Source: a bacterium
Lineage (GTDB): Bacteria; Sysuimicrobiota; Sysuimicrobiia; Sysuimicrobiales; Humicultoraceae
Reading direction: 5' to 3'
Length of the DNA: 64,000 nt
Assembly: GCA_036004665.1 (NCBI GenBank)
Contig: DASYRG010000029.1
Span: 12,753-76,752 of the forward strand
Shown here: piece after piece, positions 1 to 64,000 of the stretch
How the letters are laid out: each line of letters starts with the position of its first letter
Position numbering within the stretch: position 1 is the first letter of the stretch
The notes under the pieces: model-generated
The model's input: the letters and a program-made list of their open reading frames with translations, nothing else
Databases searched by the model: none
Told to the model about the DNA's origin: nothing
Program-made: the position numbers and the translations under genes

Positions 1-915
1 GGAGAGTACTACCTGACCGATCTGATCGGGTGGGCGCTGGCCTCGGGACGGCGCGTCGAGGCCCTCGCCGCGGAGGATGCCGTCGAGGTGCTGGGTGTCA
101 ATTCTCGCCGCGACCTGGCGCTGGCCGAATCCGCCATGCGCGTGCGGCTGCTGGAGGGGTTGATGGACGCGGGGGTGACGGTCGTCGACCCGCGCGCCAC
201 CTACGTGCACGCCGGGGTGAGCGTGGGTGAAGAGACGGTGATCCATCCGGGCTGTTCCCTGGAGGGGACGACCCGGGTGGGCCGTGGCTGTGTCCTCGGT
301 CCCAACGCGCGGCTGGTCGACGCGGTGATCGGGGACCGCGTCACCGTGGTGGCCTCGACGATCGTGCAGTCGACGATGGCAGACGGCAGCCGCATCGGCC
401 CCTACAGCCACCTGCGTCCGGGGACGCGTGTGGGACGAGGGGTAGAGATCGGCAACTTCGCGGAGATGAAGAACAGCACCATCGGCGACGGCAGCAAGGT
501 GCATCACAAGTCCTACCTGGGAGACGCGACGCTGGGGCTGCGGGTGAACGTCGGGGCGGGCACCATCACCTGCAATTTGCGCGACCGCAGCGGGAAGAAG
601 TGGCCCACGATCATCGAGGATGACGCCTTCATCGGCAGCGACTCCATGCTCGTCGCGCCGGTGCGGATCGGGCGCGGGGCGACGACCGGCGCGGGATCCG
701 TCGTCACGAAGGACGTCCCCGCGGGCGCGGTGGTCGTCGGAGTGCCCGCGCGCATCCTCCGATCCGGTGGGGCCCCTCCGGCGGCGGCCCCGGGGGTCGC
801 CCTTGATGGGCGGAAGCCGGTTTCGGGGAAGCGGGCGCCGCCCCCCGCTGCGCCGGCACGCCGGCGGGTGGGCACCTCCCGCCGCGGGCGCGGGCGGTCG
901 GGGCGGGGACGGTGA
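1..915 (+). CDS. glmU: GlmU, bifunctional UDP-GlcNAc pyrophosphorylase / GlcN-1-P acetyltransferase; 3' part only, the gene enters from upstream of the window. Left-handed beta-helix hexapeptide region followed by a Pro/Arg-rich basic C-terminal tail.
   Basis: In-frame translation from nt 1 (GEYYLTDLIGW...VNSRRDLALAESAMRVRLLEGLMDAGVTVVDP...) shows the hexapeptide-repeat acetyltransferase domain typical of GlmU. Directly upstream of prs, as in many bacteria. Confidence 0.85.
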   Translation, partial: GEYYLTDLIGWALASGRRVEALAAEDAVEVLGVNSRRDLALAESAMRVRLLEGLMDAGVTVVDPRATYVHAGVSVGEETVIHPGCSLEGTTRVGRGCVLGPNARLVDAVIGDRVTVVASTIVQSTMADGSRIGPYSHLRPGTRVGRGVEIGNFAEMKNSTIGDGSKVHHKSYLGDATLGLRVNVGAGTITCNLRDRSGKKWPTIIEDDAFIGSDSMLVAPVRIGRGATTGAGSVVTKDVPAGAVVVGVPARILRSGGAPPAAAPGVALDGRKPVSGKRAPPPAAPARRRVGTSRRGRGRSGRGR

Positions 916-1874
916 GCGGGCGGGCGCTGAAAGTCTTCACCGGCTCGGGCAATCCCGATCTGACGCAGGAAGTCGCCGACTACCTGGACATTCCCCTCGG
1001 GGAGATGACCCTCACCCGCTTCGCCGACGGGGAGGTGGGGATCAGCATCGACGAGTCGGTGCGCGGCTGTGACGTCTTCGTCGTCCAGCCCACCTCGCCG
1101 CCGGTGAACGAGCACCTGATGCAACTGCTGGTCATTATTGACGCGATGCGCCGCGCCTCGGCCGCGCGGATCACCGCGGTGATCCCGTACTTCGGCTACG
1201 GCCGGCAGGACCGGAAGACCCGCCCCCGCGAGCCGATCAGCAGCAAGCTGGTGGCCAACCTGCTCACGACCGCGGGAACCTCCCGCATCCTCACCGTCGA
1301 CCTGCACGCCGGACAGATCCGGGGGTTCTTCGACATTCCCCTGGACCATCTGCCGTCGCGGATGCTGCTGGCCGACGACGTGCGCCGCCGCTTCGGGGAG
1401 AACCTAGTCATTGTCTCCCCGGACATCGGCGGCACCCAGCGCGCCCGCGAGTTTGCCGCCTTCCTCGGCGCGCCCATTGCCATCATCGACAAGCGGCGCG
1501 ATCGACCCAACCAGGTGCGGGAGATCGTCCACGTCATCGGCAAGGTCTATCGCCGCCGCGCCGTCATCGTCGACGACATCGCCGACACAGGCGGCACGTT
1601 GACGATGGGCGCTCAGGCACTGCTGAACCGGGGGGTGGTGGAGGTGGCGGCGTACGTCACCCACGCCATCCTCTCCGGCCCGGCGATCGACCGCATCGCC
1701 GCCAGCCCGCTGCGTGAACTGGTCGTGACCAACACCGTACCCCTGCCTCCGGAGAAGGCGCTGGAGAAGATCCGCGTGATCTCGGTGGCCCCGCTCCTGG
1801 GGGAGGCGATCCGGCGGATCCACGAAGACCGCTCGGTGAGCACCCTCTTCGAGTTCCTGCCTCAGCCCGTCTAG
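912..1874 (+). CDS. prs: Ribose-phosphate pyrophosphokinase (PRPP synthetase)
   Basis: 320 aa with the full-length Prs pattern (VFTGSGNPDLTQEVADYLDIPLGEMTLTRFADGEVGISIDESVRG...VVDDIADTGGTL). GTG start overlaps the glmU stop (GTGA). Confidence 0.9.
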   Translation: MSGRALKVFTGSGNPDLTQEVADYLDIPLGEMTLTRFADGEVGISIDESVRGCDVFVVQPTSPPVNEHLMQLLVIIDAMRRASAARITAVIPYFGYGRQDRKTRPREPISSKLVANLLTTAGTSRILTVDLHAGQIRGFFDIPLDHLPSRMLLADDVRRRFGENLVIVSPDIGGTQRAREFAAFLGAPIAIIDKRRDRPNQVREIVHVIGKVYRRRAVIVDDIADTGGTLTMGAQALLNRGVVEVAAYVTHAILSGPAIDRIAASPLRELVVTNTVPLPPEKALEKIRVISVAPLLGEAIRRIHEDRSVSTLFEFLPQPV

Positions 1875-2551
1875 CCCGCTGACGGCAGGCGGACGGCAAA
1901 CAGCCTCCAGGTCACTGGCTCGAGGAACGCAAAGAGTCGTCGCTCCGCAAAGACGGCTTGAAGATACCTGTGGGAGCCCACCAGGGTGCGCTTGGGCCAG
2001 TCGCCCTGTCCGAGAATGTAGGATTGCACGGGAAATGTGTTCGCGAAGACGGCCAGGCCCCCCACGCGCAGCAGCCGCACTACCTCCCCCAGCCAGCGCG
2101 GAGGCTCGCTGTGGGTGGCATCGTCAAAGATCAGATCGTAGGCGCCGCGCAGGGTCCGCAGGACGACGGCGGCGTCGCCGACTCGGATCAGCACACGGCG
2201 GCTGACGCCCAGGGATCGGAAATTCTCCTGGGCCAGCACGGCGTGCTCCGGAACACTCTCTACCGTCTCCACGCGGCCGCTCGGCGAGAGCGCCGTGGCC
2301 ATCCATGCTGCGCTGTAGCCAAGGCCACACCCGATCTCCAGCACTCGCCTAGCGCCGACGAGGTGCATACACGCCTGGAGGAAGCGACCGGTGATCGGAC
2401 TGCTCGGATACACGGTGCAGTCGGGGCCGTGTCTCTCCCGGTGCCGCTTCGACTGTTCCCGGATGCGGCGCAGCAGTGGAGGCTCAGGCTCGAGCCTCAA
2501 GACGTACCTGCGGATTCTCTGTAGGTCACCGTCCGAAAGTGTCAGCCCCAT
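1871..2551 (-). CDS. Class I SAM-dependent O-methyltransferase (family-3 / caffeoyl-CoA OMT-like)
   Basis: VLEIGCGLGYSAAWMATAL...LIFDDATHSE motif pattern of SAM-binding methyltransferases. The only sizeable minus-strand gene in the window. Start chosen at the internal ATG (MGLTL...), which is uncertain. Confidence 0.65.
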   Translation of the reverse strand: MGLTLSDGDLQRIRRYVLRLEPEPPLLRRIREQSKRHRERHGPDCTVYPSSPITGRFLQACMHLVGARRVLEIGCGLGYSAAWMATALSPSGRVETVESVPEHAVLAQENFRSLGVSRRVLIRVGDAAVVLRTLRGAYDLIFDDATHSEPPRWLGEVVRLLRVGGLAVFANTFPVQSYILGQGDWPKRTLVGSHRYLQAVFAERRLFAFLEPVTWRLFAVRLPSAG

Positions 2552-2640
2552 CGCGTTCTCCTCGCTCAGATCGTGGAGTGCTCCGACCTTCGACGCCGAT
2601 ATCACGCGGCCTCCGGGGCGGTGAGGCGAGGAAAGGTCTG

Positions 2641-2670
2641 TTGCCAGGGGTTGAACGCTCTCCCTAGAAT
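2641..2670 (+). promoter_or_regulatory. Candidate sigma70-type promoter for wecA/tagO: TTGCCA, 18 nt spacer, TAGAAT
   Basis: TTGCCA at 2641-2646 and TAGAAT at 2665-2670, 9 nt upstream of the ATG at 2680, in a divergent intergenic region. No obvious Shine-Dalgarno sequence. Confidence 0.3.
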
Positions 2671-2679
2671 GGTCTCTCC

Positions 2680-3807
2680 ATGACCGTCCCGCCCTGGTTC
2701 GTCGCCGGCGTCGTCGCGCTGGTCGTGACCATCGCCCTCACCCCTCCGCTGCGCCGTTTCGCCCGCCGCATCGGCGCGATCGACGTCCCCGGGGGGCGGC
2801 GCATCAACACGCGGCCGATGCCCCGACTGGGCGGGATCGCTATTTACGCGGGGTTCGTCTCGGCGCTGGCGGTGGCGATGGTGCTGACCCGGCCCGTGGA
2901 GTTGGTGCGCACGGCCGACGCGGTCTTCATTCAGATCACCCTCAGCCCGCGCACCGACCAGGCGCTGCTCGGGATCCTCCTCGGCGCGACCGTTCTCTTC
3001 CTGGCAGGGATCTGGGACGACGTGCGGGGGATGAATCCCGCGATCAAGTTCCTGCTGCAGGTCTCCGCGGCTGCCATCTTGATCCCCTTCGGGCTGACCA
3101 CCCGGTTTCTCACCCACCCGCTCACTGGAGCGGTCGTGTCATTGGGACGCTTCGGCGACCTCTTTACGGTGATCTGGGTCGTCGCCGTGGTGAACGCCAC
3201 CAATTTCATCGACGGCGTCGACGGGCTCGCCTCAGGGATCGCCGCCATCGCCGCCACGACGCTTTTCCTCACCGCCGGGGTGAAGGCGGACGTCATCTCC
3301 ATGGTGTTGGCCGCCTGTCTGGTAGGGAGCGCTCTGGGCTTCCTGCGCCACAATTTCAGCCCGGCGCGCATCATCATGGGCGACTCCGGCTCGATGTTCG
3401 TGGGATACGTCCTGGGCGGCATCTCGGTGATGGGACTCTACAAGTCCTTCGCCGCGCTCTCGCTGATCGTGCCTATCCTTGCCCTGGCCGTGCCGATCGT
3501 CGACACCGGCTACGCCATCGTGCGCCGCTTCCGCAACCACCGGCCGATCTATCTGCCCGACCGCGGACACCTGCACCACCGCCTCCTCGATCGCGGCCTC
3601 TCGCAGCGCCAGACCGTTCTGCTGCTCTACCTCGTGTCCGCCTTCTTCGGCGTGGGCGCCCTGGTCGTGGCCGGAGTCAACCGCAACGCCTCTCTGGTCA
3701 CCCTGGGCATCATCGCCGCTCTCCTGTATGTCGGCGCCCGCCGGATGAGGCTGTTCGACCGCAAGAACGGGGCACGCATGCCTGAGACGCCCGCGCCCCG
3801 GGCATAG
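2680..3807 (+). CDS. Polyprenyl-phosphate N-acetylhexosamine-1-phosphate transferase (MraY/WecA/TagO family, GT4)
   Basis: Multi-TM protein carrying the NATNFIDGVDGLASG signature of the MraY/WecA family. Followed directly by wecB. Confidence 0.8.
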   Translation: MTVPPWFVAGVVALVVTIALTPPLRRFARRIGAIDVPGGRRINTRPMPRLGGIAIYAGFVSALAVAMVLTRPVELVRTADAVFIQITLSPRTDQALLGILLGATVLFLAGIWDDVRGMNPAIKFLLQVSAAAILIPFGLTTRFLTHPLTGAVVSLGRFGDLFTVIWVVAVVNATNFIDGVDGLASGIAAIAATTLFLTAGVKADVISMVLAACLVGSALGFLRHNFSPARIIMGDSGSMFVGYVLGGISVMGLYKSFAALSLIVPILALAVPIVDTGYAIVRRFRNHRPIYLPDRGHLHHRLLDRGLSQRQTVLLLYLVSAFFGVGALVVAGVNRNASLVTLGIIAALLYVGARRMRLFDRKNGARMPETPAPRA

Positions 3808-3819
3808 CCACTCTTTAGC

Positions 3820-4965
3820 ATGGGCGAGCGCCTGGCGATCGCCACAATCTTTGGCACCCGGCCCGAAGCCGTGAAGATGGCGCCGGTCGTGGCGGCGCTT
3901 CGCGCCAGCGCCGATTTCCACCCCCTCGTCATCGTCACCGCGCAGCACCGGGAGATGCTCGACCAGGTCCTCTCCGTTTTTGACATCGTCCCCGACCGCG
4001 ACCTGGACATCATGTTGCCCGAGCAGTCCCTCGTCGACATCACCACGCGCGCCCTCAGCGGTCTCTATCCGGCGCTGGGAGAGCTGCGTCCGGCGATGGT
4101 GTTGGTGCAGGGGGACGCGCACACCACCTTCGTCGGCGCCCTGGCCGCCTACTACCACCGCATCCCAGTCGGGCACGTCGAGGCGGGGCTGCGCACCGCC
4201 GATAAGTATCAGCCGTTTCCCGAGGAACTGAATCGCCGCATGACCACGGTGCTCGCCGACCTGCACTTTGCCCCCACCCCGGCCGCCCGAGACAATCTCC
4301 TGCGGGAGGGCGTGCCGCGCAAGGCGGTCGTGGTCACGGGCAACACCGTCATCGACGCCCTCTCCGCCATTGTCGCCCGCGCGCCCGCGGCGCTGCCTCC
4401 TGCGGTGCCGCCGCTGGATGGGCGGCGCATGGTGCTCGTGACCACCCACCGGCGGGAGAACTGGGGGGAGCCGCTGCGCCAGATCTACCTCGGCCTGCTC
4501 GACCTGCTGGAGCGGTTTCCCGACGTCGAGCTGATCTTCTCCGTCCACCTCAACCCGGCGGTGCGCCGCGTCGTCTCGCAGGTCCTGGGGAGCCATCCCC
4601 GGGCTCATCTCATCGAGCCGCCGGAGTACGCCCCCTGGGTGCAGTTGATGAGCCGGGCCCACTTGATCCTCACCGACTCTGGGGGGATTCAGGAGGAGGC
4701 TCCCGCCCTGGGCAAACCGGTGCTGGTGCTCCGCCGCGTGACCGAACGCCCGGAGGGGGTGGAGGCGGGGACGGCACTCCTCGTCGGGACGGATCGGGAG
4801 CGCATCGTCGCCGAGGCCGGCGCGCTCCTGGCCGACCCGTGGCGCTACGCGGCGATGGCGCAGTCCCGCAATCCCTACGGCGATGGCCGCGCGGCGGAAC
4901 GAATCGTCGAGGCGCTCCGTATGTATTTTGGGAGGCGTATGGACCCGCCCGAGGAGTTCGCCTAG
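3820..4965 (+). CDS. wecB: UDP-N-acetylglucosamine 2-epimerase (non-hydrolysing)
   Basis: IFGTRPEAVKMAPVV...HVEAGLRT...LTDSGGIQEEAPALGKPVLVLR, a typical WecB/MnaA pattern. Confidence 0.85.
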   Translation: MGERLAIATIFGTRPEAVKMAPVVAALRASADFHPLVIVTAQHREMLDQVLSVFDIVPDRDLDIMLPEQSLVDITTRALSGLYPALGELRPAMVLVQGDAHTTFVGALAAYYHRIPVGHVEAGLRTADKYQPFPEELNRRMTTVLADLHFAPTPAARDNLLREGVPRKAVVVTGNTVIDALSAIVARAPAALPPAVPPLDGRRMVLVTTHRRENWGEPLRQIYLGLLDLLERFPDVELIFSVHLNPAVRRVVSQVLGSHPRAHLIEPPEYAPWVQLMSRAHLILTDSGGIQEEAPALGKPVLVLRRVTERPEGVEAGTALLVGTDRERIVAEAGALLADPWRYAAMAQSRNPYGDGRAAERIVEALRMYFGRRMDPPEEFA

Positions 4966-5034
4966 CCCGGGCAGCCGCCTCCGCGCGGTATACTGATGAG
5001 GCGGACCGGGTAGAACCCCGGGGGGATACACCTG

Positions 5035-5337
5035 ATGCGCTTGACGGTACTAGTCATCCTGATCGTGCTGGCGGCGACGCCGGCGATTCCGGCCGCGCCG
5101 GTCGCCAGGGTGACCGAGGTCAAGGCCACTCTCACCGGCGAGGTGATGGAGCAAGGTCTCGTCCGGGTGGGGGATAGCGTGCGCGACGGGGATCCGCTGG
5201 TCTACGTGCGTACGCTGGTGGGCCGGGGTGTGGCCGCTCGCGCGCCCCACGACGGCATCATCGCCGAGGTCCTGGTCCGGGCCGGTGACGTGATTGCCAA
5301 GAAAGGCTCCGTCGTCGTCCGTCTCACCCCTCGGTAA
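5035..5337 (+). CDS. Small secreted protein with a biotinyl/lipoyl-like hybrid (barrel-sandwich) motif; function unknown
   Basis: N-terminal hydrophobic signal-like segment, then VKATLTGEVME...GDPLVYVRTLVGRGVAARAPHDGIIAEVLVRAGDVIAKKGSVVV. This resembles a lipoyl/biotinyl or membrane-fusion-protein hybrid motif but lacks the canonical modified Lys. Confidence 0.4.
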   Translation: MRLTVLVILIVLAATPAIPAAPVARVTEVKATLTGEVMEQGLVRVGDSVRDGDPLVYVRTLVGRGVAARAPHDGIIAEVLVRAGDVIAKKGSVVVRLTPR

Positions 5338-5504
5338 CGCTTCCGTCACGGCCTCGGTACGTTTCCGGCACGCTTCCCGAGCCGGACCGATGCCCGGCGT
5401 AGGGGCGGGTGGGGTTGTCCCCGAACTCTTTTCACGGGTTCTGGTGTTCGCAGCGGGTCTCCCGTACACTTTCACTCGTGCTCAAGCAGACCGAGAGAGG
5501 GGCG

Positions 5505-7325
5505 ATGAGTGTGACGCGTGTGGTTCGTGTCCTCGTAGTCGTCGGGCTGGCGCTCGCGGTGGTGTTGCCGCAGTTCGGATCCACCAGCGCGCAGGAGGGA
5601 CTTCCGCCGATCATGCCGCTGGGCGAGATCAGGCCGGGGATGCGCGGCGTGGGGCGTACCACCGTGAAAGGTCAGACCCCCAGCGAGTTCCAGTTCGAAG
5701 TGGTCAGCATCCTCAAAGGTGGCGGGGGGATCATCAACGTCAAGAACCTGATCCTCATCCGCACCTTCGGGCCCCTGATGGAGCAGACCGGGGGGACCGC
5801 CGCCGGCATGTCGGGCAGCCCGGTGTTCATTAACGGCAGGCTCGTCGGCGCCAACAGCGCCTCTTACCGCGGGCAGACGCGCAAGGACCTCTCCCTGGTC
5901 ACGCCGATCGTGGAGATGCTGCCGCTCCTTGACCTCGCCAGCGGAACGGCGCAGCGAGCTGTCCCCCGCCCTACGGTCTACGTCCCGACGGCGCCGCTGA
6001 CTCTCGATGGGACGGCGGTGCAGCGGATCGTCGTCGCGCAGAACGATGAAGAGGCCCTGGCATTGCATGCCACCCGGCCCGGCACCCTCGCCTTTCGCCC
6101 CAACTCACCGCTCGCCCGCGTCAGCGGCCTCAGTGCGCGGGCCTACTCGATCCTGCAGCGGGCGATGCGCAAGGGAGAAGACCGGTTGGTGCTGCAGAGC
6201 GGCGGCGGGCAGGTCGATCTGGCCAGTGTGCCGGTGCGCGGCGGTTCTCCCGTCGGGATTTTGATGGTGACGGGGGACGTCGAGTTCGGCGGGCTCTGTA
6301 CCGCCACGCTGCGGGTCGGCAACAAGGTGCTGATCTGCGGTCACTCCTGGGATCACCTCGGCTCGGTGGCGTATGGCCTCACCTCCGCCGAGGTGGTCAC
6401 GGTCGTGCGCACGCTGGAGACGCCGTTCCTCGAATTTAACCTCGGGCGGCTGATCGGGCAGATCGACGAAGACCGCGGCCAGGGCATCCGGGGCATCGTC
6501 GGGCAGTTCCCGCGGATGTTCGTCGTGCGCGTGCAGGTCACCGACGCGGACACCGGCAAGAGCGTGACCAAGGTGATGCAGGTGGTGCGCCGCGCCGATC
6601 TGGCGCGCCTCTTCACGCCGCTGATCGCCCTCACCGCCGCCGAGAGCGGCCGCGACCAGGAGCGCGGCGAAGGCACCGCCCGGGTGAAGATGACCGTCCG
6701 GGCCGGCGGATTGGACAGCGCCATCACCCGGGAGAACATCTTCTACAGTTCCCAGGACGTGGCGCTGGCCTCCATCCTGGACATCTCCACGGCGATGCAG
6801 TTCCTCTTCTTCAACCCCTTCGCGCAGCTTGATCCGTTCGACCTGCGCGTGGAGGTAACGATCAGCAAGAAGCGCGAGACCGCGGCGATCACCAACGTGG
6901 TGGCGCAGACCCGCGAGGTTTCCCCCGGGGACGTGATCCGCGTCCGCATCACGGTGCGGCCCTACCAGGAGGAAACGCTCGCCTCGCAGGTGATCAGCGT
7001 CCCCGTACCGCGCAACTTCCCCAAGGGCCCGGCCGTGCTTGTGGTGGGCTCGGCGGGACTGAACACGGTAGGGTTTTCGCTGGACGACTTCCTGGTGCGC
7101 GATCTGCTCAGCGAGCAGCCGCCCTTCCCCGGCGACAGCCTGGAGGAGGCGGTGGACATCTTCCAGGGCTTCGGCACCAACGACCAGATCCTGATCCAGC
7201 TGGTGCCATTCGGCCTGCCGACGACCGGTCCGGACTTCACGAACTTCGACGTCTTTGCCGGCCGGCTGCTGGGCACCGACTGGGTGATCCAGGGGGAGTT
7301 CCGGATTCCGATTCTCGTGCGCTGA
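5505..7325 (+). CDS. Secreted SpoIVB (MEROPS S55)-like serine peptidase domain protein with a large C-terminal extension
   Basis: Signal peptide (VVRVLVVVGLALAVVLPQFGSTSAQ). The segment EFQFEVVS...LMEQTGGTAAGMSGSPVFINGRLVGA closely resembles the catalytic-Ser region of SpoIVB (…[12 protein letters not shown]…). A later GILMVTG...LICGHSWDH resembles the SpoIVB His region. Start set at the ATG with RBS GAGAGAGGGG. Confidence 0.6.
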   Translation: MSVTRVVRVLVVVGLALAVVLPQFGSTSAQEGLPPIMPLGEIRPGMRGVGRTTVKGQTPSEFQFEVVSILKGGGGIINVKNLILIRTFGPLMEQTGGTAAGMSGSPVFINGRLVGANSASYRGQTRKDLSLVTPIVEMLPLLDLASGTAQRAVPRPTVYVPTAPLTLDGTAVQRIVVAQNDEEALALHATRPGTLAFRPNSPLARVSGLSARAYSILQRAMRKGEDRLVLQSGGGQVDLASVPVRGGSPVGILMVTGDVEFGGLCTATLRVGNKVLICGHSWDHLGSVAYGLTSAEVVTVVRTLETPFLEFNLGRLIGQIDEDRGQGIRGIVGQFPRMFVVRVQVTDADTGKSVTKVMQVVRRADLARLFTPLIALTAAESGRDQERGEGTARVKMTVRAGGLDSAITRENIFYSSQDVALASILDISTAMQFLFFNPFAQLDPFDLRVEVTISKKRETAAITNVVAQTREVSPGDVIRVRITVRPYQEETLASQVISVPVPRNFPKGPAVLVVGSAGLNTVGFSLDDFLVRDLLSEQPPFPGDSLEEAVDIFQGFGTNDQILIQLVPFGLPTTGPDFTNFDVFAGRLLGTDWVIQGEFRIPILVR

Positions 7326-7380
7326 AGGGAGCGATCCCGCGCCCCTCCCGGAGGGGAGGCGCGGACAGGAAGTCAAACGA

Positions 7381-7413
7381 AGGACGGGGGCGGCGACGAT
7401 CCCCGTCCTTTTG
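7381..7413 (+). terminator. Rho-independent terminator after the S55-like peptidase gene
   Basis: GGACGGGGG-cggcgacgat-CCCCGTCC followed by TTTT. Confidence 0.55.
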
Positions 7414-7475
7414 CATGTGCGGGAAAACCTTTGGACCGCTCGGGCCGTTACTGAGAGCGTCGGGTATATAAGGAA

Positions 7476-10400
7476 GTGCTGGTGTCCACGATGCGTGCAC
7501 GCCGGATCCTGCTGCTGCTCCTGATCGTCCTCGCCCTCGGACTCGGCGGAGGGGTCGCCGCCCTCTGGTTCTCTGGGACCCTGCACGGGCGCGTCCGTGA
7601 GCAGTTGGTGGCCTCCGCAGAAGCGAGCCTGGGCCGGGAGGTGGCGGTGGGGCGCCTGCGCGGGGATCCGCTGCGGGGCGTCGTCATCGACGACCTGGCG
7701 GTGGCGCGCACCGACCGGCTCAGCGAAGGCGCCATGATCACCGCAGAGCGGGCGGAGATCCGTTTCGACGCCCTGGCGTTGGGACGCGATCTCCTCACCG
7801 GCCGGGGCGTCCTGCCCAGCATCCGGCAGATCGTCCTCGTGTCGCCGACGCTGGCCCTCGAGGTCAGCCGGGAGGGGCGCTGGAACGTCGCTGACCTCCT
7901 TCGCCGCCAGCCCGCGGGCGGCGGCCCGAGCGTCTTTCGGCCTCTCGTGGAGATCCGAGCCGGCGCCGTCGATTTTTCTGACGCCTTCGGGCTGCGCCGT
8001 CCGTTCCTGGCGCGATTCAGCCAAGTCAACGGCACGGTCGATCTTCGCGCCTGGCCCCGCGTGCGTCTGGCGGCGGAGCTGGTCAGCCTGCGGGCGGATC
8101 GGGCCACGCCCCTGGTCGCCAGCGGAACCTATCTCGCCGGGATGGATGCGCTCGATCTCGCCGTCTCGGCGGAGCGCGCCCCCCTGGTCCAGTGGGGACC
8201 GTACTTCGTGCGCGTACCGGGGTTCGTGTTGGACGGCGGCTACGCAGATGCGGCCTTCCACGTGCTGCGGACGCGCTGGGGCGGCCGCCGGGCGCTGGAC
8301 TACCGGGGGACGCTGCGCCTCTATGACGCCGAGGCGCTTCTCCTGCCGCAACGGGCGCGGCTGCGGGACGCCCACGGCGTCATTGAAGTGGACAACCTGG
8401 GCTTGCGCACTGAGGCTCTCGCCCTGACGGTGGACGGATCGCCGCTGCGCCTGCGCGGGGAGATGATCAGCACGGCGCGGGGACGGCGCCTCGACCTGAC
8501 CGCCGTCTCGCAGGAGATGGATCTGACCACGCTGCGGCGGGTCCTCTTCCCGGGCTCCCAGCTCGCCCTCGTCGGGCGCACGGGGGGGGAGGTCCGCATC
8601 AGGGGCCCGATGCAGACGTTGACTGTGGAGGGCGCGCTCTACCACGCGCGCGGCGCCATCAACGCGCAGCCCTTCACCATTACCAGATCGGGCGTGACCG
8701 TCATTGGGAACCTGCTGGCCCTTGACGGCCTCTCGGCCACCGCCGGATCTGCGCGGGTCTCCGGTGAAGTCCGCCATCTCCTCGGCACCCCTGAACTGCT
8801 CGTCGCCGGCGAGGCGCACGATCTCAGCGCAGAGATCTGGCGGCGGGCTGGGATCCCCCTGAGCCTTCCCTTAGAGGGGCGGCTCGATGGGTCGGTGGCG
8901 CTCGGGCGGACCGGCGACAGCCTGATGGTCGAGGCGGCGCTGACCATGACCTCCGGACGAGCTGGCGGCCTTCGGGTGGACGGCATCCGCGCCGGGGGCT
9001 GGGTGGAGGACGGCGCGTTCTACTTCCCCTATCTCGTCGGCGCCCAGGGCACCTCCCAGGTCCACGCTGCGGGCGCCGTCGCCGAGTCGGGCCGGCTCGC
9101 CATGGACGTCGCCGGAACCGACCTGGATCTACGTCGGATCTCCGCGCTGGTCGGGCTGCGCCCCGCGATCTCCGGGCAGGCGGACGTGCGCGGGCGGCTG
9201 ACGGGTTCGCTGGCGGCCCCGGTCTTCGACGGTGACCTGGTCATGGGGAGGGGGAGCGCTGGGACGCTCGCGTTCGATGGGGCGGAGGGCCCTCTCCACC
9301 TCACCCGCCAGAGCGTATCAACCCCCGGTCTCCTGATCCGGGACGGCCCGGGGACCTACCGTCTCGCGGGGACGGCGCAGTGGGCCGCGGCCCACCCAGC
9401 CCTCGATCTGACTGTGGACGCCGAGGAGATCGCCGCCGCCGCACTGGCGCGTGACGCCGGGCTGGCCCTCGACCTGCGGGGGCGCCTCTCCGGCCGCCTG
9501 CACATCGGCGGCACACCGCGGCGGCCCAGCGTGACCGCGTCGCTGACGCTGCGTGAGGGGCGGCTGGAGGGGCAGCAGGTAGACGAGGCTACCGCCGCGT
9601 TCCGCTGGGTGGACGGCACCCTCCATCTCGACCGGGCGGAGGCGCGGGTCCGCGACTCGCTGATCCAGGCCAGTGGCACGGTACGCCGGGACGGGGAGAC
9701 GGAGATGACGATCTCGGCGCGGCAGTTCGATCTGCGGCATCTCACCATTCTGCCCCCTCAACTGCTGGCGGCCAGCGGAAAGATCGACCTCAACGGACGC
9801 GTCAGTGGGAAAGGGCTCAACCGCGTGGCAGGGGTGCTCTCCTCGAGTGACCTCACGCTCAACGGGCAGCGCTTCGACCAGGCGGAAGGTCTCGTCCGCT
9901 GGGCGCAGGGGCGGCTGCACCTGGAGCCGCTGACCCTGCGGCAGGGGCCGGGGGAATATACCATCACCGGCACGCTGGAGCTGCAGGGGCCGGTGAGGTT
10001 CGATCTGCAGGGCGAGGTGGCCGGCGGCCGCCTCTCCACGCTGCTGGCCCTGGGAGGTGTACGGCCGCCGTTTCCTCTGGACGGGCGGCTCGACGGGGTG
10101 GTCCGGGTCGAAGGCACCCCAGCGAGGCCCTCGGCCTCGCTGGATGCCCGGCTGTCGCAGGGACGCCTGGGCGACCACCCCATCGAGGAGGGGCAGGCGG
10201 TCCTCAGCGCGCGGGACGACGTCATCACCGTCGAACGGCTGCGGCTGCGTTCAGGATCGGGGGAGATCGCGGCGCAGGGGCGCGTTGCCCTCCGCGGCTC
10301 CAGCGCCCTCGAGGTGAGCGGCTCCAACCTCAACCTGGACCTGCTCCGTCCCCTCCTCGGCCTGCGGCGTCCGCTGCGCGGCACGCTGAGCTTCACCACG

Positions 10401-11867
10401 CAGTTCAGCGGGGCACTCAGCGATCCCGAGATCGGGCTGTCGCTGGAGCTGCGCGACGGCGGCGTCGAGGGGTTGACATTCGACTCGCTCGTGGCCAACG
10501 CGTTTTACCAGGACGGCCAGTTCCACATCGAGCAGGCGCTCCTCACTGAGGGCACCAACCGGGTCAAAGGGACGGGCACGATTCCCTTCAACCCGGCGCT
10601 GCGCTCGCTGGCGGAGACCCGGCCCATGCGCTTCGAGATCTCGCTGGTGGAAGCCAACCTCGGCCTGCTCACGCTGCTGACCCCCCAGGTGCAGGAGGCG
10701 TCGGGCCGGATGGAAGGGCAGGTCACCCTCAGCGGCACCCCGCGCGCTCCCGAGATGTCCGGGCGGCTGATGGTCCGCGGCGGCCGGATCAAACTGCGCA
10801 GCGTCGTCACGCCGCTGGAAGAGATTGCGGCCGACCTCATCTTCCGCGAGGACCGGCTGACGTTGGACAGCTTCAGCACGCGCATGGGCAGCGGGACGGT
10901 CTCGGCCACGGGCGCGGTGGCCGTGGCCGACTTCCGCCCCGCACGCATCGAGCGGTTGTCCGTGCGCGCGCGCGATGCGCGGCTGGAGGTCAAGCCGCTC
11001 TTTGCCGGCCAGGTCGATGCCGACCTCACCATCGCCGGGTCACTGCTGGACGCCGCCGCTCCCCCCGAGATCGCCGGAACCCTCACCCTCAAGCGGGGGG
11101 ATCTGGTGATCAGCGCGGCGCCCGGGGGGTCGGGGTGGCGGGGACCCAACTTCCGCCTCCACGACGTGCGCGTGCGCGGCGGGGAGGAACTGGCCGTCCA
11201 CCTCGGCCGGGTGCGCATCGACCTGCAAGAAGGGGAGGTCATCGCCGGCGGGACGCTGCGCCAGCCCACCCTCGATGGGGAGTGGGTGGCGGAGCGCGGG
11301 ACGATGACCGTCTTCGGTCAGACGTTCATCCTGCGGGAGGGGCGGGCGCGCTTCCTCCCCCAACTGGGGTTGACGCCCATTGTCTCGCTGGAAGCCGAGA
11401 CGCAGTTGGGCGCCACGCGGGTCTTCATCGAGGTGCATCAGGCGTTGCCGCACGAGATGGCGGACCGGATGATTCTGCGGTCCGATCCCCCGCTCAGCCG
11501 TGAGGAGATCGCCCAGCTCCTGGCGCAGCACTCCGGGCTGGCGCATCTCGCCGCCGGGGACGTCCAGTCGGCGCTGCGGGTCGAGCTCTCCCGCGCGCTC
11601 TTCGGCGAGATCGGGCAGACGGTGGCGCGCGCCCTGGGGCTGACCGAGTTCGTCATCCAGTACGATTTCGCTCAGCCGCTGCAGCTGCGCATCGGGCGGC
11701 TGCTCGTGCGCGATCTCTACCTGACCCTGACGACGGTCTTCGAGGCGCCCCGCACCCGCTTCGTCTGGGCGCTGGAATGGCGCTTCGCCCGCAACCTCAT
11801 GTTCACGCTGAGCCTGGACAATGTTGGGCGCTCCGACGCGCTGCTGCTCTATCAGATCCGGTTCTAA
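7476..11867 (+). CDS. tamB: Translocation and assembly module protein TamB (AsmA-like, DUF490 C-terminus), 1463 aa
   Basis: Single N-terminal TM segment, very long beta-rich body and the characteristic DUF490 C-terminus (...LQLRIGRLLVRDLYLTLTTVFEAPRTRFVWALEWRF...LLLYQIRF). Lies upstream of bamA as in diderm Firmicutes. Confidence 0.8.
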   Translation: MLVSTMRARRILLLLLIVLALGLGGGVAALWFSGTLHGRVREQLVASAEASLGREVAVGRLRGDPLRGVVIDDLAVARTDRLSEGAMITAERAEIRFDALALGRDLLTGRGVLPSIRQIVLVSPTLALEVSREGRWNVADLLRRQPAGGGPSVFRPLVEIRAGAVDFSDAFGLRRPFLARFSQVNGTVDLRAWPRVRLAAELVSLRADRATPLVASGTYLAGMDALDLAVSAERAPLVQWGPYFVRVPGFVLDGGYADAAFHVLRTRWGGRRALDYRGTLRLYDAEALLLPQRARLRDAHGVIEVDNLGLRTEALALTVDGSPLRLRGEMISTARGRRLDLTAVSQEMDLTTLRRVLFPGSQLALVGRTGGEVRIRGPMQTLTVEGALYHARGAINAQPFTITRSGVTVIGNLLALDGLSATAGSARVSGEVRHLLGTPELLVAGEAHDLSAEIWRRAGIPLSLPLEGRLDGSVALGRTGDSLMVEAALTMTSGRAGGLRVDGIRAGGWVEDGAFYFPYLVGAQGTSQVHAAGAVAESGRLAMDVAGTDLDLRRISALVGLRPAISGQADVRGRLTGSLAAPVFDGDLVMGRGSAGTLAFDGAEGPLHLTRQSVSTPGLLIRDGPGTYRLAGTAQWAAAHPALDLTVDAEEIAAAALARDAGLALDLRGRLSGRLHIGGTPRRPSVTASLTLREGRLEGQQVDEATAAFRWVDGTLHLDRAEARVRDSLIQASGTVRRDGETEMTISARQFDLRHLTILPPQLLAASGKIDLNGRVSGKGLNRVAGVLSSSDLTLNGQRFDQAEGLVRWAQGRLHLEPLTLRQGPGEYTITGTLELQGPVRFDLQGEVAGGRLSTLLALGGVRPPFPLDGRLDGVVRVEGTPARPSASLDARLSQGRLGDHPIEEGQAVLSARDDVITVERLRLRSGSGEIAAQGRVALRGSSALEVSGSNLNLDLLRPLLGLRRPLRGTLSFTTQFSGALSDPEIGLSLELRDGGVEGLTFDSLVANAFYQDGQFHIEQALLTEGTNRVKGTGTIPFNPALRSLAETRPMRFEISLVEANLGLLTLLTPQVQEASGRMEGQVTLSGTPRAPEMSGRLMVRGGRIKLRSVVTPLEEIAADLIFREDRLTLDSFSTRMGSGTVSATGAVAVADFRPARIERLSVRARDARLEVKPLFAGQVDADLTIAGSLLDAAAPPEIAGTLTLKRGDLVISAAPGGSGWRGPNFRLHDVRVRGGEELAVHLGRVRIDLQEGEVIAGGTLRQPTLDGEWVAERGTMTVFGQTFILREGRARFLPQLGLTPIVSLEAETQLGATRVFIEVHQALPHEMADRMILRSDPPLSREEIAQLLAQHSGLAHLAAGDVQSALRVELSRALFGEIGQTVARALGLTEFVIQYDFAQPLQLRIGRLLVRDLYLTLTTVFEAPRTRFVWALEWRFARNLMFTLSLDNVGRSDALLLYQIRF

Positions 11868-11980
11868 CGCGACCGAGCGCGCCGCGCAGGATTCGGCGGA
11901 GCCTGAACGAACACGAGACAGGATGCGCCGACCGCGCCTGATCGTTCCCGACGTCGACCCCCGCGAGGTGAGGCCGCGCC

Positions 11981-12607
11981 ATGTTCGCCGACTACCTGCG
12001 TGAACTCCAGCGGGTGCGCCTGCTCACCCCCGTAGAGGAAGCGGAGTGCTGGCGGCGCTTCCGCGGCGGCGGCGACGCCGAGAGTCGCCTGCGCCTGATC
12101 GAAGCCTACCAGCCCCTCGTCTTCAAGCTGGCGATGCAGCTGCAGCTCCCCCGGCCGAGGGTGATGGACTTCATCCAGGAAGGCACCGTCGGCCTGATCG
12201 AAGCGGTGGAGCGGTTCGATCCCACGCGTCGGGTCCGCTTCAGCACCTTCGCTGCCTACCGCATCCGGGGGCGAATGCTCAACGCCCTGGGGCGCCGCGG
12301 TCCGGAGCTCTCACTGGACCAACTCGTCGCCGACGAACTGGCGGCCGCCCTGGGCGACCTCGAGGCGGAGACGGCGCTGGCGCGTGTGGAGGACCGCGTC
12401 CTCGTCTCCCAGGTGGGGGCGGCGATCGCCGAGCTGCCTGAGCGGGAACGGGAGATTCTGCGAGCCTTCCTGATGCGCCGGGAGCCCCGCGCGGTCGCCC
12501 GGGGGCTGCGGATCAGCCTCTCCCATTTCTACCGGTTGCAGAACCAGGCGATCGCCCGTGTGCGCGCCATGTTGCGGGGGGCCGCCCCGGGTACCGGATC
12601 GCCCTGA
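11981..12607 (+). CDS. Sigma-70 family RNA polymerase sigma factor (group 3/4-like)
   Basis: Region 2 (LVFKLAMQL...DFIQEGTVGLIEAVERFDP...FSTFAAYRIRG) and a region 4 helix-turn-helix (ISLSHFYRLQNQAIARVRA). RBS GAGGTGAGG. Confidence 0.75.
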   Translation: MFADYLRELQRVRLLTPVEEAECWRRFRGGGDAESRLRLIEAYQPLVFKLAMQLQLPRPRVMDFIQEGTVGLIEAVERFDPTRRVRFSTFAAYRIRGRMLNALGRRGPELSLDQLVADELAAALGDLEAETALARVEDRVLVSQVGAAIAELPEREREILRAFLMRREPRAVARGLRISLSHFYRLQNQAIARVRAMLRGAAPGTGSP

Positions 12608-12687
12608 GCGTCTCCGCGGCGCGCGGCGGCGGCATGCGAGAGAGGCAGGCGGGGCGGGGATAGTAACTGAGGGAAGGCGGTATCGAA

Positions 12688-13311
12688 GTGGAGGAGGGAG
12701 TCCTGGTGTCGACTGACGTCAAGACCGCAAGGCGGCGCGATCAGCTCAGCCACCACATCGGGTTTGCCGAACGCTGGCTGACCCGGGCCAAAGGGGAGGT
12801 CGCCCGCGGTGATCTGGGCCGGGGCCAGCTCACGCTGCTGCTGGCCGAGGCGGAGATCCATCATGCCCGCGCGGCGGAGGGGGCGCCCGCCACGGCGCCG
12901 CGTCCGCACCCGGTGACGATGATCGTGGGCACGACCCTCCTGGCCGCCGCGCTCCTGTCCGGACTTGCCGCGGCGCTACCGCGGAGCACCGTGACTTCCG
13001 TGCTACCCTCCTCCCCTCCCATGATCCGGTTCAAGCAGCCGGTCGGCAGCACCCTTGCCCTGATCCCGATGGTCGCGGCGCCTCAGACCCCGACGCAGAT
13101 GCTCTCTGCTCCGGCGCGCGGGCCCGCCCTCGCTGGCGCCCCTCGAGCAGCGCCGCGGCGCTCGCCGGTCCGAACAGCCGTGCCGTCCCGGCCCGTGTCC
13201 ATTCCCGCGCCGCCGCTACCGGCCGCGGCGCCCCTGGTCCTCGTCTCTGACGGCGACTTGATCGACCTGGTCCTCGCAGCGGAGCGCTCGCTGCGCGGGG
13301 AGAAGCGGTAG
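12688..13311 (+). CDS. Single-pass membrane protein; possible anti-sigma factor
   Basis: Immediately downstream of the sigma factor. N-terminal cytoplasmic segment, one TM helix (MIVGTTLLAAALLSGLAAAL) and a Pro/Ala-rich extracytoplasmic tail. No recognisable catalytic motifs. Confidence 0.35.
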   Translation: MEEGVLVSTDVKTARRRDQLSHHIGFAERWLTRAKGEVARGDLGRGQLTLLLAEAEIHHARAAEGAPATAPRPHPVTMIVGTTLLAAALLSGLAAALPRSTVTSVLPSSPPMIRFKQPVGSTLALIPMVAAPQTPTQMLSAPARGPALAGAPRAAPRRSPVRTAVPSRPVSIPAPPLPAAAPLVLVSDGDLIDLVLAAERSLRGEKR

Positions 13312-13326
13312 GCGGTTTCACCAGGG

Positions 13327-15300
13327 ATGAAGATCGTCCTCCGCCGGCGCCGCTGGACCTGTGCCTGCACGTGGCTGGTCGTCATCCTTGCCCTCGCCCT
13401 CGGCACCGCTCAGCCGCCGCTCTTCGCTCAGACGCCGACTCCCACTCCGACGTCCTCGCCCACGCCGGCGCCCACTCCCCTGCCCGCACCGACCGCGACG
13501 CCGGTACCGGCTCCAGCCGCGCCCACCGCATCGCCGGCACCGGGAGCCACGCCGACCACCGCCCCGAGCCCTACCCCGACCGCGCGACCCACCCCGACGG
13601 CGACCCCGGCCGCGCCGCGTCCAGCAGCGACCGCCACGCCGGCGCAGCGTGTGATCGCCGTCGAGGTCGTCGGCAACAAGCAGATCGCCCTCGAGCGCAT
13701 CACCGAGGTGATCACAACGAAGGTGGGGGAGGTCCTCGATCCGGAGAAGGTCCGGCGGGATCTCGAGGCCATCCTGCAGCTGGGGTGGTTCGCGGACGTG
13801 TCGATCCGGGTGGAAACCGAACCGACGGGCGTGCGCGTGGTCTTTCTCATCGTGGAGAACCCCGTGATCAGCACGGTGGCAGTCGAGGGCAACACCGTCA
13901 TTGCGACGGAGGCGCTCATCGGCGCGCTGAAGGTCCCCCTTGGCCAGGTGTTGAACGCCCGCCAGCTCCGCGAGGGCATCAGGGCGGTCGAGCAGCTCTA
14001 TGAGAGCCGGGGCTACGTGCTGGCCCGGGTCACCGACGCCACGGTGGAGCCGGCCGGGGATGGCCGGCTGGTCATCCGGATCGCCGAAGGACGCGTGGAG
14101 GACATCGTCTTCCGCGGGCTCACCAAGACGAGGCCGCGCGTGGCCCAACGCTACCTGCGGATGAAGCGCGGCGACGTCTTCAACGTCGGGGCGATGAACG
14201 CCGATTTGCAGCGACTCTTCGACAGCGGACTCTTCGAGAACGTCCAGGCGCGCCCCCGCCCGGGCTCGGGACCGGACACCGTGGTCATCGAGATCGAGGT
14301 CAAAGAGGCCCAGACCGGGCGCATCGGCTTCGGCATCGGGTACAGCAGCGCCAGAGGGCTGATCGGACAGATCGAGTACGGCGAGCGGAACTGGCGCGGG
14401 ACGGGACAGTCCATCTCGCTGCGCATCGAGCGCGGGATCACCCGCGGGACCCTGGGGATCTCCAGCAAGCTCAACTTCCAGCTGAACTACCGGGAACCGT
14501 TCCTCGACGACCGGCCCACGACACTGGAGATCGGTCTCTTCGGGCTGTCGTCCATCCAATCGGAGGTGATCAGCAGGGAGACGACGTCACGCTTCGAGCT
14601 GGAGCGCACCGGCAGCTTCCTCGAGGTGGGCAGGCCGCTCGATGCGGTGACGACGCTCTCGCTGCGCGTGCGCTCGGAGCTGGCGGTGATCACGGCGCTG
14701 CCCCTCGATTCCAACAGCGAGGATTGTCCCTGCCCCCTCCCCAGCCTCTACAGCCCGGGCCGGACGATCTCGCTGCTGACCTCCGCCGTCAGGGAGACGC
14801 GGGACAGCCGGATCAACCCCACCCGCGGGAGCCGCCAGCTGCTGTCGCTGGAGGTGGGGTTGCCGGTGCTGGGTGGAGAGTTCTCCTTCCAGAAATACTT
14901 CGGCGAGTACATCCAGTACTTCTCCGTGGGGGCGGGCCACGTGGCCGCCCGCGCGCAGTTGGGGCTGGGCAGCGGCTTCATCCCCTTCCAGGAGTGGTAC
15001 GTCCTGGGCGGACCGACGACGCTGCGCGGGGCGCAGGCCGGCCAGTTCCGCGGCACCAGTATGGCGATGGTGAACGTGGAGTACCGCCATCCCCTCGGCG
15101 GCATCGCCTCGTTCCTCAAGGAATTCCAAGGCATCGTGTTCGTCGACGTGGGGGCGGCGCCGATCAGCGGAGGAGGCAACTTCTCAACCAGTTATGGCAT
15201 CGGCACCTCGTTCAACTCGCCCCTCGGCGTGATCCGGTTCGATCTGGCCTTCGGGCCGGGGGGAACCCAGACGTGGATCAACCTGGGCCAGCCCTTCTAA
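13327..15300 (+). CDS. bamA: Outer membrane protein assembly factor BamA (Omp85) with N-terminal Pro/Thr-rich linker
   Basis: Signal peptide, about 75 aa of PT-rich low complexity, POTRA-like repeats (VIAVEVVGNKQIALERI...VSIRVETEPTGVRVVFLIVENPVI...) and a C-terminal beta-barrel ending ...INLGQPF. Confidence 0.85.
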   Translation: MKIVLRRRRWTCACTWLVVILALALGTAQPPLFAQTPTPTPTSSPTPAPTPLPAPTATPVPAPAAPTASPAPGATPTTAPSPTPTARPTPTATPAAPRPAATATPAQRVIAVEVVGNKQIALERITEVITTKVGEVLDPEKVRRDLEAILQLGWFADVSIRVETEPTGVRVVFLIVENPVISTVAVEGNTVIATEALIGALKVPLGQVLNARQLREGIRAVEQLYESRGYVLARVTDATVEPAGDGRLVIRIAEGRVEDIVFRGLTKTRPRVAQRYLRMKRGDVFNVGAMNADLQRLFDSGLFENVQARPRPGSGPDTVVIEIEVKEAQTGRIGFGIGYSSARGLIGQIEYGERNWRGTGQSISLRIERGITRGTLGISSKLNFQLNYREPFLDDRPTTLEIGLFGLSSIQSEVISRETTSRFELERTGSFLEVGRPLDAVTTLSLRVRSELAVITALPLDSNSEDCPCPLPSLYSPGRTISLLTSAVRETRDSRINPTRGSRQLLSLEVGLPVLGGEFSFQKYFGEYIQYFSVGAGHVAARAQLGLGSGFIPFQEWYVLGGPTTLRGAQAGQFRGTSMAMVNVEYRHPLGGIASFLKEFQGIVFVDVGAAPISGGGNFSTSYGIGTSFNSPLGVIRFDLAFGPGGTQTWINLGQPF

Positions 15301-15311
15301 GCCGCCGCCGG

Positions 15312-16595
15312 CTGGCCGGGGGAACGGCCGCCGCGGCGCGGGGTCTGGTCCTGCTGCTCGCCCTGAGCGGGCCCGCCAAGGCGGCCGCCGTCGTGGTGCA
15401 GAGCGTCGACGTTCGCTTGGCCGTCGAGGGCGCCGGCCCGCCCCCGCTGGTGCGCGCCCGGCTGCAGGAAACGGTGGCGACGGTGGCCCAGCGGCTGCTG
15501 ATCGGCCGGGCGGTCGAGCAGCTGCGCCCCGCCCAGGCGCAGCTGCAGACGACGCTGGCGACTGTGGTCGACCGCGTCATCACCGGCTATTCGGTCACGG
15601 AGACGCGGCTCGAAGTCGGAGCGGCCACGGTCGTCGCCGTGCGGCTGCGCCCCGACCCCCCGGTGATCGCCGGCGTGGAGATTCTCCCCAAGACGGTGGT
15701 GCATCCGGCGGTCGCCCCGCTCGTGCTGGCACCGATCGATCACGAGGTCGCGCCGGCCGTGCGGACCATGCTGATGGGGCTGCCGGTGGAAGCGCTGGAC
15801 TGGGCAGGGCCGCTGATCGCCGAGGAGGCCCGCCGCGTCTCTGAATCGCTGCTGCCCGGGTTTGCCGCGGTGGTGCGGGTGCGGGGAGGGACGGCGGCCC
15901 GGGTGGAGATCGATCTGGCGGCCCGGGAGGGTCGGGTGGTGCGTGACATTGGAGTGCGTTTCCGGTCCTCCTCCATCCCGACGCTCCTGCTGGAAACCCA
16001 CGCGCCTGCGGTGACCTCGCTGGCCGAACCGGTACGGGGTCTGCCCGTCGTCTTTGCCGAGGGACACCGGGCAGACCTGGAGCGGCTGCTGGGCGAACGC
16101 CTGCGGGCCTACCCACCGGTCGGCCAGTACCACGTCGTCGTTCGACCGGTGCTGCGGGTGGCCGAGACCACCTACGTCACAGTGCTGGCCGATTCGCTGG
16201 CGTGGATGGGACGGGTCGAGGCCGTGGTGAACCTGGGCTCCCGCGCCCCGGCGCCGGAACTCCGGCTGCACCTCGGTCGTCTGTTTGATCGGTTCGAGCT
16301 CTTCGCCGAGGCGGCGATTCCCCCCAACACGTTCGCCGGCCGCTACGACCTGGGGGTGCGCTATCGGGTCACCGACGCGCTCGACCTGGGGAGCAACGTC
16401 GCGCTGAACGCGGTCGCAGTGACCCCCTGGGCAATTTACCGCCTCTCGCCAGACCTGAGCGTCCGGGCGGCGTATGAGATTCACCAGCGGCGCTTCGAAG
16501 GCGGCGTCCGCTACCGGTTCCACGAGTTCCTCTCGGGTGAACTGGTGGGGACCTCGGGAGGAGAGGTGTGGCTGCAGGTAATAAGCAACCTGTGA
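15312..16595 (+). CDS. Secreted hypothetical protein (~430 aa) between bamA and skp; start codon uncertain
   Basis: Long open frame starting immediately after the bamA stop, with a signal-like segment (RGLVLLLALSGPAKAAA). No ATG/GTG/TTG between the bamA stop and the signal peptide; a CTG at ~15312 is the only candidate. The C-terminal third has alternating-hydrophobic strands suggestive of beta structure. Confidence 0.45.
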   Translation: MAGGTAAAARGLVLLLALSGPAKAAAVVVQSVDVRLAVEGAGPPPLVRARLQETVATVAQRLLIGRAVEQLRPAQAQLQTTLATVVDRVITGYSVTETRLEVGAATVVAVRLRPDPPVIAGVEILPKTVVHPAVAPLVLAPIDHEVAPAVRTMLMGLPVEALDWAGPLIAEEARRVSESLLPGFAAVVRVRGGTAARVEIDLAAREGRVVRDIGVRFRSSSIPTLLLETHAPAVTSLAEPVRGLPVVFAEGHRADLERLLGERLRAYPPVGQYHVVVRPVLRVAETTYVTVLADSLAWMGRVEAVVNLGSRAPAPELRLHLGRLFDRFELFAEAAIPPNTFAGRYDLGVRYRVTDALDLGSNVALNAVAVTPWAIYRLSPDLSVRAAYEIHQRRFEGGVRYRFHEFLSGELVGTSGGEVWLQVISNL

Positions 16596-16639
16596 GCGTC
16601 CCTCCTGCGGCGCGCGGGGTATCCCCGCCCTTGATTGAC

Positions 16640-16670
16640 GGTGGCGTGTACAATGAGAGGGTTGTGTGAT
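16640..16670 (+). promoter_or_regulatory. Weak candidate promoter upstream of the skp-lpx-lpt operon (TACAAT -10-like element)
   Basis: Lower-GC intergenic stretch ...cttgattgacggtggcgtgtacaatgagag... upstream of the TTG start with RBS GAGGAGGAG. The -35 spacing is not canonical. Confidence 0.25.
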
Positions 16671-16714
16671 CGACAGCGAGAGATCATCTTGATATTCCTG
16701 AGGAGGAGAACATC

Positions 16715-17200
16715 TTGAAGGTCCTGCGCACCCGCATCCGGCAGAACCCACGCAAGGCCGGCCTCGTCGCCGTGGGCGGCATCATCGCGGTCCTCGTCGT
16801 CGTCGCGGCGGTACTCCTGGCCAGCCAGGGCGGAGCGCCGGTGTTCGGTCAGAGCTTCACCATCGGCTTCGTTGACATGCAGCGCGCCGTGGACGCGCAC
16901 CCGCGCAAGGCCGCCAGCGAGCGGGCCCTCCAGGAGTTCTTCCAGGCGAAGCAGCGGGAGTTCACGACGCGCAGCAAAGGGCTGAGCGTCGAGCAGCGTC
17001 AGTTGCTCGACCGGGAACTGCAGCAGCAGGTCGTCGCGAAGCGTCAGGAGTTGCTGGGCGGCATTGAGAAGGAGCTCCGCACCGCCGTCGAGGATGTCGC
17101 CCGCGCCCAGGGCGTCTCCATCGTCCTGGAGCGCGCCGTGGTGCTCTTCGGCGGCGTGGACCTGACCGACCAGGTCATCACGAAGGTGACCGGCAAGTAG
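16715..17200 (+). CDS. skp: OmpH/Skp-family periplasmic chaperone
   Basis: 161 aa: signal anchor, coiled-coil body, Skp-like pattern (FVDMQRAVDAHPRKAASERALQEF...GVSIVLERAVVLFGGVDLTDQVI). Confidence 0.7.
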   Translation: MKVLRTRIRQNPRKAGLVAVGGIIAVLVVVAAVLLASQGGAPVFGQSFTIGFVDMQRAVDAHPRKAASERALQEFFQAKQREFTTRSKGLSVEQRQLLDRELQQQVVAKRQELLGGIEKELRTAVEDVARAQGVSIVLERAVVLFGGVDLTDQVITKVTGK

Positions 17201-17204
17201 GGAC

Positions 17205-18308
17205 ATGACCCGGGCCGGCGGACTCCTCCTGCTGATGGCCCTGGCCGTCAGCGGCTGTGGGGGACGGGACTCGACCGCGGTTCCCGCACCCAGCCTCACG
17301 CCGGCGCTGACCCGCATCGCCGTCGTTGACCTGGATGCCCTCGTGCGGGCCCACCGCAGCTGGCCGGAGGTCGACGCCATCGCCAAGAAACTCACGGCGG
17401 TCGAGGCCGCGCTGGCCGCGCCGCCGGCGATCCCGCCGATCCTCCAACGCGAGGTGCAGGCTCGGCTGCGGGCCCAGTCCCGCCGGCTGGAGCGCGAATT
17501 CCAGGCGGAGATCGCCGCCCTGAAGAAGCGGCAGACCGAACGGATCGTCCTCTACGCCGCTCGCGTCCGCGTGGAGCAGCAGGCGGCGCTGGCGAAGCTG
17601 CGGGCGCAGGTCGACGCGGAACTCCAGCGGGTCATCGCCGAGCGCGTCCAGGCGGTGCGCGAGGAGCTGCGCCGGTATGAACTGCAGGTCTTCGATGAGT
17701 ACCGCTTCTCCATCGCCAACCTGCGGCTGAAGGCGGATGTCGTGGGCGTCGCCACCGAGGAGGAGCAGCGCCTGCTGATCGAAGAGCTGGATCGCGTGCT
17801 CCAGGAACGCGACGCCAAGGTGCGCGCGCGGGCGGAGGTGCTCGACGCCGTCGTGGTGGACTTCCGGCGGGCCCGCGAGGCAGAGGCCAACGCCACGCTC
17901 GCACGCGCCCGCGTTGCCGCCGAGGCCCTGACGAAACGCCTCATCCTCGCAAAGGAGCGGGAGATCCAGGCGGAAACCACCCGGATCGGCAAAGCCAGGG
18001 AGGCGGAATTCCGGCGCCGGTTATCCGCGTTTCGCCGCCGCCTCACAGGGATCGAGGAAAGCCAGATGGGCACCGCTCAGCGCCGCTTTGTCGAGGGGCT
18101 GCGCCAGCGCGAGCAGCAGCTGCTGGCGCAACGGCAGGCCCTCACCGAGCAGCGGCTGCGGCTGGAGGACACTATCCTGGCCGACGTGAAGATCGAGGTG
18201 GCGGGGATCGCGGCCGCCCGGGGGCTGGACGTCGTGCTCACCCGGCTGATCGCCAGGGTGAGCGGTGAGGACATCACGCAGGAGGTCCTGGCCCGCCTGA
18301 AGCGGTAG
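17205..18308 (+). CDS. OmpH/Skp-like lipoprotein, long coiled-coil paralogue (367 aa)
   Basis: Lipoprotein signal (LLLLMALAVSGCGG), extended Arg/Glu-rich coiled coil and a Skp-like C-terminus (GLDVVLTRLIARVSGEDITQEVLARL). Confidence 0.55.
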   Translation: MTRAGGLLLLMALAVSGCGGRDSTAVPAPSLTPALTRIAVVDLDALVRAHRSWPEVDAIAKKLTAVEAALAAPPAIPPILQREVQARLRAQSRRLEREFQAEIAALKKRQTERIVLYAARVRVEQQAALAKLRAQVDAELQRVIAERVQAVREELRRYELQVFDEYRFSIANLRLKADVVGVATEEEQRLLIEELDRVLQERDAKVRARAEVLDAVVVDFRRAREAEANATLARARVAAEALTKRLILAKEREIQAETTRIGKAREAEFRRRLSAFRRRLTGIEESQMGTAQRRFVEGLRQREQQLLAQRQALTEQRLRLEDTILADVKIEVAGIAAARGLDVVLTRLIARVSGEDITQEVLARLKR

Positions 18309-18309
18309 C

Positions 18310-18738
18310 ATGCGCAGCCGTCGCCCCGTCTCGGCACTCATCCTGGTGGTCGTCTGCTCCTTCGCTCTGTCCGCGTGCGGCTCCGCCGCCCTGGCTCTTG
18401 TGGACAGCGATCGCGTGCTCAACGAGAGCGTGCGGGCGCTCTCCTTCCAGAGAGAACTCGACGCCCGCGAGAAGGCGATGGCCTTCGACCTTCAATTGCT
18501 CAGCAGCCAGCTGCCGGCCGCCGACCTGGAGGCGCGCCGCAATCAATACCTCAGAGAACTGCAGCAGATGAAGAGCGATTTCGAAGCGCGCTTGAATAAG
18601 GAGATCCGCGAGATGGTCATCCAGATCGTCCGGGAACGCGGCCTCCGCGCCGCCGTCATCGTGAAGGAACCGGTGCTCTACTCGGTGCCGGGCCGCACCG
18701 TGGACATCACCGACGAGGTGATCGCCAAACTCAAGTGA
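18310..18738 (+). CDS. OmpH/Skp-like lipoprotein, short paralogue (142 aa)
   Basis: Lipobox-type signal (FALSACGS), then ...[27 protein letters not shown]...[25 protein letters not shown]. Confidence 0.55.
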
Positions 18739-19811
18739 TCCCCATCCGCCTCGGCGAGCTGGCGACCCGCCTCGGCGGAACCGTAGCGGGCGACCCCATG
18801 GTCGAGGTGACGGGGGTGGGGACGCCGGAGCACGCGGCCCCGGGAGATATCGTCCTGGCCGCAGATGCCGGCGCGCTCGAGCGGGCGGAGGCCGGAAGGG
18901 CGGGGGCGGGAGAGGCGGCGGCTGTGCTGATCCCCGAGGACCTGACCCCGCGGCGGCTGCCGGCGATCCGCTCGGGCAACGTCCGCCTGGCCTTTGCGCG
19001 TCTCCTCGAGCACTTCTCCCCGCCGCCCTCGCGCGCCCCGGGCGTCCATTCCAGCGCGGTCATCAGCCCCGACGCCCTGGTGGCGCCCGACGCCAGCGTC
19101 GGCCCGCTGGTCGTACTCGGGGCGCGGGTCCGCGTGGGCGCGCGCTCGACCGTGCAGGCGGCCGTGGTGGTCGGAGACGACGTCAGCATCGGCGCCGACT
19201 GCCTGATCTATCCCCACGTCACCATCCGCGAGGACACGATCGTGGGCGACCGCGTCATCCTCCATCCGGGCGTGGTCTTGGGCAGCGATGGGTTTGGGTA
19301 TGCTCGAGGGGAGTCGGGGCCGGTGAAGATCCCCCATCTCGGGCGGGTGGTCATCGAGGACGACGTGGAAATCGGGGCGAACACGACGATCGATCGGGGC
19401 ACGCTGGGTGAGACACGCGTGGGGCGGGCCACCAAAGTCGACAACCTGGTGCAGATCGCACACAACGTGCGCATCGGCCGCGCCGTGCTGATTGTGGGGC
19501 AGGTGGGAATCGCCGGCAGCGTCACCATCGGCGACGGCGCCACCCTGGCGGGGCAGGCGGGCGTGCCCGATCACCTCACCGTCGGGCCGGGGGCGACGCT
19601 CCTTGCCCGAGCGGTGCCGACGAAGGACGTGCCGGCCGGAGCCGTACTCTCGGGATTCCCCGCCCGACCGCACCGGGAAGAACTGCGTCTGCAGGCGCTG
19701 CTGCGACGGCTCCCGGACCTGGTCGCGCGGAGGGACGACTCCCCGCGCCGGAGACGACGCACCGCAAAGAAGAAGGATGGCCCCGAGCGGGCGGGGAAGG
19801 GGCAGCGGTGA
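18735..19811 (+). CDS. lpxD: UDP-3-O-(3-hydroxyacyl)glucosamine N-acyltransferase
   Basis: Left-handed beta-helix hexapeptide repeats plus a GFGY...[24 protein letters not shown] core. Basic Arg/Lys-rich C-terminal tail. GTGA overlap with the preceding skp paralogue. Confidence 0.85.
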
Positions 19812-21613
19812 CGGTGCGTCGCGCCCTGGTGTCGGGGGCGGCGCTCGCCTGCCTCCTGGCGCTCACCGCGATCCCGGGCGCGGGAGCCGGCGGACCGCCT
19901 CTGCAGGTGGTGATCCAGCCCGGGGGGCTGCCGGTCGCCACGGTGATCGTCCAGGATGTGGCGGTGCTCAGACTCCGCGGACCGGACGCCAGGACGCGCG
20001 CCACCGAGGTCGCGCGCCGCCTGGGCGAGATCCTGGCGGACGGGGCCCACCCGCTCGTGGTCGGCGTGGCCGCTCGAGGGAAGGCCGCCGACCTGTTGCT
20101 GAACGGACGGCGCCTTGTCACGGTGGATGCGACCGCGGCGCGGGGCGCGGGGTCGGTCCCGCTCGCCCTCGCCCGCGTCTGGGCGGATCAGCTCCGAGAA
20201 GCCCTCTCCCGCAACACGGTCACCCTGACCCCCGCGCTGCTCGTGCTACGCCCGGGGGAACGTGCCGCCGCGTCGGTCACTGCCTTCCTGCCGGGGCCCG
20301 TGACGATCGGCCCTCACGATGAGCGAGTGGCGGTGGCCCAGATCGTGGGCGGAGTGGTCTCCGTGGAGGCGCGGGGGATCGGCTCGACCGCGGTGCCGGT
20401 GATCGTGGGGGCGGGGCAGGCCCCGCTGACCGTGGTGGTGCGCCGGCCCGCCGGGGTGATCCCTCAGACCGTGACGGTGCGGGTGACCGGCGAGCTGAGC
20501 GCGGCCCTCGTTCGTGAGGCGGTGCAGCGGAAGATCGAGCAGAGCGTCCTGCGAGAACCCGGAGCATCCCTCGCAGTGGGAGCGATCCACGTCGATGAGA
20601 CGGCGCTGGCCGGCCCGGATGCTCCCGAGATGCTCGTCCCCGTCACCGTGCGCAGTCCCTATGCGCTGCCGGTCGACGGGGTGATCCGCGTGACCCTCGT
20701 GCGCGAGCAGGTCGAGATCGCAGACCCGGCGCTCCTGCTGGTGTCGAACCGTCCGGAAGCGGTGCTGGCCGACGGCGTGCTCTTTGAGGAGGTGGTGGAC
20801 GCCCGGCGTCCCACGCGGCTGCTCTACCATCACCAGAACGGATCCGCCGACCACTCCCGGGTGCTGACCGTCGCGCTGACCAACCGCGCCGACCATCCGG
20901 CCGCCCTCCTCCTGATCAGCGGGCTGGCCGGTCCATCTCCTGATTCCCTCTTCGTCGGATCGGCGGCCACGGGACGCTTCCTGCAGAACCTGGCGGCGGG
21001 GCGAGGGTATGTCCTGGAGATGCCTGCGCGTACAACCTACGCCTTTGTGGCGCAGACGATGGCTCCGCTGCAGCTGGTCTCCGGCATCCTCCAGTTTCAG
21101 CTTCTGGAGGGTGAGGAGCTCGAGATACGCATCGCCGCCCGCCTGCCCTGGCTGCTCGACCGCACGGTGGCGATTCCGGTCAATCAGATCGCCTACCCCC
21201 ATCCCAAAGGGGTCTTCGCCGATCCCACCATCGCGGTGGTCCGCACCGTGGACCTCCTGACCCCTACCCACCTTGTCGATCTGGGGTGGGTCGCCGGCCT
21301 GCGCGACCTGCGGACGGACGAACGCCTCGTCGGCGACTACGGTGTGGTCTACCGGCTCACCGTCACTGCGGCCAACCCTTCCCCGATCGAACTGCGCGCC
21401 GATCTGGTGGCGACCGCCGCCGGAGGAGCGGCCCGAGGGGTCTTTCTCATCGACGGCCGCCTCGTGGAGATGGCCATCTACAAGGGGTTTGAGGAGCGAA
21501 CGCTGGCGACGCTGGCGGTGCCGCCGGGGGAGCGGCTGATCACGCAGATCCTGACGATGCCGACGGCTGGGTCCTACTATCCCGTGCGCCTCAGCCTGCG
21601 ACCGCAGCCGTGA
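19808..21613 (+). CDS. Secreted hypothetical protein (601 aa), translationally coupled between lpxD and lpxC
   Basis: Signal peptide ([23 protein letters not shown]). No recognisable catalytic motif. The GTG start overlaps the lpxD stop and the stop overlaps the lpxC GTG start (GTGA at both ends). Confidence 0.55.
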
Positions 21614-22485
21614 AGGCCGCGACGGGGGACTCGCGGGTGGCTGTGAAGCTGGCGCAGGGCACGATCGGGCGCCCGGTGACAATGACCGGGGTCGGCCTGC
21701 ACACGGGGGCGCCGGTGCGCCTCCGGCTGGAGGCGGCCCCGCCCGGCAGCGGAATCGTTTTTCGCCGCCTCGATCGCCCCGAAACCGCGGCCATCGGCGC
21801 CACCCTCGCGGCGGTGTGGGAGACGCGCCGCGGCGTCACGCTCCGCTCCGGCGACGGGACGGTGGCCACCGTGGAACACCTGCTCTCAGCCGCGGTCGGA
21901 ATGGGGATCGACAACCTTCGCGTCGAGGTCGAGGGGCCGGAACTCCCGGCGCTGGACGGCAGCGCCGCCGGCTTTACGCGGGCGCTCGAGGAGGGGGGGC
22001 GCGTGGATCAGCGCGCGCCCGCGCGGGAGATCCGCCTGGGAGCCTGCGAGGTTGTCGAGGGGCAGAGCCGGGCCATGACGAGTCCCGGGGAAGAGTCACG
22101 GTTCGCCTACACGGTGGAGCTGCCGGCGCCGCTGGGGAGGATGGTCTTCTCCGCAAGCCTGGAGGGCTACCGCGAAGATATCGCTCCGGCGCGCACCTGG
22201 GGATTCGCCGCAGACGCCGCCGCGCTCGAAGCGGCGGGCCTGGCCCGCGGGGCGTCGCTGGAGAACGTGCTGGTGATCGGGGCGGAGGGGTACATCAACG
22301 CGCCGCGCTTCTCTGACGAGCCGGCCCGTCACAAGGTTCTCGACCTGATCGGCGACCTGGCGCTCCTGGGGGCGAGAGTGCGGGGGCACGTGGCGGTCAC
22401 CGCCGGCGGGCACAGTCTGCACCTGGCACTGGCCCGGGAGATCGCCCGCCGCTGGGGATCGGGCGCGGAGAGAGAGGTGGGGTGA
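21610..22485 (+). CDS. lpxC: UDP-3-O-acyl-N-acetylglucosamine deacetylase
   Basis: [31 protein letters not shown]...TVEHLLSA... is the LpxC N-terminal pattern. Length 291 aa. Confidence 0.85.
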
Positions 22486-23024
22486 TGGAAGAGGGCGGGC
22501 GGATGGATGCGGCACAGATTCTCACCATCCTGCCGCACCGCTATCCCTTCCTGCTGGTCGACCGGATTCTCGAGGTGGGAGAGCGTCGGATTGTGGGCAT
22601 CAAGACTGTCACGGTCAACGAGCCCTTCTTTGCCGGCCATTTCCCGGGTCATCCGGTGATGCCGGGCGTGCTCATCGTGGAGGCGATGGCGCAGGTGGGG
22701 GCCTGCCTCATCCTGAACCGACCGCACCTGCAGGGCCGCGTGGCCTACTTCGCCGGTATCGACCACTGCCGCTTCCGCCGCATGGTCATCCCGGGCGACA
22801 CGCTGCGCATTGAGGTGGAGGTGCGCGCCCTGCGCGGTCGAATCGGCAAGCTCTGGGCGACCGCACGGGTGGGCGACGACCCCGCGGCCGAAGCCGAGAT
22901 TACGTTTGCCCTCCCCGAAGCTGAAGTGGGTGCCCTCCCCGAATCTGAAGTGGGTGCCGTCCCCGAACCCGACGTGAGCCTCCCCGAACGACGCCCAGTA
23001 CCCTCAGAGGACGGCGGAGGGTGA
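22482..23024 (+). CDS. fabZ: 3-hydroxyacyl-ACP dehydratase FabZ with a repeat-containing C-terminal extension
   Basis: [17 protein letters not shown]...[20 protein letters not shown] hot-dog fold. The C-terminus carries about three copies of a ALPE(A/S)EVG(A)(L/V)PE repeat (DNA 22906-22990). Confidence 0.85.
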
Positions 23025-23878
23025 GCGCGCCGCGCCGCGCCGCGGCGGCAGCCTCGGTCCCGGAGATCCATCCCACGGCGGTCGTGGCCCCGGGAGCCCA
23101 CCTCGAGGCGGGCGTGGTGGTCGGTCCCTATGCCGTAGTGGGAGAGGACGTGACCATCGGCGCCGGCACGCGCATCGGACCGCACGTGGTGATCGAGGAG
23201 GGCGTCCGCATCGGCCGGGACAACGTCATTTCGACGGGCACGATCATCGGCTGCCTCCCCCAGGATCGCAAGTTCCTCGGCGAACGCAGCCACGTCGTCA
23301 TCGGGGACCGCAACCTCATCCGCGAGTACGCGTCGATCAGCCGTGCCACCGGCGCCGGGGAAGCGACGACGATCGGCAGCGACAACTTCGTCATGTCCTA
23401 CGTGCGCATCGACCACAACGCGCGACTGGGGAACCGCGTCGTCCTGGTCGGCGGCTCGATGGTCGCCGGGCACGTCGAGGTGGACGACGACGCTTACGTC
23501 AGTGGGATGACGGGGCTGCACCAGTTCGTGCGGGTGGGGCGGCTGGCCATGATCGGCGGGTACACGATGCTGCGGCAGGATTGCCCACCGTTCATCCTGG
23601 TCACCGGGGTGCCGGGACGCGCCCGGGCGCTGAACCTGGTGGGTCTGAGGCGAAACGGCGTCGCGGCGGCGGACCGCTCGGCGCTGCGCCGGGCGTTTCA
23701 CATCTTTTACCAATCGCAGTTGGGGAGAACGCGGGCACTGGCCGCACTGGTGGACGAACTCGGCGACCATCCCCTGGTCAGGGAACTCATCGACTTCCTT
23801 CAGACATCCCGCGGCAGCCGCCGCGGGTTGGTGCGATGGTCGGGACAGACCGAGCCGGAGAGCGACCCCGAGCCGTAG
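23021..23878 (+). CDS. lpxA: Acyl-ACP--UDP-GlcNAc O-acyltransferase
   Basis: Hexapeptide-repeat beta-helix followed by the LpxA alpha-helical C-terminal domain (...[28 protein letters not shown]...[10 protein letters not shown]). Confidence 0.85.
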
Positions 23879-24690
23879 GGCTACTGGCGGGGGAGGGGCG
23901 CCTGCCGGAGGTGCTGGCGGAGGGGGTCCGCCGCGCCGGAGGGACCCTTGTTTGCGTACAGATGGCCGGGTCAAGTCCGCTCCTCAAATCGACCGCCGAC
24001 GTCTTTGCGCGGATGGAGCCCGGCGACTGGGAGCGACTGTTCGACATCTGGAAGGCGCACGGGGTGAGTGAGGTTCTGCTGGCCGGGCGCTTCAACCGGG
24101 TCGCGCTGCCCGCCGCCCTCGCCGGAGGCGACGAGGCCGCCCGTGCCTTCCTGGCGCAGCACTCCGAGCGGGGCGATCAGCACTTCCTCCAGACGTTTGC
24201 CAGGATGCTGGGGGGGATGGGCATCGCCGTCATCGACCAGCGGACCTATGCGCGGGACCTGATCCCCGGACCGGGCCGGCTGGCCGGATCTCCTCTCTCC
24301 TCCGAAGAGGAGCGGGACGTGGCCCTGGGGCTTGGCGTGGCCCGGACGCTGGCGGAGCAGGAGGTCGGCCAGACCCTCATCCTCAAGGGAGGGGTGATGC
24401 TGGCGGTGGAGGCGGCTGAGGGGACTGACGCGGCCATCCGTCGCGGAGGCGCAATGGCTCCGGCGGCCGTGGTGGTCAAGGTCAGCCGCCCCCGTCAGGA
24501 CCCCCGCTTCGATCTGCCGACGATTGGGCCGGAGACGGTGGAGGCGATGGCGGCCGTCCGGGCAAGAGTTCTCGCCGTCGAAGCGGGGCGCACTATCGTC
24601 CTCGCCAGGGAGACGCTGGCCGCGGCGGCGGTGCAGGCCCGCATCACCGTCACCGCCGTCGAGGCGCCGCCGCTGCCTGGTGTCCCCTAG
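23836..24690 (+). CDS. lpxI: UDP-2,3-diacylglucosamine hydrolase LpxI (DUF1009 family)
   Basis: [12 protein letters not shown]... N-terminus and overall DUF1009 pattern. Placed between lpxA and lpxB as in LpxI-using lineages. Start taken as the in-frame ATG at 23836 inside the lpxA 3' end. Confidence 0.6.
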   Translation: MVGTDRAGERPRAVGLLAGEGRLPEVLAEGVRRAGGTLVCVQMAGSSPLLKSTADVFARMEPGDWERLFDIWKAHGVSEVLLAGRFNRVALPAALAGGDEAARAFLAQHSERGDQHFLQTFARMLGGMGIAVIDQRTYARDLIPGPGRLAGSPLSSEEERDVALGLGVARTLAEQEVGQTLILKGGVMLAVEAAEGTDAAIRRGGAMAPAAVVVKVSRPRQDPRFDLPTIGPETVEAMAAVRARVLAVEAGRTIVLARETLAAAAVQARITVTAVEAPPLPGVP

Positions 24691-25903
24691 CCTCTTTCTC
24701 GTCGCCGGCGAGGTGTCCGGCGACATCTATGGGGCCGATCTCATCGCCGCCCTCCGCCGGCGCCGCCCCGACCTCGCGCTGATCGCCGTGGGCGGACCGC
24801 GGATGGAGGCGGCCGGGGCGCGACGCGTCCTCTCGAGCGAGGAGTGGGGCCTCATCGGGTGGCTGGAGGCGCTGCCCCGGGTGCCGGTTTTTCTCCGCCG
24901 CCGGGCCGCGGTGACCCGAGCGATCCAGTCCGCCGACCCCGCCGCCGTCGTGCTAATCGATTTCCCCGGCTTCAACCTGTCACTGGCCCGCCGGCTGGCG
25001 GGGCGGAGGCCGGTGGCCTACTTCATGCCGCCGATGGTCTCGACACGCCGCGGCGATCGGGCCGGCCGCATCGCGCGCCTGGGATTGCGGCTGCTCGCGG
25101 CCTTCCCGTTCGAAGCCGAGGCCTACCGGCGCGCCGGGGCCGACGTGGTTTTCATCGGTCATCCCGCGCTCGACCGCGTGCGCCCCAGCGCCGATCGGAC
25201 CGGCGTCCGCGCCCGGCTGGGCGTGACACCCGACGCGCCGGTCGTGGCCCTATTACCCGGGAGCCGCCGCCAGGAACTGGCCCGCCATCTCCCCATCATG
25301 GTCGAGGCGCTCTCGCTCGTGAGGCGGCGCGTCCCGCAGGTCCGGGCCGTCCTGCCCGTCGCGGCGCGGCTGTTCCAACCCGTTGTTGAACGGTTGGTCG
25401 CCGCCTCCCCGGTGCCGGTCGCGCTCGTGCCGGGCGGGACCCAGGAGGGCTATGACGCGCTGTCGGTCAGCGATTTCGCCGTGGTCGCGTCGGGGACGGC
25501 GACGCTGGAAGCGATGTGCCTGGGGCTTCCCATGCTGGTCGTGTACCGTGTTTCGGCGCTCACCGCTTGGTATGCGAGGCGGTTCGTGGTCGCTGTCTCC
25601 ACCGCCGCGCTGCCCTCGCTGCTGGCGGGGCGTCCCGTAGTGCCGGAGCTGCTGCAGGAGGCGTTCACCGCCGAGGCGGTGGCGGCGATGGTCTTGGCGT
25701 GGCTGGCCGACGCAGCCGGCCGAGCGGCGCTGTCCGCGGAACTGCTCGCTCTCCGCGGCCGTCTCGGTGAGGGAGGGGCTGCCGAGCGCGCCGCCGAGGA
25801 GATCCTGCGCCTGACGCCGCGGTCCGGCCCGACGCCAGATCCCCTGTCGCCTGTCTCACTCGGAGCGGCCGCGGGCCCGACCAGAGGAACCCCGGCGCCG
25901 TGA
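24680..25903 (+). CDS. lpxB: Lipid-A-disaccharide synthase
   Basis: SLFLVAGEVSGDIYGADLIAAL... N-terminus typical of LpxB (GT19). GTG start overlaps the lpxI 3' end. Confidence 0.8.
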   Translation: MSPSLFLVAGEVSGDIYGADLIAALRRRRPDLALIAVGGPRMEAAGARRVLSSEEWGLIGWLEALPRVPVFLRRRAAVTRAIQSADPAAVVLIDFPGFNLSLARRLAGRRPVAYFMPPMVSTRRGDRAGRIARLGLRLLAAFPFEAEAYRRAGADVVFIGHPALDRVRPSADRTGVRARLGVTPDAPVVALLPGSRRQELARHLPIMVEALSLVRRRVPQVRAVLPVAARLFQPVVERLVAASPVPVALVPGGTQEGYDALSVSDFAVVASGTATLEAMCLGLPMLVVYRVSALTAWYARRFVVAVSTAALPSLLAGRPVVPELLQEAFTAEAVAAMVLAWLADAAGRAALSAELLALRGRLGEGGAAERAAEEILRLTPRSGPTPDPLSPVSLGAAAGPTRGTPAP

Positions 25904-26508
25904 GCCGGCGTGCCCTTGCGGCGATCGCCGCAGCCGCGGTCCTTCTGGCGGGACTCTGGGCGGTCATGAGGAGTGGTCCTCCCGCGGTCCGCGGACCCGG
26001 AAGCGCACCGTCTTCTCCGCCCCCGAGCCCGGCGGCTGCGAGGCCGTCGGCGATCTCGCGGGCGACGGCGACGCCCGCGCTCCCATCGATCAGGATCGAG
26101 GAGAGCCGGATCCGCGGCGCCGATCCCGCCGGTCGGGTACAGTGGGAACTGCGGGCGACCGGCCTCCAGGTAGACGCCGACCGTGAGGAGGTCCGCCTGA
26201 CGGGCGTGGAGGGGACGTTTCTGGAGAAGGGCAAGCCCGCGGTTACCTTCATCGCCCCGCGCGCGCTCTTTGCCATGCAGACGCGGGACATTATCCTCAC
26301 CGGGGGCGTACGCGCCCGCGCCGGCGACGATCGGTCGGTCGAGGCCCGGGAGATCCGCTACCTTGCCGCCCGACGTGTGCTGATCGCCAGCGGGGGCGTC
26401 CGCCTGATGCAAGAACGGATGATTGTGCGGGCCGACCGTCTGGAGAGCGACGTGGCTTTGCGGCGGACCCGGCTGACCGGGCACATCACCGTCACGATCA
26501 GGGAATGA
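25900..26508 (+). CDS. lptC: LptC-like protein (membrane-anchored LPS export component)
   Basis: N-terminal signal anchor, then an OstA-like beta-jellyroll pattern (EEVRLTGVEGTFLEKGKPAVTFIAP...IILTGGVRARAGDDRSVEAREIRY...). Position between lpxB and lptA. Confidence 0.5.
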   Translation: MSRRALAAIAAAAVLLAGLWAVMRSGPPAVRGPGSAPSSPPPSPAAARPSAISRATATPALPSIRIEESRIRGADPAGRVQWELRATGLQVDADREEVRLTGVEGTFLEKGKPAVTFIAPRALFAMQTRDIILTGGVRARAGDDRSVEAREIRYLAARRVLIASGGVRLMQERMIVRADRLESDVALRRTRLTGHITVTIRE

Positions 26509-26518
26509 AAAGGACGAG

Positions 26519-27361
26519 ATGACGCACAGGCGTGCGGCACTGCTCCTGGCAGCCGGCCTGGTGATGGCGGTCCTGCTCCCACCCTCGGGCGCAGCGGCTG
26601 AATCCGCTCTCCCCACCGCACAAGGGTTGCCGATAGAAGTGAGCGGCGCCGCTTTTGCGGAGTTCGACTCGCGCGCCGGCACCTGGATTCTGCGGGGCGC
26701 TCCCGTCGTGATCACGCGGGGACCAACGCGGTTGGAGGCGGCGCAGATTCGCTACGCGGAGCGCGCCGGTATCGCCGTGGCCTCCGGAGGGGTGGTCGTG
26801 CGTCATGAAACGATGACGCTGCGATCGCGAGAGGCGGAGGGGCGGTTGCGGGAACAGGTCGTCGTCGCGCAGGGCGATGTGGCGGTGACGGAGCGTCGCC
26901 CCGAAGGGGAGGCCCGGCTCACCGGCGGGCGGGTGGAGGTCTTTCTGGCCGAGCGGCGAGCCGAGGCCACCGGCCGGCCTCTCCTCAGCCATCGCGGCGG
27001 GCAGCTGACCGCCGAGCGCATCAGCTACGACTGGAGAGCGCAGACAGCGGCGGCCACCGGCGGCGCCGCCCTGGTCCTGCCGGAAGGGCGGATGAGCGCC
27101 GACCGCATGACGGCGGCCCTCGCCGCCGAAACCCTGGAGGCGACCGGAGGAGTGCGCCTCTCCAGCCAGGACGTGGTGGCCACCGCGCCCCGTGGGCTCG
27201 TTGACCGGCGGGGGGGGACAGCGCTGTTGTCCGGGGGCGTCCTGGTCCGCCGCGGTCCCGATACCCTCTCCGCCGAGACGGTGACCGTCGACCTGCGCAC
27301 GCGTCGGATCGTCGCCACCGGCGCGCCCCGCCTTGTGATCGGCAGCGCCGGAGGGAATTGA
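26519..27361 (+). CDS. lptA: LptA (OstA-like periplasmic LPS transport protein)
   Basis: Signal peptide plus repeated OstA-N-like strands. Directly upstream of lptB. Confidence 0.6.
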   Translation: MTHRRAALLLAAGLVMAVLLPPSGAAAESALPTAQGLPIEVSGAAFAEFDSRAGTWILRGAPVVITRGPTRLEAAQIRYAERAGIAVASGGVVVRHETMTLRSREAEGRLREQVVVAQGDVAVTERRPEGEARLTGGRVEVFLAERRAEATGRPLLSHRGGQLTAERISYDWRAQTAAATGGAALVLPEGRMSADRMTAALAAETLEATGGVRLSSQDVVATAPRGLVDRRGGTALLSGGVLVRRGPDTLSAETVTVDLRTRRIVATGAPRLVIGSAGGN

Positions 27362-27362
27362 G

Positions 27363-28079
27363 GTGCTAGCCGCGCGGGGATTGGTCAAACGGTACGGCGC
27401 CCGGACGGTCGTCAACGGGATCACCCTGACGGTGGAACGGGGGCAGATCATCGGCCTGCTGGGGCCGAACGGCGCTGGGAAGACGACCACTTTTTATATT
27501 ATGGTCGGGCTGGTCCGGCCCGACCGGGGCGAGGTGTGGCTGGACGAGTCGGAACTCACGCACCGCCCCGTCCACGAACGGGCACGCGCGGGGATCGGCT
27601 ACCTCGCCCAGGACCCCTCGGTCTTCCGCGGCCTCACCGTCGAGGAGAACATCCTTGTCGTCCTCGAGGCCAACGGCAAGGCGCCGCAGGCGCGGGCCGC
27701 GGTGCTGGAGCACCTGCTGGAGGAGTTCGGGCTGCAGACCGTGCGGCGCCAGGTGGGCGCCTCCCTGTCTGGTGGTGAACGGCGCCGGGTCGAGATTGCG
27801 CGGGTGCTCGCCATGGAGCCCGCCTACATCCTTCTCGACGAGCCCTTCACCGGGATCGACCCCAAGTCGGTGGCGGAGATCCAGGAGGTCGTGCGCTACC
27901 TGCGCGCCCGAGGCCTGGGGGTGATCGTCACCGACCACAACGTCCGCGAGACCCTCGCCATCACCGACCGCTCCACCATCATCTACGACGGGTCGGAGCT
28001 CTTCACCGGCACCGCCGAGGAGATCATGGAGAGCCCCGAGGCGCGCCGCTTCTACCTGGGCGAGCGCTTCCAAATGTAA
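27363..28079 (+). CDS. lptB: LPS export ABC transporter ATP-binding protein
   Basis: Walker A (LLGPNGAGKTTTFYIM), LSGGE signature and the LptB-like length of 238 aa. Confidence 0.85.
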   Translation: MLAARGLVKRYGARTVVNGITLTVERGQIIGLLGPNGAGKTTTFYIMVGLVRPDRGEVWLDESELTHRPVHERARAGIGYLAQDPSVFRGLTVEENILVVLEANGKAPQARAAVLEHLLEEFGLQTVRRQVGASLSGGERRRVEIARVLAMEPAYILLDEPFTGIDPKSVAEIQEVVRYLRARGLGVIVTDHNVRETLAITDRSTIIYDGSELFTGTAEEIMESPEARRFYLGERFQM

Positions 28080-29146
28080 TGCCGATTCTTGACCGCTACA
28101 TTATCCGGGAGGTCGGGGCGATCTTCCTGTTCGGCATCGCGCTCTTCACGCTCATTCTCACCGTCAACCACATCTTTTTCCTCGCCCGCTTCGCCGCGAC
28201 CGATCAGGTGGGCTTTGCGGTAGTGGCGCGGCTACTCCTGCTGCGGGTTCCCTACTTCCTCGCGTTCTCCCTGCCCATGGCGATGCTGCTTGGCACCCTC
28301 CTCACCTTTGGCCGCCTCTCCGACCGCAACGAGGTCGTGGCCATGCGCACAAGTGGGATCAGCCTGATCCGTGTCGCCCTCCCCGTGCTGGCCGGAGGCG
28401 TCTTCGTCTCCCTCGCCGGGATCGCACTGAACGAATGGGTGGTGCCGCTGGCCGAGGAGCGCTACCGCACTGAGTTCCTCCAGGCGGGGTCGCGATCGCT
28501 GGCGCCGCAAGGCTATCTGCTCTTCCGGGAGCGGGACGGGGAGCGAGTCTCCGTCTACTATGCGCGCCGCGTGGCGGCCGACGGGGAGAGCATGGAAGGG
28601 CTGACCGCCAACCAGTTCGAGCGGGACCGGCTGGTCCGGGTGATCGAGGCGGCCCGCGCCCGCTACGGTCCCGACGGCTGGAAACTGGAGGACGGCACGA
28701 TCCACCTCTTTGGCGGCCCGCAACTGGTGCAGGTGCGCTTTGAACGCATCGATGCCGGCATCCGGCGGACGCCCCAGGAGATCCTTGTGGGGAGAAAGGA
28801 CCCCTCGGAGATGACCATCGCCGAGCTGCGCGCCTACATGGGCATTCTCCGTCGCACCGGGGAATCGATCGCGCAGTACCTCGTCTGGCTGCACTCGCGG
28901 CTGGCCCTCCCCTCGAGCAGCCTGATCTTCGCCCTGCTGGCCGTCCCGCTGGGGTTGCGCCCCCATCGCTCCGGTTCCTCGATCGGGCTAGGGCTGACCA
29001 TCGTCACCCTGCTGGTCTATTACCTGTTGATGAACACGACGCTGGCGTTGGGGCAGTCGGGCCGGCTCCCCCCGTCTCTGGCGGCTTGGTCCCCGAACCT
29101 CCTCATCGGCGCGGTGGGAGGCTATCTGCTGTGGCGGGCGCGCTAA
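28079..29146 (+). CDS. LptF/LptG-family permease (YjgP/YjgQ)
   Basis: MPILDRYIIREVGAIFLFGIALFTLILTVN... N-terminus and six-TM topology typical of LptF/G. Only one copy present. Confidence 0.75.
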   Translation: MPILDRYIIREVGAIFLFGIALFTLILTVNHIFFLARFAATDQVGFAVVARLLLLRVPYFLAFSLPMAMLLGTLLTFGRLSDRNEVVAMRTSGISLIRVALPVLAGGVFVSLAGIALNEWVVPLAEERYRTEFLQAGSRSLAPQGYLLFRERDGERVSVYYARRVAADGESMEGLTANQFERDRLVRVIEAARARYGPDGWKLEDGTIHLFGGPQLVQVRFERIDAGIRRTPQEILVGRKDPSEMTIAELRAYMGILRRTGESIAQYLVWLHSRLALPSSSLIFALLAVPLGLRPHRSGSSIGLGLTIVTLLVYYLLMNTTLALGQSGRLPPSLAAWSPNLLIGAVGGYLLWRAR

Positions 29147-29148
29147 GG

Positions 29149-30795
29149 GTGCCGCGGCTGCGCCGCCCGGCCCGGCCGCCCGCGGCGCTCCTGCTGGCGG
29201 CAGCCGCGTTCCTGCTCTTCACCCTCGGTCTCGGCCGGGGCAGCCTGTGGGATCAAGATGAGCCCCGCTACACCGACATCGCCCGCCAGATCACCGAGCG
29301 AGGCGATCCGATCACCCTCTACCACAACGGGGAGCCCTGGTTCGTCCACCCACCCCTGTACATGTGGCTCGTCGCGGCGACCGGGTGGCTGCTGGGGTTC
29401 TCCGAGTTCACGGCTCGGATCTGGACGTCGCTGTTTGGCACCGGGGGGGTTCTGGTCACCTTCCTGCTCGGCCGCCGCCTCTACGGCGCGCACGCGGGCC
29501 TGGTGGCGGGCCTGATCGTGATGACGACCCTGGAGTACTTCGTCCTCTCGCGGCTGGCGATCTTCGATGTCGTCCTTGTCACCTTCATGCTGGCCGCCCT
29601 CTACATGGTGCTGGCCGCGGAGGAGGCGGACGCCGCTGGCCGCCGGCGCGCCCTCCGCTGGGCCTTTGTCTGGGCCGGTCTGGCCACGCTGACCAAAGGC
29701 CCAATCGGCCTGCTGCTGCCGGCAATGGCCGTCGGCGCATGGTGGCTGTGGCGCGGCGTCCTGGTCGCGCGCCTGCGCGCCCTACCTGCCGAGGGTCTGC
29801 TTCTCTATGCCGTGATCGGCCTCTCCTGGTACGCCCTTGAAGCGGCGCGGCACGGCCTGCCCTTCCTGCAGCGCATGGTTGGCTACTATATGGTGGGGCG
29901 GTTCTTCGGCGTGGTGGAGAACCAGCCCGGCCCCTGGTACTACTATCTGCCGGTGCTCGCCCTGGGCGGCTTCCCCTGGAGCGCGCTTTTCCCGTCGCTC
30001 GCCGTCTACCATGGGCGCCGGTTCCGCCGGGATCCGCGCAGTCTCCTCCTCCTCATCTGGATCGGCGTGACCGTCCTGTTTTACTCCGCCGCGGGAACGA
30101 AACTGCCCAACTACGTCCTGCCGGTCTTCCCCGTCGCCGCGATTGCAGCCGGCCCGGTGTGGGTCCGCGCCATCTGGGAACGCGATACGGAAGCGGCCGG
30201 TCTGGTGCGCTGGGGCGCCGGCCTCCTACTGCTGGGCGGACTCGCCCTGGGGACGGCGGTGATGATCTTCGGGCAGATGAAGTACCCGGCGGAATTTGCC
30301 GCCGTCGCCCCGCACCTCCGCCGCCTCGGGGTGATGCTCGCGGTGGGGGTCGTGGTCGCGGCCCTCTTCCTGGCCGCGCGCGCCTACCGGCAGGGGTTCG
30401 CCGTCCTCACCGCGACGATGGTAGCGACGCTCCTCACTGTGGCCCTCGCCACCGTGCCGCACCTGGAGCGCCTCCGCGCCACCAAGCCGATGGCCCTGGC
30501 ACTGCGGGCCGTCGTGCGGCCGGAGGACAAAGTCGTCGGCATCGGACTCTCCGACCGTGCCTCCCTCGTCTACTACGGCCGCCACCCCATCATTTGGTTG
30601 GTCGGCGTGGAATCGCTTGCGCGGCGAAACCTCTGCGGGCCGCGCCGTGGCTTTCTGATCATCACCCGCGCCGAGTACGAGCGCTGGGCCCGAGGGGCTT
30701 TCGCTGGGGAGCTGATCACCCTCCGCGAGCTAGGGGATATGGTGCTGCTGGAGACCGCCGCCCCCCTGCCCTGCCCGCCCGCGCCGTCCTCGTGA
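29149..30795 (+). CDS. Glycosyltransferase family 39 (ArnT / PMT_2-like polyprenyl-phosphate sugar transferase)
   Basis: Multi-TM protein with the N-terminal DEPRYTDIARQI...HPPLYMWL pattern of ArnT/PMT-type enzymes. GTG start 2 nt after the lptF/G stop. Confidence 0.7.
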   Translation: MPRLRRPARPPAALLLAAAAFLLFTLGLGRGSLWDQDEPRYTDIARQITERGDPITLYHNGEPWFVHPPLYMWLVAATGWLLGFSEFTARIWTSLFGTGGVLVTFLLGRRLYGAHAGLVAGLIVMTTLEYFVLSRLAIFDVVLVTFMLAALYMVLAAEEADAAGRRRALRWAFVWAGLATLTKGPIGLLLPAMAVGAWWLWRGVLVARLRALPAEGLLLYAVIGLSWYALEAARHGLPFLQRMVGYYMVGRFFGVVENQPGPWYYYLPVLALGGFPWSALFPSLAVYHGRRFRRDPRSLLLLIWIGVTVLFYSAAGTKLPNYVLPVFPVAAIAAGPVWVRAIWERDTEAAGLVRWGAGLLLLGGLALGTAVMIFGQMKYPAEFAAVAPHLRRLGVMLAVGVVVAALFLAARAYRQGFAVLTATMVATLLTVALATVPHLERLRATKPMALALRAVVRPEDKVVGIGLSDRASLVYYGRHPIIWLVGVESLARRNLCGPRRGFLIITRAEYERWARGAFAGELITLRELGDMVLLETAAPLPCPPAPSS

Positions 30796-31481
30796 AGACC
30801 TCGCTGGTGCTGCCGACCTACAATGAGCGCGAGACGCTCCCCGCCCTGATCGCCGCCTTCGGGCCGCTGGCCGCCCCCCTCGATCTGGAGGTCGTCGTCG
30901 TCGACGATGCCTCCCCCGACGGCACCGCCGAGGTGGCCTCCCGCCTGGCCGCTGACGGCGACGTGCCGATGCGGCTGGTGCGGCGGGCCGGCAAGGGCGG
31001 ACTCGCCTCAGCGGTCCTGGCGGGCGCGTCGTCGTCGTCGGGCCGCATCATCGCCGTGATGGACAGCGACGGCTCTCATCCGCCCGCGACGCTGGCGCCC
31101 CTCGTGGCGGCCCTGGATGAAGGCGCGGACGTGGCCATCGCCTCGCGGTACGCCGGCGGTCGGATCACCGGCTGGCCCATCTGGCGGCGGGCGGCGAGCC
31201 TCGCCGCCACCGCCGCGGCGCGGATGCTCTTTCGGTTGAGGGTGCGCGATCCGCTCTCGGGTTTCTTCGCCGCCCGGCGCGAGGTTTTCACCCGGCGGAC
31301 CTACTGGGGCATCGGCTTCAAGATCCTGCTGGAGATTCTGGCACGGAATCCCGAGCTGTCGGTGAAAGAGATTCCTTACGTGTTCACCGACCGCGCCGCC
31401 GGCCGCAGCAAACTCTCCCTGAAGGAGGTGACGGCCTACCTCCAGCTCCTGCGGCGGCTGTGGAGGGAGCGGCTGGCCTGA
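30792..31481 (+). CDS. GT2 polyprenyl-phosphate glycosyltransferase (ArnC / dolichyl-phosphate mannose synthase-like)
   Basis: LVLPTYNERETLP...VVVVDDASPDGT...IAVMDSDGSHPP motifs of GT2 polyprenol-phosphate glycosyltransferases. GTGA overlap with the GT39 gene. Confidence 0.75.
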   Translation: MKTSLVLPTYNERETLPALIAAFGPLAAPLDLEVVVVDDASPDGTAEVASRLAADGDVPMRLVRRAGKGGLASAVLAGASSSSGRIIAVMDSDGSHPPATLAPLVAALDEGADVAIASRYAGGRITGWPIWRRAASLAATAAARMLFRLRVRDPLSGFFAARREVFTRRTYWGIGFKILLEILARNPELSVKEIPYVFTDRAAGRSKLSLKEVTAYLQLLRRLWRERLA

Positions 31482-32410
31482 TGGAGTTCGGCGTCACCCT
31501 CATCCCCCTGCTCATTCTGGTCAGCGGCGGGATCGCCTATGTCGGCAACCTGGTGGGTCGCGCGATCGGGCGCCGCCGCCTGACGCTCTTCGGCCTGCGC
31601 CCGCGCTATACCGCTCAGATCATCACCATCGCCACCGGCATGATCATCACCGTAATTACGGTGGCCGCGGTGCTGCTGGTCTCGCGCGACGCGCGGCAGG
31701 CCCTCTTCCAGTACCGCAGCCTGCAAGCGCAGATCAGCGGCCTGCGCGCCGAGATCCAGAACGCCGAGGCCCGCCTGCGCCAGCTGAAGCAGGGGGACAT
31801 CGCCTACCTGCGCAATCAGGAGGTCCTCCGCGGCGTGATCGACGGCCGGCTTCCCCTCGTGCAGGTCGCCGACCAGGTTGATTCGCTGCGGCTGCGCGCC
31901 GTCGACCTGGCGCTGGCCAATGGGATCAACGTCGACGGCACTACTGGCGCGGTGCTGCGGCTCTTTCCCGCGGAGCTGACCTGGGATCAGGTCGCCGCGA
32001 TGGTGAAGGAGCACGCTCGTGAGACCATCCTCCGCATCGTCGCCAACGAGAACGCGCTGGCGGGGGAACCGCTGGAGGTAAACGTTCAGCTCATCGACAA
32101 CCGGCTGGTTTTCCCGCGTGGGAGCACCCTCGCCTCCGCGACCCTCGATGGGCGACGCTCCCGGGACGAGATCGGCCGGCAGCTGCTCGACCTACTCGAT
32201 CAGGCCACCGCCGCGGCGCGCCGGGAAGTCCTGGCCCCGCCCTTTGCGCGCATCACCGAGTCCCCCCAACTGGAAGCAAACATCGATGCCATCCGGAGGG
32301 TCGTCGATCGGGTCGCCAGGGCGAAACGCCAGGTGCGGGTTGACGCCGTCACCGCGCGCGACGTCCAGACGACCGGTCCTGTGATCGTTGACTTCCGTCC
32401 GCATCTCTAG
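31481..32410 (+). CDS. DUF3084-like membrane-anchored coiled-coil protein
   Basis: Two N-terminal TM helices followed by a coiled coil (SLQAQISGLRAEIQNAEARLRQLKQ). This matches the DUF3084 architecture. The ATG at 31481 overlaps the GT2 stop (TGATG). Confidence 0.5.
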   Translation: MEFGVTLIPLLILVSGGIAYVGNLVGRAIGRRRLTLFGLRPRYTAQIITIATGMIITVITVAAVLLVSRDARQALFQYRSLQAQISGLRAEIQNAEARLRQLKQGDIAYLRNQEVLRGVIDGRLPLVQVADQVDSLRLRAVDLALANGINVDGTTGAVLRLFPAELTWDQVAAMVKEHARETILRIVANENALAGEPLEVNVQLIDNRLVFPRGSTLASATLDGRRSRDEIGRQLLDLLDQATAAARREVLAPPFARITESPQLEANIDAIRRVVDRVARAKRQVRVDAVTARDVQTTGPVIVDFRPHL

Positions 32411-32584
32411 CGGGCTGCGGGGGACGCTCTCAGCAAACCGAAAGATAGGACCACGGTTTCTTCGAGCGTCCCCCGCAGCCAGATAGGTGTGCTTGCGGAC
32501 GGAGTCTCCTGCCCTCGCAGACCGCAGAGTACCTGAGGCGCCGGCGAGGCACCGGACGAAACCGTGATCCAGTTTTTCGGTTTC

Positions 32585-32810
32585 GGGAGGTGCTTCCCCG
32601 GCGCCTATGGAACATGCACGCTGCGAGCGCAGGTGGACGGAGCAACCCTCCGTCAGAATAGGGAAGCCGGTGACTCACCGATCGCCCGTGTGCGGCCCGG
32701 TGAGGAGTCCGGCGCGGTCCCGCCGCTGTCACGGGGAGCGTGCCCTCCCGCACGACGCCACTAGGCCCGCCGCCATTTCGGCGGTCCCGGGTCCGGGAAG
32801 GCTGAGGGTC
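32585..32810 (+). ncRNA. Putative cobalamin (B12) riboswitch in the leader of the TonB-dependent receptor gene
   Basis: Contains GGTGC..., AATAGGGAAGCCGGTGA, GGTGAGGAGTCCGG, a GTCCCGCCGCTGTCACGGGGA block (B12-box-like; consensus GCCACTG, here GCCGCTG) and a downstream GGGAAGGC element. Ends about 120 nt upstream of the receptor ATG. Confidence 0.5.
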
Positions 32811-32927
32811 ACGCGAGGAGCCGGAGCCAGAAGACCTGCCTGCGCTTTCCAGACCGGTATCGCCGCCGCGGCTTCTACAGCAAGCGCGGCGACGGGCCAC
32901 GCCTTCGCGGAAGGGGGTGGGTCTTCT

Positions 32928-34730
32928 ATGTTCTCCCGTCCTTGGCCCACGGGCCTGCTGGTCGTGGGCCTTCTCGTTTTTGCGGGGGAGACGGCGCTGA
33001 GCCAGGTGCCGACCTTCGAAGGGGAGGAGGTGGTCGTGCCCGGGAGGCGCCCGCAGCAGCTCCCGGCCACTCCGGCCTACGTGACCGTGATTCCCGCCGA
33101 TGAACTGAGGCGGATGGGGTTTCTCACACTGGGAGAGGCGCTCCGCTTCCTCGCCGAAGTGTCGGTGCGGGTCGCGGGGGCGGGCCCCGGCGGGTTGTCC
33201 CAACCCTCCATCCGCGGCTCTTCTCCTCAGCAGGTGCTGGTGCTCATCGACGGGATTCCGCTGAACAGCACGGCCCAGTTCGGGGTGAATCTCTCCACGA
33301 TCACGCTGGAGGACGTCGAGCGGGTCGAGGTCCTGCGCGGCCCCTACTCCGCGATCTACGGCAATGCCCTCGGCGGAGTCATCCAGGTGGCGACGCGCAC
33401 GGATCCGCGCCCGCAGGCTGCGGCGGGGACCGGAAGCCATGGGGCCGCGCAGGCGTCCCTGCGCCTGGGTGGCCGCTGGCGCGGCGGCGTCTTCAGCCTG
33501 GGCGCACAGTACCTCGGCAGCAGCGGCGACCGTCTCAACGCCGACGCCTCCCGGTGGACCGCCAACGCGCGTCTGACGCTGGAGACCGGCGCGTCGCGCT
33601 CGCTGACGTTTGCCGCCCAGCACACGGCCGGGCGAACCGGCCTTCCCGGTCCGACCTTCTTCCCGACGCCGTCCGACCGTATCAGCGATGAACGCTTCCT
33701 TGCCCACCTGACCTGGGCAGAGAAGGTGGAGGGAGGCTCGTCCTCGGAGGCGCGCCTCTGGCGGCTGAGTGACCGCCTCCTCTTCACCTCCCCCGGCTTC
33801 GTCTCCGACGATCGCGGGACCGCCTCCGGCGCCTCCTGGCAGCGGGTGCAGCGGATGGACGAACGGACCGTCTTGACCTGGGGCGCCGAGGTGCAGTCGG
33901 TCACGTTCCGCTCCTCTTCGACGTTTTCTGGGTTTGCTGGCGACGCGACGACGGCCGCAGGGTACGTGCAGTACGACGTGCTGCTCCGCCCCCGCACCCT
34001 GCTGGGTGTGGGCGTGCGCTACGACAGTCATCCCGGCTACGCCGGGCAGGTCAATCCGCGGCTGGGGTTTGTGCACTTCGCCTCTGAGACCCTGCGCCTG
34101 CGCGGCGGTGTGGGCCGCGCCTTTCGCGCCCCCACCTTCTTCGAGCTGGCCTATCCCGGGTGCAGCAACCCGGGGCTGCGGCCGGAGGAAGCGTGGGCGG
34201 CGGACGTCGGCGCGGAGGCAACCCTCCGCCCCGGGCTGACCGCGCGCCTCAACGCCTTCTACACCGCCGCGAGGGATCTGATCGTCGGTGGGTGCCTTCC
34301 CATGAACGTCGGGTCAGCCCGCATCGGCGGTCTCTCCGCCGAGGTGGTTGGCGCCCTCAGCGGGACGTGGCTGCTCTCGGCGAACATCACCTGGTCCAGC
34401 GGCATCGACCTCCGCACCGGCCTGCCTTTGCTCCGTCTTCCCGGATGGCAGGCCAACGTGATCCTCCGCCACGCGCCGCATCCGGACCTCAACATCTCCC
34501 TCGTGGTGAATGTTGTGTCCTCACGGGACGATCTCGATACCTCCACCTTCCCTGCGACGCGGGTGACGCTCCCTGGGTACGCGATCCTGGGGCTGCGCGT
34601 CGAACAGAAGATCGGCGGGCCGGTGCTGCGCGCCGGCGTAGACAACCTGCTGGATCTGCCTTATGAGACCCTCCGCGGCTTCCCCGGTGCGGGAAGGACA
34701 TTCTTTGTGTCGCTCGGGGGGAACTTCTGA
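32928..34730 (+). CDS. TonB-dependent outer membrane receptor (BtuB-like)
   Basis: Signal peptide, plug domain (VIPADELRRMGFLTLGEALRFLAEVSV...IRGSSPQQVLVLIDGIPLN...VERVEVLRGPYSAIYGNALGGVIQV) and a C-terminal barrel ending ...FFVSLGGNF. Confidence 0.8.
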   Translation: MFSRPWPTGLLVVGLLVFAGETALSQVPTFEGEEVVVPGRRPQQLPATPAYVTVIPADELRRMGFLTLGEALRFLAEVSVRVAGAGPGGLSQPSIRGSSPQQVLVLIDGIPLNSTAQFGVNLSTITLEDVERVEVLRGPYSAIYGNALGGVIQVATRTDPRPQAAAGTGSHGAAQASLRLGGRWRGGVFSLGAQYLGSSGDRLNADASRWTANARLTLETGASRSLTFAAQHTAGRTGLPGPTFFPTPSDRISDERFLAHLTWAEKVEGGSSSEARLWRLSDRLLFTSPGFVSDDRGTASGASWQRVQRMDERTVLTWGAEVQSVTFRSSSTFSGFAGDATTAAGYVQYDVLLRPRTLLGVGVRYDSHPGYAGQVNPRLGFVHFASETLRLRGGVGRAFRAPTFFELAYPGCSNPGLRPEEAWAADVGAEATLRPGLTARLNAFYTAARDLIVGGCLPMNVGSARIGGLSAEVVGALSGTWLLSANITWSSGIDLRTGLPLLRLPGWQANVILRHAPHPDLNISLVVNVVSSRDDLDTSTFPATRVTLPGYAILGLRVEQKIGGPVLRAGVDNLLDLPYETLRGFPGAGRTFFVSLGGNF

Positions 34731-35611
34731 TGCCGCACCCCCGGATCCGGCCCGGGCCGGCGTGGTGGCTGGCGATGGTCGTCCTCCTGGCCGTGGCCGG
34801 GGCGGCCATGCTCGCAGGCGTGACACGGCGCGTCACCCCTGCCGCTCAGTCGGGTGGGCCGCCGCTCTCGCCCTCCTCTGCGAAAGGATTCTCCGCCCCG
34901 TCCGCAGAGGCTGAGGGGCATCCGGTCTTCGAATATCCCGCCTCCTCGGGAGTGCGCCCACCCGGGGGCGTCAGACCCCCTGCTTCTCCGCGTCCGTCTC
35001 CGGCCATCTCGGCGGCCTCCCGCAGATCCCCATCTCGCCCCGCCGCCCGAACAGTGCGACGGCAACCCCCGGCCGGGCCGCCGGCGGCACCCTCCGAGAT
35101 ATCGGGGGGTCGGGGACGCCGCCAGACAGGAGTGGGCGCCGGGAAGGCGAGGAACACGAAAGGAGGTCCGACGCAGCCGCCCGCGTCCTCGGCGACGGCT
35201 CCCAGCGGGTCTCCCCCTGCCGGGACAGAGCAAGGGCCGTCCGAAGGCCCCACTCCCGCTACCCTCGACGCGACCCCTTTCCCCACCGCCCGTGAATCCT
35301 CGCCGACGCTGAGACCTCCGGTTCCCCTGGAGCAGCCACCCCTACATCCGGTCCTGCGCGCCACCATCACCTCCGGCCCGGGGGGCGGCTCAGCCGTGGA
35401 GGAGGCTGCTGTCCGGGGACGGGTGAAGGTCCGCCTGCTGATCCGCAGCGATGGAGGTGTGGCGAGTGTCGAGGTGATCCTTTCCTCAGGGGACGCCGCC
35501 CTCGATGAGGCCGCCCGCCTTGGCCCCCTGAAGTGGCGCTTTGCCCCGGCGACGCGCGATGGGGTGCCGATCGCTGCTTACCTTCTCATCTGGATTACCT
35601 TTAGCGTATGA
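34730..35611 (+). CDS. tonB: TonB-family energy transducer
   Basis: N-terminal TM anchor, long Pro-rich spacer and a TonB C-terminal domain (GRVKVRLLIRSDGGVASVEVILSSGDAALDEAARLGPLKWRFAPATRDGVPIAAYL). TGATG overlap with the receptor gene. Confidence 0.7.
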   Translation: MPHPRIRPGPAWWLAMVVLLAVAGAAMLAGVTRRVTPAAQSGGPPLSPSSAKGFSAPSAEAEGHPVFEYPASSGVRPPGGVRPPASPRPSPAISAASRRSPSRPAARTVRRQPPAGPPAAPSEISGGRGRRQTGVGAGKARNTKGGPTQPPASSATAPSGSPPAGTEQGPSEGPTPATLDATPFPTARESSPTLRPPVPLEQPPLHPVLRATITSGPGGGSAVEEAAVRGRVKVRLLIRSDGGVASVEVILSSGDAALDEAARLGPLKWRFAPATRDGVPIAAYLLIWITFSV

Positions 35612-36051
35612 GCCCCCGGGATGGGATGCCTGAGCCTGCCGTGGTTCTCGCCGTCGACCCTGGCCGGCTGAAATGCGGCCTCGCCGTGGGACGGCCCGGG
35701 GCGATCCTCGCCCGGGCGGTGGTCGCGTCGGATCGGGTGGCAGAGGTGGTGGGGGTGTGGACGGAGCGGTTCGGGGTAAAACGCGTCCTCCTCGGCCAGG
35801 GGACCGGGTCCGAGTCGGTGCACCAGGCACTGGCTGGTCTCCCCGGTCTGCCCCGGGTCGAGGCCGTCGAGGAAACGGCCAGCACCCTCGAAGCCCGCCG
35901 GCGCTACTTCCGGGACCACCCCCCCAGGGGATTGCGGCGCCTGCTTCCGCTCTCACTCCAGGTGCCTCCGGTGGACTACGATGACTATGCAGCCGAGCTC
36001 CTCCTGGAGCGCGCTGTGGGAGGACAGCATGAGGCAGGCGGAGGCGATTGA
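35608..36051 (+). CDS. YqgF/RuvC-like RNase H-fold nuclease (pre-16S rRNA nuclease / Holliday-junction-resolvase-like)
   Basis: VVLAVDPGRLKCGLAVG... N-terminus typical of YqgF/RuvC-like resolvases. 147 aa. ATGA overlap with tonB. Confidence 0.55.
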   Translation: MSPRDGMPEPAVVLAVDPGRLKCGLAVGRPGAILARAVVASDRVAEVVGVWTERFGVKRVLLGQGTGSESVHQALAGLPGLPRVEAVEETASTLEARRRYFRDHPPRGLRRLLPLSLQVPPVDYDDYAAELLLERAVGGQHEAGGGD

Positions 36052-36528
36052 GCGAGCCTGGGCCCGTGCGGGCCCGTCCGGACGAGGATGGATCAGGAAG
36101 GAATTGGCTGGGCGCCGTCGAACCCCCTACGAGCGTAGCAGTTGGCGACGCGCGGTAAGCACCAGAAAAACCTTTGAATCAGGAGACGAAGCCGCTACAC
36201 TGATGCGCGGCAGCGGCCGCCGAGAGGTGTCCTGCGCCGTGTGTGGCTTTCCAAGCGAAGTTCGCAGGAAGATCTGTGCAGTTTCTGTAGAAGCCGTCTT
36301 TGCAAGCGTCTGACGCCGCCTGGCCCGTGAGGGCCCAGGGCGAATCCGAGCGGGGAAAGGAGGGCCGCCAAGAGCAGTCCGCCGGAGGAGAGGTGGCGGG
36401 ACGAACAGGGCCAGAGGTGACCTGGTGGAGCGCCGGAAAGGCGATCACTCAGATGGAGGAAACATGACCACTCCAACGGAGACTCCCCCAGCACCCAACG
36501 GCTCGATCACATCAAGGGGGGTAACACG

Positions 36529-38019
36529 TTGAAGAAGTTCCTCGCACTTGGCATCGCAGCAGTGCTTTCGCTTGCGGTCGCCGCCCCTGCCTTCGCCCAG
36601 CCATTCGCCGACGTCGACGCCCTGCACTGGGCGTTCGACGCGATCGTCGAGCTGGCCGCGAAGGGCATCATCGAAGGCTATCCCGACGGGACCTTCAAGG
36701 GCGACCGGGCAATGACCCGTTACGAGATGGCGATGGTCGCATCCAGGCTCCTCGCCCGGATCGAAGCCATCAAGATCCCACCCCCTCCAAAGATCCCACC
36801 GCCCGAAGTGACGCGCGCCGACATCGACCGCCTGACGCGGCTCCTCAACGAGTTCCGCGCAGAGCTGTCTGCCCTCGGCGTCCGCATCACGGCGTTGGAG
36901 GAGGAACTTGCGGCGCTCCGCGCACGCGTGGACAACACCTTCATCACCGGGAACTGGACCTACGTCTACGTCACCGGTGGGGGGTTTACCACGGGCACGC
37001 CCGAAGTGCAGCGGAACCGCATCCGGCTGAACATCCGGGGCCGGCTCTCCCCTGAGTTCCAGGTCTTCCTGCGCGCCCGGTGGAACTCCCTCTACACCTT
37101 CTCCGGCTTCTCGGGCTGCACCACTGGGCACTGCGCTGTCACCGACTTCGACCGGCTGCGCGGCGACTGGGCCTCGCCGTGGTTTGGCATGGTCTGGTCC
37201 GTCGGCCGCGAGTACTGGCAGTTGGGCCCGCTCGGCCACCTGCTCTTCGCCGAGACTTCTCGCGAAGGCATGCGGGTCACCGGGGGGTTCGGCGGAATCA
37301 ACTGGACGGTCCTCGGCTTCTGGAACAGCGGCGGCGCCGGCTCCAAGACCTACGGCGTCCGCGTCGAACTCCCATCCTTCGCCGGCTGGACGTTCGGCGT
37401 CAACTACCGCCAGGACCGGAACAACCTCGACACATCGGACCCGCTCGGCAACGGCACCGGGTTCGGCTTCGACTGGAGCGGCAGCTTCATGGGCGGCTTT
37501 ACGTTCTCGGGTGAGTACGCCAGCTGGAATCCCGTGGGCGGCTGCCCAGACACGGTTGACCCGGGCGACGGCTGCACCACGCTCTTCGCCAAGCTCTCGA
37601 TCAACCTCGGCCAGTTCGTCGGCGCCAGCCAGTTTGCGCCGATGCTCAGCATCTACTATAGGGACTTCCGGCAGGGCTTCGTGGCGACCGCAGGCACCTG
37701 CGGCGCGACCACCTGCTCGGACCACGCCTTCCTGGCCCAGGGCAACTGGCTCTTCTACACGCTCCTATTCGGGGGTCAGTTCTGGGGCGCGGACCTGTCC
37801 CTGCAGCTCTCCTCCCGGCTCTCGGGACTCGTTGCCTATGAGACCGGCACGGTCTACGGCATCGCCGACACCACGACCAACGGCCTTCTGGCCAGGGCCG
37901 TCTACACCCTTTCCAGGAACGCCACCGCCGAAGTGGAGTACGGTCGGCAGGTGATCACCACTTCCGGGGTCTCCACCACCATCAGTGGCGCGGCGTTCCG
38001 CGTCTTCTTCAGCTGGTAG
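36529..38019 (+). CDS. SLH-domain outer-membrane porin (OmpM/Slp-like outer-membrane-to-peptidoglycan tether)
   Basis: Signal peptide, N-terminal S-layer-homology domain (FADVDALHWAFDAIVELAAKGIIEGYPDGTFKGDRAMTRYEMAMVASRLL), a coiled-coil segment and a C-terminal amphipathic beta-barrel region ending ...AAFRVFFSW. Confidence 0.75.
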   Translation: MKKFLALGIAAVLSLAVAAPAFAQPFADVDALHWAFDAIVELAAKGIIEGYPDGTFKGDRAMTRYEMAMVASRLLARIEAIKIPPPPKIPPPEVTRADIDRLTRLLNEFRAELSALGVRITALEEELAALRARVDNTFITGNWTYVYVTGGGFTTGTPEVQRNRIRLNIRGRLSPEFQVFLRARWNSLYTFSGFSGCTTGHCAVTDFDRLRGDWASPWFGMVWSVGREYWQLGPLGHLLFAETSREGMRVTGGFGGINWTVLGFWNSGGAGSKTYGVRVELPSFAGWTFGVNYRQDRNNLDTSDPLGNGTGFGFDWSGSFMGGFTFSGEYASWNPVGGCPDTVDPGDGCTTLFAKLSINLGQFVGASQFAPMLSIYYRDFRQGFVATAGTCGATTCSDHAFLAQGNWLFYTLLFGGQFWGADLSLQLSSRLSGLVAYETGTVYGIADTTTNGLLARAVYTLSRNATAEVEYGRQVITTSGVSTTISGAAFRVFFSW

Positions 38020-38022
38020 CAG

Positions 38023-38062
38023 TCGCAGGACGGAAGGGCCCGGGGGTTATCCTCCGGGCCCT
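38023..38062 (+). terminator. Rho-independent terminator after the OmpM-like gene
   Basis: GAAGGGCCCGGGGG-ttatcc-TCCGGGCCCTTC followed by TCGTTTTC. Confidence 0.6.
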
Positions 38063-38160
38063 TCTCGTTTTCGCGAGGTACGTGCGCAGCACGGTCCCAC
38101 GCTCCGCCGGGCTGGAGTACAATACACTCACACCATCCGGATGACAGACCGAGGTGCGAC

Positions 38161-38427
38161 GTGAAGATCACGCTATTCGTGCTGCTGGCGGTGACGATCG
38201 CGCAGCTCCCGTCCTGCAGTATCACCGGCTCCGATACTATCGTCGGCTACGTCGAGGAAAAGATACGACTGCCCCTGGATGTCGGCGGCGGGACCAAACC
38301 GTTCATCCTCATCGGCGGGACGGATTACGAGGTGCCGATGGACTTCTGGCTGCAGGTCCGCGTCGGCGACCTGGTCAGGCGCGAGAACGGGATCTGGACG
38401 ATCGTCAGGAGGTCCGGCACCCCCTAG
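38161..38427 (+). CDS. Small putative lipoprotein (88 aa)
   Basis: GTG start preceded by GAGGTG. Signal peptide with a lipobox-like LPSC (MKITLFVLLAVTIAQLPSCS). Locally lower GC. It is out of frame with, and covered by, a listed ORF (38154-39038) whose 5' part appears non-coding. Confidence 0.4.
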   Translation: MKITLFVLLAVTIAQLPSCSITGSDTIVGYVEEKIRLPLDVGGGTKPFILIGGTDYEVPMDFWLQVRVGDLVRRENGIWTIVRRSGTP

Positions 38428-38495
38428 GGCCGGCGCCTGATCTGTCCCCACCCCGCCCCTTGGCGGGGTTATCCGACCTGCCGGGCGGAGGGGCC

Positions 38496-39038
38496 GTGGG
38501 GCTGATCGATGACGTCGACGAAATCCTGATCCCCGAGCGGGCAATTGTGGCCCGCGTCGGGGAGCTCGGCCAGGCGATCTCCCGCGACTACGACGGCAAG
38601 GAGCCCCTGCTCGTCGGCATCCTCATCGGCGCCTTCGTCTTCCTCTCGGACCTGCTCCGCCAGATCAGCATCCCCTGCCAGATCGACTTCATGGCCACTT
38701 CCTCCTACGGGGAGGCCACTGAGAGCTCGGGGATCGTGCGCATCCTCAAAGACCTGGACCAGTCCATCGAGGGCCGCCACGTTCTGATCGTGGACGACAT
38801 CATCGACACCGGCCTGACCATGGACTACCTGCTGGAGACGCTGAAGGCGCGTTATCCTGCGTCGCTGCGCGTCTGCGCGCTGCTGGACAAACTCCCCCGG
38901 CGACGCCGCGAGGTCCGCATCGACTACCGCGGCTTTGAGATCCCCGACAAGTTCGTGGTCGGCTACGGGCTCGACTATGCCGGTCGGTACCGCAACGTGC
39001 CCTTCGTCTGCGTGCTGAAACCGGAGATCTACAGCTAG
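38496..39038 (+). CDS. hpt: Hypoxanthine-guanine phosphoribosyltransferase
   Basis: ...PLLVGILIGAFVFLSDLLRQISIPCQIDFMATSSYG...HVLIVDDIIDTGLTMDYL... shows the PRTase motif. Start set at an internal GTG; the 5' extension of the listed ORF lacks homology. Confidence 0.8.
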   Translation: MGLIDDVDEILIPERAIVARVGELGQAISRDYDGKEPLLVGILIGAFVFLSDLLRQISIPCQIDFMATSSYGEATESSGIVRILKDLDQSIEGRHVLIVDDIIDTGLTMDYLLETLKARYPASLRVCALLDKLPRRRREVRIDYRGFEIPDKFVVGYGLDYAGRYRNVPFVCVLKPEIYS

Positions 39039-39103
39039 CGATGCCTTCCCTCGGCTGCTAGCGATGCCTTCCCTCGGCTGCTAACGATGCCTTCCCTCGG
39101 CCG
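39035..39103 (+). repeat. Triple 23-nt tandem repeat (CTAGCGATGCCTTCCCTCGGCTG x3, third copy diverged) duplicating the start codon region of the downstream gene
   Basis: Units at 39035-39057, 39058-39080 and 39081-39103. Each contains ATGCCTTCCCTCGGC. The first two ATGs open 6-codon mini-ORFs (MPSLGC*); the third is the real start at 39087. Confidence 0.8.
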
Positions 39104-40244
39104 GCAGCGCACCGCCCGCCGCACCTACGGGTTGGATGAGATCGCCCTCGCCCCCGCCGCCTCGACGATCGACCCGGAGGACGTCGACATCGGCTGGCGG
39201 GTCGGGTCCCTCGCCTTCGCGCTGCCCTTCCTGGGCGCGGCGATGGACAGCGTGGTCGACGTAGGCACCGCCGTGCTCCTGGGAGGGCTGGGGGCCGCCG
39301 GTGTACTGAATCTCGAGGGGATTCAGACCCGGCATCGCGATCCCGACGCCGCGCTCGAGGCGGTCGCCGCGGCCTCTGCCGGTGAGGTCGTCGCCCTGCT
39401 GCGGGAGATCTATCGCGCGCCGGTCCAGGAGGAGCTGGTGGCCGCGCGCATCGCGGCGATCAAGGCCGCGGGGGTACCCACGCTGGTCGCCGTCACGCCC
39501 GCCCGCGCCGCCCGTCTCGCTCCGGTGGCTGCGGAGACCGGAGCAGACGCGCTGCTGGTCCAGTCCACCGTCAGTAGCGACCGACACCGCAGCCGGCGCG
39601 GCGACGTCCTCTCGATCGCCGACCTCATCCGCAGCCTCGAGCTGCCGGTGCTCGCGGGCAACTGCGCCACCTACGATGGAGCACGTGACCTCCTGGAGGC
39701 AGGGGCAGCCGCGGTCTTCGTCGGGGTGGGACCGGGCGCCGCCTGCACAAGCCGGCGGGTCCTGGGGGTGGGGGTGCCGCAGGCCACGGCCATCGCCGAC
39801 GCCGCCGCGGCGCGGGATGACTTCCGCCGCCGCACCGGACGGTACATACCACTGGTGGCGGACGGAGGGATCGCAGTGGGCGGCGACGCGGCCAAGGCCG
39901 TCGCGCTGGGCGCCGACGCCGTGATGCTGGGGAGCGCGCTGGCCCGCGCCGAGGAGGCGCCGGGGCGCGGCTTCCACTGGGGGATGGCCACCCCCCATCT
40001 GGCCCTACCGCGCGGCACGCGGATCCGCACCGCCGGAGGAGGGACGCTCGAGCAGGTCTTAATCGGCCCGGCTCAGACCGACGACGGCAGCCAGAACCTG
40101 GCGGGGGCGCTGCGGCTGGCGATGGGACTCTGCGGCGCTGCCACCATCGCCGAGATGCACGAGGTGGAGATCCTGCTGGCCCCGGCGATCGGCCGCGAGG
40201 GCAAACGGGCGCAGATCACTCAGGGCGTGGGAGAGGGACGCTGA
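39087..40244 (+). CDS. IMP dehydrogenase/GMP reductase-family protein lacking CBS domains (GuaB3-like)
   Basis: TIM-barrel IMPDH-family motifs ([14 protein letters not shown]...[10 protein letters not shown]...[23 protein letters not shown]) in 385 aa with no CBS pair. Confidence 0.7.
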
Positions 40245-41836
40245 TGGTGCTGGAGGCGCGCCGCGCGGCCCCGTACGAAGCCGAGGAGCCGCCGCCCGGC
40301 GCGTCCGCGCACGAGGTGGTTCTCGTCCTGGACTTCGGCGCGCAGTACGCGCAGCTGATCGCGCGCCGCATCCGGGAAAGCCGCGTGAAGAGCCTGATCC
40401 TTCCCTTCGATGCGCCGCTCGCCGATGTGCGCGCCCTGGCGCCGCGCGGTCTGGTACTGTCGGGGGGACCGGCCAGCGTCTACGAGCCGGGCGCGCCGCG
40501 CCCCGACCCTGCCCTCTTCGAGCTGGGCATCCCCGTGCTGGGCATCTGCTACGGGATGCAGGCGATGTCCCACCTGCTGGGCGGAGAGACGGGACCGGCA
40601 GAGCGCCGCGAGTACGGCCGGACGCGCCTCTTCGTGGACGAGCCCGCCCCGCTCTTCGTCGGGTTGGAGGAACGCCTGACCTGTTGGATGAGCCATGGGG
40701 ATGCCGTCCTCCGCCTGCCTCCGGGGTTTGTGCCGCTGGCCCATACCGACGCCGGCAGCGTGGCCGCGGCAGGGGATCCGGTCCGCCGTCTGTATGGCCT
40801 GCAGTTTCACCCCGAGGTCTCTCACACCCCCTGGGGAGGAGAGGTGCTGCGCGCTTTCCTCTATGGGGTGTGCGGATGCCGTCCCACCTGGACCATGGCC
40901 TCCGTGCTCGACCGCGCGGTGGCAGAGATTCGGAGCGCCGCCGCCGGGGGCAGAGCGCTTGTTGCCCTCTCCGGCGGCATCGATTCGGCCACCGCCGCCG
41001 CCCTGGCTCATCGCGCCGTCGGCGACAGGCTGACCGCCATCTTCGTCGATCACGGCCTGCTGCGGGCGGGCGAGGCGGAGCAGGTCGTCGCCACGTTCCG
41101 GGACCAGCTCGGCCTGCCGTTGGTGCACGTGGAGGCCGCGGCCCGCTTCCTCGGGCGGCTGCGCGGGGTCGTCGATCCCGAAGCGAAGCGCCGCGCCATC
41201 GGCGAGGAGTTCATTCGCATCTTCGAAGAGGAGGCGGCGCGTCTGGGCGAGGTGGACCTGCTCGTCCAGGGGACGCTCTACCCCGACGTGATCGAGAGCG
41301 GCACCCGCACCGCCGCGCGCATCAAGACGCATCACAACGTCGGAGGTCTCCCCGAACGGATGCGGCTGCGCCTGGCCGAGCCGCTGCGCGATCTCTTCAA
41401 GGATGAAGTGCGCGAGATCGCCCGCGCCCTCGCCCTCCCCGACCCCATCATCGAGCGCCACCCCTTTCCCGGCCCCGGGCTGGCCATCCGGGTGGTGGGG
41501 GAGGTGACCCCGGAGCGGCTGGCTCGCCTGCGCGCCGCCGATGCGATCGTGCGGGAAGAAGTGCTTGCCGCCGGTCTGCAGCGCGAGGTCTGGCAGGCCT
41601 TCGGCGTGCTTCTGCCCGTGGCCAGCGTCGGGGTCACGGGCGATGCGCGCACCTACGGCGAGGCGGTGGTGGTCCGCGCGGTGACCAGCGAGGACGGCAT
41701 GACCGCGGATTGGGCCCGCCTGCCTGACGAGCTGTTGGAGCAGCTGGCCAGCCGGATCACGAGAGAAGTGCCCGGCATCGCGCGCGTTCTCTATGACATC
41801 ACGAGCAAACCGCCGGCGACGATCGAGTGGGAGTAG
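40244..41836 (+). CDS. guaA: GMP synthase (glutamine-hydrolysing)
   Basis: GATase-1 domain ([20 protein letters not shown]...GICYGMQ) plus an ATP-pyrophosphatase domain ([12 protein letters not shown]) and the ...ATIEWE C-terminus. Confidence 0.9.
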
Positions 41837-41843
41837 GGGCGTT

Positions 41844-44015
41844 ATGCAGTATTCTCCTCCTAAGATGTCAATGACCGCCGACCCTCTTGCCGATCTCAAT
41901 CCCGCCCAGCGCGAGGCCGTGGAACACCCCGGCGGGCCGATGCTCATCCTGGCCGGGGCGGGCTCGGGCAAGACGCGCGTGCTCGCCTACCGCATCGCCC
42001 ACCTGATCCGAGAACGGGGGATCCCGCCGCGGCGGATCCTGGCGGTGACCTTCACCAACAAGGCCGCCAACGAGATGCGCGGCCGGGTGGACCGCCTCCT
42101 TGGCGGTCCGGTGGCGCGGGGGCTGTGGATCGGGACCTTCCATGCCATCTGCGGCCGCATCCTGCGCGTCCACGGTGAGCGCGTGGGCGTACCGCGCAAC
42201 TACGTCATCTACGACACCGAAGACCAGCGCGGCGTGCTGCGCGAGGTGCTGGCGGACCTGAGCCTGGACGACCGCCGTTTCCCCCCGGAGGTCGTGCACG
42301 CCATGATCGGACGGGCGAAAGACGAGGGGCTGGGCCCCCCCGAGTACGCCGCGGCCGCGGAGAACTTCTACACCGAGACGGTCGCCAGCGCCTATCGTGT
42401 CTACCAAGAGATGCTGCGCCAGCGCGGGGCGCTAGACTTCGACGACATCCTGATGGAGACGCTCACCCTCTTCGTCGAAGCCCCGGAGGTGCTCGCCGAG
42501 TACCAGGACCGCTTCTTACATGTGCTGGTGGACGAGTACCAGGACACTAACCGCGTACAGTTCCGCCTCGTCGCGGCGGTCGCGGGCCGCCACCGCAACC
42601 TGTCCTGCGTCGGGGACGACGACCAGTCGATCTACCGGTTCAGAGGCGCGGACATCCGGAACATTCTCGAGTTCGAGCAGGCTTTTCCCGACGCCACGAT
42701 CTTCAAGCTGGAGCAGAACTACCGCTCCACCAAGTCCATTCTCGCCGCGGCGGGCGCGGTGATCGGCCACAACCCGCACCGGCACACCAAGGCACTCTGG
42801 ACGGAAAATCCGCAGGGCCAGCCGCTGCAGGTGTACGAGGCGTTCGACGGGCACGACGAGGCCCGTTTCGTCGTTGATTCGATCCGGCGTTTCCACGGGG
42901 ACGGCCACCCCTACCGCGAGACGGTGGTGCTCTACCGCACCAACGCCCAATCCCGTCTCTTCGAGGAGCAGCTGCTGCGGGCGGGGATTCCCTACCAGGT
43001 CGTCGGCGGCGTGCGCTTCTATGAGCGCAAGGAGGTCAAGGACGTCCTGGCCTACCTGCGGCTCGCCCAGACTCCGCAGGACACGGCCAGCCTGCGCCGG
43101 GCGGTGGCGACTCCCCGGCGGGGCATCGGCGAGATCACCCTGGGCCGGCTGGAGGCCTTCGCCGGCTCGCGCGGGATCACCGTGCTGGACGCGATGGCCC
43201 ACCCCGACGCCATCGCGGAGGTGCCGCGGGCCGCCAGCCGCGCGGTGGGAGACTTCGCCGGGCTGATCGAGCGGATCCGCGACCGCGCCGCCCGCGTGCG
43301 CGTCTCCGACCTGATCGAGCAGACGATCGCCCATACGGGCTATCAGGAGATGCTGGAGCGCGAGGGGAGCGAAGAGGCCTACTCCCGGCTGGAGAACCTG
43401 CGCGAGATGGTCACGGTGGCGCAGGAGTTCGAGGAGCTGACCGGAGAGGAATCGCTGGAGGCCTTCCTGCAGCACCTCGCCCTCATCACCGACGTGGACA
43501 CCTGGCAGGAGCAGGCCGATCGGGTCACCCTGATGACGCTGCACAGCGCCAAAGGGCTGGAATTCCCGATCGTCTTCCTGGCCGGGCTGGAGGAGGGGCT
43601 CTTCCCCCACGCGCGCACCATCGAGGAGGAAGGCGGCCTGGAGGAGGAGCGCCGGCTCTGCTACGTGGGCATGACCCGCGCCAAGGAGCGGCTCTACGTC
43701 AGCTACGCCCGGCAGCGTATGATCTTCGGCGTGATCCATCCTGCCGTGCCCTCGCGCTTCGTCGACGAGATGCCGCAGGCCCTGCTCGCCCCGGCGGTGG
43801 CGCCCGCGCAGCCACTCGGGTCTGCTCCCGACGGCGATCGAGACGTGCCCGTTCCCCCGGTGGGGGCGCAGGTGCGCCATGCTCGCTTCGGGGAGGGGCG
43901 CGTGCTGGAGGTGGAGGGGGAGGGCGTCCGGGCGGTGGTGACCGTGCAGTTTTCGATCGGGGTGAAGCGGCTGGCCCTCGGGTATGCGCCGCTGGAAACC
44001 CTACCGGCGGGGTGA
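41844..44015 (+). CDS. pcrA: ATP-dependent DNA helicase PcrA/UvrD
   Basis: LNPAQREAVEHPGGPMLILAGAGSGKTRVL (motif I), VDEYQDTN, ...TLHSAKGLEF... and the UvrD C-terminal domain. Confidence 0.85.
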   Translation: MQYSPPKMSMTADPLADLNPAQREAVEHPGGPMLILAGAGSGKTRVLAYRIAHLIRERGIPPRRILAVTFTNKAANEMRGRVDRLLGGPVARGLWIGTFHAICGRILRVHGERVGVPRNYVIYDTEDQRGVLREVLADLSLDDRRFPPEVVHAMIGRAKDEGLGPPEYAAAAENFYTETVASAYRVYQEMLRQRGALDFDDILMETLTLFVEAPEVLAEYQDRFLHVLVDEYQDTNRVQFRLVAAVAGRHRNLSCVGDDDQSIYRFRGADIRNILEFEQAFPDATIFKLEQNYRSTKSILAAAGAVIGHNPHRHTKALWTENPQGQPLQVYEAFDGHDEARFVVDSIRRFHGDGHPYRETVVLYRTNAQSRLFEEQLLRAGIPYQVVGGVRFYERKEVKDVLAYLRLAQTPQDTASLRRAVATPRRGIGEITLGRLEAFAGSRGITVLDAMAHPDAIAEVPRAASRAVGDFAGLIERIRDRAARVRVSDLIEQTIAHTGYQEMLEREGSEEAYSRLENLREMVTVAQEFEELTGEESLEAFLQHLALITDVDTWQEQADRVTLMTLHSAKGLEFPIVFLAGLEEGLFPHARTIEEEGGLEEERRLCYVGMTRAKERLYVSYARQRMIFGVIHPAVPSRFVDEMPQALLAPAVAPAQPLGSAPDGDRDVPVPPVGAQVRHARFGEGRVLEVEGEGVRAVVTVQFSIGVKRLALGYAPLETLPAG

Positions 44016-44178
44016 CCGTTCCAGAAGGGGGATTGGGCGGCCAGACGCGAATCCAGAAACGAATAAGGACACACTTACGAAATCGTGACAAACCTATGAT
44101 ACGGCTCTGCGGCAAGGAATGTGCACGGTCGGCCATCCGCGCTGCGGCGGTGGCCGCGAAACCAGCAAGGAGGGATCC

Positions 44179-45921
44179 ATGAGACGCATCGTCGTCAGCG
44201 CGGTCGCGGCCATCCTGCTCGTGGCAGTGGTCGCGCTGGCCGCCCAGCAGAAGTTCACCCTGCCCGGCATTCCCAACCCGGACGTCGCCACTTATGCACC
44301 CGAGATCGGTAAGTACGGCGGAACCTATGTCACCTCCACGATCAGCGACCCGCGCACCTTCAATGCCATCGTGTCGCAGGACACCGTGTCCAGTGCGGTC
44401 ACCGACGTGATGTTCGATTCTTTGGTGGGCGAAAACTACATCACGGGAGAGATTGTGCCGGCGCTGGCTGAGTCCTGGACGGTGAGCCCCGATGGACGCA
44501 CCTGGGTATTCACGCTGCGCCAGGGGGTGCAGTGGTCCGACGGCAAGCCGCTGACGATGGCGGATGTGCTCTTCAGCCTGAAGGCGATCTTCACTGAGGG
44601 TGTCGATAACAGCATCCGCAGTGTGCTCACCTTCGACGACAAACCCGTGCAGTATCGCGCCCTCGACAACCGGCGCATTCAGTTCAGGACGGAGCGGCCC
44701 ATCGGGCTGTTCCTGCGGTTCATCGGGTTCAACGTCATGCCCGCGCACAAGCTCGCCGACGTCCTCGCCAAGGGCGGCGCCGAATTCTCCAAGACCTGGG
44801 GGATCAACGTCAACCCGCGGGAGATGGTGGGCTCGGGGGCTTTCCTGCTGGCGCAGTACGTGCCCGGGCAGCGTATCGTCATGCTGCGCAACACCAACTA
44901 CTACGTCGTGGACACGAAGGGGCAACGGCTGCCCTACCTGACCCGCTACGTCATCCTAATCGTGCCCGGCTTGGAGCAGTCCCGCCTGAAGTTCCTGGCC
45001 AGGGAGACCGACGCGTATGCTGCGCGTGCGCGGGAGTTTGCGGAACTCAAGGCGCAGGAGCGGGCGGGGAACTTTACCATCTACGACGGGCCGGAGACGT
45101 TCAGCTCCGAGTTTGTCGTCTTCAATCAGAACCCCGCCGGCATCTCCGGGCCGAAGCTGGCCTGGTTCCAGGACGTGCGCTTCCGCCGCGCCCTCAACCA
45201 CGCCATCGACCGGGCCACGATCTCCCAGCAGATCCACGCCGGCCGGTCAACGGCGGCATGGGGGCCGGTGAGCGTCGGCAACAAGCTCTACCATAACCCC
45301 AACCTGCCGCAGTACGCCTATAATCTCGACCGCGCACAGCAGCTGCTGGCCGAAGCGGGTTACCGGAAGGGGTCGGACGGGACGCTGCGCGACGCGCAGG
45401 GGAACATCGTCGAATTCGTCATTTCCACCAACGCCGGCAACCCCGACCGGGAGGCCATCGGCAACATTCTCCGTCAGGACTGGACGAAGCTGGGTATCCG
45501 CGTGACCTTCGCGCCCGAGTCCTTCCCCTCGCTGGTGGGCAAACTCACCGGGACCTACAAATGGGACGCCATCGTCATCGGCCTGACCGGCGGGATCGAA
45601 CCCGGCACCGGTCGCAACGTCTGGCTGACGACGGGCGACCTGCACATGTGGCGCCCCAACCAGTCCAGCCCCGCCACCGACTGGGAGCGGGAGGTGGACA
45701 ACCTCTTCGAGCAGATCGCCCGAGAGGCGAATCAGGAGAAGCGCAAAGCGCTCTATTTCCGCTGGCAGCAGATCATCGCCGAGCAGGTGCCGATCGCCTA
45801 CTTCGCCTACCCGAAGACCCAGCCGGCGGTCCGGAACACGATCGGCAACGTGAAGATCGGGCTGCAGGGAGTGACCGGCACGTTGGAGACTCGCTACTAC
45901 AAGGGCGTTCTCAGGCCCTAG
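44179..45921 (+). CDS. ABC transporter substrate-binding protein, family 5 (peptide/nickel type) #1
   Basis: Signal peptide (MRRIVVSAVAAILLVAVVALAAQQ) and OppA/DppA-like family-5 SBP architecture. Confidence 0.8.
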   Translation: MRRIVVSAVAAILLVAVVALAAQQKFTLPGIPNPDVATYAPEIGKYGGTYVTSTISDPRTFNAIVSQDTVSSAVTDVMFDSLVGENYITGEIVPALAESWTVSPDGRTWVFTLRQGVQWSDGKPLTMADVLFSLKAIFTEGVDNSIRSVLTFDDKPVQYRALDNRRIQFRTERPIGLFLRFIGFNVMPAHKLADVLAKGGAEFSKTWGINVNPREMVGSGAFLLAQYVPGQRIVMLRNTNYYVVDTKGQRLPYLTRYVILIVPGLEQSRLKFLARETDAYAARAREFAELKAQERAGNFTIYDGPETFSSEFVVFNQNPAGISGPKLAWFQDVRFRRALNHAIDRATISQQIHAGRSTAAWGPVSVGNKLYHNPNLPQYAYNLDRAQQLLAEAGYRKGSDGTLRDAQGNIVEFVISTNAGNPDREAIGNILRQDWTKLGIRVTFAPESFPSLVGKLTGTYKWDAIVIGLTGGIEPGTGRNVWLTTGDLHMWRPNQSSPATDWEREVDNLFEQIAREANQEKRKALYFRWQQIIAEQVPIAYFAYPKTQPAVRNTIGNVKIGLQGVTGTLETRYYKGVLRP

Positions 45922-45966
45922 AGGCGCAGGGGGGCGGGCGGGCGCCCGCCCCTTGGGCCGATCCGC

Positions 45967-46932
45967 ATGCTCCTCCATATCGCCCGCCGCCTGATCCAGC
46001 TCATCCCACTGCTCTTTGGCGTCACCCTGGTCTCGTTCGTGGTGATCCAGCTCTCCCCAGGGGACTTCCTGGCAGAGATGCGCCTCAACCCGGTGGTGGA
46101 CAGCGCCACGGTTGAAGCGATGCGCCGCAACTTCGGGTTGGACCAGCCGATGCACGTGCAGTACTTCAAGTGGCTTTGGAACCTGCTGCGGCTGGACTTC
46201 GGCTACTCGTTCGCCTACCACGTGCCGGTGATGTGGCTGATCGGCTCCCGCCTGCTCAATTCCGTGGTCCTGAACATCGCCGCCCTCATCCTCGCTTGGG
46301 TCGTGGCCATCCCGATCGGCATCCACGCCGCGACGAAACAGTACTCCTGGTCAGACAACTCCCTCTCGATGACCGCTTACCTGGGCATCTCCACGCCTAC
46401 GTTCTTTTCCGCTCTGCTCCTGTTGCTGCTCGCCTTCAAAACGGGATGGCTGCCGATCGGCGGGATGACCAGCCTGGACTACGATTTCCTGCCCTGGTAC
46501 GGCAAGATCCTCGACGTCGGCCGGCACCTCATCATCCCCGCCTCGGTCCTGGGGTTCGGCGCCGCCGCCGGGCTGATGCGGCAGATGCGCGGGAACCTGC
46601 TGGAGGTGCTGCGGCAGGATTACGTGCGCACCGCGCGCTCGAAAGGGTTGGCCGAACGTCCCGTCATCTACCGCCACGCCGTGCGCAACGCCATCAACCC
46701 CTTGATCACGATCTTCGGCTTCGAGCTGGGCGGGCTGCTGGGCGGAGCGGTGGTGATCGAAATCGTCACCGGCTGGCCGGGCGTCGGGCGGCTGATCTTC
46801 GACGCCATCGTGCAGAAGGATCTCTACGTAGTGATGGGGAGTTTGCTCATCGGCAGCGTGACCCTGGTGGTGGGCAACCTGGTCGCCGATATCCTGCTGG
46901 CCGTCGCCGATCCGCGCATCCGCTATGACTAG
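45967..46932 (+). CDS. ABC transporter permease (DppB/OppB-like) #1
   Basis: IARRLIQLIPLLFGVTLVSFVVIQL... N-terminus and an EAA-like loop. Confidence 0.85.
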   Translation: MLLHIARRLIQLIPLLFGVTLVSFVVIQLSPGDFLAEMRLNPVVDSATVEAMRRNFGLDQPMHVQYFKWLWNLLRLDFGYSFAYHVPVMWLIGSRLLNSVVLNIAALILAWVVAIPIGIHAATKQYSWSDNSLSMTAYLGISTPTFFSALLLLLLAFKTGWLPIGGMTSLDYDFLPWYGKILDVGRHLIIPASVLGFGAAAGLMRQMRGNLLEVLRQDYVRTARSKGLAERPVIYRHAVRNAINPLITIFGFELGGLLGGAVVIEIVTGWPGVGRLIFDAIVQKDLYVVMGSLLIGSVTLVVGNLVADILLAVADPRIRYD

Positions 46933-48067
46933 CGCGCGGGCCGCGGACCTGACGCTGCAGAAGAAGCAAACGGCGGCGGCGCGCGCGGCCTCCTCGCGCA
47001 CGCCCCTGGCCCTGGCCTGGCGGCAGCTGCGGAAGCACCGCATCGCCCTCATCGGCGGGGGCATCCTGATCGTGCTCTACGTGACGATGCTGCTGGGAGA
47101 CTTCATCGCGCCCTACTCGCTCGACTACACTGACCGCTCCCGCTTCTATCACCCGCCGACCGTGCCGCGTTTCGTGGACAGTCAGGGGCGGTGGCACGCG
47201 CGGCCCTTCGTCTACCAGACGCAGCTGGCGGACCCGCAGCTGCGCCGCTACACGGTCGTCAACCCCGAACGACGCTATCCGATCCTGTTCTTCGTCCGGG
47301 GGGAACCGCACCGCCTCTTCTGGTTCCTGCCTACCACCTGGCACCTCTTCGGGGTGGATCCGCAGGCGCGGGTCTTCCTGATGGGCACCGACCAGTTCGG
47401 ACGGGACCTCTTCAGCCGCATCCTCTACGGCTCCCGGGTCTCTCTCTTCATCGGCATCCTCTCCGTCTCGATCACCATCCCCATCGGTATGCTCTACGGG
47501 GGGATCGCCGGATACTACGGCGGGCGGGTCGACAACCTGATGATGCGTCTGGTGGAGGTGATCATCGCCTTTCCGGCCTTCTACCTCTTCCTGACGCTCA
47601 GCGCGGTGCTGCCCACGACGGTCAACTGCAATACCCGGTTCTACCTGATCATCTTGATCCTGAGTTTCCTCGGCTGGGCCGGGTTTTCGCGGCTGGTCCG
47701 CGGCTTTGTCCTGTCGCTGAAGGAACAAGAGTACGTCCTGGCGGCGAAGGTCATCGGACTCTCTGACTTCCGGATCATCACCCGGCACATCCTGCCCAAC
47801 ACCGCCTCGCTGGTGATCGTCGTGGCGACGCTGTCCATCCCCGGGGCCATCCTGGGCGAGTCCGGCCTGAGTTTCATCGGTTTTGGGATCCGCGAACCGT
47901 GCGCCTCCTGGGGGAATCTGTTGACGGCCGGGACGAACCTGATCAACCTCTCCCAGTCACCCTGGCTGCTGTTCCCCGGCCTCTTCATCATCATCGCTGT
48001 CATCGCCTACAACTTTGTCGGGGATGGGGTCCGGGACGCCTTCGACCCCCGCCTCCGGTCGGGCTAG
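46925..48067 (+). CDS. ABC transporter permease (DppC/OppC-like) #1
   Basis: Long N-terminal extension then LMGTDQFGRDLFSRILYGSRVSL..., typical of OppC/DppC. Confidence 0.85.
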   Translation: MTSARAADLTLQKKQTAAARAASSRTPLALAWRQLRKHRIALIGGGILIVLYVTMLLGDFIAPYSLDYTDRSRFYHPPTVPRFVDSQGRWHARPFVYQTQLADPQLRRYTVVNPERRYPILFFVRGEPHRLFWFLPTTWHLFGVDPQARVFLMGTDQFGRDLFSRILYGSRVSLFIGILSVSITIPIGMLYGGIAGYYGGRVDNLMMRLVEVIIAFPAFYLFLTLSAVLPTTVNCNTRFYLIILILSFLGWAGFSRLVRGFVLSLKEQEYVLAAKVIGLSDFRIITRHILPNTASLVIVVATLSIPGAILGESGLSFIGFGIREPCASWGNLLTAGTNLINLSQSPWLLFPGLFIIIAVIAYNFVGDGVRDAFDPRLRSG

Positions 48068-48123
48068 GGGGGTCTCCAACAGTGAACTTTTGTATGCTTT
48101 GGAACGTTTTAGGAAAGCAGGAA

Positions 48124-48139
48124 TGTGACATATGTCACA
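48124..48139. promoter_or_regulatory. Perfect 16-bp palindrome TGTGACATATGTCACA in the lower-GC leader of the HTH gene; candidate operator
   Basis: Exact inverted repeat, followed by TTGTATACT (-10-like), about 60 nt upstream of the HTH gene start. Confidence 0.4.
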
Positions 48140-48195
48140 GCGTATTGTATACTCCTGTGTACTTCACTATGCGCCGATGCGCGAGGTAGCCTGAC

Positions 48196-48612
48196 ATGGC
48201 AGAGCGACACCATACTCCGGGCGACCTGATGACCCCAGCGCAGGTTGCCGAATACCTCCAGCTCCACAAGCTCACGATCTACAAGTACATCCGCGAAGGG
48301 CGGCTGCCCGCCGCCAGGATCGGGCGCTCGCTGCGCGTCCTGAAGAGCGACGTCGAGCGCTTGCTCGAGCAGGGGAAGGCGGCTCCTGCCGCTCCCTCCG
48401 CTGCGCCGGAGCGCCGGGGGGCGCAACCCCCCCAGGGGCCCCGCACGCGCTCAGACGGGAACCCGACCGGGTCGCGGCCGGCCACCGAGCGTGCTCCGGA
48501 AAAACACAAGGATGAGATCTTTGTGGGACCCTCACGGGAAGAGGGAGGAAAATCGCGGGACGTCGTCGTCAACGTCAACCCGATCGATTGGGTCGTGCGA
48601 GGGCTCCACTAG
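48196..48612 (+). CDS. Excisionase/MerR-superfamily helix-turn-helix DNA-binding protein with disordered C-terminal tail
   Basis: MTPAQVAEYLQLHKLTIYKYIREGRLPAARIGRSLRVLKSDVERLLE is the excisionase-family HTH. The rest is low complexity. Confidence 0.6.
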   Translation: MAERHHTPGDLMTPAQVAEYLQLHKLTIYKYIREGRLPAARIGRSLRVLKSDVERLLEQGKAAPAAPSAAPERRGAQPPQGPRTRSDGNPTGSRPATERAPEKHKDEIFVGPSREEGGKSRDVVVNVNPIDWVVRGLH

Positions 48613-48766
48613 GCCTGCTCTGCGAAGGGGGGTGAGGCAGAGAGTGTCACGTGCGCACGAACGGCGCCGTGAGAAGACCGGCGCCCGCAGTACCCGCAGT
48701 AGCGAGAGTTCGGCGAGGCAAGCAGTCAGACGAGAGGTAAGCGGCAAGACGAGAGGAGGCATGTAG

Positions 48767-50437
48767 ATGCGAAAGTGGAGGTGGCTTTCGCTCCCGCTGG
48801 CGCTGGTCATGGTAGTCGGACTCAGCGCATTGGTGGGAGCCGCACCGGCGGGTGGACCCGCGGCAGGGTCCAACACCGTCGTGATCTACACGCAGCAGGA
48901 ACCGTCCTGTCTGCAGCCGCTCCCCGACTCCTGCCAGATGTTCGTCGGGACGATGGTGTACGTTAATTTCCTTCGGGACGGCGTCCTCTACGACCAGAAC
49001 TGGAAGTACTTCGCCGACATCATGGAGGGTCTGCCCAACCTGAAGGACGGGTCGTGGAAAGTCCTGCCCAACGGCCAGATGGAAGTGACCTGGAAGATCA
49101 AAAAGGGCTATACCTGGCACGACGGGAAGCCGGTGACCGCGCAGGACTGGATCTGGGCCTGGCGTGTCAACCTGAACCCCGACTTCCCGACGGCGGGCCG
49201 TGACGTGGCGCAGCGTGTCCTGAACATCCTCGCGCCCAACGCCTACACCCTGGTGGTGAAGTGGAAGTCCAAGTACGCTTTCGCCAACCACAGCGTCGCC
49301 GGATCCAGCATCATGCCCAAGCACGCCACAGAGCGGCAGTTCCGGGCCAACCCCAGCAAGTTCGACCAGGGGGCCTGGGGGAACGGCGTGCCCACCGTGG
49401 GCAACGGCCCCTACGTGCTGAAGGAATGGCAGAAGGGATCCTCAATCACCCTGGAAGCCTACCCCAAGTGGATCGGCGAGAAGCCGGCCGTGCAGCGGAT
49501 CGTCTTCCGCTTCATCTCCGACACCAACACGCTCATCGCCAACGTGCTCTCCGGCGCCGCGGACGCGACCGACGAGACGGCGATCCCATTCGTCCAGGGG
49601 CTCGAACTAGAGCAGCGGGTCCAGCGGGAGGGCCGCAAGGACATCATCCTGGAGGCCAAACCCGGCCTGGTCTGGGAGCACATCGACCTGAACGTCGACA
49701 ACGAGCACCTGAAGGACAAGCGGGTCCGGCAGGCGCTGCTGTACGCCATCAACCGGGATGAGCTTGTGCAGCAGCTCTTCCAGGGCAAACAGCCGGTCTC
49801 CCATTCATGGTTGCCGGAGAAGCACTACGCCTACAACAAGAACATCAAGAAGTACGCCTTCGACCAGGCCCGCGCTCGGGCGCTGCTGGCCGAGGCCGGC
49901 TACACCGCCGGCTCCGACGGCGTCCTGCAGAAGGGCGGCCGCCGGCTCGCTTTCACCTTCATGACCACGGCCGGCAACCGCACGCGGGAGTCGGTGCAGC
50001 AGATCCTCCAGACCCAGTGGAAGGCGGTGGGCGTGCAGGTCACGATCTCCAACCAGCCCGCCCGCGTCTACTTCGGAGACACCCTGCCCTCCCGCAAGTT
50101 CGAGATGGCCATGTACGCCTGGGTCTTCGGGCCAGAGGCGGACTGCGAGGGCCTCTACACCGGCGACACGCTGCCGCCGGACGGGCAGAACTATCCGGGG
50201 TACAAGAACGACGAGGTGACCAAGATCTGCCACGCCGTGCCGGCCGAGCTCGACGAGGCGGCACGAGTCAAGATGCTGGCGAGGATGCAGGAGATCTTCA
50301 TGGAAGACGTGCCTGTGATCCCGCTCTACCTGCGTTCCGACTACGTCTCCCACAAGCCCGGTCTGCAGAAATTCCTGCCGACCAGCGCCGGTATGCCGAT
50401 CACCTGGAACTCCCCGCAGTGGAGGTGGACACGGTAG
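48767..50437 (+). CDS. ABC transporter substrate-binding protein, family 5 #2
   Basis: Signal peptide (WRWLSLPLALVMVVGLSALVGAAPA). KKGYTWHDGKPVTAQDW core similar to SBP #3. Confidence 0.8.
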   Translation: MRKWRWLSLPLALVMVVGLSALVGAAPAGGPAAGSNTVVIYTQQEPSCLQPLPDSCQMFVGTMVYVNFLRDGVLYDQNWKYFADIMEGLPNLKDGSWKVLPNGQMEVTWKIKKGYTWHDGKPVTAQDWIWAWRVNLNPDFPTAGRDVAQRVLNILAPNAYTLVVKWKSKYAFANHSVAGSSIMPKHATERQFRANPSKFDQGAWGNGVPTVGNGPYVLKEWQKGSSITLEAYPKWIGEKPAVQRIVFRFISDTNTLIANVLSGAADATDETAIPFVQGLELEQRVQREGRKDIILEAKPGLVWEHIDLNVDNEHLKDKRVRQALLYAINRDELVQQLFQGKQPVSHSWLPEKHYAYNKNIKKYAFDQARARALLAEAGYTAGSDGVLQKGGRRLAFTFMTTAGNRTRESVQQILQTQWKAVGVQVTISNQPARVYFGDTLPSRKFEMAMYAWVFGPEADCEGLYTGDTLPPDGQNYPGYKNDEVTKICHAVPAELDEAARVKMLARMQEIFMEDVPVIPLYLRSDYVSHKPGLQKFLPTSAGMPITWNSPQWRWTR

Positions 50438-50508
50438 GGTTCCGTACGTAACCGGTCGGGGGGCTCGCCGTGCGGGCCCCCCGACCTACCCGGAGGAGTG
50501 AAGGGACC

Positions 50509-51504
50509 GTGGGACGGTACCTGGCGCGGCGGCTGCTGCAGATGATTCCCCTGGTGGTGGGGCTCTCGGTCATCATCTTCATGTTGCTGGCCATTGCCCC
50601 GGGGGATCCGGTCGACCTGCTCATCTTCGGCAACCCCAAGATCAAGGCCGAGGACATCGCGCGGCTGAAGCACCACTATGGGTTAGACCAGCCCTACCAC
50701 ATCCGCTACTTCAAGTGGATGTGGGCGGCGCTGCACGGGGACCTGGGCTACTCGAGGACCTACAAAGTCCCCGTGCTGTCTTTGATGTGGACGCGGATCA
50801 CAAACAGCCTCTGGCTGCAGATCCCCGCGTTCCTCTTAGCGCTGGCAGTAGCGATTCCCGTGGGTATCTATTCCGCCCTGCGACAGTACTCCACGGCAGA
50901 CTACGCGGCGACCTTCTTCACCTTCTTCGGGGTCTCCATCCCGGCGTTCTGGTTCGGCATCATGATGATCTATACGATGGCGGTCTGGCATCCCTGGACG
51001 GCCCTGCCGTGGATGGAATGGTTCAAACTCCCCGCCGGAGGGTTCAGCTCGCCCGGCATCGGGGAGGGGCTGCCCAAGTACATCGACCGGCTGCGCTATG
51101 CGCTGCTGCCGACGATCGTCCTGTCGCTGCTCTTCATGGCCTCGTATACGCGATACACCCGGTCCAGCATGCTGGAGGTCGTCCGCCAGGACTACGTGCG
51201 GACGGCGCGCGCGAAGGGGCTGCACGAGCGGGTGGTGATCAGCCGGCACGCGCTGAAGAACGCGATGATCCCCCTGGCGACGATCGTCGCGCTCTCGATC
51301 CCCGGCTTGTTCGCGGGCGCGCCTTTGACGGAAACAGTCTTCGGCTGGCCGGGCGTCGGGCGCCTCCTGGTCGAAGCGACCCTGGGAGGCGATTTCGCCG
51401 TGGCCCAGGGGATCATCATCTTCCTGGCCGCCCTGGTGATCGTCTTCAACCTGGTGGCGGACATCAGCTACGCGTATCTGGATCCGCGGATCCGCTACGA
51501 CTAA
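50509..51504 (+). CDS. ABC transporter permease (DppB-like) #2
   Basis: GRYLARRLLQMIPLVVGLSVIIFML... GTG start after RBS GGAGGAG. Confidence 0.8.
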   Translation: MGRYLARRLLQMIPLVVGLSVIIFMLLAIAPGDPVDLLIFGNPKIKAEDIARLKHHYGLDQPYHIRYFKWMWAALHGDLGYSRTYKVPVLSLMWTRITNSLWLQIPAFLLALAVAIPVGIYSALRQYSTADYAATFFTFFGVSIPAFWFGIMMIYTMAVWHPWTALPWMEWFKLPAGGFSSPGIGEGLPKYIDRLRYALLPTIVLSLLFMASYTRYTRSSMLEVVRQDYVRTARAKGLHERVVISRHALKNAMIPLATIVALSIPGLFAGAPLTETVFGWPGVGRLLVEATLGGDFAVAQGIIIFLAALVIVFNLVADISYAYLDPRIRYD

Positions 51505-51522
51505 GGGCGAGAGGGGCTGACG

Positions 51523-52413
51523 ATGGCGGTTCTCGCTGAGCGCGCGCGGCCGGTCCAGGCGGAGCCCGCCGGTCAGGGCTATTGGGCGATCGCCTGGAAG
51601 CGGTTCAAGAAGCACCGGCTGGCCATGGTCGGCGGAGCGGCGATTCTGGTGTTCATCTCCGCCGCCCTGCTCGCCGGCGTACTGACGCCTTACGAGTTCG
51701 ACCAGATCGACCTCTACAAACGGAAGGCGGAGCCGTCCTGGTCGCACCCCCTCGGCACCGACGAGCTGGGACACGACGTGCTCACCCGCCTCCTCTACGC
51801 CGGTCGGATCTCGCTCCTCGTCGGGTTCTCCGCGGCCATCGCCGCCGTGATCCTCGGGATGGTCGTGGGCGGCATCGCCGGTTATTACGGCGGGTGGCTG
51901 GACAACCTGTTAATGCGTTTCACCGACGTCATGTTCTCTCTGCCCGACCTGCCCATCCTGATCATCATCGCGCGCTACATCGGTGGGCGCGTCGACGGCA
52001 TCATCTTCGTGCTCGTGGTCTTCGCCTGGATGGGCCCGGCCCGCCTGGTGCGGGGCGAACTGTTGAAACTGCGCACGCGGGAATTCACCGAGGCCGCGCG
52101 GGCCATCGGCGCCAACGACGTCCGCATCCTGGCCCGTCACCTCATCCCCAACTCCCTGGCTCCGGTGATCGTCGCGGCGACGCTGACGGTGGGCGGCGCG
52201 ATCCTCTCTGAGGCGGCGCTCTCCTTCCTGGGCATCGGGATCCAGCCGCCCACGCCATCGTGGGGGAACATGCTGCAAAACGCCCAGGACTTCATCTGGA
52301 CCACGCCCTGGCTGGCGATCTGGCCCGGCGCGATGATCTTCCTCACCGTGCTCTGCTTCAACTTCCTAGGAGACGGCCTGCGGGACGCGCTCGATCCGCG
52401 GTTGAAGATGTAA
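51523..52413 (+). CDS. ABC transporter permease (DppC-like) #2
   Basis: LGTDELGHDVLTRLLYAGRISL... and the ...FLGDGLRDALDPRLK C-terminus. Confidence 0.85.
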   Translation: MAVLAERARPVQAEPAGQGYWAIAWKRFKKHRLAMVGGAAILVFISAALLAGVLTPYEFDQIDLYKRKAEPSWSHPLGTDELGHDVLTRLLYAGRISLLVGFSAAIAAVILGMVVGGIAGYYGGWLDNLLMRFTDVMFSLPDLPILIIIARYIGGRVDGIIFVLVVFAWMGPARLVRGELLKLRTREFTEAARAIGANDVRILARHLIPNSLAPVIVAATLTVGGAILSEAALSFLGIGIQPPTPSWGNMLQNAQDFIWTTPWLAIWPGAMIFLTVLCFNFLGDGLRDALDPRLKM

Positions 52414-52448
52414 ACCGGGCGAGGGCCATCCCTCCGCTGGGATGACCG

Positions 52449-53414
52449 ATGCAGCGCTTCCTCGTGCGGCGGGTGCTCCAGGCCGGCGTCGTGCTGGCCG
52501 GCCTCTCCGTGGTGCTGTTCAGCCTGCTCGTTTACACTCCCGGCGATCCCGTCGAGTTGCTCGTCCAATCGGAGCCGGACGTGCGGCCCGAAGACGTCGC
52601 CGCGCTGCGCAAGTACTACGGGCTGGACGATCCTGTCTACATCCGCTACTTCAAGTGGCTGCGCACGCTGGCCGGGGGGGATCTGGGCTATTCGCGCACC
52701 TACCGGGTGCCCGTGATCCAGATCATGGGCCAGCGCCTCGGCAACACGCTGCTGCTGGTGGGCACTTCCTTCCTCATCGCCTTTGCGGTGGGCGTCGCCG
52801 TGGGGATCTACTCGGCGATGCGCCAGTACTCCGCCGCCGACTACGGCTTCACGATTGTCTCGTTCATCGGGTTGGCCATGCCGAACTTCTGGCAGGGGAT
52901 TGTGATGATCCTCCTCTTCGCCGTCTGGATTCCGCTCTTTCCGGCGGGAGGCATGATCACGCCGGGGGTCGCCCGCGGCTGGCCCCTCATCGTGGACCGG
53001 CTCTGGCATCTCGTGCTGCCGGCCTCGGTGCTTGCCACCAGCGGCATGGCCGCCTGGACGCGGTACATGCGCAGCAGCATGCTCGAGGTGATCCGCCAGG
53101 ACTACGTCCGCACCGCCCGGGCGAAGGGGCTGGCGGAGCGGCGGGTGATCAACCGGCACGCCCTGCGCAACGCGCTGCTGCCGATCATCACCCTGATCGC
53201 CCTCTCCATCCCCGCCGTGCTCAACGGCGCGGTGCTGACCGAGACGGTCTTCTCCTGGCCGGGGATGGGGCTGCTGCTCTTTCAGGCCATCCTGGGCCAC
53301 GACTTCAACGTGGCGATGGCCGTCCTGCTCTTCCTCGCAGTGGCGACGGTGCTCTTCAACCTGATGGCCGACATCGCCTACTCCTTCGTCGATCCGCGGA
53401 TCCGCTACGGATGA
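52449..53414 (+). CDS. ABC transporter permease (DppB-like) #3
   Basis: MQRFLVRRVLQAGVVLAGLSVVLFSL... and an EAA loop. Confidence 0.85.
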   Translation: MQRFLVRRVLQAGVVLAGLSVVLFSLLVYTPGDPVELLVQSEPDVRPEDVAALRKYYGLDDPVYIRYFKWLRTLAGGDLGYSRTYRVPVIQIMGQRLGNTLLLVGTSFLIAFAVGVAVGIYSAMRQYSAADYGFTIVSFIGLAMPNFWQGIVMILLFAVWIPLFPAGGMITPGVARGWPLIVDRLWHLVLPASVLATSGMAAWTRYMRSSMLEVIRQDYVRTARAKGLAERRVINRHALRNALLPIITLIALSIPAVLNGAVLTETVFSWPGMGLLLFQAILGHDFNVAMAVLLFLAVATVLFNLMADIAYSFVDPRIRYG

Positions 53415-53436
53415 GGACCGCGGGGAAGGAGCAGAG

Positions 53437-54336
53437 ATGGCCTTAGTCGACCTGGCCGACCGGCGGGCGGCCGCCGCCGCCATCTTTGCCGGCCAATCCT
53501 ACTGGCAGGTGGCCTGGCATCGTTTCCGCCGCCACCGCCTCGCCCTGGTGGGAGGGAGCGCGGCCCTCCTGCTCTCGGCCGTGGCCATCCTGGCGCCGCT
53601 GATCGCACCGTACGATCCCGAGTCGATCAGCCTGACCACTCGGTGGAAGGCTCCAACGGTGACTCATCCCTTCGGAACGGACGAACTTGGCCGCGACGTC
53701 CTGGCTCGCGCCATGTACGCAGGGCGGATCTCCCTGGCGGTGGGCTACGTCTCGGCGATCGGGGTGGCCGCCAGCGGCGCCGTGGCCGGAGTGGTCGCCG
53801 GGTACTACGGCGGACTCATCGACAGCGGGATCATGCGCCTGGTCGACATCCTGCTCTCGCTGCCGACGATTCCGCTGTATCTGATCATGTCGGCGCTCAT
53901 CCCCGGCGGGGGCGTCGACCGCATTATCTTGATCTTCATGATCTTCGGCTGGACGGGCGTCTCCCGGCTGGTCCGCGGGCAGGTGTTGTCGCTCAAGGAG
54001 CAGGATTATGTAGAGGCGGCGCGCGCGCTCGGGGCGTCGCAGGGGAGGATCATGCTCCGCCACCTGCTGCCCAACGCCATGGCCCCGATCATCGTCGCCA
54101 CGACGCTGGCGGTGGGGGGGTTCATCCTGGCCGAGTCCGGGCTCTCCTACCTGGGCCTGGGGATCCAGCCGCCCACCCCGTCATGGGGCAACATGCTGCA
54201 GCGGGCGCAGGAGTATGTGTGGAACGCCGCCTGGCTGGCGGTCTTTCCGGGGGTCCTGATCTTCGTCACCGTGCTCAGCTTCAATTTCCTGGGGGATGGG
54301 CTGCGTGATGCGCTCGATCCCCGCCTGAAAATCTAG
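53437..54336 (+). CDS. ABC transporter permease (DppC-like) #3
   Basis: FGTDELGRDVLARAMYAGRISLAVG... and the ...FLGDGLRDALDPRLKI C-terminus. Confidence 0.85.
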   Translation: MALVDLADRRAAAAAIFAGQSYWQVAWHRFRRHRLALVGGSAALLLSAVAILAPLIAPYDPESISLTTRWKAPTVTHPFGTDELGRDVLARAMYAGRISLAVGYVSAIGVAASGAVAGVVAGYYGGLIDSGIMRLVDILLSLPTIPLYLIMSALIPGGGVDRIILIFMIFGWTGVSRLVRGQVLSLKEQDYVEAARALGASQGRIMLRHLLPNAMAPIIVATTLAVGGFILAESGLSYLGLGIQPPTPSWGNMLQRAQEYVWNAAWLAVFPGVLIFVTVLSFNFLGDGLRDALDPRLKI

Positions 54337-54350
54337 AGGGAGGGAGACCG

Positions 54351-56018
54351 ATGGGTCATCTGCTTCGTGGTCTGCTGATCGTGATCTGCCTCGCCCTGGT
54401 GGCCGTGCCACTGCCGTCCGCCGCCGCCCCGGCGGGCCGGGACACCGTCGTTTTCGGTTTGGCACAGGAACCCGACCAGCTCGGGGTGTTCACGATCATG
54501 GCGGTCGCCGGTGTGGTGCACAACGCATTGTGGGGATTCGTCGCCCCGTACAACGAGAAGTGGGTGCGCGTCCCGATCATGGTGGAGAAGCTACCCACCA
54601 TCAAGGACGGCGACTGGGTCGTCCTGCCGAACAAGAAGATGCGGGTCACCTGGAAGCTGAAGCGGGGGTTCACCTGGCACGATGGGCGGCCGGTGACCGC
54701 CCTGGACTACCGCTTCACCTACGGCATGGAGCGCAACCCGCGCACGCCGCGGGTCAGCCGGTTCATCGTGAACAAGGTCGACAACATCCTGGTCCCCAAC
54801 CCCAACGACCCGTACACGATGGTGGTGCAGTGGAATGAACTGTGGCCGTTTGCCAATTTTGATCCCTTCGGTGACCAAATCGTCTATCCTCGGCACCTGC
54901 TCGAATCCGTCTATCTCAGCAACCCGGAGCGGCTGATCACTCACCAGTACTGGCGGGCGCCGGTGGCCAACGGGCCCTACCGGTTCGTGGAGTGGGTGCC
55001 GGGCAGCCACCTCACCTTGGAGGCCTACGACAAGTGGCCGCTGGGGAAGCCGGCGATCAGGCGGATCACCTTCCGCTTCATCCTCGACTCCACCGTCCTC
55101 GTAGCCAACCAGATCTCCGGCGACGTCCAGGCCACCGAGATCAACAACTTCGGCTGCGACCAGATGGAGCAGATCGAACGCCGCAATCAGCAGGTGCGAG
55201 CGAACTACAAAGAAGCGCTGACCTGGGAACGCGTCGACTTCAACCTGGACAACGAATGGCTCAAAGACAAACGCGTCCGCCAGGCGATCGCCCACGCCCT
55301 CGACCGGACGGCGCTGGCCAACATCGCCTGCTCCGGCGGCCGTCAGCCCGTCGCGCACACCTGGCTGGCGCCCGGCCACCCCGCCTCCAATTCGAACGTC
55401 AAGAAGTACACCTTCGACCTGGCCCGCGCCCGGGCGCTGCTGGCCGAGGCCGGGTTCACGCCGGGCCCGGACGGGATCCTGCGGGACGCGGCCGGCAAGC
55501 GCGTGGAGATGACGATCATGACCACGGCCGGCAACGCCGTCCGTGAGCAAATCCAGCAGGTGATGAGGGATCAGCTGAAACAGGTCGGCATCGACCTGCG
55601 CATCGACAACCGTCCCGCCTCGGTCTTCCTCGGTCCGGTGGTGTCGCAGCGGCAGTTCCCCTTCATGGCCATGTACGGCTCACTCTTTTCGCCGGATTCC
55701 GTGCCGTTCGACCGCTTCCACAGCAGCCAGATCCCCACCCAGGCGAACAGTTGGCAGGGCAACAACCGGACCGGCTGGCGCAACGCCGACAACGACCGTC
55801 TCTGGGAGCAGATCGTGGCGGAACTGGACGCGACGAAGCGGAACGCGCTCATGCGGCGGCAGCAGGAGATCCAGGCGGAGGACCTGCCGACGTTGCCGCT
55901 CTACTTCCGATTGAACCTGACCACGAACTACAAGGCGATGCGCAACGTCAAGCCGACGGGGCTGGGCAACTACTACCTCCCCTGGAACGCCTGGGAGTGG
56001 CAGTGGCGGGAGCAATGA
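54351..56018 (+). CDS. ABC transporter substrate-binding protein, family 5 #3
   Basis: Signal peptide (LLRGLLIVICLALVAVPLPSAAAPA). KRGFTWHDGRPVTALDY core. Paralogous to SBP #2. Confidence 0.8.
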   Translation: MGHLLRGLLIVICLALVAVPLPSAAAPAGRDTVVFGLAQEPDQLGVFTIMAVAGVVHNALWGFVAPYNEKWVRVPIMVEKLPTIKDGDWVVLPNKKMRVTWKLKRGFTWHDGRPVTALDYRFTYGMERNPRTPRVSRFIVNKVDNILVPNPNDPYTMVVQWNELWPFANFDPFGDQIVYPRHLLESVYLSNPERLITHQYWRAPVANGPYRFVEWVPGSHLTLEAYDKWPLGKPAIRRITFRFILDSTVLVANQISGDVQATEINNFGCDQMEQIERRNQQVRANYKEALTWERVDFNLDNEWLKDKRVRQAIAHALDRTALANIACSGGRQPVAHTWLAPGHPASNSNVKKYTFDLARARALLAEAGFTPGPDGILRDAAGKRVEMTIMTTAGNAVREQIQQVMRDQLKQVGIDLRIDNRPASVFLGPVVSQRQFPFMAMYGSLFSPDSVPFDRFHSSQIPTQANSWQGNNRTGWRNADNDRLWEQIVAELDATKRNALMRRQQEIQAEDLPTLPLYFRLNLTTNYKAMRNVKPTGLGNYYLPWNAWEWQWREQ

Positions 56019-56065
56019 CAGCCGCGCCCGGGTGCGTATACTGAAAGACAACGTGAGGTGATGGC

Positions 56066-57109
56066 GTGGCCGAGCCGCTGCTGTCCGTCAAGAACCTGAA
56101 GACCTACTTCTATACCGACGAGGGCGTGGTCAAAGCCGTCGACGGTCTTTCCTACGACCTGCACAAGGGTGAGACCCTGGGCATCGTGGGTGAATCCGGC
56201 TGCGGCAAGTCGGTCCACGCGCTCTCCGTGATGCGGTTGATCCCCTCGCCCCCGGGCAAGGTCGTGGCCGGCGAGATCCTCTTCGAGGGGAAGAACCTGG
56301 CGCACTTCTCCGACGAGCAGATGCGGCGCATCCGCGGCAACGAGATCGCCATGATCTTCCAGGAGCCGATGACCTCCCTCAATCCCGTGCTCACGATCGG
56401 CGAGCAGATCGCCGAGGCGGTGATGCTGCACCAAAAGCTGGACAAGAAACCGGCCTGGGACCGCGCGGCGGAGATGTTAGACAGGGTGCGCATCCCGCTG
56501 GCCCGCGAGCGGGTGCGGGACTACCCCCATCAGTTCAGTGGCGGTATGCGCCAGCGGGTGATGATCGCCATGGCCCTCTCCTGCAACCCCGCCATCCTCA
56601 TCGCCGACGAGCCGACCACCGCGCTCGACGTGACGATCCAGGCGCAGATCATCGAGCTGATGCGCGACCTGCAGGAAGAGTTCAACATGGCGGTCATCCT
56701 GATCACGCACAACCTGGGCGTGGTCGCCGACATGTGCGACAACGTGGTGGTGATGTACGCGGGACGGCCGATCGAGCACGCGGACGTGCACCGCATCTTC
56801 CAGGATCCCAAACACCCATACACCTGGGGGCTGCTGCACTCGGTGCCCAAGCTCTACGAGCGCAAGGAGCGGCTCATCCCCATCGAAGGACAGCCCCCCA
56901 GCCTGATCGACCTGCCGCCGGGCTGCTCCTTCGCGCCGCGCTGTCCCTTCGCCATGGAGATCTGCCTGCAGGAATTTCCGCCGGACTACGGGGTCGGCCC
57001 CGACCACACGGCGAAGTGCTACCTGCACAGCGAGTATGCGACCGAGGAGGACCGCGCGGCTGCGGCGAAGGCCGGCCTGGCCGCGTCGACGCGGTCCGGC
57101 CCGCGATGA
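56066..57109 (+). CDS. Oligopeptide/dipeptide ABC transporter ATP-binding protein (OppD/DppD-like)
   Basis: Walker A (GESGCGKSV), LSGGMRQR and a C-terminal oligopeptide-ABC extension with CxxC motifs. Confidence 0.85.
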
Positions 57110-57155
57110 TCCACGAGAGCGAGGTTCGACGCGAGGTGAGGAGGGTGAACCGGCG

Positions 57156-58187
57156 ATGGCCGTAGCGCGCGGCGACGTCATCCTGGACGTCCGCAATCTC
57201 TACAAGCACTTCCCCATCACCAAGGGCTTCATCCTCCAGAAGCAGGTGGGGGCGGTGCGGGCGGTCGACGGGGTCTCCTTTACCATCCGTCAGGGCGAGA
57301 CGCTGGGGTTGGTGGGGGAGTCGGGGTGCGGGAAGACGACGACCGGCCGCGTCATCCTCCGCCTTCAGGAGCCCACCAGCGGGGAGGCCTACTTCGAGGG
57401 GCGCAACATCTTCAAGCTGAGCAAGGAAGACCTGCGGCGGATGCGCCGCGACATGCAGATCATCTTCCAGGACCCCTACTCCTCGCTGAACCCGCGCATG
57501 ACCGTGGGCGATATCGTCGGCGAGCCCCTGGAGATCCACAACCTCGCCCGCGGCAAGGAGAAGCTGCGGCGGGTGCAAGAGCTGCTGGAAATCGTCGGCC
57601 TCTCTCCCTACCACGCCAACCGCTACCCTCACGAGTTCTCAGGCGGGCAGCGGCAGCGCATCGGCATCGCCCGCGCCCTAGCCGTCAACCCGAAACTCAT
57701 CATCTGCGACGAGCCGGTCTCCGCCCTGGACGTCTCCATCCAGGCGCAGGTGCTGAACCTGCTGGAGGAGCTGCAAAAGGAGTTCGGCCTGACCTACCTC
57801 TTCATCGCCCACGACCTCTCCGTGGTCAAGCACATCAGCGACCGCATCGCCGTGATGTACCTGGGTCGGATCGTGGAGGTGGCCGAAGTCGACGAGCTCT
57901 TCGTCAACCCGCAGCATCCCTACACGGAGGCGCTGCTCTCGGCCGTGCCCATCCCCGACCCGGCGATCCGGCGTGAGCGGATCATCCTGCCTGGGGATGT
58001 GCCCAGCCCGGTCAACCCACCGGCGGGCTGCCGCTTCCACACGCGCTGTCTCTACGCGCAGGAGTCCTGCCGGGTCAACGACCCGGAGCTGGTGGACTAC
58101 TGGGGCAACGGCCACTCGGTGGCCTGTCCGATCCTGCCCTTCCGGCACCAGCGCAGCAAGGCCGCGGTGGTCAAAGCCGCCAGTTAG
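57156..58187 (+). CDS. Oligopeptide/dipeptide ABC transporter ATP-binding protein (OppF/DppF-like)
   Basis: [12 protein letters not shown] Walker A, FSGGQRQR, and a C-terminal extension ([10 protein letters not shown]). Confidence 0.85.
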
Positions 58188-58192
58188 CCTGC

Positions 58193-59322
58193 GCCGCGTC
58201 GCGGTCGCTTTCGTCGCGGCGCTGAGCCTCGCCGGCGCGGCGCCTCCGCTCCGGGCCACCGGCGCGCCGCCTGCCCCGATCCTCGTCGCCTCGGGTGTGG
58301 CGGCCCGGGCCACGGCCGAGGGAAGCCAGCGGAAGCTCCTCATCGACAGCCGCGGGAGAATGGTATTGGCCTACGTGCGTCCGGTCGGGGGCGTGGACCA
58401 GATCTTCCTCGCCGAATCGGCCGACCGGGGCCGCAGCTGGCGCCACGAACAGATCACGGCGGGTCCACGCCCGGCTAGGCTGCCGTCGGTGGCCGGAAGC
58501 GCTGACGGCACGCTGCACCTGGTCTGGACAGAGTACACGCCCACCGGCCGGGTGCTCTACCGTCTCCGCCGCGGCGGGCGGTGGTCCGATGTTGTCACGC
58601 TCTCCGCCCCGGGGGTCTACGCGGGTGTGCCGGTGGTGGCTGTCGCCGGCTCTCGTGTGCACGTCCTCTGGTACGGCATCCGCGCCGGGGCCGTCCCCGC
58701 GCCGCGGCGGCACGGCTCCCTCTATGAGATCCTGGCCACGCGGTTCGAAGGGGGCCGCTGGCTCCCGCCATCGGTCATCTCGCCGGGGCTGCCGGATAGC
58801 ATCAACCCCTCCCTGGCGCCGGGGGTGGGGGAGACGGCGCACGCCGCCTGGTACCAGTTCGACGGACGCGTCTATCAGGTGCGCTACGCGCGCTTCGAGG
58901 GCGGCTGGCTGCCTCCGCGCTCTCTGACCACCGACCGCGCTGAGCACACGGCGGTGGCGCTCGACGCAGCCGGCGCGCAGTTTCACCTCGTCTGGGTGGA
59001 GCAGGGGGCAGCCCGGCGCGTGATGACCCGGTCCTTCGTCGCGGGGCCGATGGGGCTGCCGGGAGGGGTGGCGCAGGCGCTCTCCGGCGCGGGGGACGTG
59101 GGCGATCCGGTTGTGGTCGCCTCAGGACTATGGGTCGCGGCAGCGTGGCGCAGCGGGCGGCAGGTCATGTTTCGGCAGATCCGGCCGAAAACCCCGCCCG
59201 TGCCGCTGGGGATGGGTGAAGGGCCGGCGCTGGCGATCTCTGGAGACACGGCCTTCGTGGCCTGGACGCGGAGGACTGGGGAACGCCATGATCTCTTGTT
59301 GGGCGTCCATCCACTCCGATGA
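58193..59322 (+). CDS. Secreted hypothetical protein with about six regularly spaced hydrophobic-H/A-x-x-W strand motifs (beta-propeller-like); start codon uncertain
   Basis: Open frame immediately after the oppF stop. Signal-like LRRVAVAFVAALSLAGAAPP, then repeated GTLHLVW / SRVHVLWYG / ETAHAAWYQ / AQFHLVWVE / GLWVAAAW / DTAFVAWT blocks about 45-55 aa apart. No canonical start near the signal peptide; CTG at ~58193 is the only candidate. Confidence 0.4.
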
Positions 59323-59364
59323 TGAAGACTGGTGACCCGGTAGAATTACCAGAGGAGGTGGGAG

Positions 59365-59658
59365 ATGCCGACCTACGTGACCTTGACCAACTGGACCGAG
59401 CAAGGGATCAAGAACGTCAAGGATACAGTGAAGCGCTTTGAGGCGGCGAAGCAGGCGGGTGCGGCGGAGGGAGTGACCCTCAAGGAGGTCTACTACCTGA
59501 TGGGCACCTATGATGCATTGCTGATCGTCGAGGCGCCCGATGACGCCGCAGTGAGCCGCCTCACCCTGGGCGCGGGGATGCAAGGCTACGTCCGCACGGT
59601 GACCATGCGGGCCTTTACGAAGGACGAGATGGCCGCCCTCGTCGGCAGGCTGCCCTAG
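59365..59658 (+). CDS. GYD-domain protein
   Basis: MPTYVTLTNWTEQGIKNVKDTVKRFEAAKQAGAAEGVTLKEVYYLMGTYDALLIVEAPDDAA, the GYD-family signature, in 97 aa. RBS AGAGGAGGTGG. Confidence 0.7.
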   Translation: MPTYVTLTNWTEQGIKNVKDTVKRFEAAKQAGAAEGVTLKEVYYLMGTYDALLIVEAPDDAAVSRLTLGAGMQGYVRTVTMRAFTKDEMAALVGRLP

Positions 59659-59667
59659 GCGACGCCC

Positions 59668-59961
59668 GTGCCCATCGATCGCGCCGCGGTCGACCACGTC
59701 GCCCGCCTGGCACGCCTCTCCCTCACGGAGGAAGAGCGGGCGCTCTTCACCGAGCAGCTCCGCCAGATCCTCGACTACTTCGCTCGCCTGGGCGAACTCG
59801 AGCTGGGCGCGGTCGCGCCCACCTCGCATATCAGGGCGGCGGCAGCGGCGATGCGCGAGGACGTGGTCCGCCCGTCGCTGGACCGGGAGGAGGTCCTGGC
59901 CGCCGCGCCGGACGCCGAAGAAGGGTTTTTCAAGGTGCCGCCGGTCCTGGAGTCCCTCTGA
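59668..59961 (+). CDS. gatC: Asp/Glu-tRNA(Asn/Gln) amidotransferase subunit C
   Basis: IDRAAVDHVARLARLSLTEEERALFTEQLRQILDYF is the GatC pattern, in 97 aa. Directly upstream of gatA. Confidence 0.8.
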   Translation: MPIDRAAVDHVARLARLSLTEEERALFTEQLRQILDYFARLGELELGAVAPTSHIRAAAAAMREDVVRPSLDREEVLAAAPDAEEGFFKVPPVLESL

Positions 59962-61428
59962 GTGGTGGATCGCGTGGATCTCCTCTTCCGCCCCGTCACC
60001 GAACAGCTGGCGCTGCTGCGGCGCCGCGAGGTGACTCCCACCGCGCTGGCCGAGACGTACCTGGCCCGCATCGCCGCCCTCGATCCGTCCCTGCATGCCT
60101 TCCTCTATGTGGATCCCGACGCGGTCCGCGCCGAGGCCCTGCGGTGGGACGCCCGCTACGCCGCCGGCGGCGACCTGCCTCCGCTGGCGGGCGTGCCGAT
60201 CGCGGTGAAGGACCTCATCTGCACGCGGGGGGTGCCGACGACCTGCGGCTCGCGGATCCTGGAGGGATGGCGGCCGCCGTATGATGCCACGGTCATCGCC
60301 CGGCTGCGCCGCGCCGGGGCGATCCTCCTCGGCAAGACCAATATGGACGAGTTCGCGATGGGCTCGTCTACGGAGAACTCCGCCTTCGGGCCCACGCATA
60401 ACCCGTGGGATCGGGAGCGCGTCCCCGGCGGCAGCAGCGGCGGTTCCGCCGCGGCGGTCGCGGGCGGCCTCGCGCCCTGGGCCCTGGGCACCGATACCGG
60501 CGGCTCGATCCGCCAGCCCGCCGCCCTCTGCGGGATCGTCGGGCTCAAGCCCACCTATGGGCGGGTCTCGCGGTACGGCCTCGTCGCCTACGGTTCTTCG
60601 CTCGACCAGATCGGACCGCTGACGCGCACGGTCGACGATGCCGCGCTGCTGCTGGAGGCCCTCGCCGGGTGGGATCCCCTGGACGCGACGTCGGCGGACC
60701 TCGATCGTCCCGAATGTAGAGGCGGTCTCGCCGGCGGGGCGGCCGGCCTGCGCATCGGCGTTGTGCGCGAGGGGATGGGGGAGGGGCTGGAGGCCGGGGT
60801 GGGGGACGCGATCGCGGAGGCGGTTCGCCTCCTCTCTGACCTGGGTGCGGAGATCGAGGAGGTCACCCTGCCCACGATCGGGTACGCGCTGCCGACCTAC
60901 TATCTCCTCGCCACGGCGGAAGCCTCCAGTAACTTGGCCCGCTACGACGGTGTCCGCCACGGCCTGCGCGTCGGCGCCGCCGACATCATCGACCTCTTCT
61001 CCCGGACGCGGAACCGCGGCTTCGGCGCGGAGGTGAAGCGGCGCATCATGCTCGGCACCTACGCGCTCTCGGCCGGCTTCTACGAGGCGTACTACCTCAA
61101 CGCGCAGCGGGCGCGCACCTTGGTGCGGCAGGACTTCGATCGCGCGCTGGGGGCGGTCGATCTGCTCCTCCTTCCCACCTCGCCGACCGTGGCCTTCCCT
61201 CTGGGCGCACGCGTGGACGATCCGCTGCAGATGTATCTCGCCGACATCTTCACGATCCCGGTGAACCTGGCGGGGCTGCCGGGGATCTCCATCCCCTGCG
61301 GGTTTACCGGCGGTCTCCCGGTCGGGCTGCAGCTGATCGGGCGCGCCTTCGACGAGACGACGTTGCTGCGCGCGGCGGCGGCGTACGAGCAGGCCGCCGG
61401 CTGGTGGCGGAAGGTCCCCCCGTCGTGA
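59962..61428 (+). CDS. gatA: Glutamyl-tRNA(Gln) amidotransferase subunit A
   Basis: Amidase signature ([12 protein letters not shown]...[25 protein letters not shown]). Confidence 0.9.
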
Positions 61429-62906
61429 CGGTGACGGCGCGACGCACGCGCGACGGCATCGCCGCCGAGCCGGTCATTGGCCTGGAGATCCACGTCCAGC
61501 TGCTCACCGCCTCCAAGATGTTCTGCGGCTGCGCGGTGGCGTTCGGCGCGCCGCCCAACACGCTGATCTGCCCTGTGTGCCTGGGGCTGCCCGGCGCGCT
61601 GCCGGTGACGAACCGGCGGGCGGTGGCCCTGGGGCTGCGCACGGCGGTGGCGCTGCGCTGCGCCGTGGCGCCGGAGAGCCGGTTTCACCGCAAGAACTAC
61701 TACTACCCCGATCTGCCGAAGAACTATCAGATCTCGCAGTACCAGTACGCGGACCACCCGCCGCTGGGCTCGGATGGGTGGCTGGAGTTCGCCGCCCTGG
61801 GGGTGCCGCGCGCCGTACGCATCCGCCGCGTCCACCTGGAGGAGGACACCGGCAAACTGCTGCACGTGGAACGCGAAGGAGCAGTCAGCCACACTCTGAT
61901 CGACTACAACCGCTCCGGGGTGCCACTGATGGAGGTCGTCACCCAGCCCGATCTGCGCAGCCCCGCGGAGGCGCGGGAGTTCCTGATCGTGCTGCGGGCG
62001 CTGCTCCAATACCTGGAGGTCTCCTCGGGGCGGATGGAAGAAGGCACCATGCGGGTGGACGCCAACGTCTCCCTGCGCCGCCTGGACGGGACGGCGGGCA
62101 TCCGCACCGAAGTGAAGAACATGAACTCGCTGCGCGCCGTCGAGCGCGCCCTGGCGTTTGAAGCCGCGCGGCAGGCCGACCTCCTCACGGCCGGCGGGAC
62201 CGTGACGCAGGAGACGCGCCACTGGGACGAGCGCCGGCAGGTCACCTTCGCCTCGCGCGTCAAGGAGGAGGCCGAGGACTATCGCTACTTTCCCGAGCCT
62301 GACCTCATCCCCATCACCGTGGAGCCCGCGGAGGTGGAACGCGTACGGGAGGCGCTGCCGGAACTCCCCGCCCAGAAGGCGACGCGGTACGTCTCGGCGC
62401 TGGGGCTCTCCGCCTACGACGCCGATCTGATCGTGCGTCGTCCGCCTCTGGCCGCCTTCTTCGAGGAGGCTCTCGCGCTGTACCCGAACGCCAAGGCGCT
62501 GGCCAACTGGCTCACGGGAGATATCGCCGGTCTACTCAACGCCGAAGGGAAAGAGATCGACGAGACGGCGCTGCGGCCCGAGGGCCTGGCGGCGCTGTTG
62601 CGGCTGATCGATGACGGGCGGATCAGCGGACGCATCGCCAAGGACCTGCTGCCGGAGCTGGTGCGCGGCGGCGCGGATCCCTCGGCGCTCGTCGCGGCGC
62701 GGGGCCTCGAGCAGATCAGTGACGCCGCCGATCTCACCCGCCTCGTGGAGGATGTGCTCGCGGCGCACCCCGGGGCGGTGGAGGAGTTCCGCAAGGGGAA
62801 AGCGCGGGCCATCGCGTTTCTGGTCGGCCAGGTGATGAGGGAGACCCGGGGACGCGCTAATCCCGACCTGGTCAACCGCCTGCTGCGGGAGCGGCTCGGT
62901 GGCTGA
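61425..62906 (+). CDS. gatB: Asp/Glu-tRNA(Asn/Gln) amidotransferase subunit B
   Basis: [20 protein letters not shown]...[12 protein letters not shown]... and the GatB/YqeY C-terminal domain. GTGA overlap with gatA. Confidence 0.9.
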
Positions 62907-62946
62907 CCGCGCCTCCGCCCGGGACTCCCCCGCGCCTCCGCTTGAG

Positions 62947-64000
62947 GTGGGGCGGCGGGTCGCGGTCACGTTCTCCAGCCTGGCCCTCGACGGAGCGGCC
63001 ACGGCGCAGGTGGGCCGCCAGGTCCTGGCGGTGCGCTACGCCATTCCCGGTGAGGTCGCGCTGGTGAAGGTGGTGGAGCGAGATCCCCTCCGCGGGGAGA
63101 TCGTCGCCCTGCAGCGGAAATCCGCGGAGGCGGCAACGCCGCCCTGCCCCCACTTCGGCCGGTGCGGGGGGTGCCAGCTGCAGCACATCACACTGGACGG
63201 CCAGCGGCGCAACAAGACGGCGATGGTCGCCGCGGCGCTCGCCGGGGCGGGGGTGGCAGAGCGGCAGGTTCGTCCCTGCCGCGGAGCGGAGGGGTGGGCT
63301 TACCGGAGCGTGCTGCGGGGCGCCTTCGACCGCCGCGAGGGGGAGACGATCGCCGGATTCTACGGCTGGGGAGAGCGGCGCCTCTACAACATCGAGACCT
63401 GCCCGATCCAGCATCCGACGAACGTCCGTATCCTGGAGGTGGTGCGCGAGGCGGTCCGCGACCTCGGGCTGCCCCCCTATGGGGGCCCCGGCCGCGGACT
63501 GGTGCGCGGGGTGCTGGCCGTCACCGGCCACGCCACCGGCGAGGCGCTGGCCGTCCTCTCAACCGCCGCTCCCCTGCCAGACCGGATGGCCTTCGTGCGC
63601 GCCGTCCTTGACCGGGTGGACGGGCTGGTGGGGCTCTTCCTGACGATCCAGCCCGGCCGGTCCGTTGAGTTCTTCGGCCCCGGTCTCACCCTGCTGTGGG
63701 GACGAGCCTTCATCGAAGAAGAGATCCTCGGGCTGCGGGTGCGGCTGGATCCGCGCAGCGAGATCCCGCCGAACCCCCGCGCGTTTCCGCTGCTGCTGGA
63801 GGCCATCGTCGAGGCCGCGGCGCTGCGGGAAGATGAGCAGATCATCGACCTCTTCGCCGGCTCCGGCCTGATCCCGCTGGCGCTTGCGGGGCGCGTCCGG
63901 CGGGCCGTCGGGGTGACCTCCGATCGGCGGGCGATGGAGGAGGCGTGGGCGACCGCGGCCCGCAATGGCATCGCCAACGCGGTCTTCTACACGCGGGACC
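62947..64000 (+). CDS. 23S rRNA (uracil-C5)-methyltransferase RlmD/RumA-family protein; 5' portion, runs off the window end
   Basis: TRAM-like N-terminus (RRVAVTFSSLALDGAATAQVGRQVLAVRYAIPGEVALVKVVE), a 4-Cys cluster (CPHFGRCGGCQLQH...C) and a start of a class I SAM-MTase domain (IIDLFAGSGLIPLALA). Start GTG is approximate. Confidence 0.65.
   Translation, partial: MGRRVAVTFSSLALDGAATAQVGRQVLAVRYAIPGEVALVKVVERDPLRGEIVALQRKSAEAATPPCPHFGRCGGCQLQHITLDGQRRNKTAMVAAALAGAGVAERQVRPCRGAEGWAYRSVLRGAFDRREGETIAGFYGWGERRLYNIETCPIQHPTNVRILEVVREAVRDLGLPPYGGPGRGLVRGVLAVTGHATGEALAVLSTAAPLPDRMAFVRAVLDRVDGLVGLFLTIQPGRSVEFFGPGLTLLWGRAFIEEEILGLRVRLDPRSEIPPNPRAFPLLLEAIVEAAALREDEQIIDLFAGSGLIPLALAGRVRRAVGVTSDRRAMEEAWATAARNGIANAVFYTRD

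Follow-up and report, generated by a model that had tools for sequence, protein, structure and literature searches.

The gene array that runs along the plus strand from about 7 to 38 kb of the window (the whole 64-kb stretch of DNA analysed here) is best explained overall, and very probably, as an outer-membrane (OM) locus of the candidate phylum CSP1-3 that shares its ancestry with the OM cluster of diderm Firmicutes and is divided into several regulatory blocks. Judged by its closest relatives, the array belongs to an uncultured member of this phylum (Ca. Sysuimicrobiota, Bacillati/Terrabacteria), and on sequence comparison, it is homologous to the diderm-Firmicute cluster in both content and order. 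Because the array belongs to CSP1-3, a layout held to be peculiar to Firmicutes now also occurs in a second phylum, which contradicts the published view of the cluster as "seemingly unique" to diderm Firmicutes. The original prediction of an OM biogenesis supercluster of the diderm-Firmicute type was borne out by HMM matches and by the match to the published Firmicute locus, and the region of about 30 kb is confirmed as a gene tool-kit for a predicted Gram-negative-type OM.

Lineage and integrity of the array

The best syntenic loci come from a soil MAG (63-84% amino acid identity to the window), from 'Armatimonadetes bacterium CSP1-3', the CSP1-3 type MAG (47-76% over 15 syntenic genes), from Ca. 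Geohabitans (36-79% to window genes), and from Ca. Fervidifonticultor. NCBI taxonomy places the nearest syntenic MAGs in Ca. Sysuimicrobiota (CSP1-3), and both Geohabitans and Fervidifonticultor have been named as members of Sysuimicrobiota, a phylum of its own in the kingdom Bacillati (PMC11604079). The genomic papers on this phylum (PMC11604079, PMC11962464) do not discuss the envelope. A Limnochordia-like lineage, the first guess from the sequence, is rejected because the closest relatives are CSP1-3 MAGs; since CSP1-3 is a separate Bacillati phylum, only the accompanying hedge, another deep-branching diderm lineage, was correct.

The GC content between 7 and 38 kb is 0.66-0.74, about 70% overall, the range of the phylum being 62-74% (PMC11962464), and the gene junctions include seven 4-nt GTGA overlaps and one 4-nt ATGA overlap; the high GC and the GTGA overlaps had both been noted from the sequence. 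GC3-based gene calling yields one unbroken plus-strand array. An assembly artefact can be dismissed, since three independent metagenome contigs and about 30 related loci all show this arrangement; the full array is conserved across about 30 CSP1-3 loci.

Gene content

The genes are ordered tamB, sigma gene, sonB-like gene, bamA, sonA-like gene, three skp genes, lpxD, a gene for a 601-aa protein (Unk601), lpxC, and onward (Table 1). All genes named in the original prediction are supported by Pfam or NCBIfam HMM searches, with some domains or equivalogs below cut-off, and lpxI and ompM are both present; the sigma factor, the SonB-like protein, the SonA orthologue, Unk601, DUF3084, and the weak YqgF/RuvX-like gene were missing from that list. 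The genes lpxK, waaA, kdsA-D, msbA, and lptD are absent from the 64-kb window, so the lipid A/LPS pathway is incomplete there.

Table 1. Features of the locus and its flanks, with positions in the window
Feature	Position	Strand	Evidence or context
Secreted S55 (SpoIVB-type) serine peptidase	5409..7325, probable start 5505	+	Pfam Peptidase_S55, 32.5 bits
Terminator-like GC hairpin and T-run	7382..7413	+	Read from sequence; 3′ of peptidase gene
12-mer AAAACCTTTGGA	7424..7435	+	Starts 52 nt before the start of tamB
TamB, 1463 aa, AsmA-like inner-to-outer-membrane bridge	7476..11867	+	PF04357, 116 bits
Promoter-like motif cAGGA-N16-CGAA	11886..11913	+	Upstream of sigma gene
Sigma-70-family sigma factor, 208 aa, regions 1.2, 2, 4	11981..12607	+	Sigma70_r2, E 1.9e-16
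SonB-like single-pass membrane protein, 207 aa, no Cys	12688..13311	+	Similarity and locus order
BamA, 657 aa	13327..15300	+	Omp85 122 bits, POTRA 118 bits
SonA orthologue, 440 aa	15273..16595	+	Model, Foldseek, profile, and BLASTP matches
TTGAC(A)-N7-8-TA(C/G)AAT element	16635..16654	+	Conserved; upstream of skp1
Three Skp/OmpH chaperone paralogues, 161, 367, 142 aa	16715..18738	+	PF03938
LpxD	18735..19811	+	TIGR01853, 334 bits (cut-off 242.5)
Unk601, 601 aa, secreted or membrane-anchored multi-domain beta-sandwich protein	19808..21613	+	Between lpxD and lpxC
LpxC	21610-22485	+	NCBIfam equivalog, 216 bits (cut-off 187)
FabZ	22482-23024	+	NCBIfam equivalog, 177 bits (cut-off 155)
LpxA	23021-23878	+	NCBIfam equivalog, 279 bits (cut-off 231)
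LpxI	23836-24690	+	Pfam LpxI_N 74 bits, LpxI_C 133 bits
LpxB	24680-25903	+	NCBIfam equivalog, 251 bits (cut-off 190)
LptC	25900-26508	+	TIGR04409, 45.5 bits (cut-off 38)
LptA (OstA)	26519-27361	+	PF03968, 42 bits
LptB	27363-28079	+	TIGR04406, 334 bits (cut-off 240)
LptF/G, single	28079-29146	+	LptF_LptG PF03739, 302 bits
GT-C (ArnT-like, 554 aa) and GT2 (ArnC-like, 229 aa) pair	29131..31481	+	PMT_2/PMT and Glycos_transf_2 domains
DUF3084 membrane protein	31481..32410	+	PF11283, E 8e-26
Cobalamin riboswitch	32614..32857	+	RF00174, 79.3 bits (gathering score 31.5)
BtuB-like TonB-dependent receptor	32928-34730	+	Pfam Plug and barrel
TonB	34730-35611	+	TonB_C
YqgF/RuvX-like (COG0816-like) protein, 147 aa	35608..36051	+	Weak signals only
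Second AGGA-N16-CGAA copy	36099..36122	+	430 nt upstream of ompM
AAAACCTTTGAA and TTGAAT-N16-TACACT, sigma-A-type promoter-like element	36167..36204	+	Sequence, motif count
OmpM-type protein	36529..38019	+	SLH E 4.7e-12, weak Porin_4 match
Terminator-like hairpin closing the locus	38042..38063	+	Sequence
Conserved 88-aa protein, lipobox-like LPSC	38161..38427	+	Directly 3′ of ompM

Directly 5′ of tamB, here as in L083-L085, and beyond the range covered by the original prediction (7476-38062), lies the gene for the S55 peptidase, which is no SpoIVB orthologue, given that its score against NCBIfam spore_IV_B (35 bits) is far under the cut-off of 305. TamB has N-terminal DUF748/YhdP matches. BamA is laid out as a Pro/Thr-rich linker, three POTRA domains, and an Omp85 barrel, and it reaches 231 bits against TIGR03303 (cut-off 297). 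The SonA orthologue carries a signal peptide, three POTRA-like domains, and a beta-barrel of about ten strands in its AF2 model (pLDDT 90), for which the top matches in a Foldseek PDB search are all BamA, TamA, or Toc75. Its family profile matches SonA of Acetonema longum (F7NM22) over the full length (E 9e-61), with a direct BLASTP identity of 24% (E 3e-26), and the gene sits between bamA and skp1 in both genomes. The Skp trio scores 59.7, 28.6, and 37.4 bits against PF03938, the middle protein (367 aa) falling below the Pfam cut-off of 32.4.

Unk601 found no match in Pfam, NCBIfam, or PDB sequence searches, and its AF2 model (pLDDT 89.6) gave only generic Ig-like matches in Foldseek (TM <=0.16). 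Unk601 also occupies this lpxD-X-lpxC position in loci of CSP1-3, Eremiobacterota/Vulcanimicrobiota, and UBP9 (Bruticola); L087 lacks it. The glycosyltransferase pair is similar to ArnT and ArnC without being their equivalogs, since the best NCBIfam matches score far under the cut-offs (126 against 567 bits for ArnT, 54 against 529 bits for ArnC). DUF3084, that is, COG4372/DUF3084, is a conserved, unexplained member of the Firmicute cluster (PMC5007114).

For the receptor, an open reading frame starting at 32607 was rejected, as 32614-32857 is a cobalamin riboswitch; the gene starts at 32928, as called in near-identical contigs. Among NCBIfam models, the receptor matches TIGR01779, for the B12 receptor, best (191 bits, below cut-off). 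The YqgF/RuvX-like protein matches Pfam RuvX at E 5.5e-4 (20.7 bits, cut-off 29.2), its orthologue in L086 has a precomputed 'weak' RuvX match, and the top PDB match of a four-sequence profile is E. coli YqgF (E 0.058); the Firmicute cluster, too, has a COG0816 gene among its conserved members (PMC5007114). OmpM consists of an SLH domain, a heptad-like stretch that, read by eye from the sequence, is probably a coiled-coil stalk, and a porin-like region ending in ...FRVFFSW. In PDB sequence searches, it comes closest to Veillonella parvula OmpM (8bys, E 2e-18) and Deinococcus SlpA (7zgx). Genes for proteins of 85-89 aa also lie directly 3′ of ompM in L001/L002, L086, L087, and L088.

Regulation of the locus

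The proposal that the whole locus is one coordinately regulated module did not hold: splits fall 5′ of tamB (a conserved terminator-like hairpin), of the sigma gene and of skp1 (a conserved promoter-like motif each), of the receptor gene (a cobalamin riboswitch), and of ompM (a long conserved leader). That the genes all point the same way says little about an operon, because the minus strand holds a single credible gene (1871-2605) in the window outside 58.2-59.4 kb. Scans for consensus promoters and terminators stayed at background level. As read from these features, the locus comprises at least five blocks of transcription or regulation rather than one operon, with predicted boundaries.

The first block would be tamB. 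The hairpin that separates it from the peptidase gene has equivalents at the matching place in L083, L084, and L085. The 12-mer AAAACCTTTGGA upstream of tamB, partly conserved in L083 and L085 and not in L084, has exactly two copies in 64 kb (7424 and 36167), where 0.03 would be expected.

The second block would comprise the sigma gene, sonB, bamA, and sonA behind the conserved AGGA-N16-CGAA. This motif precedes the sigma gene in 16 of the 17 CSP1-3 loci holding that gene, and ompM in three of four loci (the window, L086, and L088; L087 lacks it). Among 34 loci, its intergenic copies occur only upstream of these two genes, with an expectation from base composition of about one per 130 kb per strand. 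The sigma factor scores 84 bits against TIGR02937, with no specific Pfam or NCBIfam family above cut-off, and is 57-82% identical among CSP1-3 loci. The sonB-like gene overlaps it by 5-16 nt in nine loci (tblastn-inferred coordinates). No match to the SonB-like protein was found in Pfam or NCBIfam. It is similar (E 8e-11) to the A. longum 186-aa protein encoded between the sigma gene and bamA, which by locus order is SonB F7NM24. The authors who described SonB annotated it as a putative lipoprotein (PMC13018214), and no anti-sigma domain is recognised in it.

The third block would run from skp1 through DUF3084: the 16 junctions among these 17 genes all measure <=10 nt, and start and stop codons overlap at 11 of them. 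Of 19 loci that were compared, most carry the complete element upstream of skp1 (L016, L025, and L029 have no recognisable TTGAC part, and L030 no TACAAT part), and its spacing of 7-8 nt does not match a standard -35/-10 promoter. The fourth block would hold the riboswitch-controlled btuB-like receptor gene, tonB, and the yqgF-like gene; the riboswitch occupies the matching place in L086, L087, and L088 (79-91 bits) and so is found in all four loci examined, the window included. The fifth would be ompM, preceded by AGGA-N16-CGAA, then by a sigma-A-like promoter, and then by a leader that is long and conserved. A (C/T)ACACTG -10-like block lies upstream of ompM in L086 and L088 as well, and the leader of about 330 nt between the promoter-like element and ompM had no match in an Rfam search. 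An open reading frame at 35981-36313 is probably not a gene, as it falls within the conserved leader region of ompM and is uncalled in near-identical contigs.

Proposed workings

Going by known family functions, LpxA, LpxC, LpxD, LpxI, and LpxB together with FabZ would synthesise a lipid A disaccharide, which LptB, a homodimeric LptF/G, LptC, and LptA would extract and transfer across the periplasm. The ArnC-like/ArnT-like pair probably uses a polyprenyl-phosphate sugar to modify lipid A or some other acceptor in the periplasm. BamA, the small Omp85 paralogue SonA, the three Skp proteins, and TamB would serve the insertion of barrel proteins and, probably, phospholipid carriage, while OmpM may act as both OM-peptidoglycan tether and porin. 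The embedded sigma factor could read the AGGA-N16-CGAA promoters and in this way activate both ompM and the operon that encodes the sigma factor itself, bamA and sonA being among the genes of that operon. The SonB-like membrane protein is a candidate anti-sigma factor for it.

Comparison with known systems

The published Firmicute OM locus has a single LptF/G, two OstA proteins, and no LptD/E in the cluster, and it also holds TamB/BamA/three Skp, DUF3084, a COG0816-like gene, and OmpM (PMC5007114); the window shares every one of these traits. A detailed parallel is Acetonema longum, whose locus reads TamB-sigma-186 aa-BamA-SonA-Skp157-Skp319-Skp140-LpxD, so that tamB-sigma-sonB-bamA-sonA-skp x3-lpxD is colinear with the window gene for gene, and its Skp trio is likewise short-long-short (157, 319, and 140 aa). 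Identity is 45% for the sigma factor (same position, E 6e-54), 42% for LpxD, 33% for BamA, 26% for SonB, and 24% for both SonA and TamB (the latter over its full length, E 1e-76). In contrast to the window, a similar motif in A. longum, AGGA-N17-CGAA, lies upstream of tamB and not of the sigma gene. The locus points to a cluster-embedded sigma/SonB switch, a proposed built-in envelope-sensing device that may work like the sigmaE/RseA pair of E. coli.

Gene Content and Organization of the Cluster

Genes were selected by their third-position GC because many spurious ORFs arise at about 70% GC, the level found all through the cluster region of the window, and their starts were compared with the gene calls on near-identical public contigs. 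This selection yields a plus-strand array that runs without interruption from 5.4 to 39 kb. The original prediction had listed the genes of an outer membrane (OM) biogenesis cluster in this array, and every one of them was confirmed by Pfam and NCBIfam. TamB, BamA with three POTRA domains, three OmpH/Skp paralogues, the Plug-plus-barrel receptor, TonB, and the SLH-porin were all recognized; LpxD, LpxC, FabZ, LpxA, LpxB, and LptB scored above their NCBIfam equivalog cut-offs; LpxI was found with both of its Pfam domains; and LptC, LptA, and one LptF/G were also confirmed. The best NCBIfam matches of the GT-C and GT2 transferases are ArnT and ArnC, at scores far below the cut-offs. The many GTGA overlaps that had been noticed are likewise real (seven GTGA and one ATGA), and from skp1 to the DUF3084 gene, 17 genes succeed one another with gaps of 10 nt or less. 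Six conserved members were missing from the original list: the genes for a sigma-70-family protein, a 207-aa single-pass membrane protein, a 440-aa protein, a 601-aa protein, a DUF3084 protein, and a YqgF/RuvX-like protein, the last on a weak match. An ORF at 35981-36313 was rejected as a gene.

Features of the window discussed in the text, with their coordinates
Feature	Coordinates	Strand	Remark
O-methyltransferase-like gene	1871-2605	-	between prs and a wecA-like gene
S55 peptidase gene	5409-7325		5′ of tamB
Terminator-like hairpin	7382-7413		5′ of tamB
AAAACCTTTGRA, first copy	7424-7435		5′ of tamB
Sigma-70-family gene	11981-12607	+	absent from the original list
207-aa single-pass membrane protein (SonB-like)	12688-13311	+	absent from the original list
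440-aa protein (SonA-like)	15273-16595	+	overlaps the end of bamA; absent from the original list
TTGAC(A)-N7-8-TA(C/G)AAT	16635-16654		5′ of skp1
601-aa protein	19808-21613	+	between lpxD and lpxC; absent from the original list
DUF3084	31481-32410	+	absent from the original list
Cobalamin riboswitch RF00174	32614-32857		5′ of the receptor gene
Receptor gene start	32928
YqgF/RuvX-like gene	35608-36051	+	weak match; absent from the original list
5′ region of ompM	36052-36528
AAAACCTTTGRA, second copy	36167-36178		5′ of ompM
88-aa protein	38161-38427		3′ of ompM
Opp-type transporter run	44119-58187

Upstream of the cluster, the window contains glmU, prs, wecA, and wecB, while downstream there are hpt, an IMPDH-like gene, guaA, pcrA, three Opp-type transporter sets, and gatCAB. 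None of the ORFs annotated across the 64-kb window corresponds to lpxK, waaA, waaM, kdsABCD, msbA, or lptD, and no COG0750/RseP-like protease was found in it. The gene lpxI is present in the 64-kb window, and the lipid A route may therefore use LpxI instead of LpxH. The transporter sets form one run of three family-5 solute-binding proteins with Opp-type permeases and ATPases, whose GC is about 0.65 versus about 0.70 in the OM cluster. The sole credible minus-strand gene found in the window encodes a 244-aa product that resembles a SAM-dependent O-methyltransferase (GCGLGY motif).

Host Lineage and Conservation among Relatives

Proteins of the window had exact matches only on metagenome contigs and in one NCBI TPA MAG. 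The lineage was approached by aligning homologues of the 601-aa protein and then scanning one genome per GTDB species. The best syntenic loci come from a soil MAG, "Armatimonadetes bacterium CSP1-3", Ca. Geohabitans tengchongensis, and several Ca. Fervidifonticultor species, with amino acid identities over 12 to 21 syntenic genes of 63-84%, 47-76%, 36-79%, and about 36-76%, respectively, and the NCBI taxonomy places these relatives in the phylum Ca. Sysuimicrobiota, kingdom Bacillati. This phylum, formerly CSP1-3, has been defined as lying inside Terrabacteria, with Armatimonadota as its neighbour (PMC11604079), and it has a GC of 62-74% and no cultured member (PMC11962464). A Limnochordia-like host had been suggested, but this is unsupported because the best syntenic loci are those of Ca. 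Sysuimicrobiota; of the 79 loci fetched, none has a Limnochordia title. With such relatives, the host does not belong to a classical Gram-negative phylum either.

The array is widely conserved among these relatives. A tblastn synteny map shows an order common to about 27 CSP1-3 loci, which begins with TamB, the sigma factor, the membrane protein, BamA, the 440-aa protein, three Skp, LpxD, and the 601-aa protein, continues with LpxC, FabZ, LpxA, LpxI, LpxB, LptC, LptA, LptB, and LptFG, and ends with GT-C, in some cases GT2, DUF3084, and the receptor. Six more loci lengthen the conserved array both ways, upstream as far as the S55 peptidase and downstream through the riboswitch, receptor, TonB, YqgF-like gene, OmpM, and a protein of about 88 aa. 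There is some variation around lpxI: two lpxA-like genes flank it (lpxA-lpxI-lpxA-lpxB) in three of the CSP1-3 loci (L009, L085, and L088), and the order is lpxI-lpxA in three others (L005, L084, and L086) versus lpxA-lpxI in the window. The S55 peptidase, a secreted protein of about 600 aa with a catalytic motif of the SpoIVB type (GMSGSP), is always found 5′ of tamB in CSP1-3 (L083-L085), whereas the diderm Firmicute Acetonema longum has MlaD and a TolC-like gene in its place.

Relation to the OM Cluster of Diderm Firmicutes

Antunes et al. (2016, PMC5007114) described an OM cluster in Negativicutes, Halanaerobiales, and Limnochordia that comprises lpxACDIBK/waaM/waaA/kdsABCD, LptB, a single LptF/G, and two OstA proteins, with no LptD/E, together with TamB, BamA, three Skp, OmpM, and three unexplained genes (COG0816, DUF3084, and COG0750). 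The window matches all features of this description except for the late lipid A/Kdo genes and COG0750, with COG0816 represented by a weak match. The likeness extends to the finer gene order in the A. longum locus (AFGF01000157), which was reached via a SonA profile search and reads MlaD, TolC-like, TamB, a 215-aa sigma-70-family protein, a 186-aa protein, BamA, SonA, Skp157, Skp319, Skp140, and LpxD. From tamB on, the window follows it gene for gene, with a short-long-short Skp trio in both. The encoded proteins are also related, with identities of 45% for the sigma factor (E 6e-54), 26% for the 207-aa and 186-aa membrane proteins (E 8e-11, with end motifs common to both), 24% for TamB, 33% for BamA, 42% for LpxD, 39% for LpxC, and 59% for FabZ. 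In a homologue search with DUF3084, all 120 matches listed were CSP1-3-like. Because of this colinearity and these identities, the label "diderm-Firmicute-type" is justified, and because the nearest relatives are Ca. Sysuimicrobiota, the locus is a cluster of the Firmicute kind located in another phylum.

How the same cluster came to be in both groups was judged here from sequence comparison. It may have entered CSP1-3, or the Firmicutes, as a horizontally transferred 30-kb island and not by common diderm descent; the tight clustering of the genes makes this mechanically possible. In CAZy, GT19 is the LpxB family. Also in favour of a transfer, GT19 is among the glycosyltransferases reported as "acquired" at an internal node of the phylum (PMC11962464). 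Nevertheless, the GC of the cluster (0.66-0.74) and its GC3 are the same as those of its flanks upstream and immediately downstream, a tRNA scan found no tRNA genes in the window, and there is no integrase or transposase among the annotated flanking genes. Moreover, the same housekeeping context (hpt, the IMPDH-like gene, and guaA) recurs in one CSP1-3 MAG (L086), although it differs in another (L087), the array is found in deep branches of the phylum, and the identities to A. longum are at an inter-phylum level. We consider a transfer improbable, though an ancient one may have occurred.

Alternatively, the locus might be the ordinary neighbourhood of Gram-negative bacteria plus chance neighbours, with nothing specific to Firmicutes about it. 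The core order bamA-skp-lpxD-(fabZ)-lpxA-lpxB is found in E. coli, and loci labelled Eremiobacterota/Vulcanimicrobiota and UBP9 carry that core alone (bamA-skp-lpxD-601 aa-lpxC-fabZ-lpxA-lpxB, with no tamB adjoining). This order is indeed ancient and widespread, as is seen in the lpxABCD synteny reported previously (PMC5007114), and one unplaced lineage has bamA, sonA, skp, lpxD, lpxA, lpxB, msbA, kdsB, and waaA without tamB or the sigma gene. However, the window has more in common with Negativicutes than this core. In both, the sigma gene, with 45% identity between the orthologues, comes immediately after tamB, and sonB, sonA, and three Skp genes in short-long-short order are present. The single LptF/G, DUF3084, a putative COG0816-like gene, and OmpM are also together in one locus, again as in Negativicutes, and the full 30 kb is kept throughout the phylum. 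We consider it very unlikely that the resemblance goes no further than the ordinary core.

SonA, SonB, and the 601-aa Protein

Two of the genes missing from the original list have counterparts in recent work on A. longum. SonA was described in 2026 within a sonB-bamA-sonA-skp1 operon of this species, and SonA and SonB (F7NM22 and F7NM24) were presented as conserved among diderm Firmicutes, with no mention of a sigma gene just upstream of sonB (PMC13018214). The sonB-bamA-sonA-skp1 order is present in the window, where the 440-aa protein is the SonA-like member. Its AF2 model has high confidence (pLDDT 90) and contains three POTRA-like beta-alpha-alpha-beta-beta units and ten strands over residues 311-439, and every top PDB match in a fold search was BamA, TamA, or Toc75. 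When 1.84 billion representatives were searched with a profile built from the CSP1-3 family, SonA F7NM22 was matched over its full length (E 9e-61), and the pairwise BLASTP comparison gave 24% identity (E 3e-26). In this search, the SonA family amounted to 278 clusters at 50% identity, and it is wider than Firmicutes and CSP1-3 because SonA-family genes also occur in two unplaced lineages (L090 and L091). In one of these, the gene adjoins skp only, while the other has the order bamA-sonA-skp-x-lpxD-lpxA-x-lpxB-msbA-kdsB-waaA, where x is an intervening gene, again without tamB or the sigma gene.

The 207-aa protein and the A. longum protein encoded 5′ of bamA have a common N-terminal SHH..A..WLT.A motif and a common C-terminal SLRGE motif. 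As read from its sequence, this SonB-like protein has a helical N-terminal part that is basic and a C-terminal part that is rich in proline, with a single membrane helix between them; it has no cysteine and therefore cannot be a lipoprotein.

The 601-aa protein, which is secreted, contains no known domain, and some 50 homologues of it were found among 5.8 billion sequences. In its confident model (pLDDT 89.6), an N-terminal helix precedes several beta-sandwich domains; a Foldseek search against the PDB returned only generic beta-sandwich arrays at a TM of 0.16 or less, and a profile search against PDB sequences gave no match. We considered whether it could be LptD and rejected this, as the model has no barrel. 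The alignment of homologues reveals invariant motifs that include SNRPE, HHxNG, and PHP.G. In loci labelled CSP1-3, Eremiobacterota/Vulcanimicrobiota, and UBP9 (Bruticola) (L031-L059), the gene is placed between lpxD and lpxC, and it is missing in one CSP1-3 locus, L087. Some MAGs labelled Bacillota or ANGP1 (isolates NP_3, NP_6, and NP_7) encode the C-terminal half alone, at sites without adjoining lpx genes. The most that can be inferred is a periplasmic function tied to lipid A or the OM.

Regulatory Signals within the Cluster

Both regions 2 and 4 of the sigma-70 family were detected in the sigma factor, region 4 weakly (16.6 bits), and assignment to the ECF class was rejected, as region 2 is closest to RpoS/FliA/SigA. 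Scans for consensus promoters and terminators gave counts at or near the shuffled background and were therefore not used. An intergenic comparison across loci showed that cAGGA-N16-CGAA is conserved 5′ of the sigma gene. A position-weight matrix for this motif, in which spacer positions were included, recovered its training site only and missed a copy 5′ of ompM, and it was replaced with a plain scan of 34 loci for AGGA-N16-CGAA, restricted to intergenic DNA no more than 500 nt from a mapped gene. Base composition predicts about one occurrence per 130 kb per strand. In the scan, the motif was found only in front of two genes, the sigma gene in 16 of 17 loci and ompM in three of four. Its spacing and half-sites resemble the Bacillus sigmaH consensus, which we take as a lead only. 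In the A. longum locus (L089, 2204-2228), there is an AGGA-N17-CGAA with the same GTCGAA -10-like half located 63 nt 5′ of tamB; there is no such motif 5′ of the sigma gene of this species, and, in a single genome, the site could be due to chance.

In nine loci, tblastn-inferred coordinates give an overlap of 5-16 nt between the sigma gene and the sonB-like gene, and no anti-sigma domain was found in the SonB-like protein with Pfam or NCBIfam. On the basis of the conserved motif sites, this overlap, and the topology of the SonB-like protein, we propose that the sigma factor may autoregulate an operon of sigma, sonB, bamA, and sonA and may also drive ompM, while SonB would be its anti-sigma factor, a role suggested by topology, adjacency, and gene overlap. 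The sigma factor and SonB could then constitute an ancient envelope-sensing switch within the OM cluster, reading AGGA-N16/17-CGAA and coupling BamA/SonA with OmpM, that would be shared by Sysuimicrobiota and diderm Firmicutes, with the cluster and its regulator coming from a diderm ancestor older than the Firmicutes; we put this forward tentatively and, taken as a whole, consider it somewhat doubtful. It is pure speculation that the S55 peptidase could act as a site-1 protease for the SonB-like protein.

Other conserved elements occupy the remaining gaps. The TTGAC(A)-N7-8-TA(C/G)AAT element is conserved 5′ of skp1 in most of the 19 CSP1-3 loci compared; its hexamer-like parts, 7-8 nt apart, do not fit a standard -35/-10 sigma-70 promoter, and they may represent a -10 element and an adjacent regulator site. 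The terminator-like hairpin 5′ of tamB is present in four of four loci. The 12-mer AAAACCTTTGRA occurs exactly twice in the 64 kb, versus 0.03 copies expected, once 5′ of each of the two outermost cluster genes, tamB and ompM; the copy 5′ of tamB is conserved in some relatives only. The cobalamin riboswitch is full-length (79 bits, above the Rfam gathering threshold) and was found in all four loci examined (the window and three other CSP1-3 loci). It occupies sequence downstream of a candidate receptor start at 32607, which was rejected in favour of the later one. The best family match of the receptor is the vitamin B12 receptor, at 191 bits versus the BtuB equivalog cut-off of 600; given the riboswitch in front of it, a vitamin B12 uptake unit thus appears to be embedded in the OM-biogenesis cluster.

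Upstream of ompM, there is a sigma-A-like TTGAAT-N16-TACACT and, after it, a conserved leader, about 330 nt long, that had no match in Rfam at a permissive threshold. The whole 5′ region is long (280-490 nt) in the window and in three relatives (L086 14525-14962, L088 17083-17570, and L087 14199-14482), and it contains blocks that are conserved between species, among them GAGGAAAC.TGA.CACTC about 70 nt before the start and GGCTC...AAGGGGGGTA at the ribosome-binding site. This region may be a regulatory leader. The encoded OmpM has an SLH domain at residues 25-68 (PF00395, E 4.7e-12) and matches V. parvula OmpM 8bys (E 2e-18), while the signals for the C-terminal porin are weak (Porin_4 at 21.5 versus 27 bits and a precomputed weak SlpA_C match), with an aromatic C-terminus. 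A small protein of 85-89 aa is encoded 3′ of ompM in every CSP1-3 locus examined; in the window, it has 88 aa, a signal peptide, and a lipobox-like LPSC, and it is possibly an OM lipoprotein partner of OmpM.

The original prediction had regarded the locus as one coordinately regulated module. All of its genes are indeed co-directional and many overlap, as would be expected of a single operon transcribed from tamB to ompM, but co-directionality carries little weight because only one credible minus-strand gene was found in the window. Furthermore, gaps of 113, 119, 517, and 477 nt hold phylum-conserved elements, namely AGGA-N16-CGAA, TTGAC-N7-8-TACAAT, the cobalamin riboswitch, and the ompM leader, which, with the hairpin, divide the locus. 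These intergenic signals argue against a single operon, which we regard as highly improbable, and support a partial co-regulation of both ends of the locus.

Implications

The observation of an OM-biogenesis cluster is confirmed, and its original interpretation holds in part. A central argument for a two-membraned Firmicute ancestor whose OM was lost several times comes from the Firmicute OM cluster. This cluster, together with SonA, SonB, and the sigma gene embedded in it, also occurs outside the Firmicutes, and the CSP1-3 version provides an outgroup with which to ask whether it predates the Firmicutes or moved by transfer. In addition, its gene content predicts that cells of this phylum, which is uncultured and abundant in deep soils and hot springs, have two membranes, LPS, and an OmpM tether, and neither CSP1-3 genome paper mentions an outer membrane, LPS, or a diderm envelope (PMC11604079, PMC11962464). 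The conserved sigma gene beside sonB also provides a testable candidate regulator of OM biogenesis where the classical sigmaE system is lacking.

Comparison with Known Systems

In E. coli, sigmaE and RseA form an envelope stress system. As in that system, an alternative sigma gene adjoins the gene for a single-pass membrane protein, the sigma gene is apparently behind its own promoter, and the putative regulon consists of OM-assembly genes (bamA, its Omp85 paralogue, and ompM). In contrast to E. coli sigmaE, however, the sigma factor is not ECF, SonB has neither an RseA nor a zinc-anti-sigma domain, and no DegS/RseP homologue adjoins the pair, with only an S55 peptidase located 5′ of tamB. The receptor unit is like riboswitch-controlled btuB in that an aptamer lies directly 5′ of a Plug-plus-barrel receptor gene that is followed by tonB, but it differs from the usual btuB in being placed inside an OM-biogenesis cluster, and its ligand is inferred only. 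OmpM belongs to a class of proteins that bind polyamine-modified peptidoglycan and tether the OM, as the window protein may also do; the locus has one ompM copy, whereas as many as twenty copies per genome have been reported in some Negativicutes. The 440-aa protein is SonA-like in size, predicted architecture, position, and sequence homology, and it agrees with that protein in its three POTRA domains, predicted ten-strand barrel, length (about 426 aa in SonA), and Sec signal; SonA and SonB are Firmicute-conserved according to their describers, whereas the window belongs to another phylum.

The host also differs from that of the Firmicute cluster, being Ca. Sysuimicrobiota and not Firmicutes/Bacillota. 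An origin of the contig in Limnochordia or a related diderm Firmicute of high GC, as a known cluster in a known host group, is barely credible. In its favour are a Firmicute-like layout down to sigma-sonB-bamA-sonA, an adjoining S55 (SpoIVB-family) peptidase, and some remote matches to the 601-aa protein in MAGs labelled Bacillota. Against it, the close, fully syntenic relatives (47-84% amino acid identity) are all CSP1-3/Sysuimicrobiota MAGs, and identity to a true diderm Firmicute (A. longum) is just 24-59%. The S55 protein scores 35 bits versus a SpoIVB cut-off of 305, and SpoIVB orthology was rejected on this score, while the similarity of the loci labelled Bacillota to the 601-aa protein is limited to its C-terminal half and these loci have no lpx neighbours. 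Several genes of the Firmicute locus are missing from the 30 kb of the window (lpxK, waaA, waaM, kdsABCD, msbA, mla, tolC, the flagellar ring genes, and the COG0750 protease), while the 601-aa protein, the ArnT/ArnC-like pair, the riboswitch-controlled BtuB-like receptor with TonB, and the upstream S55 peptidase are extra. On the other hand, both have adjoining tamB, bamA, and three skp in the order of A. longum, lpxC-fabZ-lpxA-lpxI-lpxB as well as LpxD, LptB, a single LptF/G, and two OstA-domain proteins in a cluster without LptD/E, and the SLH-porin OmpM, with DUF3084 clearly shared and the COG0816-like gene of the window weakly supported. Thus, the locus is a Firmicute-type OM cluster and not a new kind of system, and what is new is its occurrence in Ca. 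Sysuimicrobiota.

Follow-up and report, generated by a model that had tools for sequence, protein, structure and literature searches.

SonA was defined in Acetonema longum (F7NM22, 426 aa) as a protein with three POTRA domains and a 10-stranded barrel, encoded in a sonB-bamA-sonA-skp1 operon (Nat Commun 2026;17:2756, PMC13018214). The survey covered Negativicutes only and spore germination was the context of its discussion; for the A. longum protein alone, it is reported that SonA is co-expressed with BamA and inserts spontaneously into liposomes (PMC13018214). Other systems that can be compared with SonA are TamA, BamA with the Omp85 superfamily (PF01103 and PF07244), and the lipoproteins BamB-E of Proteobacteria. 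The current review view holds that, in Terrabacteria, BamA does its work with no lipoprotein subunits (Chem Rev 2026, PMC13067283). Here, we describe a gene of CSP1-3 (Sysuimicrobiota), at 15273..16595, that is very probably an orthologue of sonA coding for a protein of SonA-type architecture. The family, which the first-pass annotation took for an unknown or novel protein, was named SonA in February 2026 (PMC13018214); what is new is a member in another phylum.

The gene downstream of bamA and its start codon

The window, by which we mean the whole stretch of 64,000 nucleotides analysed, comes from CSP1-3/Sysuimicrobiota and not from a diderm Firmicute as first supposed; all features below are on its forward strand unless stated otherwise. 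ORF analysis showed a reading frame that is open from 14724 and across the whole of 15300..16595, with a coding-like composition (GC3 of 0.861, compared with 0.898 in bamA and 0.883 in tamB), in agreement with the long coding-biased frame reported at first. The dN/dS of the gene ranges from 0.16 to 0.50 against relatives, the value for the nearest one (L001) being 0.16. Sequence comparison indicates that purifying selection acts on this gene, and the frame does code for a genuine conserved protein. The bamA gene before it (13327..15300) is intact and codes for 657 aa with POTRA domains and an Omp85 barrel, the Pfam Omp85 match reaching residue 642 of 657.

The first-pass annotation had described the frame as having no canonical start codon. 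It was right that the stretch from the bamA stop (15298-15300) to the hydrophobic segment offers only CTGs, and no ATG, GTG or TTG, but an in-frame GTG is found upstream at 15273..15275, 28 nt inside the bamA 3' end, where the last base of a Thr codon of BamA is read together with the first two bases of a Trp codon (acG TGg). A Shine-Dalgarno-like GGGGGGAA run (15258..15265), probably the ribosome-binding site, ends 8 nt before it, and relatives carry GGAGG or GGGAGG at the corresponding position. The GTG is conserved at the same site in four relatives (L001, L002, L004 and L005), and the orthologues of L001, L002 and L005 likewise begin with V at the equivalent site; L034 and L040 have a CTG there, and a GTG of their own lies beyond the bamA stop.

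When translated from the GTG at 15273, the CDS (15273..16595, TGA stop included) yields a precursor of 440 aa, with a mature form of ~403 aa, rather than the ~430 aa first estimated; the precursor is identical to the NCBI 'hypothetical protein VGR25_05520' of 440 aa (P0001; 100% identity and coverage). The 28 nt of 15273..15300 are dual coding: they carry the BamA C-terminus (TWINLGQPF and the stop) and also the first residues of SonA (MDQPGPALL). In L050, which was assembled and gene-called independently, there is the same 28-nt overlap (bamA at 500..2473 and the downstream gene, X, at 2446..3768), and it is possible that bamA and the sonA-like gene are translationally coupled through it. Since an ordinary GTG lies inside the end of a complete bamA, the apparent annotation anomaly is removed for the window, and with it the suggested sequencing frameshift, and there is no recoding; initiation at a CTG at 15312 is needless given the conserved GTG.

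Predicted architecture and family membership

Inspection of the precursor N-terminus by eye points to a Sec signal peptide (15273..15383, residues 1-37) with n, h and c regions (RRR, then GLVLLLALSG, then AKA-AA) and likely cleavage after AKA, which supports the signal-peptide-like segment originally noted. AlphaFold2 (AF2) places a low-confidence helix at residues 17-31 within this region, and signal-peptide-like N-termini are found across the family. The N-terminus of the precursor contains no Cys, hence no lipobox. In the mature protein, DSSP applied to the AF2 model delimits three predicted POTRA-like domains, all with pLDDT above 90, followed by a predicted transmembrane beta-barrel of 10 strands. 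The first domain (15402..15653, residues 44-127) has the order beta-alpha-alpha-beta-beta and a DRVxxGY motif, the second (15672..15923, residues 134-217) a GLPVxAxxWA motif with an invariant W177, and the third (15945..16196, residues 225-308) RSxSIP and RGLPVxF motifs with an invariant P258. The barrel (16203..16592, residues 311-440) ends in a WLxxISNL motif.

The full-length model has a pLDDT of 90.3, with three beta-alpha-alpha-beta-beta units and 10 strands, and the barrel modelled alone again has 10 strands at a pLDDT of 96.3. The amphipathic beta-strand character noted earlier in the C-terminal third corresponds to these strands (n=10, residues 311-439), each with one hydrophobic face and one polar, charged face; family-averaged hydropathy alternates strictly along each of them. 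Aromatic residues make up 11%, and the C-terminal residue is hydrophobic in 99 of 100 family representatives. The closest solved structure to the barrel alone is the designed 10-stranded transmembrane barrel TMB10_163 (8uzl; TM 0.62); porins and OmpA come next. Like our model it has ten short strands and minimal loops, but it is artificial, and the resemblance shows only a minimal closed transmembrane barrel. Strand count, fold matches and the alternation of hydropathy suggest that the barrel closes around a polar lumen. Thus, of the possibilities raised at first, the outer-membrane beta-barrel is upheld by AF2, Foldseek and hydropathy as a prediction for the C-terminus.

When the full model was searched, the top 50 Foldseek matches in the PDB were all of the Omp85 family (BamA, TamA, Toc75 and BamA POTRA1-4, 6j09), with E values from 6e-12, to E. 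coli BamA, to 1e-6. TM-scores of these full-length matches were highest for TamA (0.20-0.24) and lower for BamA (0.15-0.19). Nevertheless, scans of the protein against Pfam and NCBIfam had no match at E <= 0.1, including to BamB, BamC, BamD or BamE. A PDB sequence search with a profile of 74 sequences found no Omp85 protein, its sole match being a designed transmembrane barrel (E 2.8e-4), and hhalign of the same SonA profile against a 35-sequence BamA alignment gave a probability of about 1%. Because sequence-profile kinship with BamA is this low, the Omp85 resemblance is at the level of fold only: the POTRA fold and the domain order are those of BamA, whereas the 16-stranded PF01103 barrel and profile homology are absent, the barrel being six strands shorter, and a complete BamA is encoded next door.

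In contrast, kinship with SonA extends from end to end. The CSP1-3 family aligns with the family found at the sonA position in Negativicutes with an hhalign probability of 100% (E 2.9e-75, 410 aligned columns), and BLASTP aligns the protein with UFO1_4234 of Pelosinus sp. UFO1, which is also at the sonA position, at 29% identity (E 7e-49). The Negativicutes family also takes in proteins of Sporomusa, Dendrosporobacter and Propionispora, so that the assignment rests on sonA-position proteins of other Sporomusaceae and not on the A. longum F7NM22 sequence itself, which did not appear among the named matches. Full-length homologues down to ~20% identity, always encoded as a separate gene, were found in several phyla; the taxonomy of these distant members was taken from looking up their clusters and from an alignment restricted to Negativicutes, and a repeat search by word index with the broad alignment returned essentially the same CSP1-3 set. 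The protein shares with A. longum SonA the three beta-alpha-alpha-beta-beta units, the C-terminal 10-stranded barrel and a similar length (440 and 426 aa), and its gene likewise lies between bamA and skp1 with a sonB homologue upstream of bamA; its putative signal peptide would be of the Sec type, as in SonA. It differs in coming from CSP1-3/Sysuimicrobiota, a lineage not described as spore-forming, and in having only 25-30% identity to SonA of Negativicutes. We are therefore highly confident, for identity and predicted structure jointly, that this is an outer-membrane protein of the SonA family, predicted to be secreted, with three POTRA-type domains on a minimal 10-stranded barrel.

The gene cluster and the possible role of SonA

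The gene order in the window is tamB, sigma factor, sonB, bamA, sonA, three skp genes and lpxD, and the order is the same in Pelosinus. The tamB-like gene (7476..11867, 1463 aa) matches NF047952 TamB at E 9e-22, which is below the curated cutoff, and its position is conserved. The sigma-70-family factor gene (11981..12607; Sigma70_r2 and r4, TIGR02937 at E 1e-23) is conserved between tamB and sonB. The sonB-like gene (12688..13311, 207 aa) is 29% identical, end to end, to the Pelosinus protein at the sonB position (E 2e-10). Directly downstream of the sonA-like gene are three OmpH/Skp-like genes with PF03938 (16715..18738: 16715..17200, 17205..18308 and 18310..18738). No terminator-like site was found between bamA, the sonA-like gene and skp1; a scan of 11800..17000 found no sigma-70 consensus promoter and a single terminator-like site, inside a CDS, which is the rate expected by chance.

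All 40 CSP1-3 loci that include upstream sequence have the sonA-like gene immediately downstream of bamA. It also directly follows bamA in Pelosinus, Thermovirga (Synergistota) and another five clades, and the spacing ranges from -28 to about 200 nt; the Pelosinus genes are 146 nt apart, whereas those of the window overlap. The pairing is kept in L043 and L048, where tamB, sigma, sonB or skp genes are not adjacent. Two papers on CSP1-3 make no mention of the cell envelope.

Taken as a whole, this gene is very probably an orthologue of sonA, and its product may be a scaffold linked to BamA. SonA would be exported by Sec and then inserted into the outer membrane, and it would probably be produced in step with BamA by way of overlapping or closely spaced genes. 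Its small barrel, with very short loops, may serve as a membrane anchor and not as an Omp85-type insertase or sizeable pore, while the three POTRA domains would reach into the periplasm and could dock a partner or an unfolded client by beta-augmentation. In this form its most likely role would be that of an accessory factor or scaffold, itself not a lipoprotein, for the BamA machinery where BamB-E are lacking. Its role as a periplasmic helper of BamA could be analogous to that of BamB-E, although these are lipoproteins without homology to SonA, which is predicted to be an integral beta-barrel with a type I signal peptide.

As to the partnership with BamA in particular, a barrel-anchored periplasmic POTRA scaffold is our best guess, but one that we hold tentatively. 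The idea of a stable BAM subunit is weakened by the A. longum anti-BamA co-immunoprecipitation with cross-linking, which found no stable BamA partner (PMC13018214). Moreover, SonA and SonB are both missing from Veillonella parvula and A. fermentans, which do have BamA and TamB (PMC13018214), so that BAM can function without SonA in some diderms. The BAM/TAM accessory factor proposed by the first-pass annotation is thus a reasonable hypothesis from the position of the gene in a BAM/TAM cluster, yet it is unproven.

It is also conceivable, though unlikely, that TamB docks onto SonA at the outer membrane, SonA being a functional analogue of TamA where TamB occurs without TamA, with the POTRA domains binding the TamB C-terminus and the barrel anchoring a bridge across the envelope that would transport lipid or protein. 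TamA (E. coli 4c00; P. aeruginosa 8us1/8us3) has three POTRA domains before its barrel, as SonA does, and its structures had the top TM-scores mentioned above. In addition, the cluster includes tamB in CSP1-3, in Pelosinus and in four other clades, and 'possible interactions with TamB' were raised in the A. longum study (PMC13018214). However, the barrel of TamA is of the Omp85 type, with 16 strands and a lateral gate, unlike the minimal barrel of SonA, and the window protein has no Pfam Omp85 or POTRA match or sequence-profile similarity to TamA. Genomic context also argues against this role, since Thermovirga (L043) and L048 keep sonA beside bamA with no tamB within 7-8 kb, and V. parvula retains tamB-bamA-skp without sonA.

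The neighbouring sigma gene offers an even less probable role, in which SonA would be an outer-membrane sensor and SonB an anti-sigma-like relay to the sigma-70-family factor, tuning the bamA and outer-membrane-biogenesis cluster in a manner loosely like FecA-FecR-FecI or RseA/sigma-E. In the window, as in Pelosinus, Thermovirga and four other clades, sonB comes directly after the sigma gene, whose position is conserved in all of them. From the family alignment, SonB is predicted to be bitopic, with a conserved and presumably cytoplasmic N-terminal helical region, one transmembrane segment and a periplasmic tail, in which a Pro-rich linker is followed by a short motif conserved at the C-terminus; there is no conserved lipobox. 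Furthermore, sigma, sonB and sonA are jointly absent from the V. parvula cluster, where tamB (Vpar_0526), bamA (0527) and skp (0528-30) are consecutive. On the other hand, a search of SonB for known domains, including anti-sigma domains, found none, and L048 has bamA-sonA-skp without adjacent sigma and sonB genes. The basis of this role is gene order only, and contact between SonA and SonB is purely hypothetical.

A role at germination, as in the A. longum model, has a very low probability as a general function. SonA would there be a self-inserting 'pioneer' that helps the outer membrane to form from the outer spore membrane, as suggested by its upregulation at germination and by the protease protection of the purified protein in liposomes at 30 °C without BAM; the presence of SonA is, however, uncorrelated with sporulation ability (PMC13018214). 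The conservation of family and synteny in CSP1-3 and Synergistota likewise means that a sporulation-specific role cannot be the general function of SonA. To our knowledge, sporulation is not a feature in the available descriptions of either lineage.

Finally, that the frame is a chance ORF of high-GC DNA, or merely prolongs bamA or another gene at its 3' end through a frameshift, is hardly credible: DNA of ~70% GC does yield long spurious ORFs, such as the antisense 484-aa ORF at 15297..16751, a GC artefact with a GC3 of 0.76 against 0.86 in the sonA-like frame, but here the dN/dS is low, the fold prediction is confident, homologues exist as a separate gene in several phyla, and BamA is complete at a junction that is identical in an independent assembly.

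SonA beyond the Negativicutes

Since sonA, sonB and the sigma gene accompany bamA in both CSP1-3/Sysuimicrobiota and Synergistota, and sonA directly follows bamA in several other clades, this module is neither Firmicute-specific nor sporulation-specific. SonA is now a stronger candidate for a general factor of outer-membrane biogenesis, and a broad alignment of the family is available for the design of experiments. More speculatively, and with rather less confidence than we place in the BamA partnership, the sigma-SonB-BamA-SonA module may be ancestral and phylum-spanning in diderms with a tamB-bamA-skp-lpx cluster (Negativicutes, CSP1-3/Sysuimicrobiota, Synergistota and further clades), with SonA as the missing non-lipoprotein partner of BamA or as the component by which a SonB/sigma signalling relay, in control of outer-membrane biogenesis, ends in the outer membrane. 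If either role were true, the view that BamA works alone in Terrabacteria would be wrong.

An overlapping gene pair at the 3' end of bamA

The first-pass annotation described a frame at 15300-16595, between bamA and skp, as lacking a canonical start codon. This does not hold, as an in-frame GTG lies at 15273-15275 (+), inside the end of bamA, and a GGGGGGAA run (15258-15265) is found 8 nt before it. It is true as worded that this frame has no ATG, GTG or TTG from the bamA stop (15298-15300) to the hydrophobic segment, but the start is not missing, since the GTG precedes the stop. In an ORF scan the frame stayed open from 14724 to 16595, and is thus already open upstream of the stop; the GTG itself is composed of the third base of a BamA Thr codon and the TG of a Trp codon. 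The product from this start has 440 aa (15273..16595, +) and is the same protein as the NCBI entry "hypothetical protein VGR25_05520" (100% identity and coverage). The 28-nt overlap is reproduced in locus L050, which comes from an independent assembly and gene call, and the GTG is kept in the near relatives L001, L002, L004 and L005, while L034 and L040 carry CTG at the site and their own GTG just past the bamA stop instead. bamA (13327..15300, +) is complete, with three POTRA matches and an Omp85 barrel match up to residue 642 of 657, which, with the same overlap in L050, argues against the frameshift once considered for its 3' end. Taken together, the upstream GTG, the NCBI annotation, L050 and the conserved site leave no start-codon anomaly, frameshift or recoding, and the two genes are an ordinary overlapping pair. 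Between its signal peptide and first POTRA domain, BamA also carries a low-complexity, Pro/Thr/Ala-rich linker of ~70 residues (residues ~35-105, within 13327..13650, +) with a local GC of up to 0.78.

The sonA-like frame is a real gene, as the first-pass annotation had proposed from its coding bias. Its GC3 (0.861) compares with 0.898 for bamA and 0.883 for tamB, and dN/dS is 0.16 against the L001 orthologue (80% identical), 0.22 against L002 and 0.50 against L005. A word-indexed search returned 81 homologues, none with a Pfam domain; 80 share 43-100% identity with the query. A profile search run exhaustively over 1.84 billion cluster representatives gave 301 matches at E <= 1e-3 (121 at E <= 1e-30), mostly proteins of 410-450 aa aligned over their full length. 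The signal-peptide-like segment was likewise borne out: the N-terminus, MDQPGPALLSRRRLAGGTAAAARGLVLLLALSGPAKA followed by AAVV, looks by inspection like a Sec signal peptide, with n, h and c regions. A 484-aa antisense ORF (15297..16751, -) spans the whole gene and was rejected as a high-GC artefact (GC3 0.759, that is 0.76 versus 0.86 for the sense frame).

The SonA family and its gene neighbourhood

The protein had been taken as unknown, but its family was already named SonA in 2026, from Acetonema longum (F7NM22, 426 aa; Nat Commun 17:2756, PMC13018214). That work defines SonA by three POTRA domains and a 10-stranded barrel. In it SonA was co-expressed with BamA and was protease-protected in liposomes in vitro, and the survey, limited to Negativicutes, found the sonB-bamA-sonA-skp1 cluster syntenic over 36 of them, with sonA and sonB missing only from V. 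parvula and A. fermentans (PMC13018214). Among the distant relatives that our profile search found, Negativicutes are likewise the largest group (Sporomusa malonica, S. carbonis, Pelosinus sp. UFO1, Dendrosporobacter, Propionispora). The CSP1-3 and Negativicutes alignments match end to end in hhalign (probability 100%, E 2.9e-75, 410 columns), and Pelosinus UFO1_4234 is 29% identical to the window protein (E 7e-49). The product of 12688..13311 (+, 207 aa) is in turn homologous end to end to the 185-aa Pelosinus protein at the sonB position (E 2e-10). On this end-to-end homology, the gene order and the sonB match, the window protein is classed as a SonA orthologue accompanied by a SonB counterpart, the comparison being with the proteins at the sonA position in other Negativicutes. 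Unlike SonA of A. longum, the 440-aa orthologue belongs to another phylum. Its named relatives are the MAG "Armatimonadetes bacterium CSP1-3", ANGP1 MAGs and Candidatus Fervidifonticultor, Geohabitans and Thermofontivivens, and Geohabitans tengchongensis and Fervidifonticultor tertius are Sysuimicrobiota (= CSP1-3) MAGs (PMC11604079). The window therefore comes from this phylum and not, as had been presumed, from a diderm Firmicute. Since it also holds lpxD, lpxC, lpxA, lpxB, lptC, lptA, lptB and lptF/G, a complete LPS outer-membrane tool-kit is encoded.

The Pelosinus locus (tamB, sigma70, the 185-aa protein, bamA, UFO1_4234, three skp genes, lpxD) has the same order as the window, and tamB, sigma, sonB, bamA, sonA, skp1-3 and lpxD are kept in 40 of 40 CSP1-3 loci, as far as contigs reach. 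Thermovirga lienii (Synergistota; Tlie_0546) has sigma, a 193-aa protein, bamA, sonA, lpxD, lpxC, fabZ and lpxA, with no adjacent tamB or skp. Four further clades show tamB, sigma, a ~145-234-aa protein, bamA, sonA and skp, and one clade (L048) only bamA, sonA and skp. What is invariant among the loci is sonA directly 3' of bamA, at a gap of -28 to ~200 nt. The presence of SonA in CSP1-3, Synergistota and other clades extends its published range. In V. parvula the tags of tamB (Vpar_0526), bamA (0527) and skp (0528-30) are consecutive (PMC5491611), so the sigma gene is missing from that cluster together with sonB and sonA.

Two homologues carry unexpected labels. P0081 (L045, JBLNDK010000045.1, 364..1659; 35% identity), deposited as "Methanocella sp.", is flanked by an Omp85 fragment on one side and OmpH and LpxD genes on the other, so its contig is bacterial and mis-binned into an archaeal MAG. 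P0253, deposited as "Bacteroidota bacterium", sits in a tamB, sigma, sonB, bamA, sonA, skp cluster.

The second OmpH/Skp-like paralogue (17205..18308, +; weak OmpH match) is unusually long at 367 aa and has a lipobox-like signal peptide (…LAVSGCGG), as does the third (18310..18738, +; …FALSACGS), so both may be lipoprotein forms of Skp. A further uncharacterised cluster member, a 601-aa ORF between lpxD and lpxC (19808..21613, +), has no Pfam or NCBIfam match and is kept there in most CSP1-3 loci at 41-76% identity. Just upstream of tamB, a 638-aa ORF (5409..7325, +) matches SpoIVB peptidase S55 weakly and in part (Pfam E 1e-7; TIGR02860 35 bits versus a cutoff of 305), which is odd for a lineage that has not been described as a spore former.

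Predicted architecture of the window protein

Pfam and NCBIfam scans of the window protein gave no matches, and no sequence relation to BamA was detectable (hhalign probability ~1%). The full-length AlphaFold2 model, built from a 34-sequence alignment (mean pLDDT 90.3, pTM 0.75), shows a low-confidence N-terminal helix corresponding to the signal peptide, three beta-alpha-alpha-beta-beta units (residues 44-127, 134-217 and 225-308) and ten short strands (residues 311-439). The beta-alpha-alpha-beta-beta order is the topology of POTRA domains. In a Foldseek search of the PDB the best 50 matches to the full model were all of the Omp85 family, including E. coli BamA (E 6e-12), TamA of P. aeruginosa and E. 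coli, Toc75 and the POTRA-only 6j09; TM-scores stayed low (0.15-0.24), as would be the case for several domains in one chain with a smaller barrel.

The beta-rich C-terminus and possible outer-membrane barrel suggested at first reading are supported by these predictions. Modelled alone, the C-terminal 135 residues again give ten strands (pLDDT 96.3), predicted to be amphipathic, and their best structural match is TMB10_163 (8uzl, TM 0.62), a transmembrane barrel of ten strands designed de novo; porins, KdgM/NanC, OmpA and Ail come next. Averaged over the family, hydropathy alternates strictly on all ten strands, with one face at about +2 and the other at about -1.5 to -2 (Kyte-Doolittle). The barrel region is 11% aromatic and the POTRA region 3%. 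Of 100 representatives, 99 end in a hydrophobic residue (L, F, I, M, W or V), and the conserved ending of the family is W-L-R-L-I-G-N-L/F.

SonB, the sigma factor and possible roles of SonA

SonB has been described as an outer-membrane lipoprotein (PMC13018214). Judged from its sequence, the counterpart found here does not look like one: the family alignment over seven clades contains no conserved Cys or lipobox. Its conserved parts are a helical region at the N-terminus (HxxxAxxWLxRAxExY...ELxLxLAxAE) and a short motif at the C-terminus (..L...A...LRG), and between them lie a single TM segment and a variable linker rich in Pro and Glu. In the clades aligned, sonB is always preceded by a sigma-factor gene. 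Anti-sigma factor genes are typically placed in this way. In the window the sigma-70-family factor (11981..12607, +; 208 aa) has regions 2 and 4 (TIGR02937, E 1e-23); its gene lies between tamB and sonB in CSP1-3, Pelosinus and several more clades, and Thermovirga keeps the same factor next to the gene at the sonB position.

SonA would be exported by Sec and then inserted into the outer membrane, where its minimal barrel, with ten strands, very short loops and one polar face, would more likely serve as a membrane anchor than as an insertase of the Omp85 type or as a sizeable pore. The three POTRA domains would reach into the periplasm and use beta-augmentation to bind a partner or an unfolded client. 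As bamA is the only universal neighbour, we tentatively favor, at somewhat less than even odds, the view that SonA is a helper or scaffold of BamA that is not a lipoprotein. A stable SonA-BamA complex is disfavored by the negative anti-BamA co-IP in A. longum, where BamA was the sole bait, and by the loss of sonA in two Negativicutes (PMC13018214). Of the earlier idea of a BAM/TAM accessory factor, a predicted barrel protein within a BAM/TAM cluster stands, but the accessory role stays a proposal. The three POTRA domains and the presence of tamB in the cluster would also suit a TamA-like docking site for TamB, yet this is unlikely, as Thermovirga and L048 have sonA without adjacent tamB and Veillonella retains TamB without SonA. 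More improbable still is that SonA acts as a sensor in the outer membrane that feeds a relay through SonB and the sigma factor. Only the gene order, the bitopic topology of SonB and the joint loss of sigma, sonB and sonA in Veillonella point to this, and no known domain, anti-sigma domains included, was found in SonB. A germination-specific "pioneer" role cannot be general given the distribution of the family.

The window protein represents, in a new phylum, a family described earlier in 2026, and the breadth of the SonA family appears to be wider than published.
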